Source of the DNA: an uncultured Granulicatella sp.
GTDB taxonomy: Bacteria; Bacillota; Bacilli; Lactobacillales; Aerococcaceae
DNA length: 64,000 nucleotides
Direction of reading: 5' to 3'
Assembly: GCF_963516875.1 (NCBI RefSeq)
Contig: NZ_CAUQCL010000008.1
Span: forward strand, 711-64,710
The notes beneath the pieces were generated by a model. It made no database searches. It had not been told where the DNA came from and saw nothing but the letters and a program-made list of their open reading frames with translations. The position numbers and the translations under genes were made by a program. Shown here one piece after another: positions 1-64,000 of this stretch. Every line of letters starts with the position of its first letter. Position 1 is the first letter of the stretch.

Positions 1-3000
1 GTAAACTGGTTTTGCTTCTGAACCTAATACGTTAACTGTAATTTCTGCATCTTTTGTATAAGTTTTTCCATCTACTGTGTAAGTTACTGGAACTTTAACA
101 ATTCCTTTGTTCGTTCCTTTTTCTGCAGTGATTTTTGCTAAAACTTCTTCTGTAATTTCGCCAACCACTACATCTTTAGAACCTTCTGGTAATTTTGCTT
201 TGAAGTCAGCTGATGTTGCTACTTCTGTCGCTTTTGCTTTTGTAACTTCTTTTACTTTATCTACTGTTGAACCTTTTGGTACTTCTACTTCACCAGTTGC
301 TGTTGGTAAGACTACGACTGGGACTACTACTCTTTCCGATAACTCACCATTATTATATGTTACCGGAATGGCAACTTCTTTCGTACCTGGTTCAGCTGTA
401 ATATTAGCTTCTAAAAGCGGTTCTCCTTTAGTTCCATTTGTTCCCGGTGTTACAGCTGCTTTTACTTCTTCATCTGTTAAATCATCATCTTCAAACTTAA
501 CAATTTTATTTACTGTAGATCCTACCACCGTTACTGGAACTTCAACTTCTCTAGTTTCAACAACATTATTATTAGCATCTTTGTATTCTACTACTACTTT
601 TGCTGGAGTTTGGTCACCTATTGTAGTTGTTCCTGGAAGAGTTCCTGTTTTTACTTCTTTAATCGATACAGTAACTCCCGTAGGAATTTTATCTGTGGCA
701 ATTGCTTTAACTGCTTCTTTCGCTTTTTCTTTTACTACATTTTCTAAGTTAGTACTATCTTTTAGTACTGTTACTCCTGTTGGTGTTACTTTTGGTAAGA
801 CTACAACATCCACTTTTGTTTCTACTTGAATTGTTTCAGTATCTTTTGTGTACGTAACTGTTGCAGGAGTTGGCAATGTTTGCCCAGCTTTACCTGTAGT
901 AGTTGGAATATCTGTAATATCATTTTTACTTGGAGTAAATCCATCTACAGTTGTAGGGTTTACTTTTGCTTTTAATTCGTCATTCGTAACAGTATCATCT
1001 TCTACTTTATATAATTTATTTGTTTCTTGATCTTTAACTGTAATCACATAGGTCGTTGAAGCTACCGCAGAATTGTCATTTTCATTTGTTCCTGTTGCTG
1101 TATCTGAATCTGAATCTGCAGTAACTTTATTTCCATTACTGTCTTTTACATCTACTTTAACAGTGTACTCTCCTGTCTCTGTTAATTTCACCGCTGCTGC
1201 AGCTGCAAGACTAGTATATTCTGTTACCTTCCCTGAAGGAGCCGTTAATGTTACTTTTGTAACTGTTGTTTCCTTTTTATTTGGAGCAGTTGTCGCATCA
1301 TCTTCTCTATCTGTAATCGTTACTGTAGCTGATTTTTGTTTTACTAAATCTACTGTTGCACCTTTTACAGTTGTATAAGAAGTTGAATGAACAGCTGGAG
1401 CATCATTTAATACAGACGCTTTATCTGAACTTTCTGCATAAACTGCATCAACTGTTCCATTGAATCCTGATGAAGTAGAAATTGTCCATTTATCTCCAGT
1501 TTTCGTTGCTGTTACAGTTGAGTTATCATCTGCAGTCCATTTATTTAGTCCCTTGTTGTATTTTACAGTTACGATCATTCCTTTATTCGTATCATTAGCT
1601 GACTCCGCTGCACTATTTGATGCATTTTCTTTGTTATAAGTTGTTAATGTACGAGTAGGATCGCTAACAGCTGTTACTTTTCCTTCTGCATTTAAGGTAC
1701 GAGTATATTCATAAACATTGAATATTGTTTCACCGTTTTTATCAACATCAACGTATAAATCACGTTTTAACCATGTAGTTGTTCCATCACTGTTAACTGT
1801 TTTCTTCTCAGCGATTTCAGCTGGCAAATCCCAACGACCTGTAACTTTATTAAAGGTTGCTGTTACATTTTCTCCAAGTTTAGTTTTTAAAGCTACTTCT
1901 GCTCTTGTAAATGTTGCTGTTACATTCTCACTACTTGCAGTTACCTTAATATTATCCGTAGCTGCTTTAGCCGTTGCAGTTGGAAGTACTTTTAGATTAA
2001 AAGTTTCGCCAACTGTACCGATTTCATCATTAACATTTACAGCTGTATTTGTAGTTTCTGTAACAACCCATTTCCCATCTTTGGCAACAACTTTTGTATT
2101 TGTGCCATCTGGTAATGTAATCGTAGCTTCTGAAGCACCTCTTGAAATTGTAATTGGTACTTCTTTATCATATGCATGTACATTTTTCACAGATACTGCA
2201 GGTGAAATTTTAAAGGTAGCATGTGCATATGCTTCATTCGCATTAGTTTCTTTATAGTCTCGTGCATAAATAGAGACACGGTAAATCCCTGCTTCAGTCG
2301 GTGTCCCTTTAAATCCATTTTTATTTCGTTCAGTCATGTCATTTGAGGCAATTGTGAAACCGACACCAGGAATTTTAGTGTCATCCCCTGTTAAATCTGT
2401 AACAGTACTAGCACCTGCCCCTGTAGTTCCAGTAATTTTCACTCCAGAAACACCAAGAATTGCACGTCCCACAGTTTCTCTAATCGTTGCTGTACGGTTA
2501 AGAGGATTTCCATTTTCATCCGTTAAACTATAAGGAATATTTCTACCATTTGGTGCACCAGCATGGGAAGCTCCAGCATCTCTATATTCTACTGGTACTA
2601 CAAGTTCTTCTCCTACTTTACCTTCTTTAACGGCATCGTTAATTTCTAACGTAGGTGGCGTACCATCTTTCCATGCTGTACCACCGTATCTATGTAGATC
2701 TAACGGAATTCTTACATTTTTTCCAGTTTTGGTATTAGTAAAAGTAACTGTCGCCACTAGTTTTTGATAGTTAAATGGACTACTATGCGTTACAACCCCT
2801 TGTATACTATCCGATTGTTTATCATATACTAATCCCCCAGGCATATTTGATACTGTAAAATCAGAAACAGTCCAACCTGCCGCTTTCGCTTCTTCTGTTA
2901 CTTCAATACGTTTACTTGCATCTTTGACGTAAACTTTATCAATTCCTTGTTCATAACCAAGTTTATAAATACTTGATAATAAATATTCGTACGGTCCACC

Positions 3001-4014
3001 ACCAAAGTAAGTAGAAGCGGCTGAACTTTGAATTCTTGTATTATTATATTTCAATTTTCCACGCCATAGAGGAGCTTCTTCAATAATTTTTTGTACTTCT
3101 TCTGCAGGAAGTTTCAATCCGTAGTCAACACGTGCCTTGACATCACTTGGTTGCAACTCAAATGTAAAGTTAGATGGTCCAGGTGTAACACGCGTACCTG
3201 CTCTTTGATCAGAAAACACTCTGAATTGTAATCCTTCAGCATTCGCTTTTTGTTCCGCTGAGTCTACCCCTAGTGTTCCTGATCCAGATTGGACACCGAA
3301 TGGCATTTTATACGTATCCCAACCAGTAAAGTTTTCTCGTGATACTGTACTTGTACTACCTATAATATTTTTCGCAGTTGGTTTTGCTGGTGTTGTTGGT
3401 GTCAACTCATCATTTGTTACAGTTGTTGTGCCACCATTACCTGATGTGTCCGCTCTAAACCCACTCTCACCTTTTCCAGGAATAGCTTTCCCATTTCTTG
3501 GATCTTGGTTTTTATTTACTTTTTCTTCTGTAGATTTATCAGCTTCTTTTTCAGTTTTTTTATCCTTTTCTTTTGGCATACTTTCTAATACAAATGCCTT
3601 AGAAGTTAATTCAGATGTGAATTTATCCACTTCTAATTGTTGGATATCTGAACGAGATACTGCTTGTTGCGCTTTTGATAATAACTCTTTTGCTGCAGTA
3701 ATTGTTGTAGTAGTTTTCTCTGTTTCTGTTACTTTTCCTAACAATTGACTCAATCGTTCAATTGCTTCGGATAATTTTGAAGTGTTGACTTTTTCAGCAA
3801 CTTCTGTTTTAATATTCTTTCCAGTTTCTGGAGCTTTCGTTTCCGTTGCATGTGTATTGACTACTTCTTCAGCAGCTGCTTGTACATTTGTACCACCTAG
3901 CACAGCTAATCCAGAAGCAATTGCTACACTGGCAACTCCAACCGTAAATTTACGGATACTATATCTCAAAAATCTTTGTGCTTGAATTGCACGTAAATTT
4001 TGATTCTTTTTCAA
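1..4014 (-). CDS. Large YSIRK-signal surface protein/adhesin with repeated beta-rich (Rib/Ig-like) domains; 3' end lies beyond the window edge
   Basis: Minus strand reads GGAGG RBS, then TTG at 4014: MKKNQNLRAIQAQRFLRYSIRKFTVGVASVAIASG (YSIRK-G/S motif), followed by Thr/Val/Lys-rich domains. The + strand ORFs here are antisense shadows. Confidence 0.85.
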   Translation of the reverse strand, partial: MKKNQNLRAIQAQRFLRYSIRKFTVGVASVAIASGLAVLGGTNVQAAAEEVVNTHATETKAPETGKNIKTEVAEKVNTSKLSEAIERLSQLLGKVTETEKTTTTITAAKELLSKAQQAVSRSDIQQLEVDKFTSELTSKAFVLESMPKEKDKKTEKEADKSTEEKVNKNQDPRNGKAIPGKGESGFRADTSGNGGTTTVTNDELTPTTPAKPTAKNIIGSTSTVSRENFTGWDTYKMPFGVQSGSGTLGVDSAEQKANAEGLQFRVFSDQRAGTRVTPGPSNFTFELQPSDVKARVDYGLKLPAEEVQKIIEEAPLWRGKLKYNNTRIQSSAASTYFGGGPYEYLLSSIYKLGYEQGIDKVYVKDASKRIEVTEEAKAAGWTVSDFTVSNMPGGLVYDKQSDSIQGVVTHSSPFNYQKLVATVTFTNTKTGKNVRIPLDLHRYGGTAWKDGTPPTLEINDAVKEGKVGEELVVPVEYRDAGASHAGAPNGRNIPYSLTDENGNPLNRTATIRETVGRAILGVSGVKITGTTGAGASTVTDLTGDDTKIPGVGFTIASNDMTERNKNGFKGTPTEAGIYRVSIYARDYKETNANEAYAHATFKISPAVSVKNVHAYDKEVPITISRGASEATITLPDGTNTKVVAKDGKWVVTETTNTAVNVNDEIGTVGETFNLKVLPTATAKAATDNIKVTASSENVTATFTRAEVALKTKLGENVTATFNKVTGRWDLPAEIAEKKTVNSDGTTTWLKRDLYVDVDKNGETIFNVYEYTRTLNAEGKVTAVSDPTRTLTTYNKENASNSAAESANDTNKGMIVTVKYNKGLNKWTADDNSTVTATKTGDKWTISTSSGFNGTVDAVYAESSDKASVLNDAPAVHSTSYTTVKGATVDLVKQKSATVTITDREDDATTAPNKKETTVTKVTLTAPSGKVTEYTSLAAAAAVKLTETGEYTVKVDVKDSNGNKVTADSDSDTATGTNENDNSAVASTTYVITVKDQETNKLYKVEDDTVTNDELKAKVNPTTVDGFTPSKNDITDIPTTTGKAGQTLPTPATVTYTKDTETIQVETKVDVVVLPKVTPTGVTVLKDSTNLENVVKEKAKEAVKAIATDKIPTGVTVSIKEVKTGTLPGTTTIGDQTPAKVVVEYKDANNNVVETREVEVPVTVVGSTVNKIVKFEDDDLTDEEVKAAVTPGTNGTKGEPLLEANITAEPGTKEVAIPVTYNNGELSERVVVPVVVLPTATGEVEVPKGSTVDKVKEVTKAKATEVATSADFKAKLPEGSKDVVVGEITEEVLAKITAEKGTNKGIVKVPVTYTVDGKTYTKDAEITVNVLGSEAKPVY

Positions 4015-4094
4015 AATATTCCCTCCTAATTTTAGAATTATTCCTATTTTAAAAAGAAATCTTCTTAAAATAAATTATTATGATACATTTCTAC

Positions 4095-4158
4095 TCTAAT
4101 GTAAATACTAAAAAAATGCAAGTAAAATGGAGCGTTTTTTTTTTTTTTTGAAAACGCT
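4095..4158 (-). promoter_or_regulatory. Putative sigma-A promoter of the YSIRK gene with an adjacent 15-nt homopolymer and a cre-like site
   Basis: Minus strand TTGCAT-17 bp-TAGAGT. T15 run at 4135-4149 just upstream of the -35. TGAAAACGCT adjacent. Confidence 0.45.
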
Positions 4159-4329
4159 ACCTTTACTTTCTATACAACATTCTAAAAACAATTCTCCTTC
4201 TAACTCTCACAACATGTAGATAACTTTTTTAGAACTATTCTGTTATTATTTTTTGATTATATATTCAAACTAATTTCTATATAATTCTGTACATAAAATG
4301 TACCGTCCTTCATTATTTTTCTTTGTCAG

Positions 4330-5020
4330 ATTTAAGTTTGAACCGGGACTATAAGCCCTGATTACAAGCCTTATTGCTTTTGACTCGTCACTTGCCTCTT
4401 AAAGTGGCGTTTGTATTACTTACCATCATCTCTGAAGGGATACTCATACTCTTTTACACTTAATTTATCGATTGCTATATCATATTTTTCTTGTTCTTGT
4501 ATATATTTTCTTATGGTAGATTCATTGAGACCTACTGTGCTTACATAATATCCTTCTACCCAAAAATGACGGTCCCAAATTTATATTTTAAATTTGTGTG
4601 TTTATCAAACATCATTAGTGCGCTTTTTCCTTTTAAATATCTCATAAAATTTGAAACACTTATTCTTAGTGGAATACTTACCAACATATGAACATGATCC
4701 GGCATAAGATGCCCTTCTATAATCTCTACTCCTTTATAACTACACAATCGACGAAATATTTCTCCCAAACTTTTCCTATATTGATTATAGATAACTTTCC
4801 GTCTATACTTAGGTGTAAAAACAATGTGGTATTTACACATCCATTTTGTATGTGATAAACTATTAGCTTTTTCAACCATATTTTTTCTCCTCTCGCTATA
4901 TGATGGGCTTGAATACCTTTATTGTATCGCGATTGGAGTTTTTTGGTATAACCTTCGATGCGCACCCGCATAGCGGGTGGTTTATTTGCCACGCACCTAC
5001 GGAGCGTGACGGACTGAAAG
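4330..5020 (-). mobile_element. IS200/IS605-family element (tnpA only); boundaries approximate
   Basis: Contains a Y1 tnpA. Subterminal hairpin ACCCGC-ATA-GCGGGT near 4964-4978. Sits directly after the rpmE2 terminator. Confidence 0.75.
4416..4879 (-). pseudogene. tnpA: IS200 transposase TnpA, frameshifted
   Basis: KYHIVFTPKYRRK and HUH motif DHVH present. The ORF stops at 107 aa, but another frame from about 4572 continues RHFWVEGYYVSTVGLNESTIRKYIQEQEK...DDGK-stop at 4416. Confidence 0.85.
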
Positions 5021-5026
5021 TCACAC

Positions 5027-5059
5027 AAAAAAACCTTTCTCGAAATCGAGAAAGGTTTG
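5027..5059 (-). terminator. Intrinsic terminator of rpmE2
   Basis: AAACCTTTCTCG-AAAT-CGAGAAAGGTTT hairpin with a U tract on the minus strand. Confidence 0.75.
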
Positions 5060-5071
5060 AGAATTGTCTTC

Positions 5072-5317
5072 TTATTTGAGACCGTATTTTTTGTTGAAAC
5101 GATCCACACGTCCGTCTGCTTGTGTGAATTTTTGACGACCTGTATAGAATGGGTGAGAATCTGAAGTGATCTCAACACGTAATAATGGGTATTCGTTACC
5201 ATCTTCCCATTGTACAGTTTCGTTTGATGATTTTGTTGAACCTGATAAGAATTTGAATCCAGTAGTTGTATCCATGAAAACAACTGGACGATATTCTGGG
5301 TGAATTCCTTGTTTCAT
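5072..5317 (-). CDS. rpmE2: 50S ribosomal protein L31 type B
   Basis: MKQGIHPEY...[13 protein letters not shown]...[11 protein letters not shown]; lacks CxxC zinc motifs. Confidence 0.97.
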
Positions 5318-5328
5318 TTTCTATTCCT

Positions 5329-5362
5329 CCTGCCCTGAATTATTGCCTAATCCAGAGTTATT
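5329..5362 (-). promoter_or_regulatory. Putative L31 ribosomal-protein leader hairpin
   Basis: Minus strand CTCTGGATT-AGGCAAT-AATTCAGGG stem abutting the GGAGG RBS; L31 leaders are known in Firmicutes. Confidence 0.5.
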
Positions 5363-5475
5363 TATTTTTATGCATAAAGCAACACAAGTATAATAGCATG
5401 CTTAGACCTAGAATGCAACTATTTTTATTAGGTGAAATGAATTTTCTTAGTGTAAAATTTCTAACCCAACTCACC

Positions 5476-6495
5476 CTAATCTCCTAGTTCTAAACCAGGC
5501 ATTGCATTGACATCCATCGCCACAAAATCTTGTTCTAACCATTTTGAATACGCAGCTGCACCAATCATTGCAGCATTATCGCCACATAAATTCATTGGTG
5601 GAATCGAGAAGGTTACCGTTGGATAATGACTTTGCATCATCTCTTGTAGTCCTGTTCTAAGTCCACGGTTTGCTGCGACTCCTCCTGCTAATACAAATTG
5701 CTTCACAGGATATTCTTCTAGTGCACGTTTACTTTTTTCTACTAATACTTCCACGACACTTGCTTGGAAACTTGCCGCAACATTTTCTGGCACAATTTCT
5801 TCGCCTTTTTGTTTTGCATTATGAATACGATTAATAACTGCTGACTTTAATCCACTAAAACTAAAGTCATAATGGTCTTCATGAATCATCGCTCTTGGAA
5901 AATTATACACATCTTCTCCAATATGCGCTAATTCATCCATTTTCTTCCCACCTGGATAAGGTAAGTTTAAAATTCTTCCAATCTTATCATACGCTTCTCC
6001 AGCTGCATCATCTCGAGTTTCCCCTATAATTTCAAACTGTCCGTCTTGTGGCATATAGACTAATTCTGTATGTCCACCACTCACGACTAATGCCATCAAT
6101 GGAAATTGTAAAGGTTCGATTAATTGATTTGCATAAATATGTCCTGCCATATGGTTAACAGCAATTAATGGTTTGTTCGCTGCTAAAGCAACTGCTTTTG
6201 CAGCTGAAATACCGATGAGTAAAGCTCCGACTAATCCTGGTCCAATCGTTACCGCTACTGCATCGATTTCTTCCATTGTTTTGCCACCTTGCACTAATGC
6301 TTCTTCTATTACTTGCGTAATTTGTTCTACATGGTGACGGCTTGCAATTTCTGGTACAACTCCTCCAAATCGCATATGACTTTTGATTTGAGAAGCGACA
6401 ATATTTGATAATAAGGTACGACCATTGACAACAACTGCTGCACTTGTTTCATCACAGCTACTTTCAATAGCTAGAATAACGACTTCTTTTGTCAT
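5476..6495 (-). CDS. tsaD: tRNA N6-threonylcarbamoyltransferase subunit TsaD
   Basis: [49 protein letters not shown]. Confidence 0.97.
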
Positions 6496-7580
6496 TGTTC
6501 ATATGCTCCTTTCTTAAGTTCTAATCGATAGAGTAAGGCATCTTCTAATGGTTCTGTATAGTAATCACGCCTTCTGTGATAACACTCGAATCCTAAAATT
6601 TCATATAATTGCTGAGCACGATGATTAAATTCTCGTACTTCTAAAAATACGGTTGCGACTTCTTGCAACCCTAAATCATATAATGCCATTTGCCATAAGC
6701 GTTGGGCAAGTCCCTTTCCTTGGAATCCTGTATGAATGACAATATTCGTAATCGTTGCTTCATCTAAGACGACTTGCATCCCAACAAATCCAATTAATGT
6801 ATCCACATGATACACGCCGTAATAAGCTCCATATTCAGAAGCAATATCTTCTTGGAACGCTTTTGCACTCCAATGTCCAGGATATTCATAATGTTGTTGC
6901 ACTAATTGGTATAACTGTTCTGCTACATCATCTTCTACTGTCAATCGTTTAAACGAAAACTCTGATGATGAGAAGGATTCTGGTGTTTTAGGGGGTAATG
7001 GATAAGTCATCAGTACCGCATCCTCTACTTCATTTTTATAATATTTGTCTTTATAACCTGTTTGAATAAATCCAAACTTTTCATATAAACGAATGGCCTT
7101 AGTATTGGAAACTCTGACTTCTAGGGAAATGGAATCTTTTTCTAATAAGCGTGCGTATTTTTCTAATTGCTTCATTAATAAAGTCGCACATCCTAAAAAT
7201 CGAATATCCGAATGAACCGCAATATTCGTAATATGAAGATCTTCCGGAGTTACTCTTGCACCTACAAATGCCTGTATCGTTTCTTCTAATTCAATAACGA
7301 TATAAATTGCTTTTGTATTATAGGTTAAATCTTCTCCAAAGGCTTCTTTCATCCAAGGGGGATTTCCCATATACGCTTCCTCTTCTACTGCTGCAATAGC
7401 ATCAACATCCTCTACAGTAGCTAATCTAATCGTTGCAATTTGTCCATTAGAAAGAGGGATTCGTTTTGGTTGTTGGGGTAATTGGTGAGCAATAAAATCT
7501 CCTACAGGAATTGCTTGATCAACTAATCTTTCTAATTGTTGCCATAAAGATTGTGTCCAATCCTTACATACGCTCCACAT
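6492..7580 (-). CDS. rimI: Tandem double RimI-like GNAT acetyltransferase
   Basis: Two copies of ITNI...LEVR..N..A..LYE..GF...YY...EDA; located between tsaB and tsaD. Confidence 0.85.
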
Positions 7581-8295
7581 AGTTAATCTCCTGTTCTTCT
7601 TGATGATTCGCTATCCAATTTTCTTCTGCTTCTGCTAATTTTAAATACGTCGGCACAAAAATATCTGCATCTTCTTCTGGTCCAACTTGTGCTAATTTTC
7701 CAAAAAGTCCTGCATGAACTACTGCATCATTCTCTGTAGTAAAAACAGCTTTTTCTCCTAATTTTTCAACAATCAACTCTTTTTGTACATCTGTTAATTG
7801 TCCTACAAAATAAAGAGGAGCTTCATAAGTCGCTAACTCTTCTAACCAATCCACCCAAGAAATATGACGTTCTGGGACTACCAATTGTGGAAATAGTTGG
7901 TTCACTTGATAAAGACCCGTAAAAATATTCTCTCTACGAGCATCAAAAAATGGAACAACATAGGCTCCCTCAGGAACAACTTCTACAACATTTGCAACAA
8001 TCGCTTGTAAACTTGAAACAGATTTTAGCGGAATATGCAATGTCTTCGCAAGAGTTTTCGCAACGGTTACTCCAATTCTAAGTCCAGTATACGAACCTGG
8101 TCCTTTGGCAACAATCACACCTGTTAGTTCTTGCATACTGACTTGACTTTCTTGAAGTACTTCTTGAATTGCCGGCATTAGTTTGACGCTATGTTGTAAC
8201 GTGTCTGGAACTGTTTGTTCAACAATCGTTCCCTCATCTTTGACAATGGCAACCGATAAAGTTTTATTTGAGGTATCAATAGCCAATACGGGCAT
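7564..8295 (-). CDS. tsaB: TsaB (t6A biosynthesis)
   Basis: LAIDTS, GPGSYTGLRIG, DARR motifs. Confidence 0.95.
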   Translation of the reverse strand: MPVLAIDTSNKTLSVAIVKDEGTIVEQTVPDTLQHSVKLMPAIQEVLQESQVSMQELTGVIVAKGPGSYTGLRIGVTVAKTLAKTLHIPLKSVSSLQAIVANVVEVVPEGAYVVPFFDARRENIFTGLYQVNQLFPQLVVPERHISWVDWLEELATYEAPLYFVGQLTDVQKELIVEKLGEKAVFTTENDAVVHAGLFGKLAQVGPEEDADIFVPTYLKLAEAEENWIANHQEEQEINYVERM

Positions 8296-8401
8296 AGAGC
8301 ACTTCCTTTCTAGTTTTTATTGGAAGAAGGGCAAGTAGTACTTCTCGTTGCACATTTGCCCTCTTCAATCATTTATTCAAATGTTCTTTCTTTTCACATT
8401 G

Positions 8402-8617
8402 GAAAGATGAAATCAACGTGCGTTTCAGAAGGAATCCGGTGCGACTTTCGTCGCCCTCGGCTTCTTCTTCCAACGGTTCGATTCAGAACATCTTTCTTCA
8501 CACATTATTTAATCCGGCTCAGAAAGATTGAATCGACGTGCGTTTCGGTGGAATCCGGTGCGATATTCATCGCCCTCGTCTTCCCCCTCCAACGGTTCGA
8601 TTCAGAGTATCTTTCTT
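8402..8617. repeat. Two tandem ~96-bp GC-rich palindromic units (period 120 bp)
   Basis: Units at 8402-8497 and 8522-8617, each GAAAGAT...GTGCGTTTC...GGAATCCGGTGCGA...TCGCCCTCG...CCAACGGTTCGATTCAGA..ATCTTTC. Confidence 0.85.
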
Positions 8618-8628
8618 CGCACCTTTTC

Positions 8629-10077
8629 TTAGTACGCTCTTGCGATCCACACTGTTTGTGTTGCTGGTTTACCTGATACGATACATGTTTCTTTCTTCAC
8701 TGGTGGGTTGAATGGAATATTACGAGTCGTAAATCCAGTTTCTTCTTTGATTTTCGCTTCTGTTTCTTCTGTTCCATCCCAACCAACTAATACCCAACCA
8801 GGTACTTCGCCAGCTTCACGTTTTGCTTCAATATGAGCTTTTAATTCATCTAAAGTATCAATGTTTGTATATTCATTAGAAGCACGCATTGCACGAGCTG
8901 TTTCTAATAAACGTCCTTGCATTTTTTCTAATTCAGATTGAATTGTTTCTACTAACACATCAAAACCTACCGCAACTTTTTCATCTAAGTCACGCATTTT
9001 TGTCATTACTTGATTATTTTCTAAGTCACGTGGTCCACATTCAATACGCATTGGAACTCCACGTAATTCCCATTCATTGAATTTGAATCCTGGTGAGTTA
9101 TCAGTGTCATCGATTTTCACACGTAAGCCTGCTGCTTTTAATTGTTGTTGTAATTCTTCTAATTTTTCTAAGATAGCAGGATTTTTCTTCCATGGTCCAA
9201 CTGGAATTAAAACTACTTGTGTTGGAGCTACTTTTGGAGGTAATACTAATCCTTGTTCGTCTCCGTGTGTCATAATTAATGAACCGATTAAACGAGTTGA
9301 TACTCCCCATGAAGTTGTATGAGCGTGTACGTGTTCGTTTTCTTTTGTTAAATATTTAATGTCAAATGCTTCCGCAAATTTTGTTCCCATATAGTGAGAA
9401 GTTCCAGCTTGTACAGCTTTTCCATCTTTCATCATTGCTTCGATTGAGTAAGTATCTACCGCACCAGCAAAACGTTCTGATGGAGTTTTTTGTCCTTCAT
9501 AAATAGGAACAGCTAATACGCCTTCTACTACTTCTTTATAAATGTCTAACATTTTCATTGTACGACGACGTGCATCTGCTTCATCTGCGTGAGCAGTATG
9601 TCCTTCTTGCCATAAAAATTCAGATGTACGTAAGAATGGTAAAGTTTTCTTTTCCCAACGGAATACATTTGCCCATTGGTTTACTTCATATGGTAAATCA
9701 CGGTATGAATTAATCCAGTTTGAAAATGCAGTTCCAATCATTGTTTCACTTGTTGGACGTAACGCTAAACGTTCTTCTAATTTTTCGCCTGCTGCTTCTG
9801 TTACCCATGGTAATTCTGGAGCAAATCCTTCAATATGATCTGCTTCTTTTGTGAAGAAGCTTTCTGGAATTAACATTGGAAAATATGCATTGCGAATTCC
9901 TTCTTCTTTAAAACGACGGTTAAATTCTTCTTGAATATGTTCCCAAATTTCATAACCATCTGGTTTGAAAATCATACATCCACGCACTGGTGAATAATCC
10001 ATTAAATCAGCTTTTTGAATCGTTTGGATATACCATTTTGAGAAATCTTCTCTTTGTAAGTTTGTTTTTTCTGCCAT
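8629..10077 (-). CDS. proS: Proline--tRNA ligase, archaeal/eukaryotic-like type (no INS editing domain)
   Basis: LRPTSET, EFLWQEGHTAHA, TSWGVSTRLIG, C-terminal ARAY; 482 aa. Confidence 0.93.
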   Translation of the reverse strand: MAEKTNLQREDFSKWYIQTIQKADLMDYSPVRGCMIFKPDGYEIWEHIQEEFNRRFKEEGIRNAYFPMLIPESFFTKEADHIEGFAPELPWVTEAAGEKLEERLALRPTSETMIGTAFSNWINSYRDLPYEVNQWANVFRWEKKTLPFLRTSEFLWQEGHTAHADEADARRRTMKMLDIYKEVVEGVLAVPIYEGQKTPSERFAGAVDTYSIEAMMKDGKAVQAGTSHYMGTKFAEAFDIKYLTKENEHVHAHTTSWGVSTRLIGSLIMTHGDEQGLVLPPKVAPTQVVLIPVGPWKKNPAILEKLEELQQQLKAAGLRVKIDDTDNSPGFKFNEWELRGVPMRIECGPRDLENNQVMTKMRDLDEKVAVGFDVLVETIQSELEKMQGRLLETARAMRASNEYTNIDTLDELKAHIEAKREAGEVPGWVLVGWDGTEETEAKIKEETGFTTRNIPFNPPVKKETCIVSGKPATQTVWIARAY

Positions 10078-10107
10078 ATTAGCACTCCTTTTCTAAATAT
10101 CGTGGAA

Positions 10108-10325
10108 CAAAAAGAGCCATTCTCCCTATAAAAAGGACGAATGACTCGCGGTACCACCTTTAATTACATTTCATGTTAAATGTCTCTTGAAACGTGATAA
10201 CGGTACGTGAACCGGATTATTTTCATAATCAATATGCTGGTAGGTTCAATTCTAAAAGCGGGGGTTCTCTCTCAGCTATGAAGAACTTTCTGTACCCATT
10301 TCAGAACTTACTATTCCATGCATTA
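10108..10325 (-). promoter_or_regulatory. T-box riboswitch (Pro, CCU specifier)
   Basis: Minus strand AAGGTGGTACCGCG T-box, GAA-CCT specifier, terminator stem with U tract before the proS RBS. Confidence 0.88.
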
Positions 10326-10511
10326 TACTACCGAAAAAACGGCTAGAAAGCAAGTGTTATGGTCACAAAAAAACATTCCCTATAACGAATAGCATGAGTC
10401 TGCCACTGCGAGTTGCTTCCATCCTACGTATCAGAAAAAATTCTTTTGTATCCTTCATTTGTACGTCACTCATTACTTTATTTCAAAACGAAAAAATTCT
10501 TTTGTAGTGCC

Positions 10512-11918
10512 TTACTCTACTATAAATCCACTTTCTTTCATACAATAAACTTCAATCGCCATTTCTTGTTCAATCATTTGTTGGATTATAAAGTCTAAAG
10601 CATCTTCTTCCGTGAAGAATCGAAGCGTGAATACTTCTTCTCCTTCATTAACAAATAATTCTAGACTTGAGTAATCCATCCAAGCATTTAGATGTTTTAA
10701 AGGAGATTGTAACGTTCTTTCTCGTGTTTCCTTTTCTCCTGTTTCCCAATCGGTACGACTGACAGACAACACTTGAGATTCTGCATCATATTGAATTGAA
10801 ATTTCATTGCGTAATTGAATCGTTAATTTGTCCTGAACGGCTTCTTTCCAATTCACTGTCCACACTTGTGCAGGTGAAGAAAAGACCGATTCAAATCGAG
10901 TCGCATTCCATTGGATTTTTTGAACATCTGTTGTTAAATTCCATAATTCACGTGCAGGTTTTTGAAGATATTTTCCATTTTGAACCGACACTTCACGTGG
11001 AATGGTTAACGTATGAATCCAGCCATCTTGAATTGTTGGGATAAGGCCTTCTTTTCCTTCTGGAATTCCCATCCAACCATATTGAAGAATGCGACCGTCT
11101 TCTGCTTGGAAACTTTGCGGAGCATAATAATCAAATCCTGCATCAACTTCAGTTACGTTGTCCTCTTCCACAACAAATTTTCCATCAATTGTAAACTGAC
11201 CTAATTGCACTACAGTTTGATATAAATTATTGAATCGTTCTCCTTGAGCTTCAATTCCTTGCGGAGAATAAATAAATGCATCCTTCTCTTCAAATGGAAT
11301 CACATCTGGACATTCCCACATATATCCGAAGTCTTTTTCTTCAACACTAATCAAACCATTTAGTACCCAGTGAAGTAAATCTTCTGAACGATATACTAAT
11401 GTATCTCCTTTTAAATCTTCCGTTTGAGCTCCTACAACCATCCAGTAATGATCGACACGAGAATCATACCAAACTTTTGGATCACGCACATGTCTTGTAT
11501 AGCCTTTTGGATGTTCAAATAATGGGCCTTTCTTTTCAAAATGAATCCCATCTTCTGACACTGCTAAACATTGATAACTAGAAGCATTTCCTTCTTCATC
11601 TTTTACATTTCCTGTATAAAATAACCATAATTGATCATTATGAACATATGCACTACCAGAATATACCCCACTTTTATCAAACCATTGGTCTGGAGCTAAT
11701 GCTAGTTCGACTCTTTTCCATTGAATCATATCATCCGAAACAAGATGTCCCCAATGCTTATTTGCATGCTTTGTATCTGTTGGATTCCATTGAAAAAATA
11801 CATGATATTGTCCTTTAAAATAAATTAATCCATTTGGATCGTTCATTAATCCATAAGGAGGAACAATATGATACACTAATCCATATTTTCCAGTATTACT
11901 TTTTCTTACTAAACTCAT
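10512..11918 (-). CDS. scrB: Sucrose-6-phosphate hydrolase (GH32)
   Basis: MNDPNG, SGSA, RDP, WECP motifs; downstream of a PTS IIBC gene. Confidence 0.9.
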   Translation of the reverse strand: MSLVRKSNTGKYGLVYHIVPPYGLMNDPNGLIYFKGQYHVFFQWNPTDTKHANKHWGHLVSDDMIQWKRVELALAPDQWFDKSGVYSGSAYVHNDQLWLFYTGNVKDEEGNASSYQCLAVSEDGIHFEKKGPLFEHPKGYTRHVRDPKVWYDSRVDHYWMVVGAQTEDLKGDTLVYRSEDLLHWVLNGLISVEEKDFGYMWECPDVIPFEEKDAFIYSPQGIEAQGERFNNLYQTVVQLGQFTIDGKFVVEEDNVTEVDAGFDYYAPQSFQAEDGRILQYGWMGIPEGKEGLIPTIQDGWIHTLTIPREVSVQNGKYLQKPARELWNLTTDVQKIQWNATRFESVFSSPAQVWTVNWKEAVQDKLTIQLRNEISIQYDAESQVLSVSRTDWETGEKETRERTLQSPLKHLNAWMDYSSLELFVNEGEEVFTLRFFTEEDALDFIIQQMIEQEMAIEVYCMKESGFIVE

Positions 11919-11981
11919 TGATACTCCTCATCTACATAAAAGTCGAAGCTATCGTGTGACGCTTCGACTTTTTCTTTTATT

Positions 11982-13391
11982 TTATTTTTTCAACATATCA
12001 TCGCTATAACCGATTGTATATGTTAATCCAAAACTTACTGCAAAGGCTACTGCGATTGCTAATACGTATAATGGGAATTGGCTATTTAAGAATAATAACA
12101 TTCCTGGTAATACTGTTACAGACATACCTGTTGCTTTTAATTGGAATAAAGCTGCTAAGAATCCTCCTGTAGCTCCTCCGATTAATCCCATTACAAATGG
12201 TTTACCAAAACGTAAGTTAACCCCAAAAATTGCTGGCTCTGTAATTCCTAATGCAGCAGAGAATGCTGATGGTAATGCTAGAGCTTTTAATTTTGTATCT
12301 GTTGTTTTGAAGGCAACCGCTAATGTTGCTCCTACTTGTGCAGCCATTGCTGCTGAGATAATTGGGTTAAATGGATTTAATTCCACCCCTGTAGCAATTT
12401 TTGAAGATTGTAATAATTGTGTTTCTAAGAAATTAAAGATGTGGTGAACACCTGTTACTACGATTACTTGTTGTAATCCACCAATAATAATCCCTGCTAA
12501 ACCAAATGGTAATTGTAAAACAAATTCAGTTGCATTTAATACGACTGTTTCTACTGAGTGGAAGAATGGTCCAATGATGAATAATCCAAGAACACTCATT
12601 ACTAAAAATGTTAAGAATGGTGTTACTAATAAATCTAATGCATCTGGAACTTTTGTACGTAACCATTTTTCTAATTTAGCGCCAATCATTCCTACGAAGA
12701 ATGCTGGTAAAACTGTTCCTTGGTAACCTACTACTTTAATGAAACCAAAAAATACAATTGGCTCTGCTCCACCGGCAGCTACTACATAAGCATTTGGTAA
12801 AGCGCTGTTTACTAACATTAATCCTAAAACAATTCCAAGTACTGGTGAACCACCGAATACTTTAAATGTTGACCATGCTACTAATGCTGGTAAGAAAGCA
12901 AAGGCTGTGTCTGTTAATACTTGTGTGTATAATAAGAAGTTTTTGTCAATTACGTCAGGTGTCATTCCGAATAATCCTAGGAAAATTGGGTTTGTTAATA
13001 ATCCGCGTAATCCCATGAAAAGTCCTGTTGCTACTAAAACTGGGATAATTGGAACGAATACGTCTCCGAATGTTCTACTCATTCTTTGGAATAAGTTTCC
13101 TTGTTTTTTCGCTTCTTCTTTCATTTGTGCTGTTGAAGTTTCTGCTACTCCTAAACGAGCAACGGCTTCATAGACTTTATTGACTGTTCCTGTTCCGAAG
13201 ATAATTTGGTATTGACCTGAGTTAAAGAACGCTCCTTTTACTCCTTCTAATTGGTCAATGGCTTCTTTGTTGATTTTTGCTTCATCAAGAACCATAATTC
13301 TCAAACGTGTAGCACAGTGTGCGACAGATTGAACATTTTCACGTCCTCCGATATTTTCAAGGACTTCTTTTGCAATTACATCATAATTCAT
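11982..13391 (-). CDS. scrA: PTS sucrose-specific IIBC component
   Basis: HCATRLR IIB motif, GITEPAIFGVNL IIC motif. Confidence 0.88.
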   Translation of the reverse strand: MNYDVIAKEVLENIGGRENVQSVAHCATRLRIMVLDEAKINKEAIDQLEGVKGAFFNSGQYQIIFGTGTVNKVYEAVARLGVAETSTAQMKEEAKKQGNLFQRMSRTFGDVFVPIIPVLVATGLFMGLRGLLTNPIFLGLFGMTPDVIDKNFLLYTQVLTDTAFAFLPALVAWSTFKVFGGSPVLGIVLGLMLVNSALPNAYVVAAGGAEPIVFFGFIKVVGYQGTVLPAFFVGMIGAKLEKWLRTKVPDALDLLVTPFLTFLVMSVLGLFIIGPFFHSVETVVLNATEFVLQLPFGLAGIIIGGLQQVIVVTGVHHIFNFLETQLLQSSKIATGVELNPFNPIISAAMAAQVGATLAVAFKTTDTKLKALALPSAFSAALGITEPAIFGVNLRFGKPFVMGLIGGATGGFLAALFQLKATGMSVTVLPGMLLFLNSQFPLYVLAIAVAFAVSFGLTYTIGYSDDMLKK

Positions 13392-13430
13392 GTTGAACTA
13401 TCCTTTCTTTTTTCAATTCGGAACCATTTG

Positions 13431-13479
13431 TGGAACCGGTTTGCATACATAAGATAAAGTAAAATAATACACTTGTCAA
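13431..13479 (-). promoter_or_regulatory. scrA promoter with a LacI-family (ScrR/CcpA-type) operator
   Basis: Minus strand TTGACA-17-TATCTT; palindrome TGGAACCGGTTTGCA at 13431-13445. Confidence 0.6.
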
Positions 13480-13543
13480 CCACTTCTAACAATGTAAATG
13501 ATGTAAATATTATGAAAAGGGTATTTTCATCTTTTACTAAATT

Positions 13544-13937
13544 AAAATACAACCGACTTTTGGAGTTGTAGCAATGGACGCCAGTAGCTTCGCTCTGCGA
13601 ATCTCTTGGCTAAAATTTGAGCCTATGGTCTCAAATTTCCCAGTAATAGAAACTGCTGCGACAGTTTCTATTACCAATGCTACTTGAAAAGTCGGTTGTA
13701 TTTTCATTTTTTATGCGGATAAAAGGTTATGTAACGGCACTAACAGATTTACTTTTTGGGGTCATTTACTAAAATTAAAATTCAACCGTCTTTTAGAGTT
13801 GTAGCAATGGACGCCAGTAGCTTCGCTCTGCGAATCTCTTGGCTAAAATTTGAGCCTATGGTCTCAAATTTCCCAGTAATAGAAACTGCTGCGACAGTTT
13901 CTATTACCAATGCTACTTGAAAAGTCGGTTGTATTTT
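13544..13937 (-). repeat. Two near-identical reverse-orientation copies of the multi-hairpin element (tandem duplication, period 233 bp)
   Basis: 13544-13704 and 13777-13937; arms AAAATACAACCGACTTTT/AAAAGTCGGTTGTATTTT. Confidence 0.9.
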
Positions 13938-14054
13938 CATTTTTTATGCGTATAAAAGGTTGTGTAACGGCATTAACAAGAAAACGTACAACCGTTACTA
14001 CAAAGCAAAGTCAATCTCTTATACGTACTCTAATAAACACCCGTCCATAAGAAA

Positions 14055-14190
14055 AGACTTTGCATAGTAGCACAAGTAATATAATCTGCAGAGTCAGATT
14101 ATATTACCGGAAAATTCGAGACCAAGGCTCGAATTTTAGCCATGAAACCGAAGGTTTGCTGGCGTCCGCCGCTACTATAAAGCAAAGTCT
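14055..14190 (+). repeat. Multi-hairpin element copy
   Basis: AGACTTTGC...AAATTCGAGACCAAGGCTCGAATTTTAGCCATGAAAC...GCTGGCGTCC...GCAAAGTCT. Confidence 0.9.
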
Positions 14191-14203
14191 ATTTCTAAAT
14201 AAA

Positions 14204-14917
14204 TTAACGTTTGTCGATCCTCTTCACCGCATAGTCTCCGACAAATTGAATCAAGAACACAAGAATTAAAATCGCAACCGTCGCCACGAAAATAATATCC
14301 TGCTTATTACGAGTAAAACCAATCATATATGCCAAGTTCCCTAATCCCCCAGCACCAATAACACCCGCAACAGCAGTAGAACCTACTAACGCAATCGTTG
14401 TTACCGTAATACCAGACACTAACGCAGGAAGTGATTCAGGAATTAACACCTTCGTAATAATCTGACGAGTCGTAGCACCCATTGATTCTGCCGCTTCTAC
14501 AACCCCAGAAGGAATCTCATTTAAAGAAATTGACACTAAACGAGCATAGAACGGAGCTGCACTAATCACTAAAGTTGGAATCGCACCCTTAGGTCCTAAA
14601 ATAGTTCCCATTAACGCTTTCGTAAAAGGCATTAATAAAGCCAGTAAAATAATAAATGGAACCGAACGGAAAATATTAATAATTCCAGAAAGGAATAAAT
14701 TCACCCATTTATTTTCTAAACTTCTACCAGGACTTGTTAAATATAAAAACAAACCCAGTGCTAAACCAATAATGAACACATAGAAAGTAGATAGAAAACT
14801 CATATAAACTGTTTCATTTGTCGCTTTAATAACTTCATTCCAATCTACATTTTTAAAACTCAACATCTCTTGGAATAATTCTGAAAAACTCGATTGAGCT
14901 AAAAACACATTAAACAT
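14204..14917 (-). CDS. metI: Methionine ABC transporter permease
   Basis: FRSVPFIIL, EAAESMGA, GAGGLG. Confidence 0.92.
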   Translation of the reverse strand: MFNVFLAQSSFSELFQEMLSFKNVDWNEVIKATNETVYMSFLSTFYVFIIGLALGLFLYLTSPGRSLENKWVNLFLSGIINIFRSVPFIILLALLMPFTKALMGTILGPKGAIPTLVISAAPFYARLVSISLNEIPSGVVEAAESMGATTRQIITKVLIPESLPALVSGITVTTIALVGSTAVAGVIGAGGLGNLAYMIGFTRNKQDIIFVATVAILILVFLIQFVGDYAVKRIDKR

Positions 14918-15935
14918 TTTCTAGTACCTCCACAATAATTTCTGCTTTTCTTAAGTAATCAATCACTTCTTCAGCTTTAGCAGATTCTTCTTCAATTAAA
15001 ATAATCATACTTCCAAGCACACCTTTTTGCGTTACATTTACATGCGCTTGTAAAATCGAAATTGAAACATCTAGTTTACGAATAACTTCTGATAAAATTC
15101 CTTCTGCTGTTGTATCCCCTAAATATTGAATACGAACAGCTACTCCCGGACGAAGTGAAGTTGATAAATGATCAAAAACATCTGCTAAATCTTGTTCAGA
15201 ACGTTCTTCACCAACAAATTGTTTTGTAATCGTTTGTTGAGGATTTTTAAATACTTCTAATACTTCCCCAGTTTCAACTACTCTACCTTGTTCCATTACA
15301 GCAACACGATGGCAAATTTGACGAACGACATGCATTTCATGCGTAATTAATACAATTGTTAACCCTAAACGTTTATTAATTTCTACTAATAAATTCAAAA
15401 TATCTTTTGTTGTTTTTGGATCTAACGCACTTGTTGCTTCATCACATAATAATACTTCTGGATCATTGGCTAATGCACGAGCAATCCCCACTCTTTGTTT
15501 TTGTCCACCAGATAACTGAGATGGATAAGATTTTTCTCTTCCTGTTAATCCAACAATTTCAATTAATTCGGCTACTTTTTTCTGGCGAATATCTTTTGCC
15601 ACTCCAGCAATTTCTAATGAAAATGCAATGTTTTCTTCAACTGTACGAGACCATAATAAGTTGAAATGTTGGAAAATCATCGCAATTTTACGACGCTCTT
15701 GTAATAATTCTTTTTTCTTTAATGTAGTAATATCTTTATCATTGACAAAAATATGACCAGTTGTAACAGATTCAAGACCATTTAACAAACGAATTAATGT
15801 ACTTTTACCTGCCCCTGAAAAACCGATAATACCAAAAATTTCGCCTTTTTTAATGTCTAATGAAACATCTTTGACTGCTTCAACTGTCCCTTGTTTGCCA
15901 TGATAAATTTTAGAAACTTCTTGTATTTTAATCAT
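14910..15935 (-). CDS. metN: Methionine ABC transporter ATPase
   Basis: [30 protein letters not shown]-terminal NIL-type domain. Confidence 0.93.
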   Translation of the reverse strand: MIKIQEVSKIYHGKQGTVEAVKDVSLDIKKGEIFGIIGFSGAGKSTLIRLLNGLESVTTGHIFVNDKDITTLKKKELLQERRKIAMIFQHFNLLWSRTVEENIAFSLEIAGVAKDIRQKKVAELIEIVGLTGREKSYPSQLSGGQKQRVGIARALANDPEVLLCDEATSALDPKTTKDILNLLVEINKRLGLTIVLITHEMHVVRQICHRVAVMEQGRVVETGEVLEVFKNPQQTITKQFVGEERSEQDLADVFDHLSTSLRPGVAVRIQYLGDTTAEGILSEVIRKLDVSISILQAHVNVTQKGVLGSMIILIEEESAKAEEVIDYLRKAEIIVEVLENV

Positions 15936-15954
15936 TATTCTTCTCCTTATACTC

Positions 15955-15992
15955 TAAAAAGGTGTGGCAAATAGCGCGTGCCACACCTTTTA
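15955..15992 (-). terminator. Intra-operon hairpin/terminator after metQ
   Basis: AAAAAGGTGTGGCA...TGCCACACCTTTTT. Confidence 0.65.
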
Positions 15993-16000
15993 TTTTATCA

Positions 16001-16858
16001 TTATTTTGCAGGAATTACAGATCCATCTGCATATTTATCAGAGATAAATTTACGGATTTCATCACTTTGTAATGCTTTGATTAAAGCTTTGATTTTATCA
16101 GAATCTTTATCTTTTGGTTTAACTGCTACTAAGTTTGCATATGGTGAACTTTCATCTTCTAATGCGATTGAATCTTTTTTAGGAGATAATTTTGCATCAA
16201 TTGCGAAGTTTGAGTTGATAATTACTGCATCTCCTTCGTTAGCTTCAAATGTTGAAACTAATAATTCAGGAGCAATTTCATTTTTAATTTGAATGTTCTT
16301 TTTGTTTTCAACGATATCGCTTAATTGAGCGTCAACTGGTTTAACTCCATCTTTTAATTTAATTAAACCTGCTTTTGTGAAGAATGATAAGAAACGACCA
16401 ACTTCAGCTGGGTTTGTTGAAGCATATACTGTTGCGTTTTCTGGTAAATCTGCTAGAGATTTATATTTTTTAGAATAAATAGCCATTGGCTCGATGTGAA
16501 CATTACCGATACTTACTAAATCTTCATTATGTTCTTTGTTGAATTTTTCTAAGTAAGGTGTATGTTGGAAGTAGTTAGCATCTGCATCTCCTCCGAATAC
16601 GATTTGGTTAGGTGTTACGTAGTCGTTTACGATATTGATTTGTAAATCATATCCATCTTTTTTAAGAATTGATTTAGCTGCTTCTAAAATTTCACCGTGT
16701 GGTGCAGGTGAAGCTACTACTGTAATTTTTTTGTCTTCCACTTTTGGAGCTGCTGTCGTTGCTGCATCTTTTGATTGAGATGCTCCGTTTCCACATGCTA
16801 CTAATGTTGTAGCTACTAATCCTAACGCTGCTGTTTTAATTAATTTTGAAATGTTCAT
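16001..16858 (-). CDS. metQ: MetQ/NlpA lipoprotein
   Basis: Lipobox LVAC; DYVTPN, DANYFQHTPYL. Confidence 0.92.
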   Translation of the reverse strand: MNISKLIKTAALGLVATTLVACGNGASQSKDAATTAAPKVEDKKITVVASPAPHGEILEAAKSILKKDGYDLQINIVNDYVTPNQIVFGGDADANYFQHTPYLEKFNKEHNEDLVSIGNVHIEPMAIYSKKYKSLADLPENATVYASTNPAEVGRFLSFFTKAGLIKLKDGVKPVDAQLSDIVENKKNIQIKNEIAPELLVSTFEANEGDAVIINSNFAIDAKLSPKKDSIALEDESSPYANLVAVKPKDKDSDKIKALIKALQSDEIRKFISDKYADGSVIPAK

Positions 16859-16961
16859 AAATAAATTCCCCTTTTCTTTTCCATTGATTAATGATGATTA
16901 ACGGGCGCGCTTTCCGTCAATCGTCGAATCAGATAATTGATGTTATAAGTATTTGAGCCAT

Positions 16962-17215
16962 AAAAAAACTCCACCTTAGTTTTTGACTAGAGGCGAAGGA
17001 TCGCGTTACCACTCTATTTTTAACAAACTTCACAGCTTGTTACTCTATAAGTACACTCTTGTATACTCTAGTACGGTATCGGGCACCATTCGCAGAAGCT
17101 TCATCACTTCTGTTGCTCCCAGACCATTTTCAATAAAGTTCCTGCATCCTTTTTCACCAACCGGACTCTCTTTTTACGTTCGCTTTTATTTACTTATCTG
17201 TTCATTGCATCAGTT
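16962..17215 (-). promoter_or_regulatory. T-box riboswitch (Met, AUG specifier)
   Basis: Minus strand AGAGTGGTAACGCG; GAAA-ATG-G specifier; terminator with U tract. Confidence 0.88.
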
Positions 17216-17367
17216 ATTTATCTGTTGTAGATAATATAATATATATTTAAGTTATTGTCAACGACTTTAGATAAATATTCAATATAGTTTTTAACTATTA
17301 CATTCCATAGCTTTTCTGCATGATAGGAAGTGATTTATGGTAAAATGAAAACAAAGGAGCTTTTAAT

Positions 17368-17565
17368 ATGAACAGAATTAAAACTTTTTCAAAATCAATA
17401 AAACAGCCAGAAAACATTACAGAAACAACACTATCAATAATTCATTCTATCGAAAATGAATTAGATTTTGCAGATAAATACGCTGAAGAACATTCCACAA
17501 GATATTCCCACAAAGAAATTTTTACCCGAGCAAAAGAAAGAATCAAGAATACTTCTTCGTTCTAA
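17368..17565 (+). CDS. Small protein; C-terminus resembles Phd/YefM-type antitoxin tails
   Basis: TGGTAAAAT extended -10, AAAGGAG RBS; ELDFADKYAEEHSTRYSHKEIF. Confidence 0.45.
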   Translation: MNRIKTFSKSIKQPENITETTLSIIHSIENELDFADKYAEEHSTRYSHKEIFTRAKERIKNTSSF

Positions 17566-17599
17566 AAGTCCCCTTATTTATTTACGAAAAACGGAGAAA

Positions 17600-17924
17600 G
17601 ACTTCCTCATAGTAGCATGCGTGAAAGCAGCCGAAACTCGGCTACTTTCACAAGGAAAAATCAAGACCCTAGGCTTGATTTTTAGGCATGAGACTCGTTT
17701 TAATGAGGCTACTGCCGTCCTATGCTACTATTTTGGAAGTCACTATCCTAAACATCGTCTCATCTCCTCACGTAAAACGGAGAAAGACTGTTCGCCGTTG
17801 CAAAAGTAATAGTAGCCATATCGGCTACTATTACACGGGAAATTTCGAGACTAAGGCTCGAAATTTAGCCATGAGACAGCATTAGCTGGCTGCTGGCGAC
17901 CTTGCAACAAAAGAACAGTCTTTC
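17600..17924 (+). repeat. Two multi-hairpin element copies downstream of smpB
   Basis: 17600-17741 and 17782-17924, each with (G/A)AGAC..GGCT hairpins and complementary outer arms. Confidence 0.9.
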
Positions 17925-17928
17925 GTAG

Positions 17929-18393
17929 TTAACGATAGTTTTTTAACTCTCTCTGTACATCTCGTTTTATATCTTTTTGTTTTAACGCTTCACGTTTATC
18001 ATAGTTTTTCTTACCTTTCGCAATTCCAATCAACAACTTGGCAACCCCATTTTTAATATAAACCTTCAATGGAACAACCGTATTTCCTGCCTGTCTTACC
18101 TCTTGCTCAAGCATTTGAATTTGTTTCTTATGCAATAACAACTTTCTCGTACGAAGCGGATCATGATTGAAAATATTCCCCTGCTCAAACGGACTAATGT
18201 GAACCCCTACTAAAAAAGCTTCTCCATTTTTAAAACTACAATAACCATCTTTCAAATTCATTCTAGCTTGACGAACCGATTTAATCTCCGTTCCCGTTAA
18301 TACTAAACCTGCTTCAATCGTATCTAAAATCGTATAATCATGATTCGCCTTACGATTTTGCGCTAAAACTTTATTATCTGTTCCTTTTGGCAT
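17929..18393 (-). CDS. smpB: SsrA-binding protein
   Basis: [38 protein letters not shown]. Confidence 0.97.
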
Positions 18394-18404
18394 CCGAATT
18401 CTCC

Positions 18405-20732
18405 TTACGAATGTTTTTTTCTACGCTTTTGCTTTGCTTGCGCTTTAAAATGTTGTCTTCCTTTATTTTTGGAAGACCTCTTTGATTTTTTACTTCTGCT
18501 TTCTTTTTTCGCAGTTTTCTTAGGCGCTTCTTTTCCTTTAGTTGGACGTTTGTTTTGATTAATCAAATCTGCATTATCCGCCGCTAAAATAAAATCAATT
18601 TCATGCGCTTCTACATCAACTTTAATTAATTTTACTTTAACACGATCTCCAATTCGATAAGTTACTCCTGTTCTCTCACCAATTAAGACCATATGACTTT
18701 CAATAAAGTTAAAGTAATCTTGATTCATATGCGTAATATGCACTAAACCTTCAACGGTATTTGGCAATTCCACGAATATTCCGAACTTGGTAACGGAACT
18801 AACAATTCCTTCAAACTCTTGTCCAATCTTATCAGCCATAAATTCAGCTTTCTTCATCGCATCTACTTCACGTTCTGCTTGAACTGCTAAACGTTCCATT
18901 TTACTCGATTGATCCGCAATTCTTTCTAATTTAGAAGCATTTAATTCTTCTTGTTGCTTCGATAAGAAACTTCCAGTACCTTCGTATTGACGAATCATAC
19001 GGTGAACAATTAAGTCTGGATAACGACGAATCGGTGAAGTAAAGTGAGTATAATCTTCTGCTGCTAATCCATAATGTCCAGAAGGTGTAATATCATATTT
19101 AGCTTGTTTCATAGAACGTAACATCATTGTCGATACAACTGCTTCATATGTTTCCCCTTTTACTTCATCTAAAGCTTTTTGCAGTTTTTTCGGACTAATG
19201 GTGTCGCTTGTTCCTTTAATATTAATGCCAAATGCTGTGACAAACTCTAAGAAACGTTGCATTTTTTCTTGTTGTGGTTGTTCATGGACACGGTAAATAA
19301 ATGGAACATTTTTCCGTTGATAGTGCATCGCAACTGTTTCATTAGCCGCTAACATAAAGGATTCAATTAATCGTTCGGCAACTCCACGTTCACGAATTTG
19401 AATGTCAATCGGTGCGCCTTGTTCGTCCACAATAATTTTTGCTTCATGTGTTTCAAAATCAATCGCACCACGTTCTTTTCTTCGTCTTTCTAAAATATGA
19501 TGTAATTCTTTCATCTCCAACAACATTTGCTGAATTTCATCTGGAATTTCAACTTCTTTTTTCTCATACAATTCATTCACTAAACTGTATGTTAATCGCA
19601 TATCTGAACGAATAATACTTGGGAAAATCTCATATTGATAAATCGTTCCACTACGGTCAATTTCCATGCGACAAGACATCGTTAATCGTTCTTCATGTGG
19701 ATGTAATGAACAAATTCCATTCGATAATCGCTGTGGTAACATTGGAACGACACGGTCTGTTAAGTACACACTTGTTCCACGTTCAAATGCTTCTCTATCG
19801 ATAGCTGAATTTTCTGTCACATAATACGATACATCCGCAATCGAAACGGTTAATTCAAATATTCCATCTTCACGTTTTGTTAATGCAACGGCATCATCTA
19901 AGTCTTTGGCATCTGCTCCGTCAATTGTCACCGTTAATTGTTCACGTAAATCTTTACGCCCTTTTCGATCTTCATCTGTGATGACTTCAGGAACAAGATT
20001 TGCCTGCTCGATTACTTCTTGTGGAAATTCTGTTGGAATATGTAATTGTTGTAAAATCATTAAAATATCCATTCCAACGGCATCTTTGTACCCAATTTCT
20101 TTGACAACAATTCCTTCTAATGAAGAACGATTTTTTTCATTCGTATATTTCGTTAATTCTACAATGACCACTGTTCCATCTACTGGATGCAAACCATTTG
20201 GACGAATTAAACAACGAGTGCCTGCTAATTTTTTATCTTTGACAACTAGTTCACCGCAATAACCTGTATCTTCAGCAGTTTCAGAACTAAATCGAGTATA
20301 AATCCCTACCACTTGAGTGGTATAGCGTTGAATAATTTGGACAATTTTCCCTGTCGCAGAACGTTGACGATAGCTATCGGCTGGTTCTGTAATTACTAAT
20401 TCTACTTCATCCCCATCCATCGCACTCATTGTATCTCCACGAGGAATGAAAATATCTGATTCTCCTTCGACTACTGTAACAAATCCAAATCCTTTGTCAT
20501 TGGCACGATACGTTCCTTTTAATGTTTGATTTAAAGGATTTAATCCAAACTTTCCATTTCGATTTAATTCTAAGACGCCTTCTTCTTCTAATGCGGCTAA
20601 TTCTTTGACTAATATTTTAAAATCTTGAGATTGATTCATCCCAAAATGCTCACTAATTTCCTTTACGTAGAAACTTTCTGGTGCATATTCTTCAAAAAAA
20701 GACACCAAAACTGTTCTCAATGATTCTCTCAT
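18405..20732 (-). CDS. rnr: Ribonuclease R
   Basis: [25 protein letters not shown]1 domain, basic tail; secG-est-rnr-smpB context. Confidence 0.96.
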
Positions 20733-20735
20733 CTC

Positions 20736-21455
20736 TTACCTCCATTCTTGTTGGTTTAAAAATTCTAATACAGATTCTTGAAATGCTGCTTTTTCTTTTC
20801 CGACTGTAATGACATGCCCTGATTGTTCAAACCAATGAAAATCAACGGCTGCATTCACTAATGCTTCTTTCATTTCAATCGATACTTCAGGATCGACTAA
20901 TCGATCCAATTCCCCTTGCGCAATATAAAAAGGTCCTGTCACCTGTTCTAAGTTTTCTGCCACTTTAGCTGAAAAATCATGTAAATCTGCTAATTGTTGT
21001 TTTGCTTTAGTTTCTAATTCAATGATGGCATCCTCGCTCATTTGAGCATTTTTTGCAAATGCCATAAAACTCTTCAATAAATCTGGTAATTGTGCATTTC
21101 TCGTAGATACAGGTGAACAAAATGTTCCCGCAATTTCCACTAATTGATTGGTTGCTAAGGCTGCTGCCATCATTCCTCCCATGGATAATCCTAACGCAGC
21201 AACCGTTGAATACCCTTGATTTCTCACAAATTGAACCGCCTGTTTTGCATCTTCATACCATTTATCAGGATTTTCATTTAAAATTTCATTCACATTTGAA
21301 TGCTCGTGTCCACTAAAAGTAGGGACATACACCGCATAATCATGTCGATGTAAAAATGAAGCTAACATCCTTAGGTCAGATGACTTCCCAGTATATGCAT
21401 GAAATAAAATAACCACCCGTTTATTTGTTGTTTCTTCTAACCAAATTGCTTCCAA
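20736..21455 (-). CDS. Carboxylesterase (alpha/beta hydrolase, YvaK/Est-like)
   Basis: GLSMGG nucleophile motif, SGHVIT; likely TTG start at 21455 after AGGAG. Confidence 0.85.
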   Translation of the reverse strand: MEAIWLEETTNKRVVILFHAYTGKSSDLRMLASFLHRHDYAVYVPTFSGHEHSNVNEILNENPDKWYEDAKQAVQFVRNQGYSTVAALGLSMGGMMAAALATNQLVEIAGTFCSPVSTRNAQLPDLLKSFMAFAKNAQMSEDAIIELETKAKQQLADLHDFSAKVAENLEQVTGPFYIAQGELDRLVDPEVSIEMKEALVNAAVDFHWFEQSGHVITVGKEKAAFQESVLEFLNQQEWR

Positions 21456-21544
21456 GTTGTTCACTCCTACCCTTAATTGATATTTTCCATATAGAAAAAC
21501 ACAATGTCTTAGAGATACTCCTTCAACATTGTGTTTAATCATTT

Positions 21545-21778
21545 TTATTTTGATGAAATGTACGCTAAGGCTACTGCTAAAATCATAAAGATTGCTCCTA
21601 ATCCGACAGTTACTCGAATTAAGAATGCTTCAAATCCACGTGCTTTTGTTTTTCCGAATAATTGCTCAGCACCGCCCGATAAGGAATTTGCTGCATTTGT
21701 TTTTGATGGTTGCATAGCTACAATAATAATTAGTAAGACACTAATAATAATCATCAATGTTAAAATTGTTTGATACAA
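21545..21778 (-). CDS. secG: Preprotein translocase subunit SecG
   Basis: LSGGAEQLFGKTKARG between two transmembrane helices. Confidence 0.95.
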   Translation of the reverse strand: MYQTILTLMIIISVLLIIIVAMQPSKTNAANSLSGGAEQLFGKTKARGFEAFLIRVTVGLGAIFMILAVALAYISSK

Positions 21779-21942
21779 AGGATCTCCTCCTCATCTAATA
21801 TTCCTTTCAATTCTACCACAAATATACCGTAATTACTACCAATTGCTCTTAATTTATTTATCTCAGTACATTTTTTAAGCATCCATCCCCTATTTTTTCT
21901 AATTTCGTGATATAATGAACGTAATATGAAAAGGAGGTTTTT

Positions 21943-22710
21943 ATGAAAGGTTTAGTGTTTTTTGACTTGGATGGAACACTGTTAAATAAAACAGGTCAAG
22001 TCGACCCTGATGTCATAGAAGCGATTCAACAATTAAAGGATAACGGCTATGAACCACTTCTAGCAACAGGAAGATCTCCTATCGAAGTTTCGGAAGTAAT
22101 ACGCTCTACGAATATTCATTCTGGAATTTTTATGAATGGACAAGTGGTGATTTTCAAAGGTGAAACATTAATTCATCATGAAATTCCAAAAGAAACAATT
22201 GAAAGACTGCTGCAATTTGCAAAAGAAAATCGACATGGAATGACCTGTTATAATGTTGATGCTTTTAAAATCATTGAAACAGTCCCCTTTGCACAAGAAG
22301 CCTATGGATATATTCATACACCAACACCGGATGTTGTTCCAGAATTTTATAAAGAGCAAGTCGTGAATATGATGCTATTACTTTCAAAAGACAATAATGA
22401 TGAAGCTTATCAGCAAGCTTTTCCAGAATTAAGATTTATCCGGAATTTTCCTTATGCATTGGATGTTATTACCGCTGGAAATTCTAAAGCAACAGGCATT
22501 CGAACATTAATCCACACCTTAAATACGGAGTCTATCACTACATACGCTTTTGGAGATGGCGCTAATGATTTAGAAATGTTCCAAGAAGTCGATATTGCTA
22601 TCGCCATGGGAAATGCTATTCCCCTTTTAAAAGATAAAGCAGACTATATTAGTACAGACAACGATAAAGGTGGCGTCATTCAAGGATTAAAACATTATCA
22701 ATTAATATAG
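21943..22710 (+). CDS. Cof-type HAD-IIB hydrolase
   Basis: FFDLDGTL, ATGR, AFGDGANDLEM. Confidence 0.92.
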   Translation: MKGLVFFDLDGTLLNKTGQVDPDVIEAIQQLKDNGYEPLLATGRSPIEVSEVIRSTNIHSGIFMNGQVVIFKGETLIHHEIPKETIERLLQFAKENRHGMTCYNVDAFKIIETVPFAQEAYGYIHTPTPDVVPEFYKEQVVNMMLLLSKDNNDEAYQQAFPELRFIRNFPYALDVITAGNSKATGIRTLIHTLNTESITTYAFGDGANDLEMFQEVDIAIAMGNAIPLLKDKADYISTDNDKGGVIQGLKHYQLI

Positions 22711-22719
22711 GAGGAAGCC

Positions 22720-23202
22720 ATGTCACTTTATGAAATAGAAGTTCCTACATTAGATGGAACAAGTACATTAGAAGCCTATAAAGGGCAAGTATTACTCATT
22801 GTCAATACCGCTAGCGGATGTGGATTAGCGCCACAGTTTGCCCAATTACAAAGCTTATATGAAACATACCACGAACAAGGTTTTAGCGTTCTAGGTTTCC
22901 CATGTAATCAGTTTGGGAATCAAGAGCCATTAAGCGCAGAGGAAGCCGCTTCGAGTTGTCAATTCAATTATCAAGTCACTTTCCCAATATTTGGCAAAGT
23001 ACTCGTGAATGGGCCAGAAACTCATCTATTATTCAAACTATTGAAAGAAGAAACAAAGGGACTATTCGGCAGTTCGATTAAATGGAATTTTACAAAATTT
23101 CTTGTAGATGCATCCGGAGAAGTCATCGCAAGATTTGCACCGACTACTTCTCCATTATCCATTGAAAAACAAATAAAACAATTATTAAATAAGGAGTGTT
23201 AA
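22720..23202 (+). CDS. Glutathione peroxidase family protein
   Basis: VNTASGCG, GFPCNQF, IKWNFTKFLV. Confidence 0.93.
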   Translation: MSLYEIEVPTLDGTSTLEAYKGQVLLIVNTASGCGLAPQFAQLQSLYETYHEQGFSVLGFPCNQFGNQEPLSAEEAASSCQFNYQVTFPIFGKVLVNGPETHLLFKLLKEETKGLFGSSIKWNFTKFLVDASGEVIARFAPTTSPLSIEKQIKQLLNKEC

Positions 23203-23203
23203 T

Positions 23204-23629
23204 ATGAATACAGAAGAAATTTTACGCATTTTAGAGGACTTAGAAGTAGCCATTTTTGCTACCGTGGATAAAGATGGAAAACCTCATTCTCGTCCAATCC
23301 ACATCGGCGTGGCAAATGAACATGGAGTGTTCTTTATGACAAGTCCACAAACTCATTTCTACAAACAATTACAAGAAAACCCAAACGTTGCAATTGCGGC
23401 ATTTTCACACGATGATTACTTAATTCAAGTCATTCGTATTGAAGGAAAAGTACGTGAAATTGGAAAAGAAGGTCTAGAAGAAATTTTAGCAGGAAATCCA
23501 TTTGTTAAAAATGTATATCCAGATGATGAGCAACGTGCAAGTGTACAAGTATTCCAACTATATGAAGGAAAAGGCTTTTATCACAGCTTAACTCAAGGAC
23601 ATAAATATACATTCAGCATTCAAGCCTAA
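23204..23629 (+). CDS. Pyridoxamine 5'-phosphate oxidase-like FMN-binding protein
   Basis: ATVDKDGKPHSR, QLQENPNV, IRIEGKV. Confidence 0.75.
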   Translation: MNTEEILRILEDLEVAIFATVDKDGKPHSRPIHIGVANEHGVFFMTSPQTHFYKQLQENPNVAIAAFSHDDYLIQVIRIEGKVREIGKEGLEEILAGNPFVKNVYPDDEQRASVQVFQLYEGKGFYHSLTQGHKYTFSIQA

Positions 23630-23736
23630 TTATCAAAAACTCACTAAAATAGATAGAACCTTCCTTTTGAAGGTTCCTTTTTTTCTTCCATCCAATGTGA
23701 TACAATGAACGTATCGTTTTAAAGGAGAGATATTTT

Positions 23737-24303
23737 ATGAAAAATTCTAAAAAATTCCTAACTCATTCTATTCTATTCGGAAGTCTATTTGTACTCGCTG
23801 CAGGTTGTCAATCAACATCAACTACAAACAATACTACAACAACTACAGTTACAACAACTGCAGCAAAAGAAAAATCTACCACTGATTTAATTGGAGATTC
23901 ATTACCTAACTTTACTTTTACTACAGCAGATTCTCAACAAAAAACTCCTGATGATTTTAAAGGAAAGAAAGTTGTCTATGTTGCTTGGGCTAGCTGGTGT
24001 CCAGATTGCCAACAAGAACTTCCAATTCTAAATGAATTAAGAAAAGACTATCAAGATTCTATTGAATTCATCTTAGTCAACTTACTCGTTAAAGGAGAAA
24101 CACCTGAAAAAGCACAAGCCTTCTTAAAAGAAAAAGGACTAGAATTCAACTATTACTCAGATAAAGAAAAAAGCTTCCAAAAAGCTTTAGAAATTCATTC
24201 AATTCCAACGATGATTTTTGTGGGACAAGATGGAACTATCAAACATGTGATCGATGAAGTAAAAGATAAAGCAACGATTGAAGAAGCTTTGAAAGGATTA
24301 TAA
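23737..24303 (+). CDS. TlpA-family thiol-disulfide oxidoreductase lipoprotein
   Basis: Lipobox AAGC, Thr-rich linker, WASWCPDC, SIPT. Confidence 0.88.
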   Translation: MKNSKKFLTHSILFGSLFVLAAGCQSTSTTNNTTTTTVTTTAAKEKSTTDLIGDSLPNFTFTTADSQQKTPDDFKGKKVVYVAWASWCPDCQQELPILNELRKDYQDSIEFILVNLLVKGETPEKAQAFLKEKGLEFNYYSDKEKSFQKALEIHSIPTMIFVGQDGTIKHVIDEVKDKATIEEALKGL

Positions 24304-24365
24304 AAACGCAAAAAAAGGATGATGGGTACTGCCCATCATCCTTTTGTCATTTAAGAATTCAATTT

Positions 24366-24450
24366 TTATTTGTCTTCTTTTTTACCTTGTGGTGCTACTA
24401 ATCCTAGACCTGCTAAGATTGATAATACAGCTGGAGTAAATACTGCAATT
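24366..24450 (-). pseudogene. Remnant C-terminal sorting-signal tail of a wall-anchored protein
   Basis: Reads IAVFTPAVLSILAGLGLVAPQGKKEDK-stop (hydrophobic helix plus charged tail) with no start codon or LPxTG left. Confidence 0.55.
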
Positions 24451-24467
24451 TTTATGGTGATTTTGAT

Positions 24468-24701
24468 TTATTTTAATATTCTTTTTTTCACATATTCAAT
24501 AATCTTATTCGGCGTATCAATTTCCCCATAAGTCACTTCAGTAGGAGCTACTTCAAGTCCAAACTCTTCTAACCTTACCAATAATTCTACAAACGCTAAT
24601 GAATCCATCAATCCTTCTTCTTTTAAATTAATATCCTTATCTTCATAGACAACTTCATCTTCGCAAATTTCTTCTAAAATACTCAAAATTTTTTCTTCCA
24701 T
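24468..24701 (-). CDS. dltC: D-alanyl carrier protein-like ACP (orphan)
   Basis: EEGLMDSLAFVELL phosphopantetheine site, APTE, DTPNKII; no dltA/B/D adjacent. Confidence 0.7.
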   Translation of the reverse strand: MEEKILSILEEICEDEVVYEDKDINLKEEGLMDSLAFVELLVRLEEFGLEVAPTEVTYGEIDTPNKIIEYVKKRILK

Positions 24702-24713
24702 ATTGTTCTACTT

Positions 24714-25883
24714 CTAATTTGCTAAACGATTTAAAATATAACTTACTTCTAATTCCACTCCAATTGGTAAAACAGCCTCATCAATATCAAATTTTTCATG
24801 ATGATGACCATAAGCTGTTTCTACACTTGATTGACTTCCTAAAAGTCCATATACTCCTGGTTTTCCAACTAAATAATCTGCAAAATCATCCGCACCCATT
24901 GTTAATTCATATTTGGTAATAATATTATTAATCGAATCAATGGATTGAGCAACTGTTTGAAATTTCTCTGCTAATTCATGAGTATTAATCACTGGAGCGG
25001 CTGCATCATACCAATCAATTTCTACCTCACAACGATGTGTAAACGCAATTCCTTGTGCAATTCTTGTTACTGCTTCTTTTAAATGAGCTCTTGTAGTATG
25101 ACTAAAGGCGCGAATGGTTCCTTCTAATAGAGCATCATTTGCGACAATATTATAACGTGTACCTGCATGTAATTTACCAACACCTACTACTGCTCTATCT
25201 CCTGGATCCACTTCACGACTGACAATTGTTTGTAGCGCAACAACGATTTCGCTAGCTGTTACTAATGCATCATGCCCTAAATGAGGACGACCTACGTGCG
25301 AACTTTTTCCTTTAACGTTAATTTTAAAAATATCACAAGAGGCATTCACAGGTCCGCCTTGAACAGCAAATGAACCTAATGGTAATCCTGAATTCACATG
25401 AATAGCAAAACTTTCATCAATTGAATCAATTTTTCCTGAAGCTACAAATTGTTTTGCACCTGCTCCAATTTCTTCAGCTGGTTGAAAAGCAATATACACT
25501 GTTCCTGCAAATGTATCTTTAATACTATTTAATACTTTTGCTGTCCCTAATCCCATTGCTGTGTGAGCATCATGACCACATGCATGATTTAATCCTTCAT
25601 TTTTAGAAGAATACGATTTATTCGTACAATCTGGTAATTCTAAGGCATCAATATCTGCACGAAGAAGAATTGTTTTTCCTTCTCCTTTTTCTCCTTTAAT
25701 AATGGCTAATGTTCCTGTTTCAGCAATTTTTTCAAATGGAATATTTAATTTTGTTAATTCTTCTTGAATTTTTTCTGCCGTTTTATATTCTTTTAAACTA
25801 GCTTCAGGATTTTCATGAAAATGTCTTCTTAAGACTACTAACTCTTCTTTTAGAGCAAATGCTTTTTCTTTAATCGTACTCAT
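24714..25883 (-). CDS. M20D family amidohydrolase (N-acyl-amino acid hydrolase-like)
   Basis: RRHFHENPE, LRADIDAL, HACGHDAH, QPAEE, GADDF. Confidence 0.9.
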   Translation of the reverse strand: MSTIKEKAFALKEELVVLRRHFHENPEASLKEYKTAEKIQEELTKLNIPFEKIAETGTLAIIKGEKGEGKTILLRADIDALELPDCTNKSYSSKNEGLNHACGHDAHTAMGLGTAKVLNSIKDTFAGTVYIAFQPAEEIGAGAKQFVASGKIDSIDESFAIHVNSGLPLGSFAVQGGPVNASCDIFKINVKGKSSHVGRPHLGHDALVTASEIVVALQTIVSREVDPGDRAVVGVGKLHAGTRYNIVANDALLEGTIRAFSHTTRAHLKEAVTRIAQGIAFTHRCEVEIDWYDAAAPVINTHELAEKFQTVAQSIDSINNIITKYELTMGADDFADYLVGKPGVYGLLGSQSSVETAYGHHHEKFDIDEAVLPIGVELEVSYILNRLAN

Positions 25884-25983
25884 TAAAATTCCTTCTTTCT
25901 ATTGTAATAAAGAGGCATGACGAGCATGCCTCTTAGGAGATAAATGATGATAAAATAAATGGTTAAATAATCTAATTAATCGA

Positions 25984-26844
25984 TTATTTTAAAGAAGCTT
26001 TTTCCCAAACTGGTACGTTTGCACCTTTTGAAACTTCTTCAATTTTCTTAGCTGTTTCTGGTGATTGGTAGTATTTAACGATTGTTTTGTAAACTTCGTT
26101 GTTTTCATTACCTTCTTTAGCAGCAATAACATTGTAGTATGGTTGAGATGAATCTGTGATTTCTTCGATAAAGATTGAATCTTTTGTTGGTTGGAATCCT
26201 GCTTCAACTGCGAAACCATTGTTGATTAATGAAGCTGCTACATCGTCTAAAGCACGAGCTGTTTGTCCAGCTGGTAATTCTTTAATATTAATTTTCTTAG
26301 GATTTTCTACGATATCATCTTTAGTTGCTAATGTATTGTTTACATCTTTTAATTTGATTACGCCAGCTGCGTGTAGTAAGCGTAATGCACGAGAGTTGTT
26401 AGAAGTATCTTCTGGGATTGCAATTGTATCGCCATCTTTTAACTCGCTAACGTTTTTAATTTTTTTAGAGTACACACCCATTGGAGCAATTACTGTATAT
26501 CCAATTGGTTTGATATGAGTATTTTGTTCTTTATTGAAACGTTCTAAGTAAATAATTGTTTGGAATGAGTTTAAGTCAACATCTCCATTTTCTAATGCTT
26601 GGTTTGGTTGTACATAGTCAGTAAATTCTACTAATTCAACATTGATGTTTTCTTTTTCTTTTAAGCGTTTAATAACGTCATCCCATACATCATGGTTTCC
26701 TGCGTTTACCCCAACTTTTACTGTTTTTGCTTCTTTTTTAGCATCTGCTGCTTGGTTTGAGTTTGAAGAAGTTTGTGCAGCTTGTCCACATGCTGCTAAT
26801 GTTAATCCTGCTAATGCTGTTACAAATAATTTTTTAATGTTCAT
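25984..26844 (-). CDS. metQ: MetQ/NlpA lipoprotein (second copy)
   Basis: Lipobox LAAC; FTDYVQPNQAL, DLNSFQ. Confidence 0.9.
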   Translation of the reverse strand: MNIKKLFVTALAGLTLAACGQAAQTSSNSNQAADAKKEAKTVKVGVNAGNHDVWDDVIKRLKEKENINVELVEFTDYVQPNQALENGDVDLNSFQTIIYLERFNKEQNTHIKPIGYTVIAPMGVYSKKIKNVSELKDGDTIAIPEDTSNNSRALRLLHAAGVIKLKDVNNTLATKDDIVENPKKINIKELPAGQTARALDDVAASLINNGFAVEAGFQPTKDSIFIEEITDSSQPYYNVIAAKEGNENNEVYKTIVKYYQSPETAKKIEEVSKGANVPVWEKASLK

Positions 26845-26888
26845 CTATAAATTCCTCTTTCTTGTTTAAAAATTTTATTCCAATCGAA

Positions 26889-27049
26889 TCGCTCCAGTGA
26901 TTCATTTCAGAGCGTTCGGCTTCGTATCTTGTTCTAATTGAACTCGGCCTCACTGAAATGACGTCCACTTCACGCCACCCCCACGCAACTGCATTGCTTT
27001 GTGTGCGTCGCTCCAGTGATTCATTTCAGAGCGTTCGGCCTCGTATCTT
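26889..27049. repeat. 42-bp direct repeat pair (period 119 bp) with an internal hairpin
   Basis: TCGCTCCAGTGATTCATTTCAGAGCGTTCGGCYTCGTATCTT at 26889 and 27008; TCATTTCAG/CTGAAATGA stem. Confidence 0.85.
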
Positions 27050-27050
27050 A

Positions 27051-27752
27051 TTATTTCGTGGCTCTTTTTTCTAGGAAGTCACCGATTGCTTGGCTTATAA
27101 ATACAATAATTAACATAATAATCGTTGCTACTACGATTACGTCTCCTTGGAATCGATTGTATCCTCTTGAAATTGCTAAGTTTCCGATTCCTCCAGCTCC
27201 AAATGCACCAGCCATTGTTGTTAAACCAATTAAGCTGATTGTTGTTAGAGAAGAAGCACGAATTAAACTTGGTAATCCTTCTTTTAAATAGACTCGGAAA
27301 ATAATTTCCAATGGTGTACATCCCATGGCGATTGAAGCTTCAATCACACCTTTATCTACTTCTAACAAAGCTAATTGTACTTGTCGTGAGAAGAATGGAA
27401 CAGTCGCAATCACTAGTGGCACAATCGCACCAGGAATTCCAATTGTAGTTCCTACAATTAATCTTGTTAATGGGATTAATAACATCGCTAAAATGATAAA
27501 TGGAATCGAACGGAATAAGTTTACCACTTTATCTAATATAGCGTATAAAACTTTATTTTCTAAAATATTTCCTTCTCGAGTAACTACTAACACTACTCCT
27601 AAGGCAATCCCTAGTACTCCAGCAATCAATCCTGTAATTCCAACCATTAATAATGTATCAATTGTACTTTTAATGATTTCTTGTGTTACACGAGCATCAA
27701 TATTTGGAAACCATTGGTGTAAGTCCATCTTACTCAACCTCCTTTGGCTCAT
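27051..27752 (-). CDS. metI: Methionine ABC transporter permease (second copy)
   Basis: [19 protein letters not shown]. Confidence 0.9.
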
Positions 27753-28776
27753 CTAAAATTTCTGTTTGAACACCCGATTGATGAATATGTTCTAGAGCAT
27801 GTTTAATATTTTCTGCTTCACCAGATAATCCTACTAGTAAAGTTCCAACTGCTGTTTCTTGAATGACTTCAACATTGGCAAATAAAATATTCGCTGCTAC
27901 TTGGAATTGAGTTGATAATTTCGTAATCAATGGTTCTCCAGTTGAAGCACCTACAAATGAAATTTTCGCAAGAACATCTCCAGGGTTTAAGTTTAGTAAA
28001 TGTTCATGTTGTAAAACTGTTTCAATTCCTTTGTTGATATGTGTTGCTGTGTCAATGAAATCTTTCGTTAATGTTTTTTGTGGATTAGTAAAGATTTCTA
28101 ATACGGTTCCTTGTTCAATAATTAATCCTTGTTCCATTACGGCAACTTTATTACAAATCTCTTTTACAACTTGCATTTCGTGAGTGATAATCACGATTGT
28201 AATGCCTAATTGTTCGTTTACTTTTTTCAAAAGTTCTAAAATAGATTCGGTTGTTTTAGGGTCTAGTGCACTTGTTGCTTCGTCACATAATAGAACATCT
28301 GGATCATTAGCTAATGCTCTGGCAATCGCAACCCTTTGTTTTTGTCCACCAGACAATTGTCTTGGATAACTTGTAATTTTGTCTTCCAAGCCTACTAAGT
28401 GTAGAAGTGACTCAACTTTTTCCTTAATTTCCGCTTTTGATAATCCTGAGCGTTTTAATGGAAAGGCAACATTTTCAAATACTGATAAAGTATTCATTAA
28501 GTTAAAATGTTGGAAAATCATTCCAATTTTTTTACGAGCATCTCTTAATTGTGCTTCTTTTAGACTCGTTAACTCCACTCCTGAAACTGTAACTGTTCCA
28601 TTTGTAGGACGTTGCAATAAATTGATAGTTCGTACTAATGTACTTTTTCCAGCACCACTGTATCCGATAATGCCATAAATATCTCCATCTTCAATGGTAA
28701 TATTTACTTGCTTTACAGCTTCGACCGTTTTACCTGATTGCTGAAATGTTACATCAATATTTTTTAATTCAATCAT
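27730..28776 (-). CDS. metN: Methionine ABC transporter ATPase (second copy)
   Basis: [27 protein letters not shown]. Confidence 0.93.
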
Positions 28777-28797
28777 TTGTTTCTCCTTTCAAGCAAA

Positions 28798-29060
28798 TAA
28801 AAAGCCCGCTCTTTGGTTTTACTCACCAACCAAAGGACGAGTTCTCTCGTGTTACCACCTTTATTCATAGCATTTTCACAAATCCTATCTCTGTCAGTTA
28901 ATCTTTCTAACTGATAAGCTATATCGGGCTTTCCCGTAATCGTCTCATGATTCAACGATTAGCACTCAAAGGCCATCTTCAAAGTTTCAACTATTATCTC
29001 TTTTCACCCAACCGAGACTCTCTAAAATAGATTCACTTTTACTCTCCTTGTCACAGTGCG
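28798..29060 (-). promoter_or_regulatory. T-box riboswitch (Met, AUG specifier)
   Basis: Minus strand AAGGTGGTAACACG; GAAG-ATG-G specifier; terminator hairpin. Confidence 0.88.
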
Positions 29061-29193
29061 TTATGACTATGAAACTAGGATACCAACAAAACCTGTTCCA
29101 GTCAATTTCTAGATTTCTATCACTTGTTATAAGTTTTCTTTATATCTTTTTTCTTGCATCCCCCTCTAGTTTTCCCTACAATAAACTTACGAG

Positions 29194-30063
29194 GTGATAT
29201 ACATGAATGATTTAATTTCTTATAAAAAAATGCCGCTATGGACGGTGGAAACTTTACCCGAACCGTTTAAAAAAATGCATAATACAAAGGTTGGAACTTG
29301 GGCACAACTGCATATTTTAAAAGGAGAAATCACGTTTGAATTTTTAAACGAAGATGGAAGTGTTAGTGATACTGTACTGCTAAATGCTACTACTCCTATT
29401 CCACTTGTAGAGCCCCAACAATGGCATCGAATTGCTAAAGCAAGTGACGATATCGAGTGTTATTTAGAGTTTTTCTGTAAAAAAGAAGACTATTTTACAA
29501 AAAAATATGGCTACACAAAGACTCACTCTGAAGTTTTAGCTGCTCAACCGCTCATTCCAAAAGGTCGTGTACTTGACTTAGGAAGTGGAGAAGGTCGTAA
29601 TAGTTTATACCTTGCTTCATTAGGATATGACGTCACTTCATTGGATTGGAATGTTCCCAGCTTACAAAAATTACAGGAAGTAGCTGCTCAAGAAGGACTG
29701 TCACTTAAAGTCGAGCCATACGATATTGAATGTGCCGATATCCCTGGCGGACAATATGATTGGATTGTATCAACAGTTGTATTGATGTTTCTACACGAAG
29801 AAGTCATTTCAGATGTCATTGAGAATATGCAATCTCACACCGCTTCTGGTGGCTATAATTTAATTGTAGCAGCTATGTCTACTGAAGATGCACCTTGTCC
29901 TGTGAATTTCCCATTTACTTTTAAAGAAGGCGAATTACTAGAATATTATGCCGGTTGGGAAATTTTAAAATATAATGAAGACTTTGGTGAACTCCACAAA
30001 ACAGATGAAAACGGCAATCGTCTTCGATTCAGATTTGCAACATTGTTGGCAAAGAAAGGGTAA
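29194..30063 (+). CDS. tehB: Tellurite-resistance SAM methyltransferase TehB with N-terminal DUF1971-like domain
   Basis: HNTKVGTW, VLDLGSGEGRNSLYL, GGYNLIV, YNEDFGELHK. Confidence 0.9.
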   Translation: MIYMNDLISYKKMPLWTVETLPEPFKKMHNTKVGTWAQLHILKGEITFEFLNEDGSVSDTVLLNATTPIPLVEPQQWHRIAKASDDIECYLEFFCKKEDYFTKKYGYTKTHSEVLAAQPLIPKGRVLDLGSGEGRNSLYLASLGYDVTSLDWNVPSLQKLQEVAAQEGLSLKVEPYDIECADIPGGQYDWIVSTVVLMFLHEEVISDVIENMQSHTASGGYNLIVAAMSTEDAPCPVNFPFTFKEGELLEYYAGWEILKYNEDFGELHKTDENGNRLRFRFATLLAKKG

Positions 30064-30113
30064 TTAAAACTCTATATAATTAACAAACAAAAAACGTCCT
30101 TTCGGACGTTTTT

Positions 30114-30794
30114 TTAATAGCTATTTTCTTCAACTGCTTGATTTTTAATAATTTTTACAATACGGCTTGTACCTAAACGACTAGCACCTAATGAAATGAA
30201 TTTTTCTGCATCTTCTAAACTAGAAATGCCACCTGCAGCTTTAATTTTCACTGAAGAGCCTACATGTTCTTTCATTAAAGCTACTGCTTCAAATGTAGCT
30301 CCACCTGTTGAAAAACCTGTAGATGTTTTAATATATTCCGCTCCTGCACGTGTCACTACTTTACATAATTCAATCAATTCTTCTGTTGTTAATAAACAAA
30401 TCTCCACAATGACTTTCAAGATTCTTCCTTGACAAGCTTCGTGAATTTGACGAATTTCTTCTTCTATTAAGTCAAAGCGTTTATTTTTTACGTCTGTAAT
30501 ATTGATGACCATATCGATTTCACTTGCGCCATTAGCAACTGCATCTTTTGTTTCAAAAACTTTTACGCTTGTTGTTGAATATCCATTAGGGAATCCAATA
30601 ACCGTACAAATTGGTAATTTGCCATCAACATATTCTGCTGCTTGTTTAACATAGCTGGCAGGAATACAAGCTGAAGCTGTTCCATAATGAATCGCATCAT
30701 CTAAAATTTGTTTAATTTCTTCCCATGTTGCATTTTGTGTTAATAAGGTATGATCGACGGTTGCTAAAATTTCTTTTAATTCCATTTGATTCAC
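30114..30794 (-). CDS. deoC: Deoxyribose-phosphate aldolase
   Basis: [32 protein letters not shown]. Confidence 0.96.
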
Positions 30795-30800
30795 CTATCC

Positions 30801-31580
30801 TTATGCGTTTTGACGGTCTTGTGCAATTAAATTACGTAAAGCTTGTACAGCAACTGTAATCGCTGCTTCTGTATCATGAACGATTGGATTTTCTAATCCT
30901 GCAGCATTTCTTTCTTGGTTTCCTACTACTAAGAATGTTGAACCAACTCTTACTCCTAAATGACTAGCTACTACAAATAAAGCTGCTGATTCCATTTCTG
31001 AAGCTTTTACGCCTAGACGTTTCCAAGCTTCCCATTTTTGTTGTAATTCATAGCTTACAGGCATTACTTCTGGTTCATGTTGTCCATAGAATGAATCTTT
31101 ACATTGTACAACACCAGCATGAGTTGTATAGCCTAATGTTTTTCCTGCTTGTAATAATGCTGTTACAACATCATAGTTTGCAACGGCTGGAAATTCGATT
31201 GGTGCATATTCACGAGTTGTTCCTTCTGTACGAATCGCAGCCGTCGCAATCACGATATCTCCACCTTTTACATCGATATCAATTCCGCCACAAGTCCCAA
31301 CACGAACGAATGTATCTGCACCACTTCTTACTAATTCTTCTAAAGCGATAGAAGCTGATGGACCTCCAATCCCTGTTGAAGTTACACTAACTTTTTCTCC
31401 GTCTAAGTATCCTGTATATGTAACATATTCACGGTTATCTGCAATTAATTTTGCATCTTCAAAATGCTCTGCAATTTTCGCACAACGTTTAGGATCTCCT
31501 GGTAAAATAACGTATTTACCTACATCCCCTTTGCGAATGTTTAAATGATATTGTAATCCTTCTTCTGAATAATTTTGCAT
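30801..31580 (-). CDS. udp: Uridine phosphorylase
   Basis: [27 protein letters not shown]. Confidence 0.93.
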
Positions 31581-31681
31581 CTCTCTTCCTCCTTATAGGT
31601 ATCATTTGAATACCTTAACTGTAAAATTATACCATAATTTTAACCATTTTGAAAACGTTCGCTAAAAAAATCAAAAAGAAA

Positions 31682-31826
31682 AGACTTCCTATAGTAGTAT
31701 GCGTAAAAGTAGCCGCTTCTGTGGCTACTTTTACTAGGAAATTTTGAGACCTTAGGCTCAAAATTTAGCCATGAGACTTGCTTCGCAAGGCTGCTGGCGT
31801 CCTATACTACTATATTAAAGAAGTCT
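31682..31826 (+). repeat. Multi-hairpin element copy directly downstream of rpoC
   Basis: AGACTTC...AATTTTGAGACCTTAGGCTCAAAATTTAGCCATGAGAC...GGCTGCTGGCGTCC...GAAGTCT. Confidence 0.9.
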
Positions 31827-31837
31827 AATTCAATCTT

Positions 31838-34800
31838 TTAAGCTTCTGTTGTTGCTTCCACTGTTCCTTCAGATACAATTTCTTCTGCTAACTCTTCAGT
31901 AGCTTCAACGAATTCTTCTGTTTGAACTGGTGTAGAAGTGCTTGTTTCCATATTACGGTAACGAGCCATACCTGTACCAGCAGGAATAATCTTACCGATG
32001 ATAACATTTTCCTTAAGTCCAAGTAAGTGGTCTTTCTTACCACGTATAGATGCGTCTGTTAACACACGAGTAGTTTCTTGGAATGAAGCTGCAGATAAGA
32101 AACTGTTTGTTTCTAATGAAGCTTTTGTAATACCAAGTAATACTGGACGTGCAGTCGCAGGAACTTCACCATTCATAATTGCAGAACGGTTACGTTCAGT
32201 AAAGTCTGCGATATCTAATAATGTTCCTGGTAAAATTTCAGTTGAACCTGGATCCATTACACGAACTTTACGTAACATTTGACGAACCATTACCTCAACG
32301 TGTTTATCGCCGATTTCTACCCCTTGCATACGGTATACTTTTTGTACTTCACGTAATAAGTAGTTTTCAACTGATAATACATCACGAACACGTAATAATT
32401 CTTTTGGATCAATCGAACCAGATGTTAATGGTTCACCACGATGGATTGTTTGTCCTTCTTCAACATTTAAGCGAGCTGTAAATGGAACAGTATACGTACG
32501 TGTATCTGTTGCACCTTTAATAGTGATTTCTTTAGTACGGCTTCCCGCATTTTCATCAATCGATACAACTTCACCTGTTACTTCTGTAATAGTCGCTCCC
32601 CCTTTAGGGTTACGAGCTTCGAAGATTTCTTGGATACGTGGTAAACCTTGAGTAATATCGTCTCCGGCTACCCCACCGGTATGGAAGGTACGCATTGTTA
32701 ACTGAGTACCAGGTTCCCCGATAGATTGAGCGGCAATTGTACCAACTGCTTCCCCTACTTCTACTTCTGAACCTGTTGCTAAGTTACGTCCATAACAATG
32801 TTTACATACACCATGTTTAGTATCACATGTAAATGCAGAACGGATTGTTACTTCTTCAATACCAGCATCCATAATTTTACGAGCAATATCTTCTGTAATT
32901 AATTCATTGTGACCAACAAATACTTCTCCAGTTACTGGATCTTTTACAGAACGTTGAGCATAACGTCCAATCATACGTTCTTCTAATGTTTCAATCATTT
33001 CATTTCCTTCACGGATAGCTGAAATTGTTAAACCACGATCAGAACCACAGTCTGTTTCACGGATAATTACGTCTTGCGCTACGTCTACTAAACGACGAGT
33101 TAAGTAACCTGAGTCGGCTGTCTTCAAGGCTGTATCCGTCATCCCTTTACGGGCACCGTGAGTTGATAAGAACATCTCCATAACCGTTAAACCTTCACGG
33201 AAGTTTGATGTTACTGGTAATTCCATGATCTTACCATTCGGAGCAGCCATCAATCCACGCATCCCCGCTAACTGAGTAAAGTTAGAGATGTTACCACGGG
33301 CTCCAGAGTCACTCATCATGAAGATTGGGTTACGAGCACCAAGTGTTTTCGTTAATGCGCTTTGGATTTCATCTTTTGCTGCATTCCATGTTTCGATAAC
33401 ACGTTCATATCTTTCATCATCTGTAATTAAACCACGACGGAATAATTTAGAAATTTCATCAACTTGGTTGTGTGCATCAGAAAGAATTGTCTTTTTATTT
33501 CCTGCAACAGAAATATCTGCAATCCCTACTGTTAAACCAGCACGAGTTGAATATTTATATCCTAAGTCTTTCATACGGTCTAACATCATTGATGTTTCTG
33601 TAATGTGGAAACGTTTGAAGACTTCCGCAATGATTTGACCTAAGTTTTTCTTCTTGAATGGTAAAACGATTGGTTGTTTTGCAATTTCTTCCTTAATATT
33701 TGAACCTGGTTCTAAGAAATATTTATCTGGAGTAGCTACTTCTAAGTTTTCCATTGATGGTTCATTTAAGTAAGGGAATTCGTCAGGCATAATTTCATTG
33801 AATAATAATTTACCAACTGTCGTTACTAACATGCGTTCTTTTTGCCATTCTGTAAATGGTTTATGAGGAAGCGCACTTGCGTGAATCGCAATACGGCTGT
33901 GTAAATGAACATATCCATTTTGATATGCTAACATTGCTTCGTTCATGTCTTTGAAGTACATTCCTTCTCCAACACGACCTTCTTGTTCTAATGTTAAGTA
34001 ATAGTTTCCTAAAACCATGTCTTGAGATGGAGTTACTACTGGTTTTCCATCTTTAGGGTTTAAGATATTTTGTGCCGCTAACATTAATAAACGAGCTTCC
34101 GCTTGAGCTTCTTGTGAAAGTGGCACGTGAACCGCCATTTGGTCCCCGTCGAAGTCGGCATTGTAGGCCTCACACACTAATGGGTGAAGACGGATTGCAC
34201 GACCTTCTACTAGAGTTGGTTCGAATGCTTGAATCCCTAATCTGTGAAGAGTAGGTGCTCGGTTTAATAGAACTGGGTGTTCACGAATCACTTCTTCTAA
34301 AACTGCCCAAATATCATCGTCTAAACGTTCAATTTTACGTTTTGCACTCTTAATATTTCCAGCAATTTCACGTTCTACTAATTCTTTCATCACGAATGGT
34401 TTGAATAATTCAATTGCCATTTCTTTTGGTAAACCACATTGATACATCTTCAAGTTTGGTCCTACTACGATTACAGAACGTCCTGAGTAGTCTACACGTT
34501 TACCAAGTAAGTTTTGACGGAAACGACCTTGTTTCCCTTTAAGCATATGACTTAATGATTTCAATGGACGGTTACCTGGTCCAGTTACTGGACGACCACG
34601 ACGACCATTATCGATTAAAGCATCCACCGCTTCTTGTAACATACGTTTTTCATTTTGAACGATGATACGTGGAGCATTTAATTCTAATAAACGTTTTAGA
34701 CGATTATTACGGTTAATAACACGACGGTATAAATCATTTAAGTCACTTGTTGCAAAACGTCCACCTTCTAATTGAACCATTGGACGTAAATCTGGTGGGA

Positions 34801-35500
34801 TAACTGGAATAACATCCATTACCATCCAACCAGGTTTATTTCCTGATTCACGGAAAGCATCTAAAATATCTAAACGACGAATTGCACGAGTACGTTTTTG
34901 TCCTTGAGCTGTTTTTAACTCTTCTTTTAATTCTGCAATTTCTGCTTCTAAGTCAACGTTATTTAGTAATTCTTGAACAGCTTCAGCACCCATTGCTGCG
35001 TGGAAGCGAGTTCCGAATTCCATACGTTTTTCACGGTATTCACGTTCACTTAATAATTGTTTTTTCATCAATGTTGTGTCACCAGCATCGATAACAACAT
35101 AGCTTGCAAAATAAATGATTTCTTCCAACGCACGAGGACTCATGTCTAACACAAGTCCCATACGGCTAGGAATTCCTTTAAAGTACCAAACATGTGATAC
35201 TGGAGCTGCTAATTCGATATGTCCCATACGTTCACGACGAACTTTTGAGCGAGTTACTTCAACGCCACAGCGATCACATACTTTTCCTTTATTGTTAATT
35301 TTCTTTAATTTACCACATGAACATTCTAAATCTTTCGTTGGTCCAAAAATCTTTTCACAATATAGACCATCACGTTCTGGTTTCAAAGTACGATAGTTGA
35401 TTGTTTCTGGTTTGGTTACTTCACCATATGACCATTCACGAATCTTATCAGGAGACGCTAAACCAATTTGCATACTTTCAAAATTATTTACATCTATCAA
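31838..35500 (-). CDS. rpoC: RNA polymerase beta' subunit
   Basis: NADFDGDQM catalytic motif, zinc fingers. Confidence 0.99.
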
Positions 35501-35552
35501 GGGGCCAACCTCCCTCTTCTTTGGAATTGCCCTACGATTCCAATAGTTATTC

Positions 35553-38500
35553 TTAGTCTAAAGTTACATCTGTATCTTCTGATTCTTGAATTTCTTCAGT
35601 TTCTTCTACTGTTGTTTCTTCAACTTCTTCTTTATCTGAAGAAAGTTCAGCAATACGGTCAGAATATTCATTTAAAATACGTTTCTTTTCACTCATTTTT
35701 TCAACATCATTGAAATTCATACGAGCGTCATCATCCATGTCTTCTAACTTAATTTCTTCATCATTTTCGTCTAGTACTTTCATATCAAGACCTAATGCTT
35801 GTAATTCTTTTACTAATACTCGGAATGATTCAGGTACACCTGGTTTAGAAATTTGTTGACCTTTCACGATTGATTCGTAAGTTTTCACACGACCAACAAC
35901 GTCATCTGATTTGTAAGTCAAGATTTCTTGTAATGTGTATGCAGCACCATATGCTTCTAGCGCCCATACCTCCATTTCTCCGAAACGTTGTCCACCAAAT
36001 TGAGCTTTACCTCCAAGAGGTTGTTGAGTTACCAATGAGTATGGTCCAATTGAACGAGCATGAAGTTTGTCATCAACCATGTGGGCAAGTTTAATCATGT
36101 ACATTACCCCTACTGATACACGGTTATCAAATGGTTCCCCTGTACGTCCATCATATAAAATTGTTTTCGCATCACGAGCCATACCTGCTTCTGCAACTGT
36201 TCCCCAAACATCTTCATCTTGAGCACCATCAAATACTGGTGTTGCGACGTAAATGCCTAATTCACGAGCTGCCATCCCTAAGTGTAACTCTAATACTTGT
36301 CCAATGTTCATACGTGATGGTACCCCTAATGGGTTTAACATGATGTCAACTGGTGTTCCATCTGGTAAGAATGGCATATCTTCTTCCGGCATAATACGAG
36401 AAACTACCCCTTTATTACCGTGACGTCCGGCCATCTTATCCCCTTCATTGATTTTACGTTTTTGAACAATGTATACACGAACTAATTTGTTTACTCCAGG
36501 CGCTAATTCATCACCAGCTGCACGAGTGAACAAACGTACATCACGAACGATACCGCCGCCGCCATGAGGAACACGTAATGAAGTATCACGTACTTCACGA
36601 GCTTTTTCACCGAAGATAGCATGTAATAAACGTTCTTCTGGTGATTGTTCTGTTAATCCTTTAGGAGTAACTTTACCAACTAAGATATCCCCATCTTTAA
36701 CTTCCGCACCAATACGGATAATTCCGTTTTCGTCAAGGTTTTTCAATGCATCTTCCCCAACGTTTGGAATTTCACGGGTAATTTCTTCTGGTCCTAATTT
36801 TGTATCACGAGCTTCTGAATCATAGTCATCAATATGGATTGAAGTATATACATCATCTTTTACAAGACGTTCGCTCATGATAACCGCATCCTCATAGTTG
36901 TATCCTTCCCAAGTCATGAATGCAACTAGAACGTTTTGTCCTAATGCTAATTCACCTTGTTCCATTGAAGGACCATCTGCTAAGATTTCTCCAACTTCTA
37001 CTTTATCTCCTTTTGAAACAATCGGACGTTGGTTATAACACATACCAGCATTTGAACCATGGAATTTAGTAATATTATATTGGTCTAACGAACCATCTGC
37101 TGTACGAACACGTACTTGATTTGCATCGACAAATTCTACGATACCTTCACGTTTACATAGTAAAGCTACCCCAGAGTCATGCGCTGTTACGTATTCCATA
37201 CCAGTACCAATAAATGGTGCTTTTGGGTTTAATAACGGAACTGCTTGACGCTGCATGTTGGCACCCATTAACGCACGGTTTGAGTCGTCGTTTTCTAAGA
37301 ACGGGATACATGCTGTCGCAACAGCAACTACTTGTTTTGGAGATACGTCCATGTAGTCAACACGTTCTACAGGAACTTCTAAGTTTTCTGATACGTAACG
37401 AGCCATTACTACATCGTTTACGAAGCTTCCATCTTCATTTAATGGAGAGTTTGCTTGCGCTACTACATAACGGTCTTCTTCATCCGCTGTTAAGTAGTCA
37501 ATCTTATCTGTTACTTTATGAGTTTTCCAGTCTACACGACGGTATGGAGTTTCTACAAATCCATATTTATTAATTTTAGCGTATGTTGATAAACTATTGA
37601 TCAAACCGATGTTTGGTCCCTCAGGAGTTTCAATCGGACACATACGACCATAGTGAGAATAGTGTACGTCACGAACTTCATATCCGGCACGGTCACGAGT
37701 CAAACCACCAGGTCCTAAGGCTGATAGACGACGTTTGTGAGTTAATTCTCCTAATGGGTTTGTTTGGTCCATGAATTGTGATAATTGAGATGAACCAAAG
37801 AATTCTTTAATTGCTGCTACTACAGGACGAATGTTTACTAATTGTTGTGGTGTTACTGTTGCTACATCTTGGATAGACATACGTTCACGAACCACACGTT
37901 CCATACGAGATAAACCGATACGGAATTGGTTTTGTAATAATTCACCTACTGAACGAATACGACGGTTCCCTAAGTGGTCGATATCGTCTGTTGAGCCGAT
38001 TCCTTCATATAAGTTTAAGAAGTAGCTGATTGTCGCTAAAACGTCAGCTGCTGTCACACATTTAATTTCATCTGGAATATTCGCATTTCCGATTACTTTA
38101 ATGATACGTTCAGGGTCTTGTGGTGAGTACACTTGAACGGATTGAATCGTTACAGGTTCTTGGATAACCCCTTCACTTGAAGGATATAATGTAAATAAGT
38201 TTGCTCCTGCTTCTAATGCTTGAGCTACTTTTTCCATAATTTCTTTTTCAAGAACTGTTCCTGCTTCAACAACGATTTCTCCTGTTTCAGGGTGTACGAT
38301 GTTTTCAGCAACTGTTTGATTTAATAAACGTGTTTTTAAGTTTAATTTTTTATTTACTTTATAACGACCTACTGCCGCAAAATCATAACGACGTGGATCA
38401 AAGAAACGAGCTGTTAATAAGTTACGTGAACTTTCAGCTGTTTTTGGTTCTCCTGGACGTAGACGGTCATAAATATCTTTTAATGCTTCTTCTGTACGTG

Positions 38501-39194
38501 ATTCATCCATACGTTTATGAACATCTTTATCTAATGTTAAACGTAATGTTTCACTTTCACCGAAGATTTCTAAAATTGTATCGTCTGATTCAAAACCTAA
38601 CGCACGAACTAATACTGTTAATGGAATTTTACGAGTACGGTCAATACGTACATATGAAATGTCTTTTGAATCTGATTCGTATTCTAACCATGCACCACGG
38701 TTAGGAATTAATGTTGCGCCATATAAGGCTTTACCATTTTTATCTGGGCGGTCATGGAAGTATGAACCTGGTGAACGTACTAATTGAGATACAATAACAC
38801 GTTCTGCACCATTAATGATAAATGTTCCCATTTCTGTCATTAATGGGAAATCTCCAAAGAAGACTTCTTGGTCTTTTACTTCTCCAGTTTCTTTGTTCAC
38901 TAAACGCATTTTTACATAAATTGGTGCTGCATAATTTGCGTCGTGATTTCTTGCTTCTGCAAGGTTATATTTTGGAGCATGTAATTCATAATCTAAGAAT
39001 TCTAATGATAAATTACCTGTATGGTCTTCGATTGGTGAGATGTCTTTAAACATTTCACGAATCCCTTCATCTAAGAACCATTGGTAAGAATCAGTTTGAA
39101 TTTCAATTAGATTTGGTAATTCTAATACTTCACTGATTCGTGCATAACTTCTACGCACACGGTGTTTACCGTATTTCACATCATGATGTGCCAA
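35553..39194 (-). CDS. rpoB: RNA polymerase beta subunit
   Basis: [27 protein letters not shown]; probable TTG start at 39194 (ORF track uses 39203). Confidence 0.98.
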
Positions 39195-39537
39195 CTCTTC
39201 CACCCCTATATCATAATTTTATGAATAAATATTACAAATTTATTACATTATTAAATTTTCGTAACAAATGTTGCCTGAAAGTCATTTTAGAACAAAAAAA
39301 AACCAAAAGAATTTCTTTATCCCTTATTAAAAAGAGTGCTCATTCTTTTGTTTTCCCTTATATTCACGGGATTTCTGGACAATATTTCAGCATCCCGCAA
39401 GACTATAGTTACACTTATTGCGTTACATTATTTTAGCGTGAAATTGGCGATTTGTCAAGGTTTTGAAAGACTTTCTTTGCGTGTTTATAAGAAAGTGCAT
39501 ACATTTTTTCATTGATGTTTATACGTAATAAAAGCAA

Positions 39538-39613
39538 GCAGAAAAATGCTTTTTGTTTGCGTGGTCGCCAGTAGCCTCGCTTGCGAGTCTCTTGGCTAAA
39601 AAGATTTTTCTGC
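39538..39613 (-). repeat. Internally deleted reverse copy of the multi-hairpin element
   Basis: GGTCGCCAGTAGCCTCGCTTGCGAGTCTCTTGGCTAAAA within GCAGAAAAAT/ATTTTTCTGC arms. Confidence 0.8.
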
Positions 39614-39740
39614 TTTCTTTTATATTGTTTTTGCGTTTTTTTACTGACAATTTTTTGTTTCTGCACCAAGAGTTAGACATTTCCTGGATTTAGTTTTATC
39701 TAACTCGACAAAACTAGGCAATGTTATATAACTTCATAGT

Positions 39741-40529
39741 TTATTTATTATGATGAACATCGTTTTCCAAAAATGGATTAACCAAATCTATCCACTCCAA
39801 AGGCAGATAAGCCGATAGATAACCGTGATTATATCCTTTTGCTTCATATACACTACAATTAGGATGCATTTTTTGAAATAGCTTAGCCGATTCCTTAACG
39901 CAATCCATTTCTTTTTCACCATAAATATATAGAACTTGTGCTTTGTTTTCTGTAATAGAATTTTTAAGCCTATATTCTCCCATATATGTTTGATACATAG
40001 TCACCAATGTTTTAATCGGAATCCTTGGCATATCCTCCATATAATAGCCTTCTATTTCTTCCGAATAAGCCATATTGGGATACATTTTTTTCATTAAACT
40101 CAACTGAATTTTACTTGCATATTTGCTAAACATAAGTTTTCCGAATAATTTTACAATAATTGTACTAACTCTTGCCAGCTTTGGCTGAGGAATACAAATA
40201 CTACCGTCTATTATTGCTTTCTGAGCTATATCACTATTTAGCGATAATAACTCAATGGCAATTTGACCTCCCAAAGAAACACCTCCCACAGCAAACAATT
40301 TTCCATCGCAATTATTTTTTATATAGTCCATAATTTGCTGTGCGGAATTTTCAGTTGAAATATACTCTTTTTGATATTCTTCTCCATGACCATTAAGTGT
40401 TGGTAATATCACATGATATTTTTCGGATAATATACGAGCTTGCCGAAGATAATTCCACCAGGAATTACCTCCGCCGTGTATCAATAATATATGTGGAAAT
40501 TTTTTATTACCAAATTCATGAAATATCAT
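39741..40529 (-). CDS. Alpha/beta hydrolase (accessory)
   Basis: LLIHGGG, GVSLGG, YIYGEKE, NHG. Confidence 0.85.
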   Translation of the reverse strand: MIFHEFGNKKFPHILLIHGGGNSWWNYLRQARILSEKYHVILPTLNGHGEEYQKEYISTENSAQQIMDYIKNNCDGKLFAVGGVSLGGQIAIELLSLNSDIAQKAIIDGSICIPQPKLARVSTIIVKLFGKLMFSKYASKIQLSLMKKMYPNMAYSEEIEGYYMEDMPRIPIKTLVTMYQTYMGEYRLKNSITENKAQVLYIYGEKEMDCVKESAKLFQKMHPNCSVYEAKGYNHGYLSAYLPLEWIDLVNPFLENDVHHNK

Positions 40530-40967
40530 ATTCCAAAACCTCTACAAACTTAAATTTGTTAGCTAATAAGTTTACTCGCTAACTTATACACTTGATTTAT
40601 TTCTTTGTTTTCTAAACACGAGACCAGCTAAAAAAGTCTAATGAAGTGCTTTATTACTTTCATTAACTATATATAATAGTCTTTGTTTTTTTAACCCCTT
40701 AACTGCCGTCAGTTTAACATATTTTTTTCTTTATTGTAAACATGGTTTATTTCGATTTACGAGCTATCAAACGCCTATTGCTCTGCTATCAAGAATACGT
40801 CACATCCAATTGAAGAGTAGCTCTCCATAGTTCTAAGATTTCTAGTAAGGTTGCATAAATCGAGAACATTTCAAACTGGTTGAGCGACTTTTAATAGAAG
40901 TTTTTCATTTCTTCAGTAAACTTTGTTAAAGAACACTTAAAATAGTTACACTACATTTTGTAATTCA

Positions 40968-41127
40968 GCTAAAAGATGAAAGAAAAATTTTTGTTGCGAA
41001 AGTAATGGTAGCCACATTGGCTTCCATTACAGGTAAACTTTGAGACCGAGGCTCAAAGTTTAGCCATGAGACTCGCAGAGGCTGCTGGCGACCTCGCTAA
41101 CATAAAATTTTTCTTTCATCTTTTAGC
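40968..41127 (+). repeat. Multi-hairpin element copy with long outer arms
   Basis: GCTAAAAGATGAAAGAAAAATTT/AAATTTTTCTTTCATCTTTTAGC arms. Confidence 0.9.
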
Positions 41128-41200
41128 ATTTACGTGTATCATCTACATACATAAAAACGTCTAAATCTTTTCATCGATTTAGACGTTTTCCATCAATTCA

Positions 41201-44107
41201 TTATACTGTAAATTCAGCCATATTCTTTTTAACAACTTCTCCGCTTGGTAAACGTAGTTCAATCGTTCCATCCATATTAAAGATAACACTATCTAATCCT
41301 AATCCGTAACGAGCAGCAAATTTTGCAATTTTCTCTTGTACTGGATCTACCGCTGGTGCTTCTTCTAATCCTGGTTCTAACATAGGATCAGTTCCTGTAG
41401 GATTCAACATCCCGTTATCTGTTGAATTTTCTGGTTTCACAGGTTTTTCACTTGGTTTTGGAGCCTCTGGTAAAGACGCTGCTGGTTTATTTTCTGTTGG
41501 TTTTGTTTCAACCTTATCAGGAGTTGGCGCTACATGTTCAGGTACTTTATTTTCCCCATTCCCATTAGGTACTTCTCCTGTAAAATCAGCCATATTTTTC
41601 TTAACGACTTCTCCACTTGGTAAATGTAATTCAATCGTTCCATCCATATTGAACAATACATTTTCTAACTTCATTCCATGGCTTTCTGCAAATTTAGCTA
41701 CTTTTTCTTGTACTGGATCTACTGCTGGTGCTTCTTCTAACATTGGGTCTGAAATAGGATTTCCAGTTGGTGTTTCTGACTCAGGTTTCAATCCTTCGCC
41801 TGTTGGTGTTGAATTTTCTTCAACTTTCTCTACAGGTTTTGGAGCTTCCTCTTTTCCAGTTGGTTTCGAAGATTCTTCTCCTTTTCCCATTTCTTTTGGT
41901 GATTCTTTACCTTTTTCTACTGGTTTAGAAGTTTCTTCTGTTTCATGTCCTTTAAATTGCGATAAAACTCCAGGTTTTTCTGTTTGATTATTTTTCTCTA
42001 AAATCGGAACTTCTACAATATAAGAAGATTGATTATCTAAATAAGCATTCGCCATGAAGGTTACTGGAATTTTATTTCCTGCTGTCATCGTAGTTCCTTG
42101 ATTTAATTTTGGAATAGGCAATTGAATTTCGCCCACTTTGTAGTTATTTTCTAAGTACGCATTTCCATGAAATTCATCAAACACTCTGACTAAAGCTTCA
42201 GTCCCTTTGGGTATTACATATTGAGGTTTCACTCTTAAATAAGTATCCCCTGCATGGAATGGATAGAAAATCGTACGACTTGCCATGTTGTAAGCTAATG
42301 AGCTTGGAATCGTAAATTGTCCTTCGTAGTTCACTTCTGGATAATCTTTTGAAGTAATGGTGTATTTAAAAGTTTCTCCTGGTAAATAAGGTTTATCTAA
42401 TTCAAAATTAGCAATATTTCCTACTCCTTCACCGAATACTTTTCCAGATAATTTCTCAATCACTTTCCCGTCTGGAGTCGTTAATTTCACCATCATATTT
42501 GTTCCTAATTTTTTCTCTAATTCTGGTGGGAAACTAAAGGATACACGTTTTTGCCCATTTGCTAAGGTAAAGTTTTGGTTATTAAATGTGCTGTTTTTCA
42601 ATAGTTTTACAACACTTGCCAATTCTTCTCCTGTATAAACCTTGTTTCCTTCTTTTTTAGCAACTCCTTCTTCTGGTTTAAAGAGTTCATAGTTACTATG
42701 AGAGTGTCCAATTCCAACTGGCTTATGTTCATCAATTGGATCAGCATGATGGTGGTCTCCGTGTGGATAAATAATTGCATTTTTCTCTTTATTGACTACA
42801 ATACTTTCACGTTTTACACCGTATTGTTTCATAATACCTGCAATTTTTTCTTCGATTTTTTTATCTAACTCACTCATTTCTACAGGCTTCATTGCATCAT
42901 CATGGTGATGTTCCTCTTTAGGAGGTATTGCAGTCCCATTATAGCGTGCTTTAGCTTCTTCTATATGTTCTTTAGAAATTAAATGTTCCCATTTTGTATG
43001 AACTAATTGCTCAAATGGAATCACATGAATATCTTTCATATTCCCATTATGCGCCACTAATAAGTTTTCTCCTGATGTACCAATAATATGATTTCCATCA
43101 AATAAAAATCCGTCACTTGTTCTATAATGAATTCCGGCAAATTGTTTTTCTTTTGGCTGTGTAGTCGGAGCTTCAGTGTTTGGTTTTGTTTCCGGAGTCG
43201 TAGGTTTTGTTGTACTTTCTCCTGTTAAACCATGTAATTCCTTTTCTACCTTTTCAACTTTTCCAATCATTGATGCAACGGTATCAGGATGTGTGCTTTC
43301 AGAATTCACTTGATTTTTGTAAATAAAATGGAAGTGGTCGCCATGGCGAACTACATAACCTTCTGCTGTTTCACTTACAATATCTTTCTTGTCAAATACA
43401 TACCCATCATGGTCATGATCATCGTGTTCACCTTCGTGCTCATGTTTCTCGCCCTCATGATTATGGTGTTCACTTTCGTGGTCGTGATGTTCAGCAGTTA
43501 CTACAGGATTTCCTTCTTTATCTTTATAAATATAATGGAAATGGTCTCCATGACGAACGATATACCCTGTTTCAGTTTCGCTAACAACATCTTTCTTATC
43601 AAAAACATAGCCATCTTCAACTTCTTCATGATGTTCATGTGCTACTGGATTTGTAGCCATTGTTGTAGCAAGTGTTTGTTGCGTATTGTTTTTATAAATA
43701 AAGTGAAAATGGTCTCCATGACGAACGACATATCCCATTTCATTTTCTTCTACAATATCATTTGGATTAAAGACATATCCATCATCTGCAGAACTAATTG
43801 CTGTTGCTGAAGTCTTTTGTTCATATATAGCATCTTCTGGTGGAGCACCGTATACAAAATGGTAGTGATCTCCATGTTTTTTTAAGTATCCATTTTCGAA
43901 TACTTCTCCTACAATTGTTTTTGGTTTATTTTCTTTTACTTCTTCAGCAATTTTCTCAAATTTTGCTAAATCAGTTTTTGAAATTTCTGTTGTTGTCGTT
44001 TCTGATTCTGTTTGCTGACTTGTATTTTGGTTATTAAAAAGTGAACAACCACCCAATAATACAAGACTTGCACTCCCAATTAGTAATGATTTTTTATGAA
44101 TTTTCAT
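41201..44107 (-). CDS. Polyhistidine-triad (Pht) lipoprotein with PhtE-like C-terminal half
   Basis: Lipobox LGGC; five HxxHxH motifs; C-terminal half recalls pneumococcal PhtE (KIAGIMKQYGVKRESI..., DPVQEK...NMDGTIEL.LPSGEV). Confidence 0.88.
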   Translation of the reverse strand: MKIHKKSLLIGSASLVLLGGCSLFNNQNTSQQTESETTTTEISKTDLAKFEKIAEEVKENKPKTIVGEVFENGYLKKHGDHYHFVYGAPPEDAIYEQKTSATAISSADDGYVFNPNDIVEENEMGYVVRHGDHFHFIYKNNTQQTLATTMATNPVAHEHHEEVEDGYVFDKKDVVSETETGYIVRHGDHFHYIYKDKEGNPVVTAEHHDHESEHHNHEGEKHEHEGEHDDHDHDGYVFDKKDIVSETAEGYVVRHGDHFHFIYKNQVNSESTHPDTVASMIGKVEKVEKELHGLTGESTTKPTTPETKPNTEAPTTQPKEKQFAGIHYRTSDGFLFDGNHIIGTSGENLLVAHNGNMKDIHVIPFEQLVHTKWEHLISKEHIEEAKARYNGTAIPPKEEHHHDDAMKPVEMSELDKKIEEKIAGIMKQYGVKRESIVVNKEKNAIIYPHGDHHHADPIDEHKPVGIGHSHSNYELFKPEEGVAKKEGNKVYTGEELASVVKLLKNSTFNNQNFTLANGQKRVSFSFPPELEKKLGTNMMVKLTTPDGKVIEKLSGKVFGEGVGNIANFELDKPYLPGETFKYTITSKDYPEVNYEGQFTIPSSLAYNMASRTIFYPFHAGDTYLRVKPQYVIPKGTEALVRVFDEFHGNAYLENNYKVGEIQLPIPKLNQGTTMTAGNKIPVTFMANAYLDNQSSYIVEVPILEKNNQTEKPGVLSQFKGHETEETSKPVEKGKESPKEMGKGEESSKPTGKEEAPKPVEKVEENSTPTGEGLKPESETPTGNPISDPMLEEAPAVDPVQEKVAKFAESHGMKLENVLFNMDGTIELHLPSGEVVKKNMADFTGEVPNGNGENKVPEHVAPTPDKVETKPTENKPAASLPEAPKPSEKPVKPENSTDNGMLNPTGTDPMLEPGLEEAPAVDPVQEKIAKFAARYGLGLDSVIFNMDGTIELRLPSGEVVKKNMAEFTV

Positions 44108-44121
44108 TCTATCTCCCTCTC

Positions 44122-44150
44122 TTATAAAACGTAATCTTTACGTTTTATAA
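44122..44150. promoter_or_regulatory. Zur-box-like operator
   Basis: TAAAACGTAATCTTTACGTTTTA versus the Bacillus Zur consensus TAAATCGTAATNATTACGATTTA; just upstream of the pht RBS. Confidence 0.7.
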
Positions 44151-44204
44151 CTTTACTCTCCTTTTGTATTTCTGTCAATGTTTTTTGAACACGTAATAAA
44201 AGAA

Positions 44205-44541
44205 AGAAGAAAAATGCTTTTTGTTTGCGAAGTCGCCAGTAGCCCCTATGGGTCTCTTGGCTAAAAATCGAGCCTTGCTTTCGATACAAAAAGATTTTTC
44301 TTCTTGCTTTTATATTATATTTGAGGTTTTTTACTGAAATGTATTAGTTCAAAAAATTGTTGCGCTACGGTTTACACTTCAGCTAAAAGATGAAAGAAAA
44401 TTTTTGTTGCGAAAGTAATGGAAGCCAGGCGTGGCTTCCATTATAGGTAAAATTTGAGACCAAGGCTCAAATTTTAGCCATGAGACTCGCAGAGGCTGCT
44501 GGCGACCTCGCTAACACAAAATTTTTCTTTCATCTTTTAGC
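44205..44541. repeat. Reverse partial copy plus forward full copy of the multi-hairpin element
   Basis: 44205-44304 resembles the 39538 copy; 44382-44541 is near-identical to the 40968 copy. Confidence 0.88.
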
Positions 44542-44598
44542 CTAACCGTAAAAAAGACTTCAAAACACTATTACGTTTCGAAGTCTATTCATCATTTT

Positions 44599-45072
44599 CT
44601 ATTCAACTACTGTTTTATCTAAAAATCCTTTTAAGAATTTTTCAACAATAAATGTACCTAAGAAGGCAAATAAAATATTAGACACAGCTACGCCAAATAC
44701 GCTAGGCCAGAATGGCACTTGTAACGAGTAATACAATGCTGCGGCTACTACAAAGCCACACCAAATTCCATAAGCAGCACTCTTCACATAAGAATTTTTG
44801 AAAATGCGGTTAAAAACATATAAACTCACTGACTGAATTAAAAATCCAGATAAAATATCAATCGGTCCAAGAGGACTTGGAATATTACTAATCATTACAC
44901 CGATTAAAATCCCTAATGACAATTGCGGTTTATAAAATGGAACACCCATTAATAAAGTTGATAAACGGAACTGAAACATCCCGTAAGAAATAGGATTAAT
45001 TAATGTTAAAACAACATATAATGCCCCTATTAAAGTATTTTGTGTTAATAATCTTATTTGTTTTTTATTCAC
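44599..45072 (-). CDS. queT: QueT-family preQ transporter (ECF S-component)
   Basis: ALYVVLT, PISYGMFQFRLS, SPLGPIDI; last gene of the que operon. Confidence 0.85.
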   Translation of the reverse strand: MNKKQIRLLTQNTLIGALYVVLTLINPISYGMFQFRLSTLLMGVPFYKPQLSLGILIGVMISNIPSPLGPIDILSGFLIQSVSLYVFNRIFKNSYVKSAAYGIWCGFVVAAALYYSLQVPFWPSVFGVAVSNILFAFLGTFIVEKFLKGFLDKTVVE

Positions 45073-45719
45073 TATAAAATCTCCAATCCATTTGCTAAAA
45101 AGGCTTTGTTTCGATCAATACAAGTTCCACATTTGCCACATGGAGGATACACGCCATTATAGCAACTATACGTCAACTCATAAGGAACACCCAATTCGAG
45201 TCCTTTTGCGACAATATCTTTCTTCTTCACTTGTCCAAATGGAGCTGTCAATCGAACTTTGCCTCCACTTCCTAATTGAACAGCCTGATTTATCGCTTCA
45301 ATAAATTCAGGAGAACAATCCGGATAAATGACTCCTGAATCATCCAAATGTGCCCCAAAATAAATTTCAGAAGCGCCTTTTTGCATCGCAATTCCTGCTA
45401 AAATCGAAATAAAAATTCCATTACGAAACTCCACTTCGGTATTCGCTTCTGTTTGAGTCGCATAATCTCCTGTACTGACTTCAATATCATTTCCAGCATT
45501 TAAAGAAGATTTACTTCCTGAAAATACAGAAGTAACATCCAAAATTTGATGCGGAACTTTGTAATACGCTGCAATTTTTCTAGCAGCTTCTAATTCCAAT
45601 TCCTTATGCTTTTGATTGTATGCAAAGGAAATAGCCTCGACTTGAGGATTTTGACTCAAAGCAAACGCTAATGCAGTCGAACTATCAACTCCACCACTTA
45701 ATAATACTAATTTCATCAC
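45072..45719 (-). CDS. queC: 7-cyano-7-deazaguanine synthase
   Basis: LSGGVDS, FRNGIF, YPDC, TYSCY..PCGKCGTC. Confidence 0.93.
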   Translation of the reverse strand: MMKLVLLSGGVDSSTALAFALSQNPQVEAISFAYNQKHKELELEAARKIAAYYKVPHQILDVTSVFSGSKSSLNAGNDIEVSTGDYATQTEANTEVEFRNGIFISILAGIAMQKGASEIYFGAHLDDSGVIYPDCSPEFIEAINQAVQLGSGGKVRLTAPFGQVKKKDIVAKGLELGVPYELTYSCYNGVYPPCGKCGTCIDRNKAFLANGLEIL

Positions 45720-45727
45720 GATTCTCC

Positions 45728-46216
45728 TTAACGGTTGTCCACTTTTTCAGGATATAAATCATGATTCATCATACGGTGGTCTGCTACTTGTTCCCATTTA
45801 GTTCCTGGTTTTCCATAGTTACAATATGGATCAATAGAGATTCCTCCACGAGGTGTAAATTTGCCCCAAACCTCAATATATTTTGGATCCATTAATTTTA
45901 CTAAATCTTTCATAATGATATTCATGCAGTCTTCATGGAAATCTCCACGATTTCTAAAGCTAAATAAGTATAATTTTAAAGACTTGCTTTCTACCATACG
46001 TTCTCCTGGAACATAGCTAATATAAATTGTCGCAAAGTCAGGTTGACCTGTAATTGGACATAATGAAGTAAATTCTGGACAATTAAATTTTACAAAATAA
46101 TCGTTTTCTGGATGTTTATTTGGGAATGACTCTAGCACTTCTGGTGCATAATCATCACGATAAACTGTTTTACTTCCTAAGTGTGTAATTTCTCCCATTT
46201 CTTCGTTTTTTCTCAT
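45728..46216 (-). CDS. queF: preQ1 synthase (nitrile reductase)
   Basis: [32 protein letters not shown]. Confidence 0.96.
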
Positions 46217-46248
46217 TATTATTCCTTCTTTCCGGACTTATAAGCAAA

Positions 46249-46350
46249 AAATCCCTGAAAAACACCATCGTTTTCCAGGAATCTATTGATCATTTCATGT
46301 TCAAATAAGCCCTAGTTTTGTTTATAGACAGGATGGTTACGAACTGTCTG
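46249..46350 (-). promoter_or_regulatory. preQ1 class I riboswitch with downstream terminator
   Basis: Minus strand AGACAG-TTCGTAACCATC-CTGTCT-ATAAACAAAACTAG aptamer (46311-46350), then CCTGGAAAAC/GTTTTTCAGG hairpin plus U tract. Confidence 0.85.
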
Positions 46351-46382
46351 ACAAATATTCTACCATAAATGAAACGGATTGA

Positions 46383-47729
46383 CTAGTCTTGAACTAAGCG
46401 ATGTATCCATTTTTGTGAATAAACACGGTAAAGTCCGACGACTACTTTTGTCGCTTCTTCCATTCCTGCACAAATGACAACTAGAGTAACAGGTAAATGC
46501 CACACTCCTGCTGCTAAAAGTGACAATGGGACGCCGACTAACCAAACACAACTCATTTCTAATTTCATTCCATAATGAGTATCGCCACCACCTCTTAATA
46601 CTCCTACAACAATAATGGAATTAATTGTTTTTAAAACAAAAATAATACCCATCACTTGTAATAATTGTTGACCTAGGCTATACACTTCTGGACTAATATG
46701 CCCAAATAATAATAATGTCCATTGTGGAGTTAGACTTTCAACAGCACCAATGATAACACCCGTTATAATGGATAAAATAATAAATCGATTCGCATCTTTT
46801 TTCGCTCGATCAATTTTATTTTTCCCAATACTTTGCCCAAGCATAATACTACAACTACTTCCTAGTCCACGAACGATAACAAATGCTAAGCCTTGAATAG
46901 CAACTGCAATTTGCACCGCTGCAGTCGCTTGCGTTCCTACCATCGCATAAGCTACATTATAAAATACTTGCCCTAATGCCCAGAAAGTTTCATTGACAAT
47001 TACTGGTAAAGTTGTTTTCCAATAAACTGTCCAAAATTCTTTTGGAATCTTTTGCAAATGTCGAATCGGAATTTGAAGTGGACCTTGATATCGTTTGATA
47101 ACAAACACTAATACTCCAATTTCAATCAATCTCGCTACAACGGTTCCTAATGCTGCTCCGACAACTCCCATTGCTGGCAATCCTAATTTCCCAAAAATGA
47201 AAATATAATTGAAGAAAGCATTGGCGACAAAACTACTCATTGTTGCCACTAATGGAACTTTTGGATTTCCCGTACTTCTTAAAGCACTTCCTAAAGAAAA
47301 ACTCCATGCAGTAATGACATATGTTAAGGCAGCTACACGTAAATAGTCCCCACCTGCTTGAACAACAGCTGCATCTTTCGTAAATAATTCTAAAATTCCA
47401 TAAGGGAATAACATGGCAACAAGCATAAATGCCACAGAAATCGCTGTAGACAACATTAAACTTGCCTGATTAATTTTTCGAACTTGAGGAACATCCCTCA
47501 CACCCCAATATTGAGCGAACAAAACTGAGGAACCAGTGTTAATCCCAAAACAAATTAATGTAAATAAGAAAAACACCTGATTCGCTAATCCCACACCCGC
47601 AATACTCGCATCTCCAAGAGAGGAAATCATCATCGTATCTAATGTGTTCAAAAATGAAGTTAGTAAACTTTGCAATGCAACAGGTATCGCAATCGCAAAC
47701 ATTTGTTGATAAAACGCCTTTGAATTCAT
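46383..47729 (-). CDS. MATE family efflux transporter
   Basis: DTMMISSLG, NAFFNYIFIFG, VLRGGGD; about 12 TM helices. Confidence 0.9.
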   Translation of the reverse strand: MNSKAFYQQMFAIAIPVALQSLLTSFLNTLDTMMISSLGDASIAGVGLANQVFFLFTLICFGINTGSSVLFAQYWGVRDVPQVRKINQASLMLSTAISVAFMLVAMLFPYGILELFTKDAAVVQAGGDYLRVAALTYVITAWSFSLGSALRSTGNPKVPLVATMSSFVANAFFNYIFIFGKLGLPAMGVVGAALGTVVARLIEIGVLVFVIKRYQGPLQIPIRHLQKIPKEFWTVYWKTTLPVIVNETFWALGQVFYNVAYAMVGTQATAAVQIAVAIQGLAFVIVRGLGSSCSIMLGQSIGKNKIDRAKKDANRFIILSIITGVIIGAVESLTPQWTLLLFGHISPEVYSLGQQLLQVMGIIFVLKTINSIIVVGVLRGGGDTHYGMKLEMSCVWLVGVPLSLLAAGVWHLPVTLVVICAGMEEATKVVVGLYRVYSQKWIHRLVQD

Positions 47730-47823
47730 CTCATCCTCCTTTTATTTTGTATAAATTTTCAAAATTATTTACTCTTTCACTATTCTATACTTTTAGGGAA
47801 CTTCTTTCAATTGATTGTATGAC

Positions 47824-47906
47824 TAAACTGTTTTATCCCTTAAAATTTGATTTTGCCCTTAAAAACAGTTAAAATTTAAGGGATAACAATAACTTTAAGG
47901 GGAAAA
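47824..47906 (+). promoter_or_regulatory. Array of CCCTTAAA/TTTAAGGG half-sites upstream of fic
   Basis: Two direct CCCTTAAAA sites followed by two inverted TTTAAGGG sites. Confidence 0.45.
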
Positions 47907-47908
47907 AT

Positions 47909-48955
47909 ATGAGAAATTTTAATTATAATGAAATCAAAAACAATCTTTGGGATTCAGAAATCTTAGGATTAGTTTCAGCCATTTATAAATATCAAGGCAA
48001 GCAAGAATTATACTTAAAACAAAGACCTGAAGAACTAAATCGATTAATTGAAATTGCAAAAATCCAAAGTACAGAAGCCTCTAATGAGATTGAAGGAATT
48101 GTTACAACTAGTACAAGATTGAGAGAATTAGTAGAAGAAAAAACAACTCCTCGAAATAGAAATGAACAAGAAATAGCTGGTTATAGAGATGTATTAAATA
48201 TTATTCATGAGAATTTTGATGTTATTCCAATTTCAAAAAACTATATTCTTCAAATGCACAAAATGTTGTATAGTCATATGAACAATCCAATGGCAGGTCA
48301 AACTAAAAATGTTCAAAATTATATTAGTGCCACTTATCCTGACGGATACACCGAAGTTTTATTCACTCCATTATCGCCCTTAGAAACACCTAATGCACTA
48401 GAAAAAATTTGTGACGAATATAATGTGATTATTGGCAATATGGAAGTTGATCCACTTATTGCCATCCCCATTTTTATTCATGATTTTCTTTGTATCCATC
48501 CTTTTAATGATGGAAATGGCAGAATGAGTCGATTATTAACAACCTTACTTTTATATAGAAGTGGATTTTATGTTGGAAAGTATATTTCTCTAGAAGCCAT
48601 TATAGCGAAGAATAAACCAGAATATTATACTTCCTTAAATATTGCCGGAAAAGGTTGGCATGATGAAAAAGAAGACAATATACCTTTCATCAAATACTTA
48701 CTAGGAATTATTCTATCAGCATACCAAGCATTTGAAGATCGTTTTTCAATTGTTGAAGAAAAAATGCCTGCATTAGAAATGGTTAGAAAAGCAACTTATC
48801 AAAAATTAGGACGATTTACAAAACAAGATATCCGTGAACTTTGTCCAACACTTAGTGTAAGTTCTATTGAATTAGCTTTAAGAAAACTAATTTCAGAAGG
48901 AGAAATCAAACGAGAAGGTAGCGGAAGATCAATAAATTATGTAAGATTAAACTAG
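47909..48955 (+). CDS. Fic-domain protein with internal inhibitory motif and C-terminal HTH
   Basis: HPFNDGNGRMSR active-site motif; SNEIEG inhibitory motif; C-terminal winged-helix-like segment. Confidence 0.9.
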   Translation: MRNFNYNEIKNNLWDSEILGLVSAIYKYQGKQELYLKQRPEELNRLIEIAKIQSTEASNEIEGIVTTSTRLRELVEEKTTPRNRNEQEIAGYRDVLNIIHENFDVIPISKNYILQMHKMLYSHMNNPMAGQTKNVQNYISATYPDGYTEVLFTPLSPLETPNALEKICDEYNVIIGNMEVDPLIAIPIFIHDFLCIHPFNDGNGRMSRLLTTLLLYRSGFYVGKYISLEAIIAKNKPEYYTSLNIAGKGWHDEKEDNIPFIKYLLGIILSAYQAFEDRFSIVEEKMPALEMVRKATYQKLGRFTKQDIRELCPTLSVSSIELALRKLISEGEIKREGSGRSINYVRLN

Positions 48956-49007
48956 TACCCCAAACAAAAAAAGGATGAGTGACTCATCCTTTTTTTGTTT
49001 GACTTAA

Positions 49008-49469
49008 TTAGATTCCAGGTGCTTCATTTAAGTGTGCACGTAGCATCCAAATAATTTTTTCAATATCTCCTTTGAAGCCGATGCAGATATCTTGTGAAAC
49101 ATCATCGCCTTCTTCTCCAGCTGTTTCTAAACCTTCTTGGTATAACCCTCTTAAGTATTCATATCCTACTAATAAATGTCTTACCCATTCATCAATTGAA
49201 CGTTCGTAAGATGCAGGAATATCTTGAATTTTAGTGTTATCCGCAAATTCACGTAATGTTGAATATGGCGCTCCCCCAATAGTGATTAAGCGTTCTGAAA
49301 CTTCGTCTAATTGCTCGTTGATTTCATCCATTAATTTATCCATTGCTGGGTGTAATGTTAAAAATCCACGTCCACGCATATACCAGTGTACTTGGTGAAT
49401 AATTGCTGCTTGTTGACTTAAGTCAGCTACTAATTGATTTAATACTAATTTTGTTTTTTCTTTTGACAT
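49008..49469 (-). CDS. dps: Dps/Dpr ferritin-like protein
   Basis: HWYMRGRGFLTLH, LDEVSERL, IWML. Confidence 0.95.
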   Translation of the reverse strand: MSKEKTKLVLNQLVADLSQQAAIIHQVHWYMRGRGFLTLHPAMDKLMDEINEQLDEVSERLITIGGAPYSTLREFADNTKIQDIPASYERSIDEWVRHLLVGYEYLRGLYQEGLETAGEEGDDVSQDICIGFKGDIEKIIWMLRAHLNEAPGI

Positions 49470-49506
49470 TTGTCATTCCCCCTTTATGAATATAGTATAT
49501 CACAGA

Positions 49507-49521
49507 ATAGAATAATTCTAA
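49507..49521. promoter_or_regulatory. PerR-box-like operator upstream of dps
   Basis: ATAGAATAATTCTAA, a 7-1-7 Fur-family palindrome. Confidence 0.65.
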
Positions 49522-49568
49522 ACTAGAATGCTCATTTTTTTATATTTTTTTAAGAAAAAAGAGATAAA

Positions 49569-50014
49569 TGGATTTTTCGCTGTAGCCTTAACAATGAGAC
49601 TCGCAACAGCTAGACTGCTTGCGTCCTTCGCCACACCAAGACAAAGTCCAATCTCTTCACCATATTCTCGTATACACACGTCCAAATAAATGGACTTTTC
49701 GTAGTAGTAAACGTAAGAGTAACCGACAGAGTTACTCTTACTCGGGGAAAATCGAGACTTAGGCTCGATTTTTAGCTAAGAGACTCGCAAGGCGAGGCTA
49801 CTAGCGTCCCTTACTACTACAGACAAAGTCCAATCTCTTTCACTTCACTCTCATACACATACGTCCAAATAAATGGACTTTTCGCTGTAGCGTTAATACT
49901 AGAAGCCACACTGGCTTCTAGTACAGGAAAACTTGAGACCTTAGGCTCAAGTTTTAGCAATGAGACTCGCAACAGCGAGGCTGCTTGCGTCCTTCGCTAC
50001 AACAGAAAAGTCCA
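49569..50014 (+). repeat. Three tandem multi-hairpin element copies (first one deleted)
   Basis: 49569-49630, 49691-49832 and 49874-50014 with GGACTTT/AAAGTCC arms and conserved linkers. Confidence 0.9.
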
Positions 50015-50024
50015 ATTTAAGTCA

Positions 50025-51515
<1,491 letters not shown>

Positions 51516-51708
51516 CTAGAATCTGTAATTTTTAATAGCTAATATACCATGAATAGAATAAAATGCAAGTAGTTTTTCATTAGAAAACGGTTAATTTATG
51601 AACATTATTCATACTTTCTGTTAAAATTATTCTTATTTTCTAAATTTACACTCCAATATTTTTTCATTTCAATATCTGTGCTACAATATATACTAACAAA
51701 GGGGGATT

Positions 51709-52392
51709 ATGATGAGATAACTCATTTACATGGTGGCAAGTATAGCATTTTTAACAGCTTGTCACTCTCAGACAACAACAGAAAACAAACCAGAAACAAC
51801 TCAAGCAACTACTACGACTGAACAAACTACTGCAACTGCTAAAAAAAGTAATGGTCAAGCAGATTTATCTTTAGGAATTCAAATGGTCGTGAACAAAAAA
51901 CACAAACTACCTGCTGACTATAACCCAGGAGAAAATCCACTCGCAGGAGAGAAAATTAGAGAACTGATTAAAAAAATGCAAGAGTTAGGTTTTAGCATTA
52001 GTAATCAATATAGCGGATTTCGTTCCTATGACTATCAAACTCAACTGTATCAAAACTACGTAAATAAAGATGGAAAGGAAGCAGCAGACACTTATTCTGC
52101 TCGCCCAGGATATAGTGAACATCAAACGGGGCTTGCTTTTGATATTTTAAATGGGGCCGGTGGATTATTAGGAGAAAATCCTCAAGATGAAAAAGCTATT
52201 GAATGGTTGCATAGTCATGCTCATGAATATGGCTTTATTGTAAGATTCCAAGAAGGAAAAGAAGCCATTACAGGTTATCAAGCAGAAGCGTGGCATTTAA
52301 GATATGTTGGAGATATCGCAGAAAAAATCTACACATCAAAACAAACATTAGAAGAATATTTTGGAGTAGAAGGCGGCAATTACGCCGATTGA
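51709..52392 (+). CDS. M15B (LdcB/DacB/VanY-like) carboxypeptidase lipoprotein; in-frame TAA at codon 4
   Basis: SEHQTGLAFD and EAWH motifs, lipobox LTAC. The RBS-linked ATG at 51709 is followed by ATG AGA TAA, in frame with the ORF from 51730. Confidence 0.8.
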
Positions 52393-52440
52393 TAATGAAA
52401 AATCCGTTAATCGGGAATGATTAACGGATTTTTCATATCT

Positions 52441-53223
52441 TTAATAAATCTGACAGTCAGTTACAATGGAATGTTGTTTTTCTTTTAATGACTCCAAGCG
52501 TTCTTGGTATAAACTTGGAAATGTTGTCAGTCTTGCTCTTAATGGGGCAATTTTTAATGCAGAAACTAAATAGTCTACAAACAATAAACAATTATTTCTC
52601 CACATTGTATACAATTTAAATTGTGTTTTTCTAAATTTATAAAAAGTTACCGGCATGCATTGTACCATAAAATACGCATACATCTCTTCTAACTTTTCAC
52701 TGACAGGATTAAACGAACAAATATCATCTGGTGGAGACCAAGTGAAAGATTCCTTCAATATTTTTTCCAAACGATTTTTAATTAATTGAATTTGTTCATC
52801 GGTTACTTCTAAACTATAAATGTATAGCGTTTTTTGGTAATGTCTCTTACAAAATTTAAAATAATCTTCTCTTGGTGCTTTTAATAGGACACCTTCACCT
52901 CTAGCTCCATTTAAAATACAAGCTAGTTCATCATAATTTCCATAAGAATACACATAACCTTCAATACAAATATCTACATGCCCTAACACTCCCATGCCGA
53001 TTTCCATTGCATGGACAATAATTTCTAACTTTGATTTTGCTTCCGGAATTGGTCTAGCTAGACTAGTATCCACTTGAGATAAGTCCATTAATGGTAATAA
53101 ACGAATCCCTTTTTCTACAATTCTTTCTCCCAATTTTACCATATTGAAAGAGATACACCTCGATTCATTTAAGATATCGTTGTTATTATAACATAAGAAA
53201 AGCCATTTCGTTACAAAAATCAA
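52441..53223 (-). CDS. Hypothetical protein, possibly permuted papain-like fold (start uncertain)
   Basis: GHVD...SYGNYD followed by a distal NNC motif. Confidence 0.55.
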   Translation of the reverse strand: MIFVTKWLFLCYNNNDILNESRCISFNMVKLGERIVEKGIRLLPLMDLSQVDTSLARPIPEAKSKLEIIVHAMEIGMGVLGHVDICIEGYVYSYGNYDELACILNGARGEGVLLKAPREDYFKFCKRHYQKTLYIYSLEVTDEQIQLIKNRLEKILKESFTWSPPDDICSFNPVSEKLEEMYAYFMVQCMPVTFYKFRKTQFKLYTMWRNNCLLFVDYLVSALKIAPLRARLTTFPSLYQERLESLKEKQHSIVTDCQIY

Positions 53224-53362
53224 AAAACTCCGACAAAACTTGTCGGAGAAAAAAAGGATAGAGTTTATTTACTTTGGGAAGTAAATATATTCTTTTGGAA
53301 TACCTAAAGTATACACTTGATTTGTGAAGATTTTATGACGAAACTATGCTATTTTCATATTT

Positions 53363-54616
53363 TTACCAACCTTGTGCAGCATGTAATCCTGCAACATATC
53401 CTGTTACAAAGGCTGATGTAATATTATATCCACCGGTATAGCCATGAATATCTAATAATTCTCCACAGAAATATACTCCTTGAGTGATTTTTGATTCTAA
53501 AGTTTTTGGATCCACTTCTTTTAATTGAACGCCCCCACCTGTCACAAAACCTTTTTCAATTGGTAGACTTCCATTAACTGTAAATCTAAAATCTTGAATA
53601 ACATTTAGCAATTGTTGGGTTTCTTGTTCAGTCATTTTCCCAATGACTTTTTGTGAAGATAGTCCAATTTGTTCAATTAAAAATTCCGCATATCGTTCAG
53701 GCATCCACTCTTTTAACGGTGTCTTTATAGTCTTTTGTGGATTATTTTCTTTCCATTCTTGCCATTTTTCTAATAATTCCTGTTTGGTTAAATCAGGTTG
53801 TATATTTAGTGATATCGTAACTTCTTTAATATTGTCTTTTTGTTGAACTTGATGAACAAAGCTTGAGCAACGTAATACAGCTGGACCACTGATCCCAAAA
53901 TGCGTAAAAATCATATCCATTTGATGCGTCACAACTGCTTTTCCTTTTTGATTCAATACACTTAAAGCAACATTTTTTAAAGAAAGTGCTCGTAATACGC
54001 CTTCTTTAATGAAAGTTTCCTGACTTGTTAGAGGGACTTCTGTGGCAAATAATGGAGTAATGGTATGCCCTACATTCCGAGCGATTCCATACCCATCTCC
54101 AGTGGATCCTGTTTTTGGATAAGATTTTCCACCTAGCGCTAAAATCACCGCATCTCCTTCGATTCTTTCACCAGTATCTAATTCGACTGCTGAAAAGTGT
54201 TCTTCTTCTAGTCGAATCGCTTTGACTTTTACATTTGTTCTTACTTGTATGCCTAATCGTTTAATTTCTTCGATGAAGGTATTCAAGATTGTTTTAGCGG
54301 AATCGGATACTGGAAACATTCTTCCGTGGTCTTCTTCTTTTAATTGGACTCCTCGGTTTTGGAAAAATTCAATAATGTCTTGGTTATCGAATTGGGAAAA
54401 GGCGCTATGTAAGAAGCGTCCGTTTCCTGGGATATGTTTAATGATTTCGTCTCTTGAACGAATGTTTGTTACGTTGCAACGGGTTCCGCCTGTTAATAAT
54501 AATTTTCGTCCTAAGTTTGGATTTTTTTCTAGTAGAATTACTTCTGCTCCTGCTAATGCTGCACTAACGCTTGCCATTAATCCGCTCGTTCCTCCACCTA
54601 CTACAATGACTTTCAT
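53363..54616 (-). CDS. HI0933/YtfP-family flavoprotein
   Basis: GGGTSG, GGTRCNVTN, GSTGDG, TGGYNIT. Confidence 0.92.
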   Translation of the reverse strand: MKVIVVGGGTSGLMASVSAALAGAEVILLEKNPNLGRKLLLTGGTRCNVTNIRSRDEIIKHIPGNGRFLHSAFSQFDNQDIIEFFQNRGVQLKEEDHGRMFPVSDSAKTILNTFIEEIKRLGIQVRTNVKVKAIRLEEEHFSAVELDTGERIEGDAVILALGGKSYPKTGSTGDGYGIARNVGHTITPLFATEVPLTSQETFIKEGVLRALSLKNVALSVLNQKGKAVVTHQMDMIFTHFGISGPAVLRCSSFVHQVQQKDNIKEVTISLNIQPDLTKQELLEKWQEWKENNPQKTIKTPLKEWMPERYAEFLIEQIGLSSQKVIGKMTEQETQQLLNVIQDFRFTVNGSLPIEKGFVTGGGVQLKEVDPKTLESKITQGVYFCGELLDIHGYTGGYNITSAFVTGYVAGLHAAQGW

Positions 54617-54686
54617 AAATTCTCCTTTGTATCTTTATTCGTAATTTTACTATAAGGGAAATGATACTTGACCGTCAAACTATAAG

Positions 54687-55088
54687 GTGAATAAAGAGAA
54701 AATACTTCTCAATATAGTAACAAAGGACGGCAGCAACCTTGTCTCGCAAGTCTCATACCTAAAATTCGAGCCTCGGTCTCGAATTTTCCTTACTATGGGA
54801 AGTATTTTCTCTTTATTCATTACGCCCTCTCATATATATACCCCTAACAAAAAAAGACTTGCCGTTGTAGCATTCACATTATTCTATCCGCTACTACTAT
54901 AGCTAAAGTCTTATTCATTACGCCCATTCATTTATATGATCCACAACCTGAAAAAAACTTGCCATAGTAGTATTAGTCCAATAAGTCAAATATTGGCTTA
55001 TTGGACAGGAAAATTTGAGACCTAGGCTCAAATTTTAGGCATGAGACCGCAGGGCTGCTGCCGTCCTCTACTACTATAGCTAAAGTTT
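54687..55088. repeat. Cluster of multi-hairpin elements (reverse copy, arms-only remnant, forward copy)
   Basis: 54687-54820 reverse; about 54855-54910 arms only; 54956-55088 forward. Confidence 0.88.
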
Positions 55089-55104
55089 TATTCATAAAAA
55101 TTTT

Positions 55105-56229
55105 TTATTTTACAAAATCCACCAAAAATCCATAGCCTTTTTCTTCCATCTCTGCCAACGGAATAAAACGAATAGCGGCACTATTAATGCAGAAACGTAA
55201 TCCACCTTTGTCTTGAGGTCCATCATCAAAAACATGCCCTAAATGAGAATCCGCAATACGACTACGAACTTCAATTCGTTTCATATTAAAACTTGTATCT
55301 TCCTTATAAGTCACTACTTCTGAAGAAATAGGTTTTGTAAAACTTGGCCATCCACAACCAGAATCAAACTTATCTTTTGAAGAGAAAAGTGGTTCCCCCG
55401 TTACTACATCAACATAAATTCCTGGTTCATGATTGTCCCAATACTCATTTGAAAAAGCCATTTCTGTACGATTTTCTCTCGTAACTGCATATTGTTCTTT
55501 TGTTAGTGTCTTTTTCAACGTATCTTCATCTGGGATTGGATATAAACTAGGATCAATGACTGGATCATTTGCTTTATTCACATCAATATGACAATAGCCA
55601 TTTGGATGTTTCTTTAAATAATCTTGATGGTAATCTTCTGCAACAACAAAGTTTCTAAGATTTTCTCTTTCAATCGCTACTTTTTTGCCTAATTGTTCTT
55701 CTTTTTCTGCTACTACCTGCTCAATAATTTCTTTATCATCATCATTTTGATAATAAATTCCTGTTCGATATTGACGACCTACATCATTACCTTGTTTGTT
55801 GACTGATAGTGGATCAATCACTCTAAAGTAATATAATAAAATTTCTCGAAGAGATACAACTTTTGCATCATAAGTAATTTTTACTGTTTCTGCATGATCT
55901 GTATCATGTATTAATTGATAATTTGTAGTTTCTACTTTTCCATTTGCATACCCACTAACTGCATCTTCTACTCCATTAATTCTTGAGAAATATTCTTCTA
56001 ATCCCCAAAAACAGCCGCCTGCTAGATAGATTTCCTTCAACTCTTTTTCTCCCTTATTTTCTGATTTATTAACCTTTTGCTGGTTAATAATAGAACTAAC
56101 CTTTTTCTCAATTGGATTTCCGTTTCCTAGATTAGTTAACGGAGAAGAATAAACAAAATAATAAGAAGCAATCAGCAATACAATTAACGTTACGACTCCA
56201 ATCAATATTTTTTTATCCATTATACCCAC
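55105..56229 (-). CDS. msrAB: Membrane-anchored MsrAB methionine sulfoxide reductase
   Basis: N-terminal TM helix; GGCFWG; GCGWPSF; RFCINS. Confidence 0.95.
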
Positions 56230-56296
56230 TCCCTAGATTTTACTGAGATATTTTGAATCTATTAATTATTCATGTATTCTACTAAATATTAAGGAT

Positions 56297-56623
56297 AAAA
56301 TACTTTTAGGTATAGTAACAAAGGACGGTAGCAGCCTTGCTGTTGCAAGTCTCATACCTAAAATTCGAGCCATAGTCTCAAATTTTCCTTCCCATAGTAA
56401 CCACTCCATGGTTACTATGGGCCTTGTTACTATGAAAAGTATTTTCTCTTTATTCACTTGGACGATTCTAACAAAAACTAGAAAAGACTTGTCGTTGTAG
56501 TATTAGTCCAATAAGTCAGATATGGCTTATTGGACAGGAAAATTTGAGACCTAGGCTCAAATTTTAGCAATGAGACAGCACTGCTGGCTGCTTGCGTCCT
56601 CCTACTACAACAGCTAAAGTCTT
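56297..56623. repeat. Reverse plus forward pair of multi-hairpin elements inside the ccdA-tlpA-msrAB cluster
   Basis: 56297-56445 reverse, 56484-56623 forward; paralogous to the 54687-55088 cluster. Confidence 0.88.
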
Positions 56624-56637
56624 ATTCATAAATAAAT

Positions 56638-57180
56638 TTACATCTTATCAAGATACTTCTGTATATCCTCATTTGCTAAATGCCCCGGATGTACTTGCAC
56701 TAATTCTCCATTTTGATTAATAAAAACAGATGTTGGATATCCAATGACTCCTACTTGTTTAAAGAAATCTGGAGTTTCTGCCATTAATACAGGTAAATTT
56801 TTATACTCTAATCCTGAAAACCATTCTTTAAAATCTTCAGCTTTTTTCTCACGATTCACACCAGGTGCTACCACGCTTAAAATGACTGTATCCTCTGAAT
56901 GATTGGCTGCCAACTCATCCACTTCAGGTAGTCCTGCTAAACATGTTGGACACCATGAAGCCCAAACTTTGATATACACTTTTTTACCTTTATAATCTGA
57001 TAAATTAACTGTTTTTCCATCAAAAGTTTTAAATGAAGCTTCTAATACTTTTTTTGTAGCACTTTTTTCTTTTGAAACAGTTTCAGTAGAAGGCTTCGTT
57101 GTTTTTGCTTGCTGATTACCCATCGGTTGACAAGCTCCTAATAATAAACTAGCTCCAATACATACATATTTCCATTTCAT
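56638..57180 (-). CDS. TlpA/Etrx-like thioredoxin lipoprotein
   Basis: Lipobox LGAC; WASWCPTC; GYPT. Confidence 0.9.
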   Translation of the reverse strand: MKWKYVCIGASLLLGACQPMGNQQAKTTKPSTETVSKEKSATKKVLEASFKTFDGKTVNLSDYKGKKVYIKVWASWCPTCLAGLPEVDELAANHSEDTVILSVVAPGVNREKKAEDFKEWFSGLEYKNLPVLMAETPDFFKQVGVIGYPTSVFINQNGELVQVHPGHLANEDIQKYLDKM

Positions 57181-57197
57181 TTTTCATTCTCCTATCT

Positions 57198-57890
57198 TTA
57201 TAAAAATAATACTTGTAATTGTTGGATAATAATCCAAACACCCATTGCAATAATAACAATCCCACCAATTTTCTTTAATAAGAATAATTGTTTCTTCGCA
57301 AGATTGAAGGCTTTCATTGCAGCAGTTGAAGCAATCGATAACACTAAAAATGGAATGGATAAGCCTAAAATATACATTCCTAATAAAAACATTCCATAAA
57401 AAACACTCGCTTGTTGAGTTGCGACAATTGTTAAAACAGAACTTAATACAGGTCCTACGCAAGGTGTCCAGCCAAAACTAAAACTCAACCCTAGTAAATA
57501 ACTACTCCATAATGAATGCTCATTTTTTGTCTCAAACTGCACTGTTTTTTGTTTTTGTAAAGTTGTTAATTGAAATACTTCCATTTGATGTAAGCCTAAT
57601 AAAACAATAATCGTTCCTAATACTAAATGGAAATAAGGATTATACAATAATTGACCTAAAAAACTAGCTGCAAATCCTAATACAAAAAATATCGTTGAAA
57701 TTCCTGCTACAAATAGAAAAGTTCGAACAACTGGTAATAGTGCAATTTCAAACTTTCCAATTCTAATACTTCGATTTCCTCTTTCACTCATTAAAACTCC
57801 AAAATAAACTGGAAACAGTGGTAACACACATGGCGAGAAGAATGATAATAATCCCGCAACAAAAATGCTCCCCCATAATAAAATATCCAT
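57198..57890 (-). CDS. ccdA: CcdA thiol-disulfide transporter
   Basis: SFFSPCVLP, GWTPCVGP. Confidence 0.93.
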   Translation of the reverse strand: MDILLWGSIFVAGLLSFFSPCVLPLFPVYFGVLMSERGNRSIRIGKFEIALLPVVRTFLFVAGISTIFFVLGFAASFLGQLLYNPYFHLVLGTIIVLLGLHQMEVFQLTTLQKQKTVQFETKNEHSLWSSYLLGLSFSFGWTPCVGPVLSSVLTIVATQQASVFYGMFLLGMYILGLSIPFLVLSIASTAAMKAFNLAKKQLFLLKKIGGIVIIAMGVWIIIQQLQVLFL

Positions 57891-58008
57891 ATATACACCT
57901 CTTCTTAATAATAGATACCTTCATTATAATCATTTATCCCCAAAGAAAACATAAATATGCTTACACAAAAAAATGAAGTAGAATCTCTACTTCATCTTTC
58001 GATCAATC

Positions 58009-59595
58009 TTAAGCTTCATAAACTTTTTTTCCATTAATATAAGTCGCTACGACCTGTGTTTTTAAAATTTCTTCTGGACTTTCGTCTAAGAAATTTTTCG
58101 ATAAAATAACAAAGTCTGCAAAATTTCCTACTTCTAATGTTCCGATATCTAATCGACTAAGGGATTTTGCTGCTCCATTTGTATGAGCAAATAAAGCTTC
58201 TTGAGCACTAATTCTTTGCTCAGGCATCAATGCTGGATTAGGAAGTCCTTCTATTGTTTGACGAGCTACCGCAAAATACATCGTTTCAAATGGAGTTATA
58301 TTTAGCACTACCGGAGTATCCGTTCCAAATGCTAAAGTTGCTCCATGTTGAATAAAGGATTTGAATAGAAACATTTGTTTTGCACGAATTTCTCCAACTT
58401 CTTCATCTAATGTTTCATACCCCACTAATAAGTGGCTTGGTTGAACTGAAACAATAAGAGATTTTTGAGCTGTCAGCGGCAAGTCCTTTGGATCCATTAC
58501 TTCTAAATGCTCAATCGTATTAAATTTATATGGCTTATCAAAAGGATATTTTTCTTGCGCTTGTTTAAAATTCAATAATGTTAATTCAACTGCTCTATCT
58601 CCAACAGTATGAATACGCATTGGCCAACCTTCTTGATTGGCTAATAAAGTCAATCGTTCCATTTTTTCTTCCGTTAAAAGTGGTCCTCCCACATCTCCTT
58701 CAAAAAATGGCATTGGATATGGTTCCTTTAAGTAAGCTGTATGCGAACTTGTCACTCCATCATAAAACTGTTTCACGCCACCCATTTGCAACATTGGAGA
58801 TTGGTAAGTTTGATAACAACGACGATTTTCTTCCACTTCTTCACGCATCGCTGGGAAAAAGCTTACTCGAACCGTTGCATCATCTTCTACACTAGCATAC
58901 AATTTTGGATAAACAATATCATCAGGGCTTTCTCCTGTTAACGCAACATCGCCAACTGCTGTGATTCCCATCGCATTCAAATGTTTCATATAGTCTAATA
59001 ACGCTACTTTAGACTCAGCTTCATAAATTGCCAGCACTTTGGATAAATAATAAATCGCAATCGCTTCTAAAAAGACTCCTGTTAATTCACCATCTTTTTT
59101 AACAGCTTCTCCACCAATTTCAGAAGGAATGTTTTCACTCGTTAACCCTAATTCTTCTAATGCTTTTGTATTCAACCAAATCGTGTGTGCATCTCCAGCA
59201 ATCAAGCATATTGGAACTTCAGTGGAAGCTTCGTCTAAATCTTCTTTTGTTGGTAACACTTGTTGTCCAAAATCACTTGCATACCAACCAATTCCAATTT
59301 TCCATCCATTATAAACAGGAATTTCTTTTGCTTGGGCAATGACTTCTTCAATCGAAGGAGCTCCGACTGCTTTCATCTTTCCTAAATGAATTAAGCTGGA
59401 TAAATATAAATGGACATGCGCATCAATAAATCCAGGAGTAACCATTTGATTCCCTGTATCAATGATTTCTCCGTCTACTTCTTCATGATAAGGAAGAATA
59501 GCTGCAATCTTCCCATCTTTTATTTCTAATATTCCTTCAATCGTTTCTTTTGAATCTCCAATAAAGAGATGTTTACTTTTAACAAAATAATGCAT
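58009..59595 (-). CDS. YtcJ-like metal-dependent amidohydrolase
   Basis: PGFIDAHVH, KQFYDG, HTVGD, IEH, FGTD. Confidence 0.87.
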   Translation of the reverse strand: MHYFVKSKHLFIGDSKETIEGILEIKDGKIAAILPYHEEVDGEIIDTGNQMVTPGFIDAHVHLYLSSLIHLGKMKAVGAPSIEEVIAQAKEIPVYNGWKIGIGWYASDFGQQVLPTKEDLDEASTEVPICLIAGDAHTIWLNTKALEELGLTSENIPSEIGGEAVKKDGELTGVFLEAIAIYYLSKVLAIYEAESKVALLDYMKHLNAMGITAVGDVALTGESPDDIVYPKLYASVEDDATVRVSFFPAMREEVEENRRCYQTYQSPMLQMGGVKQFYDGVTSSHTAYLKEPYPMPFFEGDVGGPLLTEEKMERLTLLANQEGWPMRIHTVGDRAVELTLLNFKQAQEKYPFDKPYKFNTIEHLEVMDPKDLPLTAQKSLIVSVQPSHLLVGYETLDEEVGEIRAKQMFLFKSFIQHGATLAFGTDTPVVLNITPFETMYFAVARQTIEGLPNPALMPEQRISAQEALFAHTNGAAKSLSRLDIGTLEVGNFADFVILSKNFLDESPEEILKTQVVATYINGKKVYEA

Positions 59596-59596
59596 A

Positions 59597-60685
59597 TTAT
59601 AACTCCATTTTAAAATTTAAAAAGGCATCATTGTAGTTAGAAATCCATTCTGTTCCAAGATATTCATAATGCTCTAAACTTTCAATAACTTCTTGTGATG
59701 GATAAAAAGTCTCATCTGAAACCACTTCTTCATCTAACAACTCTTTGGCAGCTTCATTTGGTGTAGCATAACCTACAAATACTGCATTTCTAGCTGCATT
59801 TTCAGGACGAAGCATAAAGTTAATAAACGCATACGCTCCTTCAATATTTTCCGCATTATATGATAACGCAAAGTTATCCGTCCAAACAGCACTTCCATCT
59901 TGTGGTAAAATATATTTCACCGCTGGATTCGTTTCTGCTACAGCAGCTGCATCTCCTGAATAACCAATTCCAATTGGCGCTTCTTCTAATTTCATCATTG
60001 TTTTAATCTCTTCATTTAACACAGCACGTACATTTGGATTTAATGCTTTAATTTTTAATTCTGCTTCTTTTAATTGCGCTGCATCTTTTGAATTGAGTGA
60101 ATATCCTAATGACTGCAATGCTAATCCCATTGTTTCACGATTTCCATCTAGTAATAAAATTTTATTACGAAATTCGCTATTCCATAAATCATTCCAAGTT
60201 GTAATACTTTCTGGATCGATATATTTTGTATTCACCATAATTCCAACAGTCCCCCAGAAATAAGGAACTGTATATTGATTTCCAGGATCCACTGGGCTAT
60301 TTAATAAAAATGGTGAAATATTTTCTAATCCTTGAATTTTAGAATGATCCAATGGCTGTAATAAATTTTGATTTACTAATTTTGTAATACTCGATTCACT
60401 TGGAAATACGATATCATAACGAGTACCACCTTGTTTTAATTTTGCTTCCATTGCATCATTTGAATCAAATGTTTCATAGATCACTTGAGTATTCGTTTCC
60501 GCTTCAAATTCTTTTATTAATTCTGGATCAATATAATTTCCCCAGTTAAATAAATAGAGTTGCTGTTTTTCACTTGAAGCTGTCTCATCAGCTGCAATTT
60601 CTTTTACTTGAATATATTTTTTCACTCCTAATAGTAATAGGATAACGACAATAATCGATAGGATTAAAGATACTAATTTTTTCAT
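59597..60685 (-). CDS. potD: PotD-like polyamine ABC substrate-binding protein
   Basis: FNWGNYIDP, TFDSND, PYFWGTVG, AYAFINFML; probable start MKKLVS. Confidence 0.85.
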   Translation of the reverse strand: MKKLVSLILSIIVVILLLLGVKKYIQVKEIAADETASSEKQQLYLFNWGNYIDPELIKEFEAETNTQVIYETFDSNDAMEAKLKQGGTRYDIVFPSESSITKLVNQNLLQPLDHSKIQGLENISPFLLNSPVDPGNQYTVPYFWGTVGIMVNTKYIDPESITTWNDLWNSEFRNKILLLDGNRETMGLALQSLGYSLNSKDAAQLKEAELKIKALNPNVRAVLNEEIKTMMKLEEAPIGIGYSGDAAAVAETNPAVKYILPQDGSAVWTDNFALSYNAENIEGAYAFINFMLRPENAARNAVFVGYATPNEAAKELLDEEVVSDETFYPSQEVIESLEHYEYLGTEWISNYNDAFLNFKMEL

Positions 60686-60861
60686 GAAAAACCTCATTTC
60701 TCTCATATTCTGTTACAATAACTTGATAGTAATAAAATATCGCTTTCACGTCAACTAGTACGGTATAAAAATATAAAAACATCCATTTAAACAGAAGTCT
60801 TACTTAAACGGATGCTCATTGTTGAATATTTTAGTTAAAAAAATTGTCACATTCAACTAAT

Positions 60862-61391
60862 CTACCCCTTAAAACCTCCTTGTTTTGTTTCAATAATTTT
60901 CATGGCTGAGCGTATAATATGAAACTCATCAATTAACTTTCCAATTAACTCATAGTTCCGTTGAGATAACTTACCCGATAAGATTTTATGAGAATATTGA
61001 TGAAAAGACTCTAGATTTCTTTAATACTCATTAACATCTCCTTTGCATCTTTATGGCGATATTTGTGAGAAAGATGTGCTAGTTCTTCAGTAAATAACGC
61101 AATATTATTTTCATGAATTGTTATTTTCTTACCTTCATCTACAATATCATTCGCTTCATAACAAGTTAAAAATTTTTGTTCAATGGTATTACAAATAAAT
61201 ACGACACCTAATTGTGAAATATATTTTTTCTCTTCTGGATGCTGTTCTTCATTTTTATTATACTCTACTAAACTTCCAATTTGTCTACTCACCCATTTTG
61301 GAAGTTATTCATTGCTTACTTCAAAACTCTCCTGTGCTCTTTGAGCAAAATGATCTGTCCATGTATAATTCGGTCCAAATGAAAGGCCCAT
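60862..61391 (-). pseudogene. Disrupted hypothetical gene (nonsense plus frameshift)
   Basis: AAAGGAG RBS, MGLSFGPNYTWTDHFAQRAQESFEVSNE-TAA-LPKWVSRQ..., in frame with the 61011-61292 ORF; a shifted frame continues to a stop at 60862. Confidence 0.6.
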
Positions 61392-61654
61392 AACATTACT
61401 CCTTTACATCCATAAATTTCATGTCACGAGAACTTATTCCCTTACATTATTTCTCCTAACTCTTATTCCCCCCTATATATTTCTATTCAGCAAACTTTCC
61501 TCCTCTCATCTCCCATCAATCATTTTGATTAGAAAAAACATTTGTGAATAAATTCTCAATTAGTTTTATCAATACTCTTTCTGATTTTCAATAGAGAATT
61601 CAAAATAAAACAAAAACTCTCACTTGCCAGGTAAACAAGTGAGAGATAGGATGG

Positions 61655-63346
61655 CTACATTTCGTCTGGAGATTCTACTCCTAAAATTGCAAGACCTTGT
61701 TTTAAGATAACAGCTGTTGCTTCCACTAATGCTAAACGAGCATTTAGCCCTTCATCTTCTTGTAAGATACGGCTGTTTGCATAATATTTATTGAAGGCTT
61801 GCGCTAGAGAAATTACATATTTAGAAATCACAGAAGGTTCAAATTTGCTTTCTGCATATTTCACAATATTTGGATAATTTTCAATTTGTTTTAATACTTC
61901 CCATGCATAGTCATCTTCTAATTCTAATGCTTGAGATAAATCAACTGAAACTCCTGCTTTTCTTAAAATACTCATTGCACGAGCACGAGTATATTGAACA
62001 TAAGGTCCAGTTTCTCCTTCAAATTGAACAACTTCTTCTAAATTGAAGTCGAAACTATTTGTACGATCATTTTTCAAATCGTGGAAGATTACCGCACCGA
62101 CCCCAACTTGTTTTGCAACTTGTTCTTTGTTAGGTAAGTTTGGATTTTTAGCTTCAATTTGTTTTAAAGCTAATTCTACAGCTTCGCTTAATACTTCTTC
62201 TAATAAGACAATTTTACCTTTACGTGTTGATAATTTTTTACCACCTAAAGTAATTAAACCAAATCCGATATGGATCATATTTTCTTGCCAATCACGACCC
62301 ATTTCATTTAATACAGCTTTTAATTGTTTGAAGTGGTGTGCTTGTTCATTCCCTACAACATAAATGTTTTTAGCGAAATCATAAGTTGCTTTACGGTAAT
62401 GTGCTGCTGCTAAGTCACGAGTCATATATAATGTAGCACCATCTGATTTTTTAATTAATGCAGGTGGTAAATCATATTTATCTAAGTGAACAACAGTTGC
62501 TCCACGGTCAATTGTAGTAATTCCATTTTTTTCTAAATATTCTACAATTGGATCCATTTTATCATTATAGAAAGCTTCACCATTATAAGAATCAAATGTA
62601 ATCCCTAATACATCATAAATACGGTTGAATTCTTTTAAGGATTCAGATTTAAACCAATTCCATAATTCTTCGGCTTCAGCATCGCCATCTTCTAATTTTT
62701 TAAACCACGCACGTCCTTCATCTTCTAAAGTACTATCGTTTTCTGCTTCATCATGGAATTTAACGTATAAACGTAATAATTCTGCGATTGGTTCATTTTC
62801 AACGGCTTCTTTTGTTCCCCATTTTTTATAAGCAACGATTAATTTACCGAATTGTGTTCCCCAGTCTCCTAAATGGTTCACTTTAATTGGGTTATAGCCA
62901 ACTTTTTTCTCTAAGTTAACGATAGCATTCCCGATTACTGTTGAACGTAAGTGTCCCATTGACATTGGTTTTGCAATATTTGGACTTGACATGTCAACTA
63001 TAACATTACGTCCTTGACCAAAATCAAAGTTACCATATTCTTCTCTTTGTTCTAAAACAGTGTGTAATGTTTCATCTGCAAATTTACCTTTTGAAAGGAA
63101 GAAGTTTGCATAAGGTCCCATTGCTACTGCTTGACTAATATGTTCATCTGCAACTGCTTCAACGATTTCTTGTGCAATGGCTTGAGGTGCTTTACGCAAT
63201 ACTTTTGCAAGTGAAAATGCTGGGAAAGCTAAATCTCCTTGTTCTGCATATTTTGGAACTTCAATCATTTTATAAATTTCTTCAAACGATAAATGTTCGC
63301 TAATTGTTTTATGAATTTGTTCTGCGACCATTTTTTTGTAATCCAT
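61655..63346 (-). CDS. argS: Arginine--tRNA ligase
   Basis: SSPNIAKPMSMGHLRS, NHLGDWGTQFG, KKLSTRKG; start MDYKK after AAGGAG. Confidence 0.96.
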   Translation of the reverse strand: MDYKKMVAEQIHKTISEHLSFEEIYKMIEVPKYAEQGDLAFPAFSLAKVLRKAPQAIAQEIVEAVADEHISQAVAMGPYANFFLSKGKFADETLHTVLEQREEYGNFDFGQGRNVIVDMSSPNIAKPMSMGHLRSTVIGNAIVNLEKKVGYNPIKVNHLGDWGTQFGKLIVAYKKWGTKEAVENEPIAELLRLYVKFHDEAENDSTLEDEGRAWFKKLEDGDAEAEELWNWFKSESLKEFNRIYDVLGITFDSYNGEAFYNDKMDPIVEYLEKNGITTIDRGATVVHLDKYDLPPALIKKSDGATLYMTRDLAAAHYRKATYDFAKNIYVVGNEQAHHFKQLKAVLNEMGRDWQENMIHIGFGLITLGGKKLSTRKGKIVLLEEVLSEAVELALKQIEAKNPNLPNKEQVAKQVGVGAVIFHDLKNDRTNSFDFNLEEVVQFEGETGPYVQYTRARAMSILRKAGVSVDLSQALELEDDYAWEVLKQIENYPNIVKYAESKFEPSVISKYVISLAQAFNKYYANSRILQEDEGLNARLALVEATAVILKQGLAILGVESPDEM

Positions 63347-63371
63347 TTTGACACTCCTTTTGTTTGTATAA

Positions 63372-63605
63372 ATAAAAAAGACCCTAATCAAGCAACCTTG
63401 ACTAGAGACGAGATAACCCGTGGTACCACTCTTATTGTTTAAAATATTAAACCACTTTAAACTTTTTTAACGGTAAGCGACCGGATTACTCTACTATCTT
63501 CGAATAATCATTTCCAAAGTGCGTTTCATTTACTTCATCATGACTGGCTTCCACCACCCCAGCTCGCTAAAACAGATATCCATAAACTACTCTCTTCTTC
63601 ATAAA
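63372..63605 (-). promoter_or_regulatory. T-box riboswitch (Arg, CGC specifier)
   Basis: Minus strand AGAGTGGTACCACG; GAAA-CGC-A specifier; terminator. Confidence 0.85.
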
Positions 63606-63691
63606 TGTTTATTATTTATACGACGATTATAACAAGCGACAGAAAATTTGTCTAGTAATTTTATAAGAAACTTTATAACCCCAAAAAGAAA

Positions 63692-63970
63692 AGACTTTAC
63701 ATAGTACAGGAAAAATTGAGACCTTAGGCTCAATTTTTAGGCATGAAACAGCAAAGCTGTTTGCTGCCGTCCCCTATTCAAAGAATAAATTATTAACGTA
63801 CCCTCATAAATAACCGTTCAATAAGAAAAGACTTTGCATAGTAGCATGAGTAATATAATCTGCAAAGTCAGATTATATTACAGGAAATTTCGAGACCAAG
63901 GCTCGAAATTTAGCAATGAGACAGCCATAGCTGGCTGCTTGCGTCCTTCTGCTACTATAAAGCAAAGTCT
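63692..63970 (+). repeat. Two multi-hairpin element copies (first partial)
   Basis: 63692-63775 and 63829-63970; the second shares arms and hairpin 1 with the 14055 copy. Confidence 0.88.
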
Positions 63971-64000
63971 AATTCGAAATCATTAGTTGCGGAAAATCTT

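Follow-up and report, generated by a model that had tools for sequence, protein, structure and literature searches.

The 64-kb stretch of an uncultured Granulicatella sp. genome analyzed here (64,000 nucleotides; the window) carries a multi-stem element between many of its genes. This raises the question of what is being repeated and whether its fold is read on RNA or on DNA. The original prediction had listed 19 copies and two remnants and attributed their paired changes to conservation of the fold, as expected for a structured RNA or a single-stranded DNA substrate.

Copies of the repeat and their fold

A profile search of the window yielded 14 full copies, 5 internally deleted copies and 1 arms-only copy. 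All 19 previously listed copies were recovered, 14 at full length and 5 internally deleted (39538, 44205, 49569, 54687 and 63692). The proposed remnant at 54855 is real (E = 0.0075) and retains the outer arms alone; the one at 10395 gave no match even at E 10 with filters off and is unsupported. Six copies lie on the minus strand (13544, 13777, 39538, 44205, 54687 and 56297).

13544..13704, minus strand: full copy upstream of the sucrose PTS gene promoter, near-identical to its tandem partner at 13777
13771..13943, minus strand: full copy, tandem duplicate
14050..14196, plus strand: full copy 7 nt past the metI stop; the metI mRNA reads the reverse strand
17600..17741, plus strand: full copy, second of a tandem past smpB
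17782..17927, plus strand: full copy adjoining the smpB stop
31682..31826, plus strand: full copy 11 nt past the rpoC stop
39528..39623, minus strand: internally deleted copy without hairpins 1 and 2, upstream of rpoB; full in genome G123
40968..41138, plus strand: full copy with long arms, past the terminator of a histidine-triad gene
44196..44313, minus strand: internally deleted copy immediately upstream of a -35 box; full in relatives
44382..44550, plus strand: full copy with long arms, past a terminator hairpin
49559..49657, plus strand: internally deleted copy, third in the guaB tandem array
49691..49832, plus strand: full copy, second in the guaB array
49874..50020, plus strand: full copy adjoining the guaB stop
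54688..54819, minus strand: copy without hairpin 1, immediately upstream of a predicted -35 box (54678)
54854..54912, plus strand: remnant, outer arms only
54954..55089, plus strand: full copy past msrAB
56297..56445, minus strand: full copy upstream of msrAB, stem type GGTA/TACC
56484..56623, plus strand: full copy past a thioredoxin-like gene
63692..63775, plus strand: copy upstream of the argS T-box, without hairpin 1 and the 3' arm
63829..63970, plus strand: full copy

Hairpin 3 of the copy at 14050..14196 has the loop C(GAA)G, and a 35-nt flank motif at ~14015-14049 lies just before this copy. The guaB locus holds 1-3 copies in 11 relatives, and the inverted pair formed by 56297 and 56484 is missing in G123. 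A promoter and terminator scan of 49300-57000 gave no useful signal over shuffles.

Judged from its sequence, the repeat is a non-coding branched palindrome of ~150 bp with four predicted helices and two three-way junctions. Its layout comprises an outer stem, then a variable hairpin and a short stem, followed by a hairpin whose A.G mismatch is fixed and by a third hairpin set behind a 2x2 loop. Every stem switch that had been reported is borne out in the sequence. Of 127 copies examined, 107 could be parsed, and P4, the stem that encloses hairpin 3, is paired in 105 of these; it occurs in six types, including the GGTA/TACC of copy 56297 that had been overlooked. Hairpin 2 likewise stays paired: in its outer six pairs, 727 of 738 cells are Watson-Crick, and 122 of 123 copies retain its A.G mismatch. 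Across 35 diverse cores, 98.5% of cells pair compared with 76.9% in shuffles, the structure being derived from the same sequences, and 19 of 24 pairs vary on both sides when the kinship of the sequences is ignored. Folded as DNA, copy 14055 has a z-score of -10.

It seems very improbable that this pattern comes from a catalytic RNA or a reverse-transcribed one, akin to a ribozyme or a retron, retroposing to gene ends. The layout of retrons does resemble outer arms around variable and conserved hairpins; however, the repeat has almost no conserved single-stranded residues, shows no strand bias and matches no Rfam ribozyme at E up to 1.

Using a profile built from 13 window copies, we found 198 matches in the genome of this oral bacterium, which likely belongs to the Granulicatella elegans group, and 0 in the reversed genome; a refined profile gave 195 non-overlapping matches. 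The genome thus holds about 200 copies and remnants taken together, mostly just past gene ends, and this copy number, together with the strong covariation, confirms that the repeat is dispersed and that its nested fold is conserved. A gene ends at the 3' side of the copy in 148 of 179 placed copies, and copies keep their orientation relative to the gene also where it lies on the lagging strand (18 cases). Among copies within 60 nt of a stop, the mRNA reads 101 in reverse and 14 on the strand used in the original prediction. Copies past stop codons probably also act as putative terminators or 3' stabilisers; U-tracts past the stem are modest, with six or more U in 17 of 79.

Positions in this lineage are stable, with local tandem duplication and decay by deletions between stems: 14 of 16 sites are shared with G123 and 11 of 18 with G124, and the differences are mostly deletions. 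We saw no clean gain of a bare copy in this lineage, and none of 55 solitary copies in this genome had flanking direct repeats, that is, no target duplication. Plasmid, phage and viral collections contained no match to the repeat.

SSRC8 and the streptococcal copies

At its cut-off, Rfam returned T-boxes only. Below it, hairpins 2 and 3 match positions ~145-211 of RF02616 (SSRC8_2) with E down to 2.5e-9, although at 28-45 bits over positions 144-211 only, the window copies fall short of the cut-off of 72 for this 281-position model. S. parasanguinis-type copies score 72-93 bits, at or over the cut-off. The core therefore corresponds to the middle of SSRC8, and the repeat is not wholly undescribed. 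What stands of the claim of novelty is that we found no description of the core as a repeat family in the openly readable literature; work on enterococcal EFAR/EPAR, Palmer and Burne 2015 or the PMC11109978 supplement may hold one. SSRC8 is an sRNA from Streptococcus pyogenes that was detected on Northern blots and mapped by RACE, with homologues of the matching stretch listed in 14 streptococci (Tesorero et al. 2013, PMC3675131). It is described as a single sRNA, not as a repeat, and neither its 5' part nor its 3' part is present in the window copies. Outside hairpins 2 and 3 the Rfam SSRC8_2 fold departs from the repeat fold, and two similar hairpins flank the SSRC8 consensus, as in a copy of the miniature transposon (MITE) treated below.

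All 19 streptococci sampled carry the repeat, either at 3-7 old operon junctions (such as grpE-dnaK and purD-purE) or in 34 or more copies. In low-copy streptococci, sense-strand copies lie 40-64 nt before genes that we take, from their N-termini, to be dnaK (at least 6 of 9 genomes), purE (7), glyS (4), groEL and purF. Such positions favor a rival explanation in which the repeat is primarily a structured cis-acting RNA, an intercistronic processing or translation element in streptococci and a terminator or mRNA stabiliser here, that later spread passively. At streptococcal grpE-dnaK the forward strand lies in the mRNA, and 96 dnaK copies have 21 G.T and 0 A.C wobbles (8 contexts versus 0); this G.T-only wobble resembles an RNA fold. 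The Northern blot and RACE data for SSRC8 count on the same side. Regulation has reportedly been described by Palmer and Burne in 2015 for the S. mutans grpE-dnaK spacer, a candidate site of the core, which would also fit.

We nevertheless consider a primarily RNA element rather unlikely. The repeat is reversed at infB-rbfA (4 genomes) and in most copies of the Granulicatella genome, which has no copy before dnaK, groEL or yhbY. The 124 copies compared there show 31 G.T and 33 A.C wobbles (20 versus 28 distinct contexts) and thus no bias on either strand, in counts that are non-independent because the copies are related and with weak controls (tRNA 6 versus 2, T-box 4 versus 1). RNA-type tetraloops are rare in the repeat, and deletions are frequent.

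Transposons that carry or target the repeat

An IS1182-type MITE carries the core as cargo in the S. parasanguinis group. The unit is ~270 bp and its ends match those of IS1182 (18/18 at one end); in the S. parasanguinis form, MITE ends are present at 80 and 75 of 125 ends. Terminator hairpins are duplicated over 20-34 bp at 35 of 111 S. parasanguinis-type copies compared with 1 of 300 controls, as IS1182 itself duplicates them, and 4 MITE sites were empty versus 3 filled. In streptococcal genome G029, two near-identical cores have unrelated flanks, and one is cargo of an ISLre2 right end. Neither element qualifies as the source of the core: 30 IS1182 loci and 35 further ISLre2 loci all lack it. 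The ISLre2-type domain search (PF06782) found nothing in 5 high-copy genomes, and the same search matched no control genome.

The window copies, unlike the S. parasanguinis MITE, have neither IS1182-like ends nor duplications. They could still be IS1182 MITEs so eroded that both the ends and the duplicated terminators are gone, since the core-carrying MITE sits at terminators and since 15/16 positions beside copy G000:C5:74542, on the side predicted, agree with the IS1182 right end (0.1 expected). We hold this to be improbable. A credible IS1182 end relic occurs in 1 of 195 copies in this genome, leaving the repeat here without recognizable terminal inverted repeats; most copies follow the stop codon with no terminator in between, and the solitary copies lack flanking direct repeats. 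DUF772 had no match in this genome, related transposases within the genus carry other ends, and low-copy streptococcal copies are also mostly without IS1182 ends.

A lineage of IS110 uses the repeat as a target, inserting solely at one of its junctions (10/10 left and 9/9 right ends). Guide-like non-coding segments at the IS110 ends match both flanks of the target and covary with them, as expected of a bridge-RNA target. The left guide is exact in 6 of 10 elements, has one mismatch in 3 and is poor in 1; among relatives at other targets it is exact in 15 of 20, read by eye. These matches suggest that IS110 likely finds the repeat by a bridge-RNA guide. The order of the guide-like segments is reversed relative to IS621 (right flank first). 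As a source of the repeat, IS110 was rejected: relatives at 55-70% identity occupy other sites, and an intact empty orthologous site exists in G123.

Our searches turned up no transposase, HUH or other, with the bare core on its flanks. As mobiliser, the window's IS200 tnpA, which is the sole Y1 gene of this genome, was dismissed, being frameshifted, with ends of its own and no adjoining copy; Y1 genes in general were dismissed as well, their presence being uncorrelated with the repeat across the genus. PF01797, the RAYT domain, occurs in 20 of 44 genus genomes, and a scan of 28 loci revealed only a decayed IS200 remnant beside one copy.

A probable DNA-level fold and its implications

Among known repeats, the element resembles REP/BIME/REPIN. 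The shared features are hundreds of extragenic imperfect palindromes near gene ends, inverted pairs, tandem arrays, a conserved mismatch and use as an IS110 target. The repeat differs in being four times longer, in its two three-way junctions and in that no RAYT was found. GTAG and CGTC, the words that tag the foot of the 20-40 bp REP hairpin, occur inside the element but not as a terminal tag; in 17 of 58 copies CGY peaks 14-15 nt ahead of the arm. IS621, ISPpu9 and ISPpu10 are described as IS110 elements that target REP repeats (PMC11208160; bioRxiv 2026.03.19.712850). SPRITE, BOX and RUP are also small intergenic repeats near 3' ends, in streptococci, enriched between convergent genes and now dormant (Croucher et al. 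2011, PMC3049150). SPRITE is described as one 18-bp duplex plus a U tract, ~105 bp long with 28% GC; pneumococcus has 30 copies of it and other genomes almost none (PMC3049150), with only 2-3 matches in S. parasanguinis HSISM1 (PMC3875467 text, Table S9); the four-helix fold of ~150 bp does not fit this description. Excerpts of the ScRE and sanguinis-hairpin alignments (Weinberg 2010) showed no GAGAC/GGCTC core by eye.

Several signals bear on the level at which the fold is read. The hairpin 3 loop is C(GNA)G on the forward versus reverse strand in 28 versus 5 copies here, 33 versus 0 at dnaK and 12 versus 0 in low-copy streptococci; in MITE copies its orientation flips freely (27 versus 26). 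GNA triloops are a DNA motif, and the 308 control terminators, which prefer GNRA/UNCG, have a single C(GNA)G loop. Of 31 copies in low-copy streptococci, 13 have an upstream tandem-GA hairpin, which is confined to the forward strand. In most copies the GNA strand coincides with the gene's template strand and lies opposite the lagging-strand template, a placement that runs against the IS200/IS605 rule. Across 34 orthologous pairs, we counted 127 compensatory double changes and 111 single changes, with about 7 doubles expected. This excess, together with the missing wobble bias, fits arm copying or conversion.

The lack of MITE ends, stable positions, absent G-U bias, C(GNA)G triloops and mostly double substitutions point to a DNA-level fold with arm copying. 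Of the two options offered originally, single-stranded DNA fits best, and the covariation need not reflect stepwise selection on RNA. We therefore lean, by a modest degree of belief, toward a non-autonomous element that folds as single-stranded DNA, spread in a REP/REPIN-like manner by an enzyme that our searches did not find, and was captured by transposons. Under this reading, the repeat likely spread as DNA with its fold read on the single strand, and its amplification in this lineage would likely predate the split of the related species. A single step, either arm-to-arm copying or conversion between copies, likely produces both sides of a paired change, and selection or else the amplification step may maintain the unpaired signature. 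A broader version, to which we give considerably less credence, has a genus-spanning single-stranded DNA recognition cassette with two three-way junctions, moved by an enzyme that our searches did not find, captured by two unrelated DDE transposon families, met by a reprogrammed IS110 guide and domesticated as a cis-RNA before dnaK, groEL and pur genes in streptococci, making it both mobile DNA and regulatory RNA.

Through this repeat, the catalogued sRNA SSRC8 and conserved streptococcal operon spacers (grpE-dnaK, purD-purE, glyQ-glyS) come to be seen as members of a single repeat family. For RNA-motif screens, the repeat is a warning that near-perfect covariation without G-U pairs can stem from DNA-level arm copying. 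IS1182 elements and their MITE duplicate whole terminators. In the Lactobacillales, the IS110 guides offer a natural series in which guide changes track variants of one structured multi-copy target, which bears on targeting by sequence plus structure.

Copies, fold and covariation of the repeat

A profile search of the window (G000:C8:711-64710; genome 1.79 Mb, 33% GC; gene names from NCBIfam) identified 14 full, 5 internally deleted and one arms-only copy of the repeat, a branched palindromic non-coding element of ~150 bp. The copies originally listed were thereby recovered, while a remnant proposed near 10395 found no support. Genome-wide, we found 195 non-overlapping matches (~126 full length; 1.4% of bases), and none in the reversed genome used as a control. 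Copies are diverse, with a median pairwise identity of 66% and nearest neighbours at 80% (60 copies tested against all).

Read on the strand first drawn (hereafter forward), the repeat comprises an outer stem with an internal loop, a variable hairpin 1, a 3-4 bp stem (NGGA/TCCN), hairpin 2, a 4-bp stem, a 2x2 loop and hairpin 3. An A.G mismatch in hairpin 2 is present in 122 of 123 copies, and the 4-bp stem, which occurs in six paired types, is paired in 105 of 107. Across 35 chosen diverse cores (the central part of the repeat), stem covariation computed without phylogenetic correction far exceeded shuffles and slid controls, bearing out the covarying nested fold of the original prediction with kinship ignored.

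The window also contains the following features; the PreQ1-like sequence is nearly invariant in 12 relatives.

Other features of the window
46306-46352 (-), PreQ1 riboswitch-like aptamer upstream of queF-queC (23 bits, E 0.0077, below the Rfam cut-off)
10130-10327 (-), T-box leader (Rfam)
16986-17214 (-), T-box leader (Rfam, below cut-off)
28830-29063 (-), T-box leader (Rfam)
63401-63611 (-), T-box leader (Rfam)
1-4013 (-), long open frame that continues outside the window and seems to encode a repetitive surface protein
60706-61655 (-), spacer with a ~170-codon gene interrupted by stops, apparently intact in two relatives

Distribution, position and stability

Among the first 80 of 124 loci that match an exact core pattern, named records came from Granulicatella, G. 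elegans among them, and from mitis-group Streptococcus; the genome studied here thus probably falls within the G. elegans group. Using a 66-position covariance model, we detected the core in 19/19 genomes of a genus that named matches identify as Streptococcus, and as a variant (24 matches) in the sister-genus genome G022; it was not found in the remaining 129 genomes out of 150 from the order or in 149 further genomes of the phylum. Within its own genus, 14 genomes held 39 to at least 118 copies, one bin held 4 and 29 held none. Plasmid, phage and viral-contig collections gave no repeat match. The G022 variant (L552, L755-L775) is homogeneous: it lacks hairpin 1, has a pair of GAGAC/GGCTC hairpins and shows two types of end. 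It looks recently amplified and would suit a search for the mobiliser.

Low-copy streptococci (n = 9) have 3-7 core matches each, mostly at operon junctions: sense-oriented before dnaK, purE, glyS, groEL, purF and yhbY, and antisense at infB-rbfA (genes presumed from recognisable N-termini). A dnaK-start-anchored pattern, which itself requires the core's end, returned 119 loci, 96 of them distinct with the core. Palmer and Burne, in 2015, reportedly described regulation in the S. mutans grpE-dnaK spacer.

With genes taken from a simple ORF caller, a gene ended at the repeat's 3' side in 148 of 179 copies that had genes on both sides; 54 copies lay between convergent genes and 5 between divergent genes (background 65/634 and 116/634 spacers, respectively). 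Where a stop lies no more than 60 nt away, the mRNA contains the reverse strand in 101 copies and the forward strand in 14. Since lagging-strand genes precede 18 of these 101 reverse-read copies, orientation tracks transcription. Copies behind stop codons probably act as terminators. Forward copies preceding a gene sit, as judged by eye, upstream of its promoter, and a 35-nt flank motif lies ahead of 20/124 copies.

Across 209 and 232 orthologous spacers (~400 kb each), 14/16 and 11/18 repeat sites were common to relatives. Losses are mostly deletions between stems, and tandem arrays differ in copy number (1-3 at guaB). Y1 transposases are represented in the genome by a single gene, a frameshifted IS200-type tnpA (window 4411-4879, minus strand). 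A PD-(D/E)XK (PF12784) gene (G000:C12:26615-27502, L314) lies between two same-orientation copies.

Transposons that carry or target the repeat

Copies in this genome lack IS1182- or ISLre2-type ends. In the S. parasanguinis group, the core sits within a ~270-bp unit of at least 34 copies. Direct repeats (score 14+), each a local terminator hairpin, surround 35/111 distinct copies versus 1/300 mismatched pairs. At nrdF-alaS, this MITE is present in 3 genomes and a single hairpin in 4; the remaining genomes comprise 1 with a different insertion and 22 in which the neighbours differ. The MITE consensus end matches the left end of an IS1182-family element from that group at 18/18 bases, and IS1182 elements there likewise duplicate hairpins. 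The core is absent from IS1182 itself (0/30 loci) and is therefore cargo. IS1182 is enriched between convergent genes, according to PMC9208149.

Relatives differ in the orientation of the terminator loops at nrdF-alaS (L502-L509), which points to template switching. G144, G152 and G124 (12 copies in G124) contain a distant IS1182-like element whose ends are different (L713-L726); one of its copies in G144 is inserted within a repeat, at hairpin 1. Near alaS, streptococci have a short element with ends similar to those of this element.

In a streptococcus (G029), three core copies are located inside an ISLre2 transposon, in its right end; a fourth, nearly identical, is solitary, with different flanks and a compensatory stem change. 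The core was not found in 35 other ISLre2 loci.

An intact IS110 transposase is encoded at G000:C22:8369-9541, and its element has split a copy of the repeat where the short stem meets hairpin 2; the relative G123 has an uninterrupted repeat at the orthologous locus. Across 21 loci of this lineage, 10/10 distinct left and 9/9 right ends fall at the same junction, in different copies. All 12 genomic occurrences of the motif CAGGAAAA.TTGA[AG] are within repeats. The non-coding end contains two 8-nt segments, one matching the left flank and the other the right flank's complement, and both vary with these flanks; in relatives at non-repeat sites, the first is exact in 15/20. By analogy with IS621, as described in PMC11208160, these segments would act as guides, although their order is reversed relative to IS621; in the predicted fold they are not cleanly opened. 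REP-type repeats are described as IS110 targets in bioRxiv 10.64898/2026.03.19.712850. At L443, L453 and L458 of G123, IS110 copies connect one repeat's left arm to another's right arm, reflecting rearrangement through IS copies or misassembly.

Level of the fold and relation to known families

A comparison of 34 orthologous pairs, drawn from 18 loci, gave 127 stem pairs with both sides altered and pairing retained, against 111 altered on one side; ~7 two-sided changes would be expected from independent mutation. Some may be replacements by paralogous copies, and compensatory changes probably arise in one step. In 124 copies of this genome, 1x1 stem mismatches comprise 31 G.T and 33 A.C. On the forward strand, C(GNA)G is the preferred triloop type of hairpin 3, a preference that terminators do not share. 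A tandem-GA hairpin, functional on the forward strand only and itself covarying, lies ahead of 13/31 low-copy streptococcal copies, 20/24 at purE, 1/105 at dnaK and 2/195 in G000. Both are DNA-type motifs; our literature search returned no paper with the term for such motifs. We infer recognition of the repeat at the DNA level. Against this reading count the G.T excess of dnaK copies (8 contexts, with A.C in none) and the small size of the wobble controls.

The Rfam check suggested at the outset gave no match at cut-off for the repeat copies of the window, which match RF02616 (SSRC8_2) only below threshold. Tesorero et al. (PMC3675131) detected SSRC8 and listed partial homologues, and in the excerpted text do not call it a repeat. 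Excerpted descriptions of SPRITE (PMC3049150; PMC3875467, including Table S9; PMC3184786) set it apart, in keeping with its initial dismissal. No matching family appeared in excerpts of PMC2267715, PMC2864571 (including alignment excerpts) and the main text of PMC11109978, nor in PMC5737381, PMC8632094 or PMC6006769, the last making no mention of Streptococcus. The repeat is a real family of a familiar, REP/MITE-like kind, apparently unnamed so far, and it stands out by its unusually complex fold and its three transposon associations.
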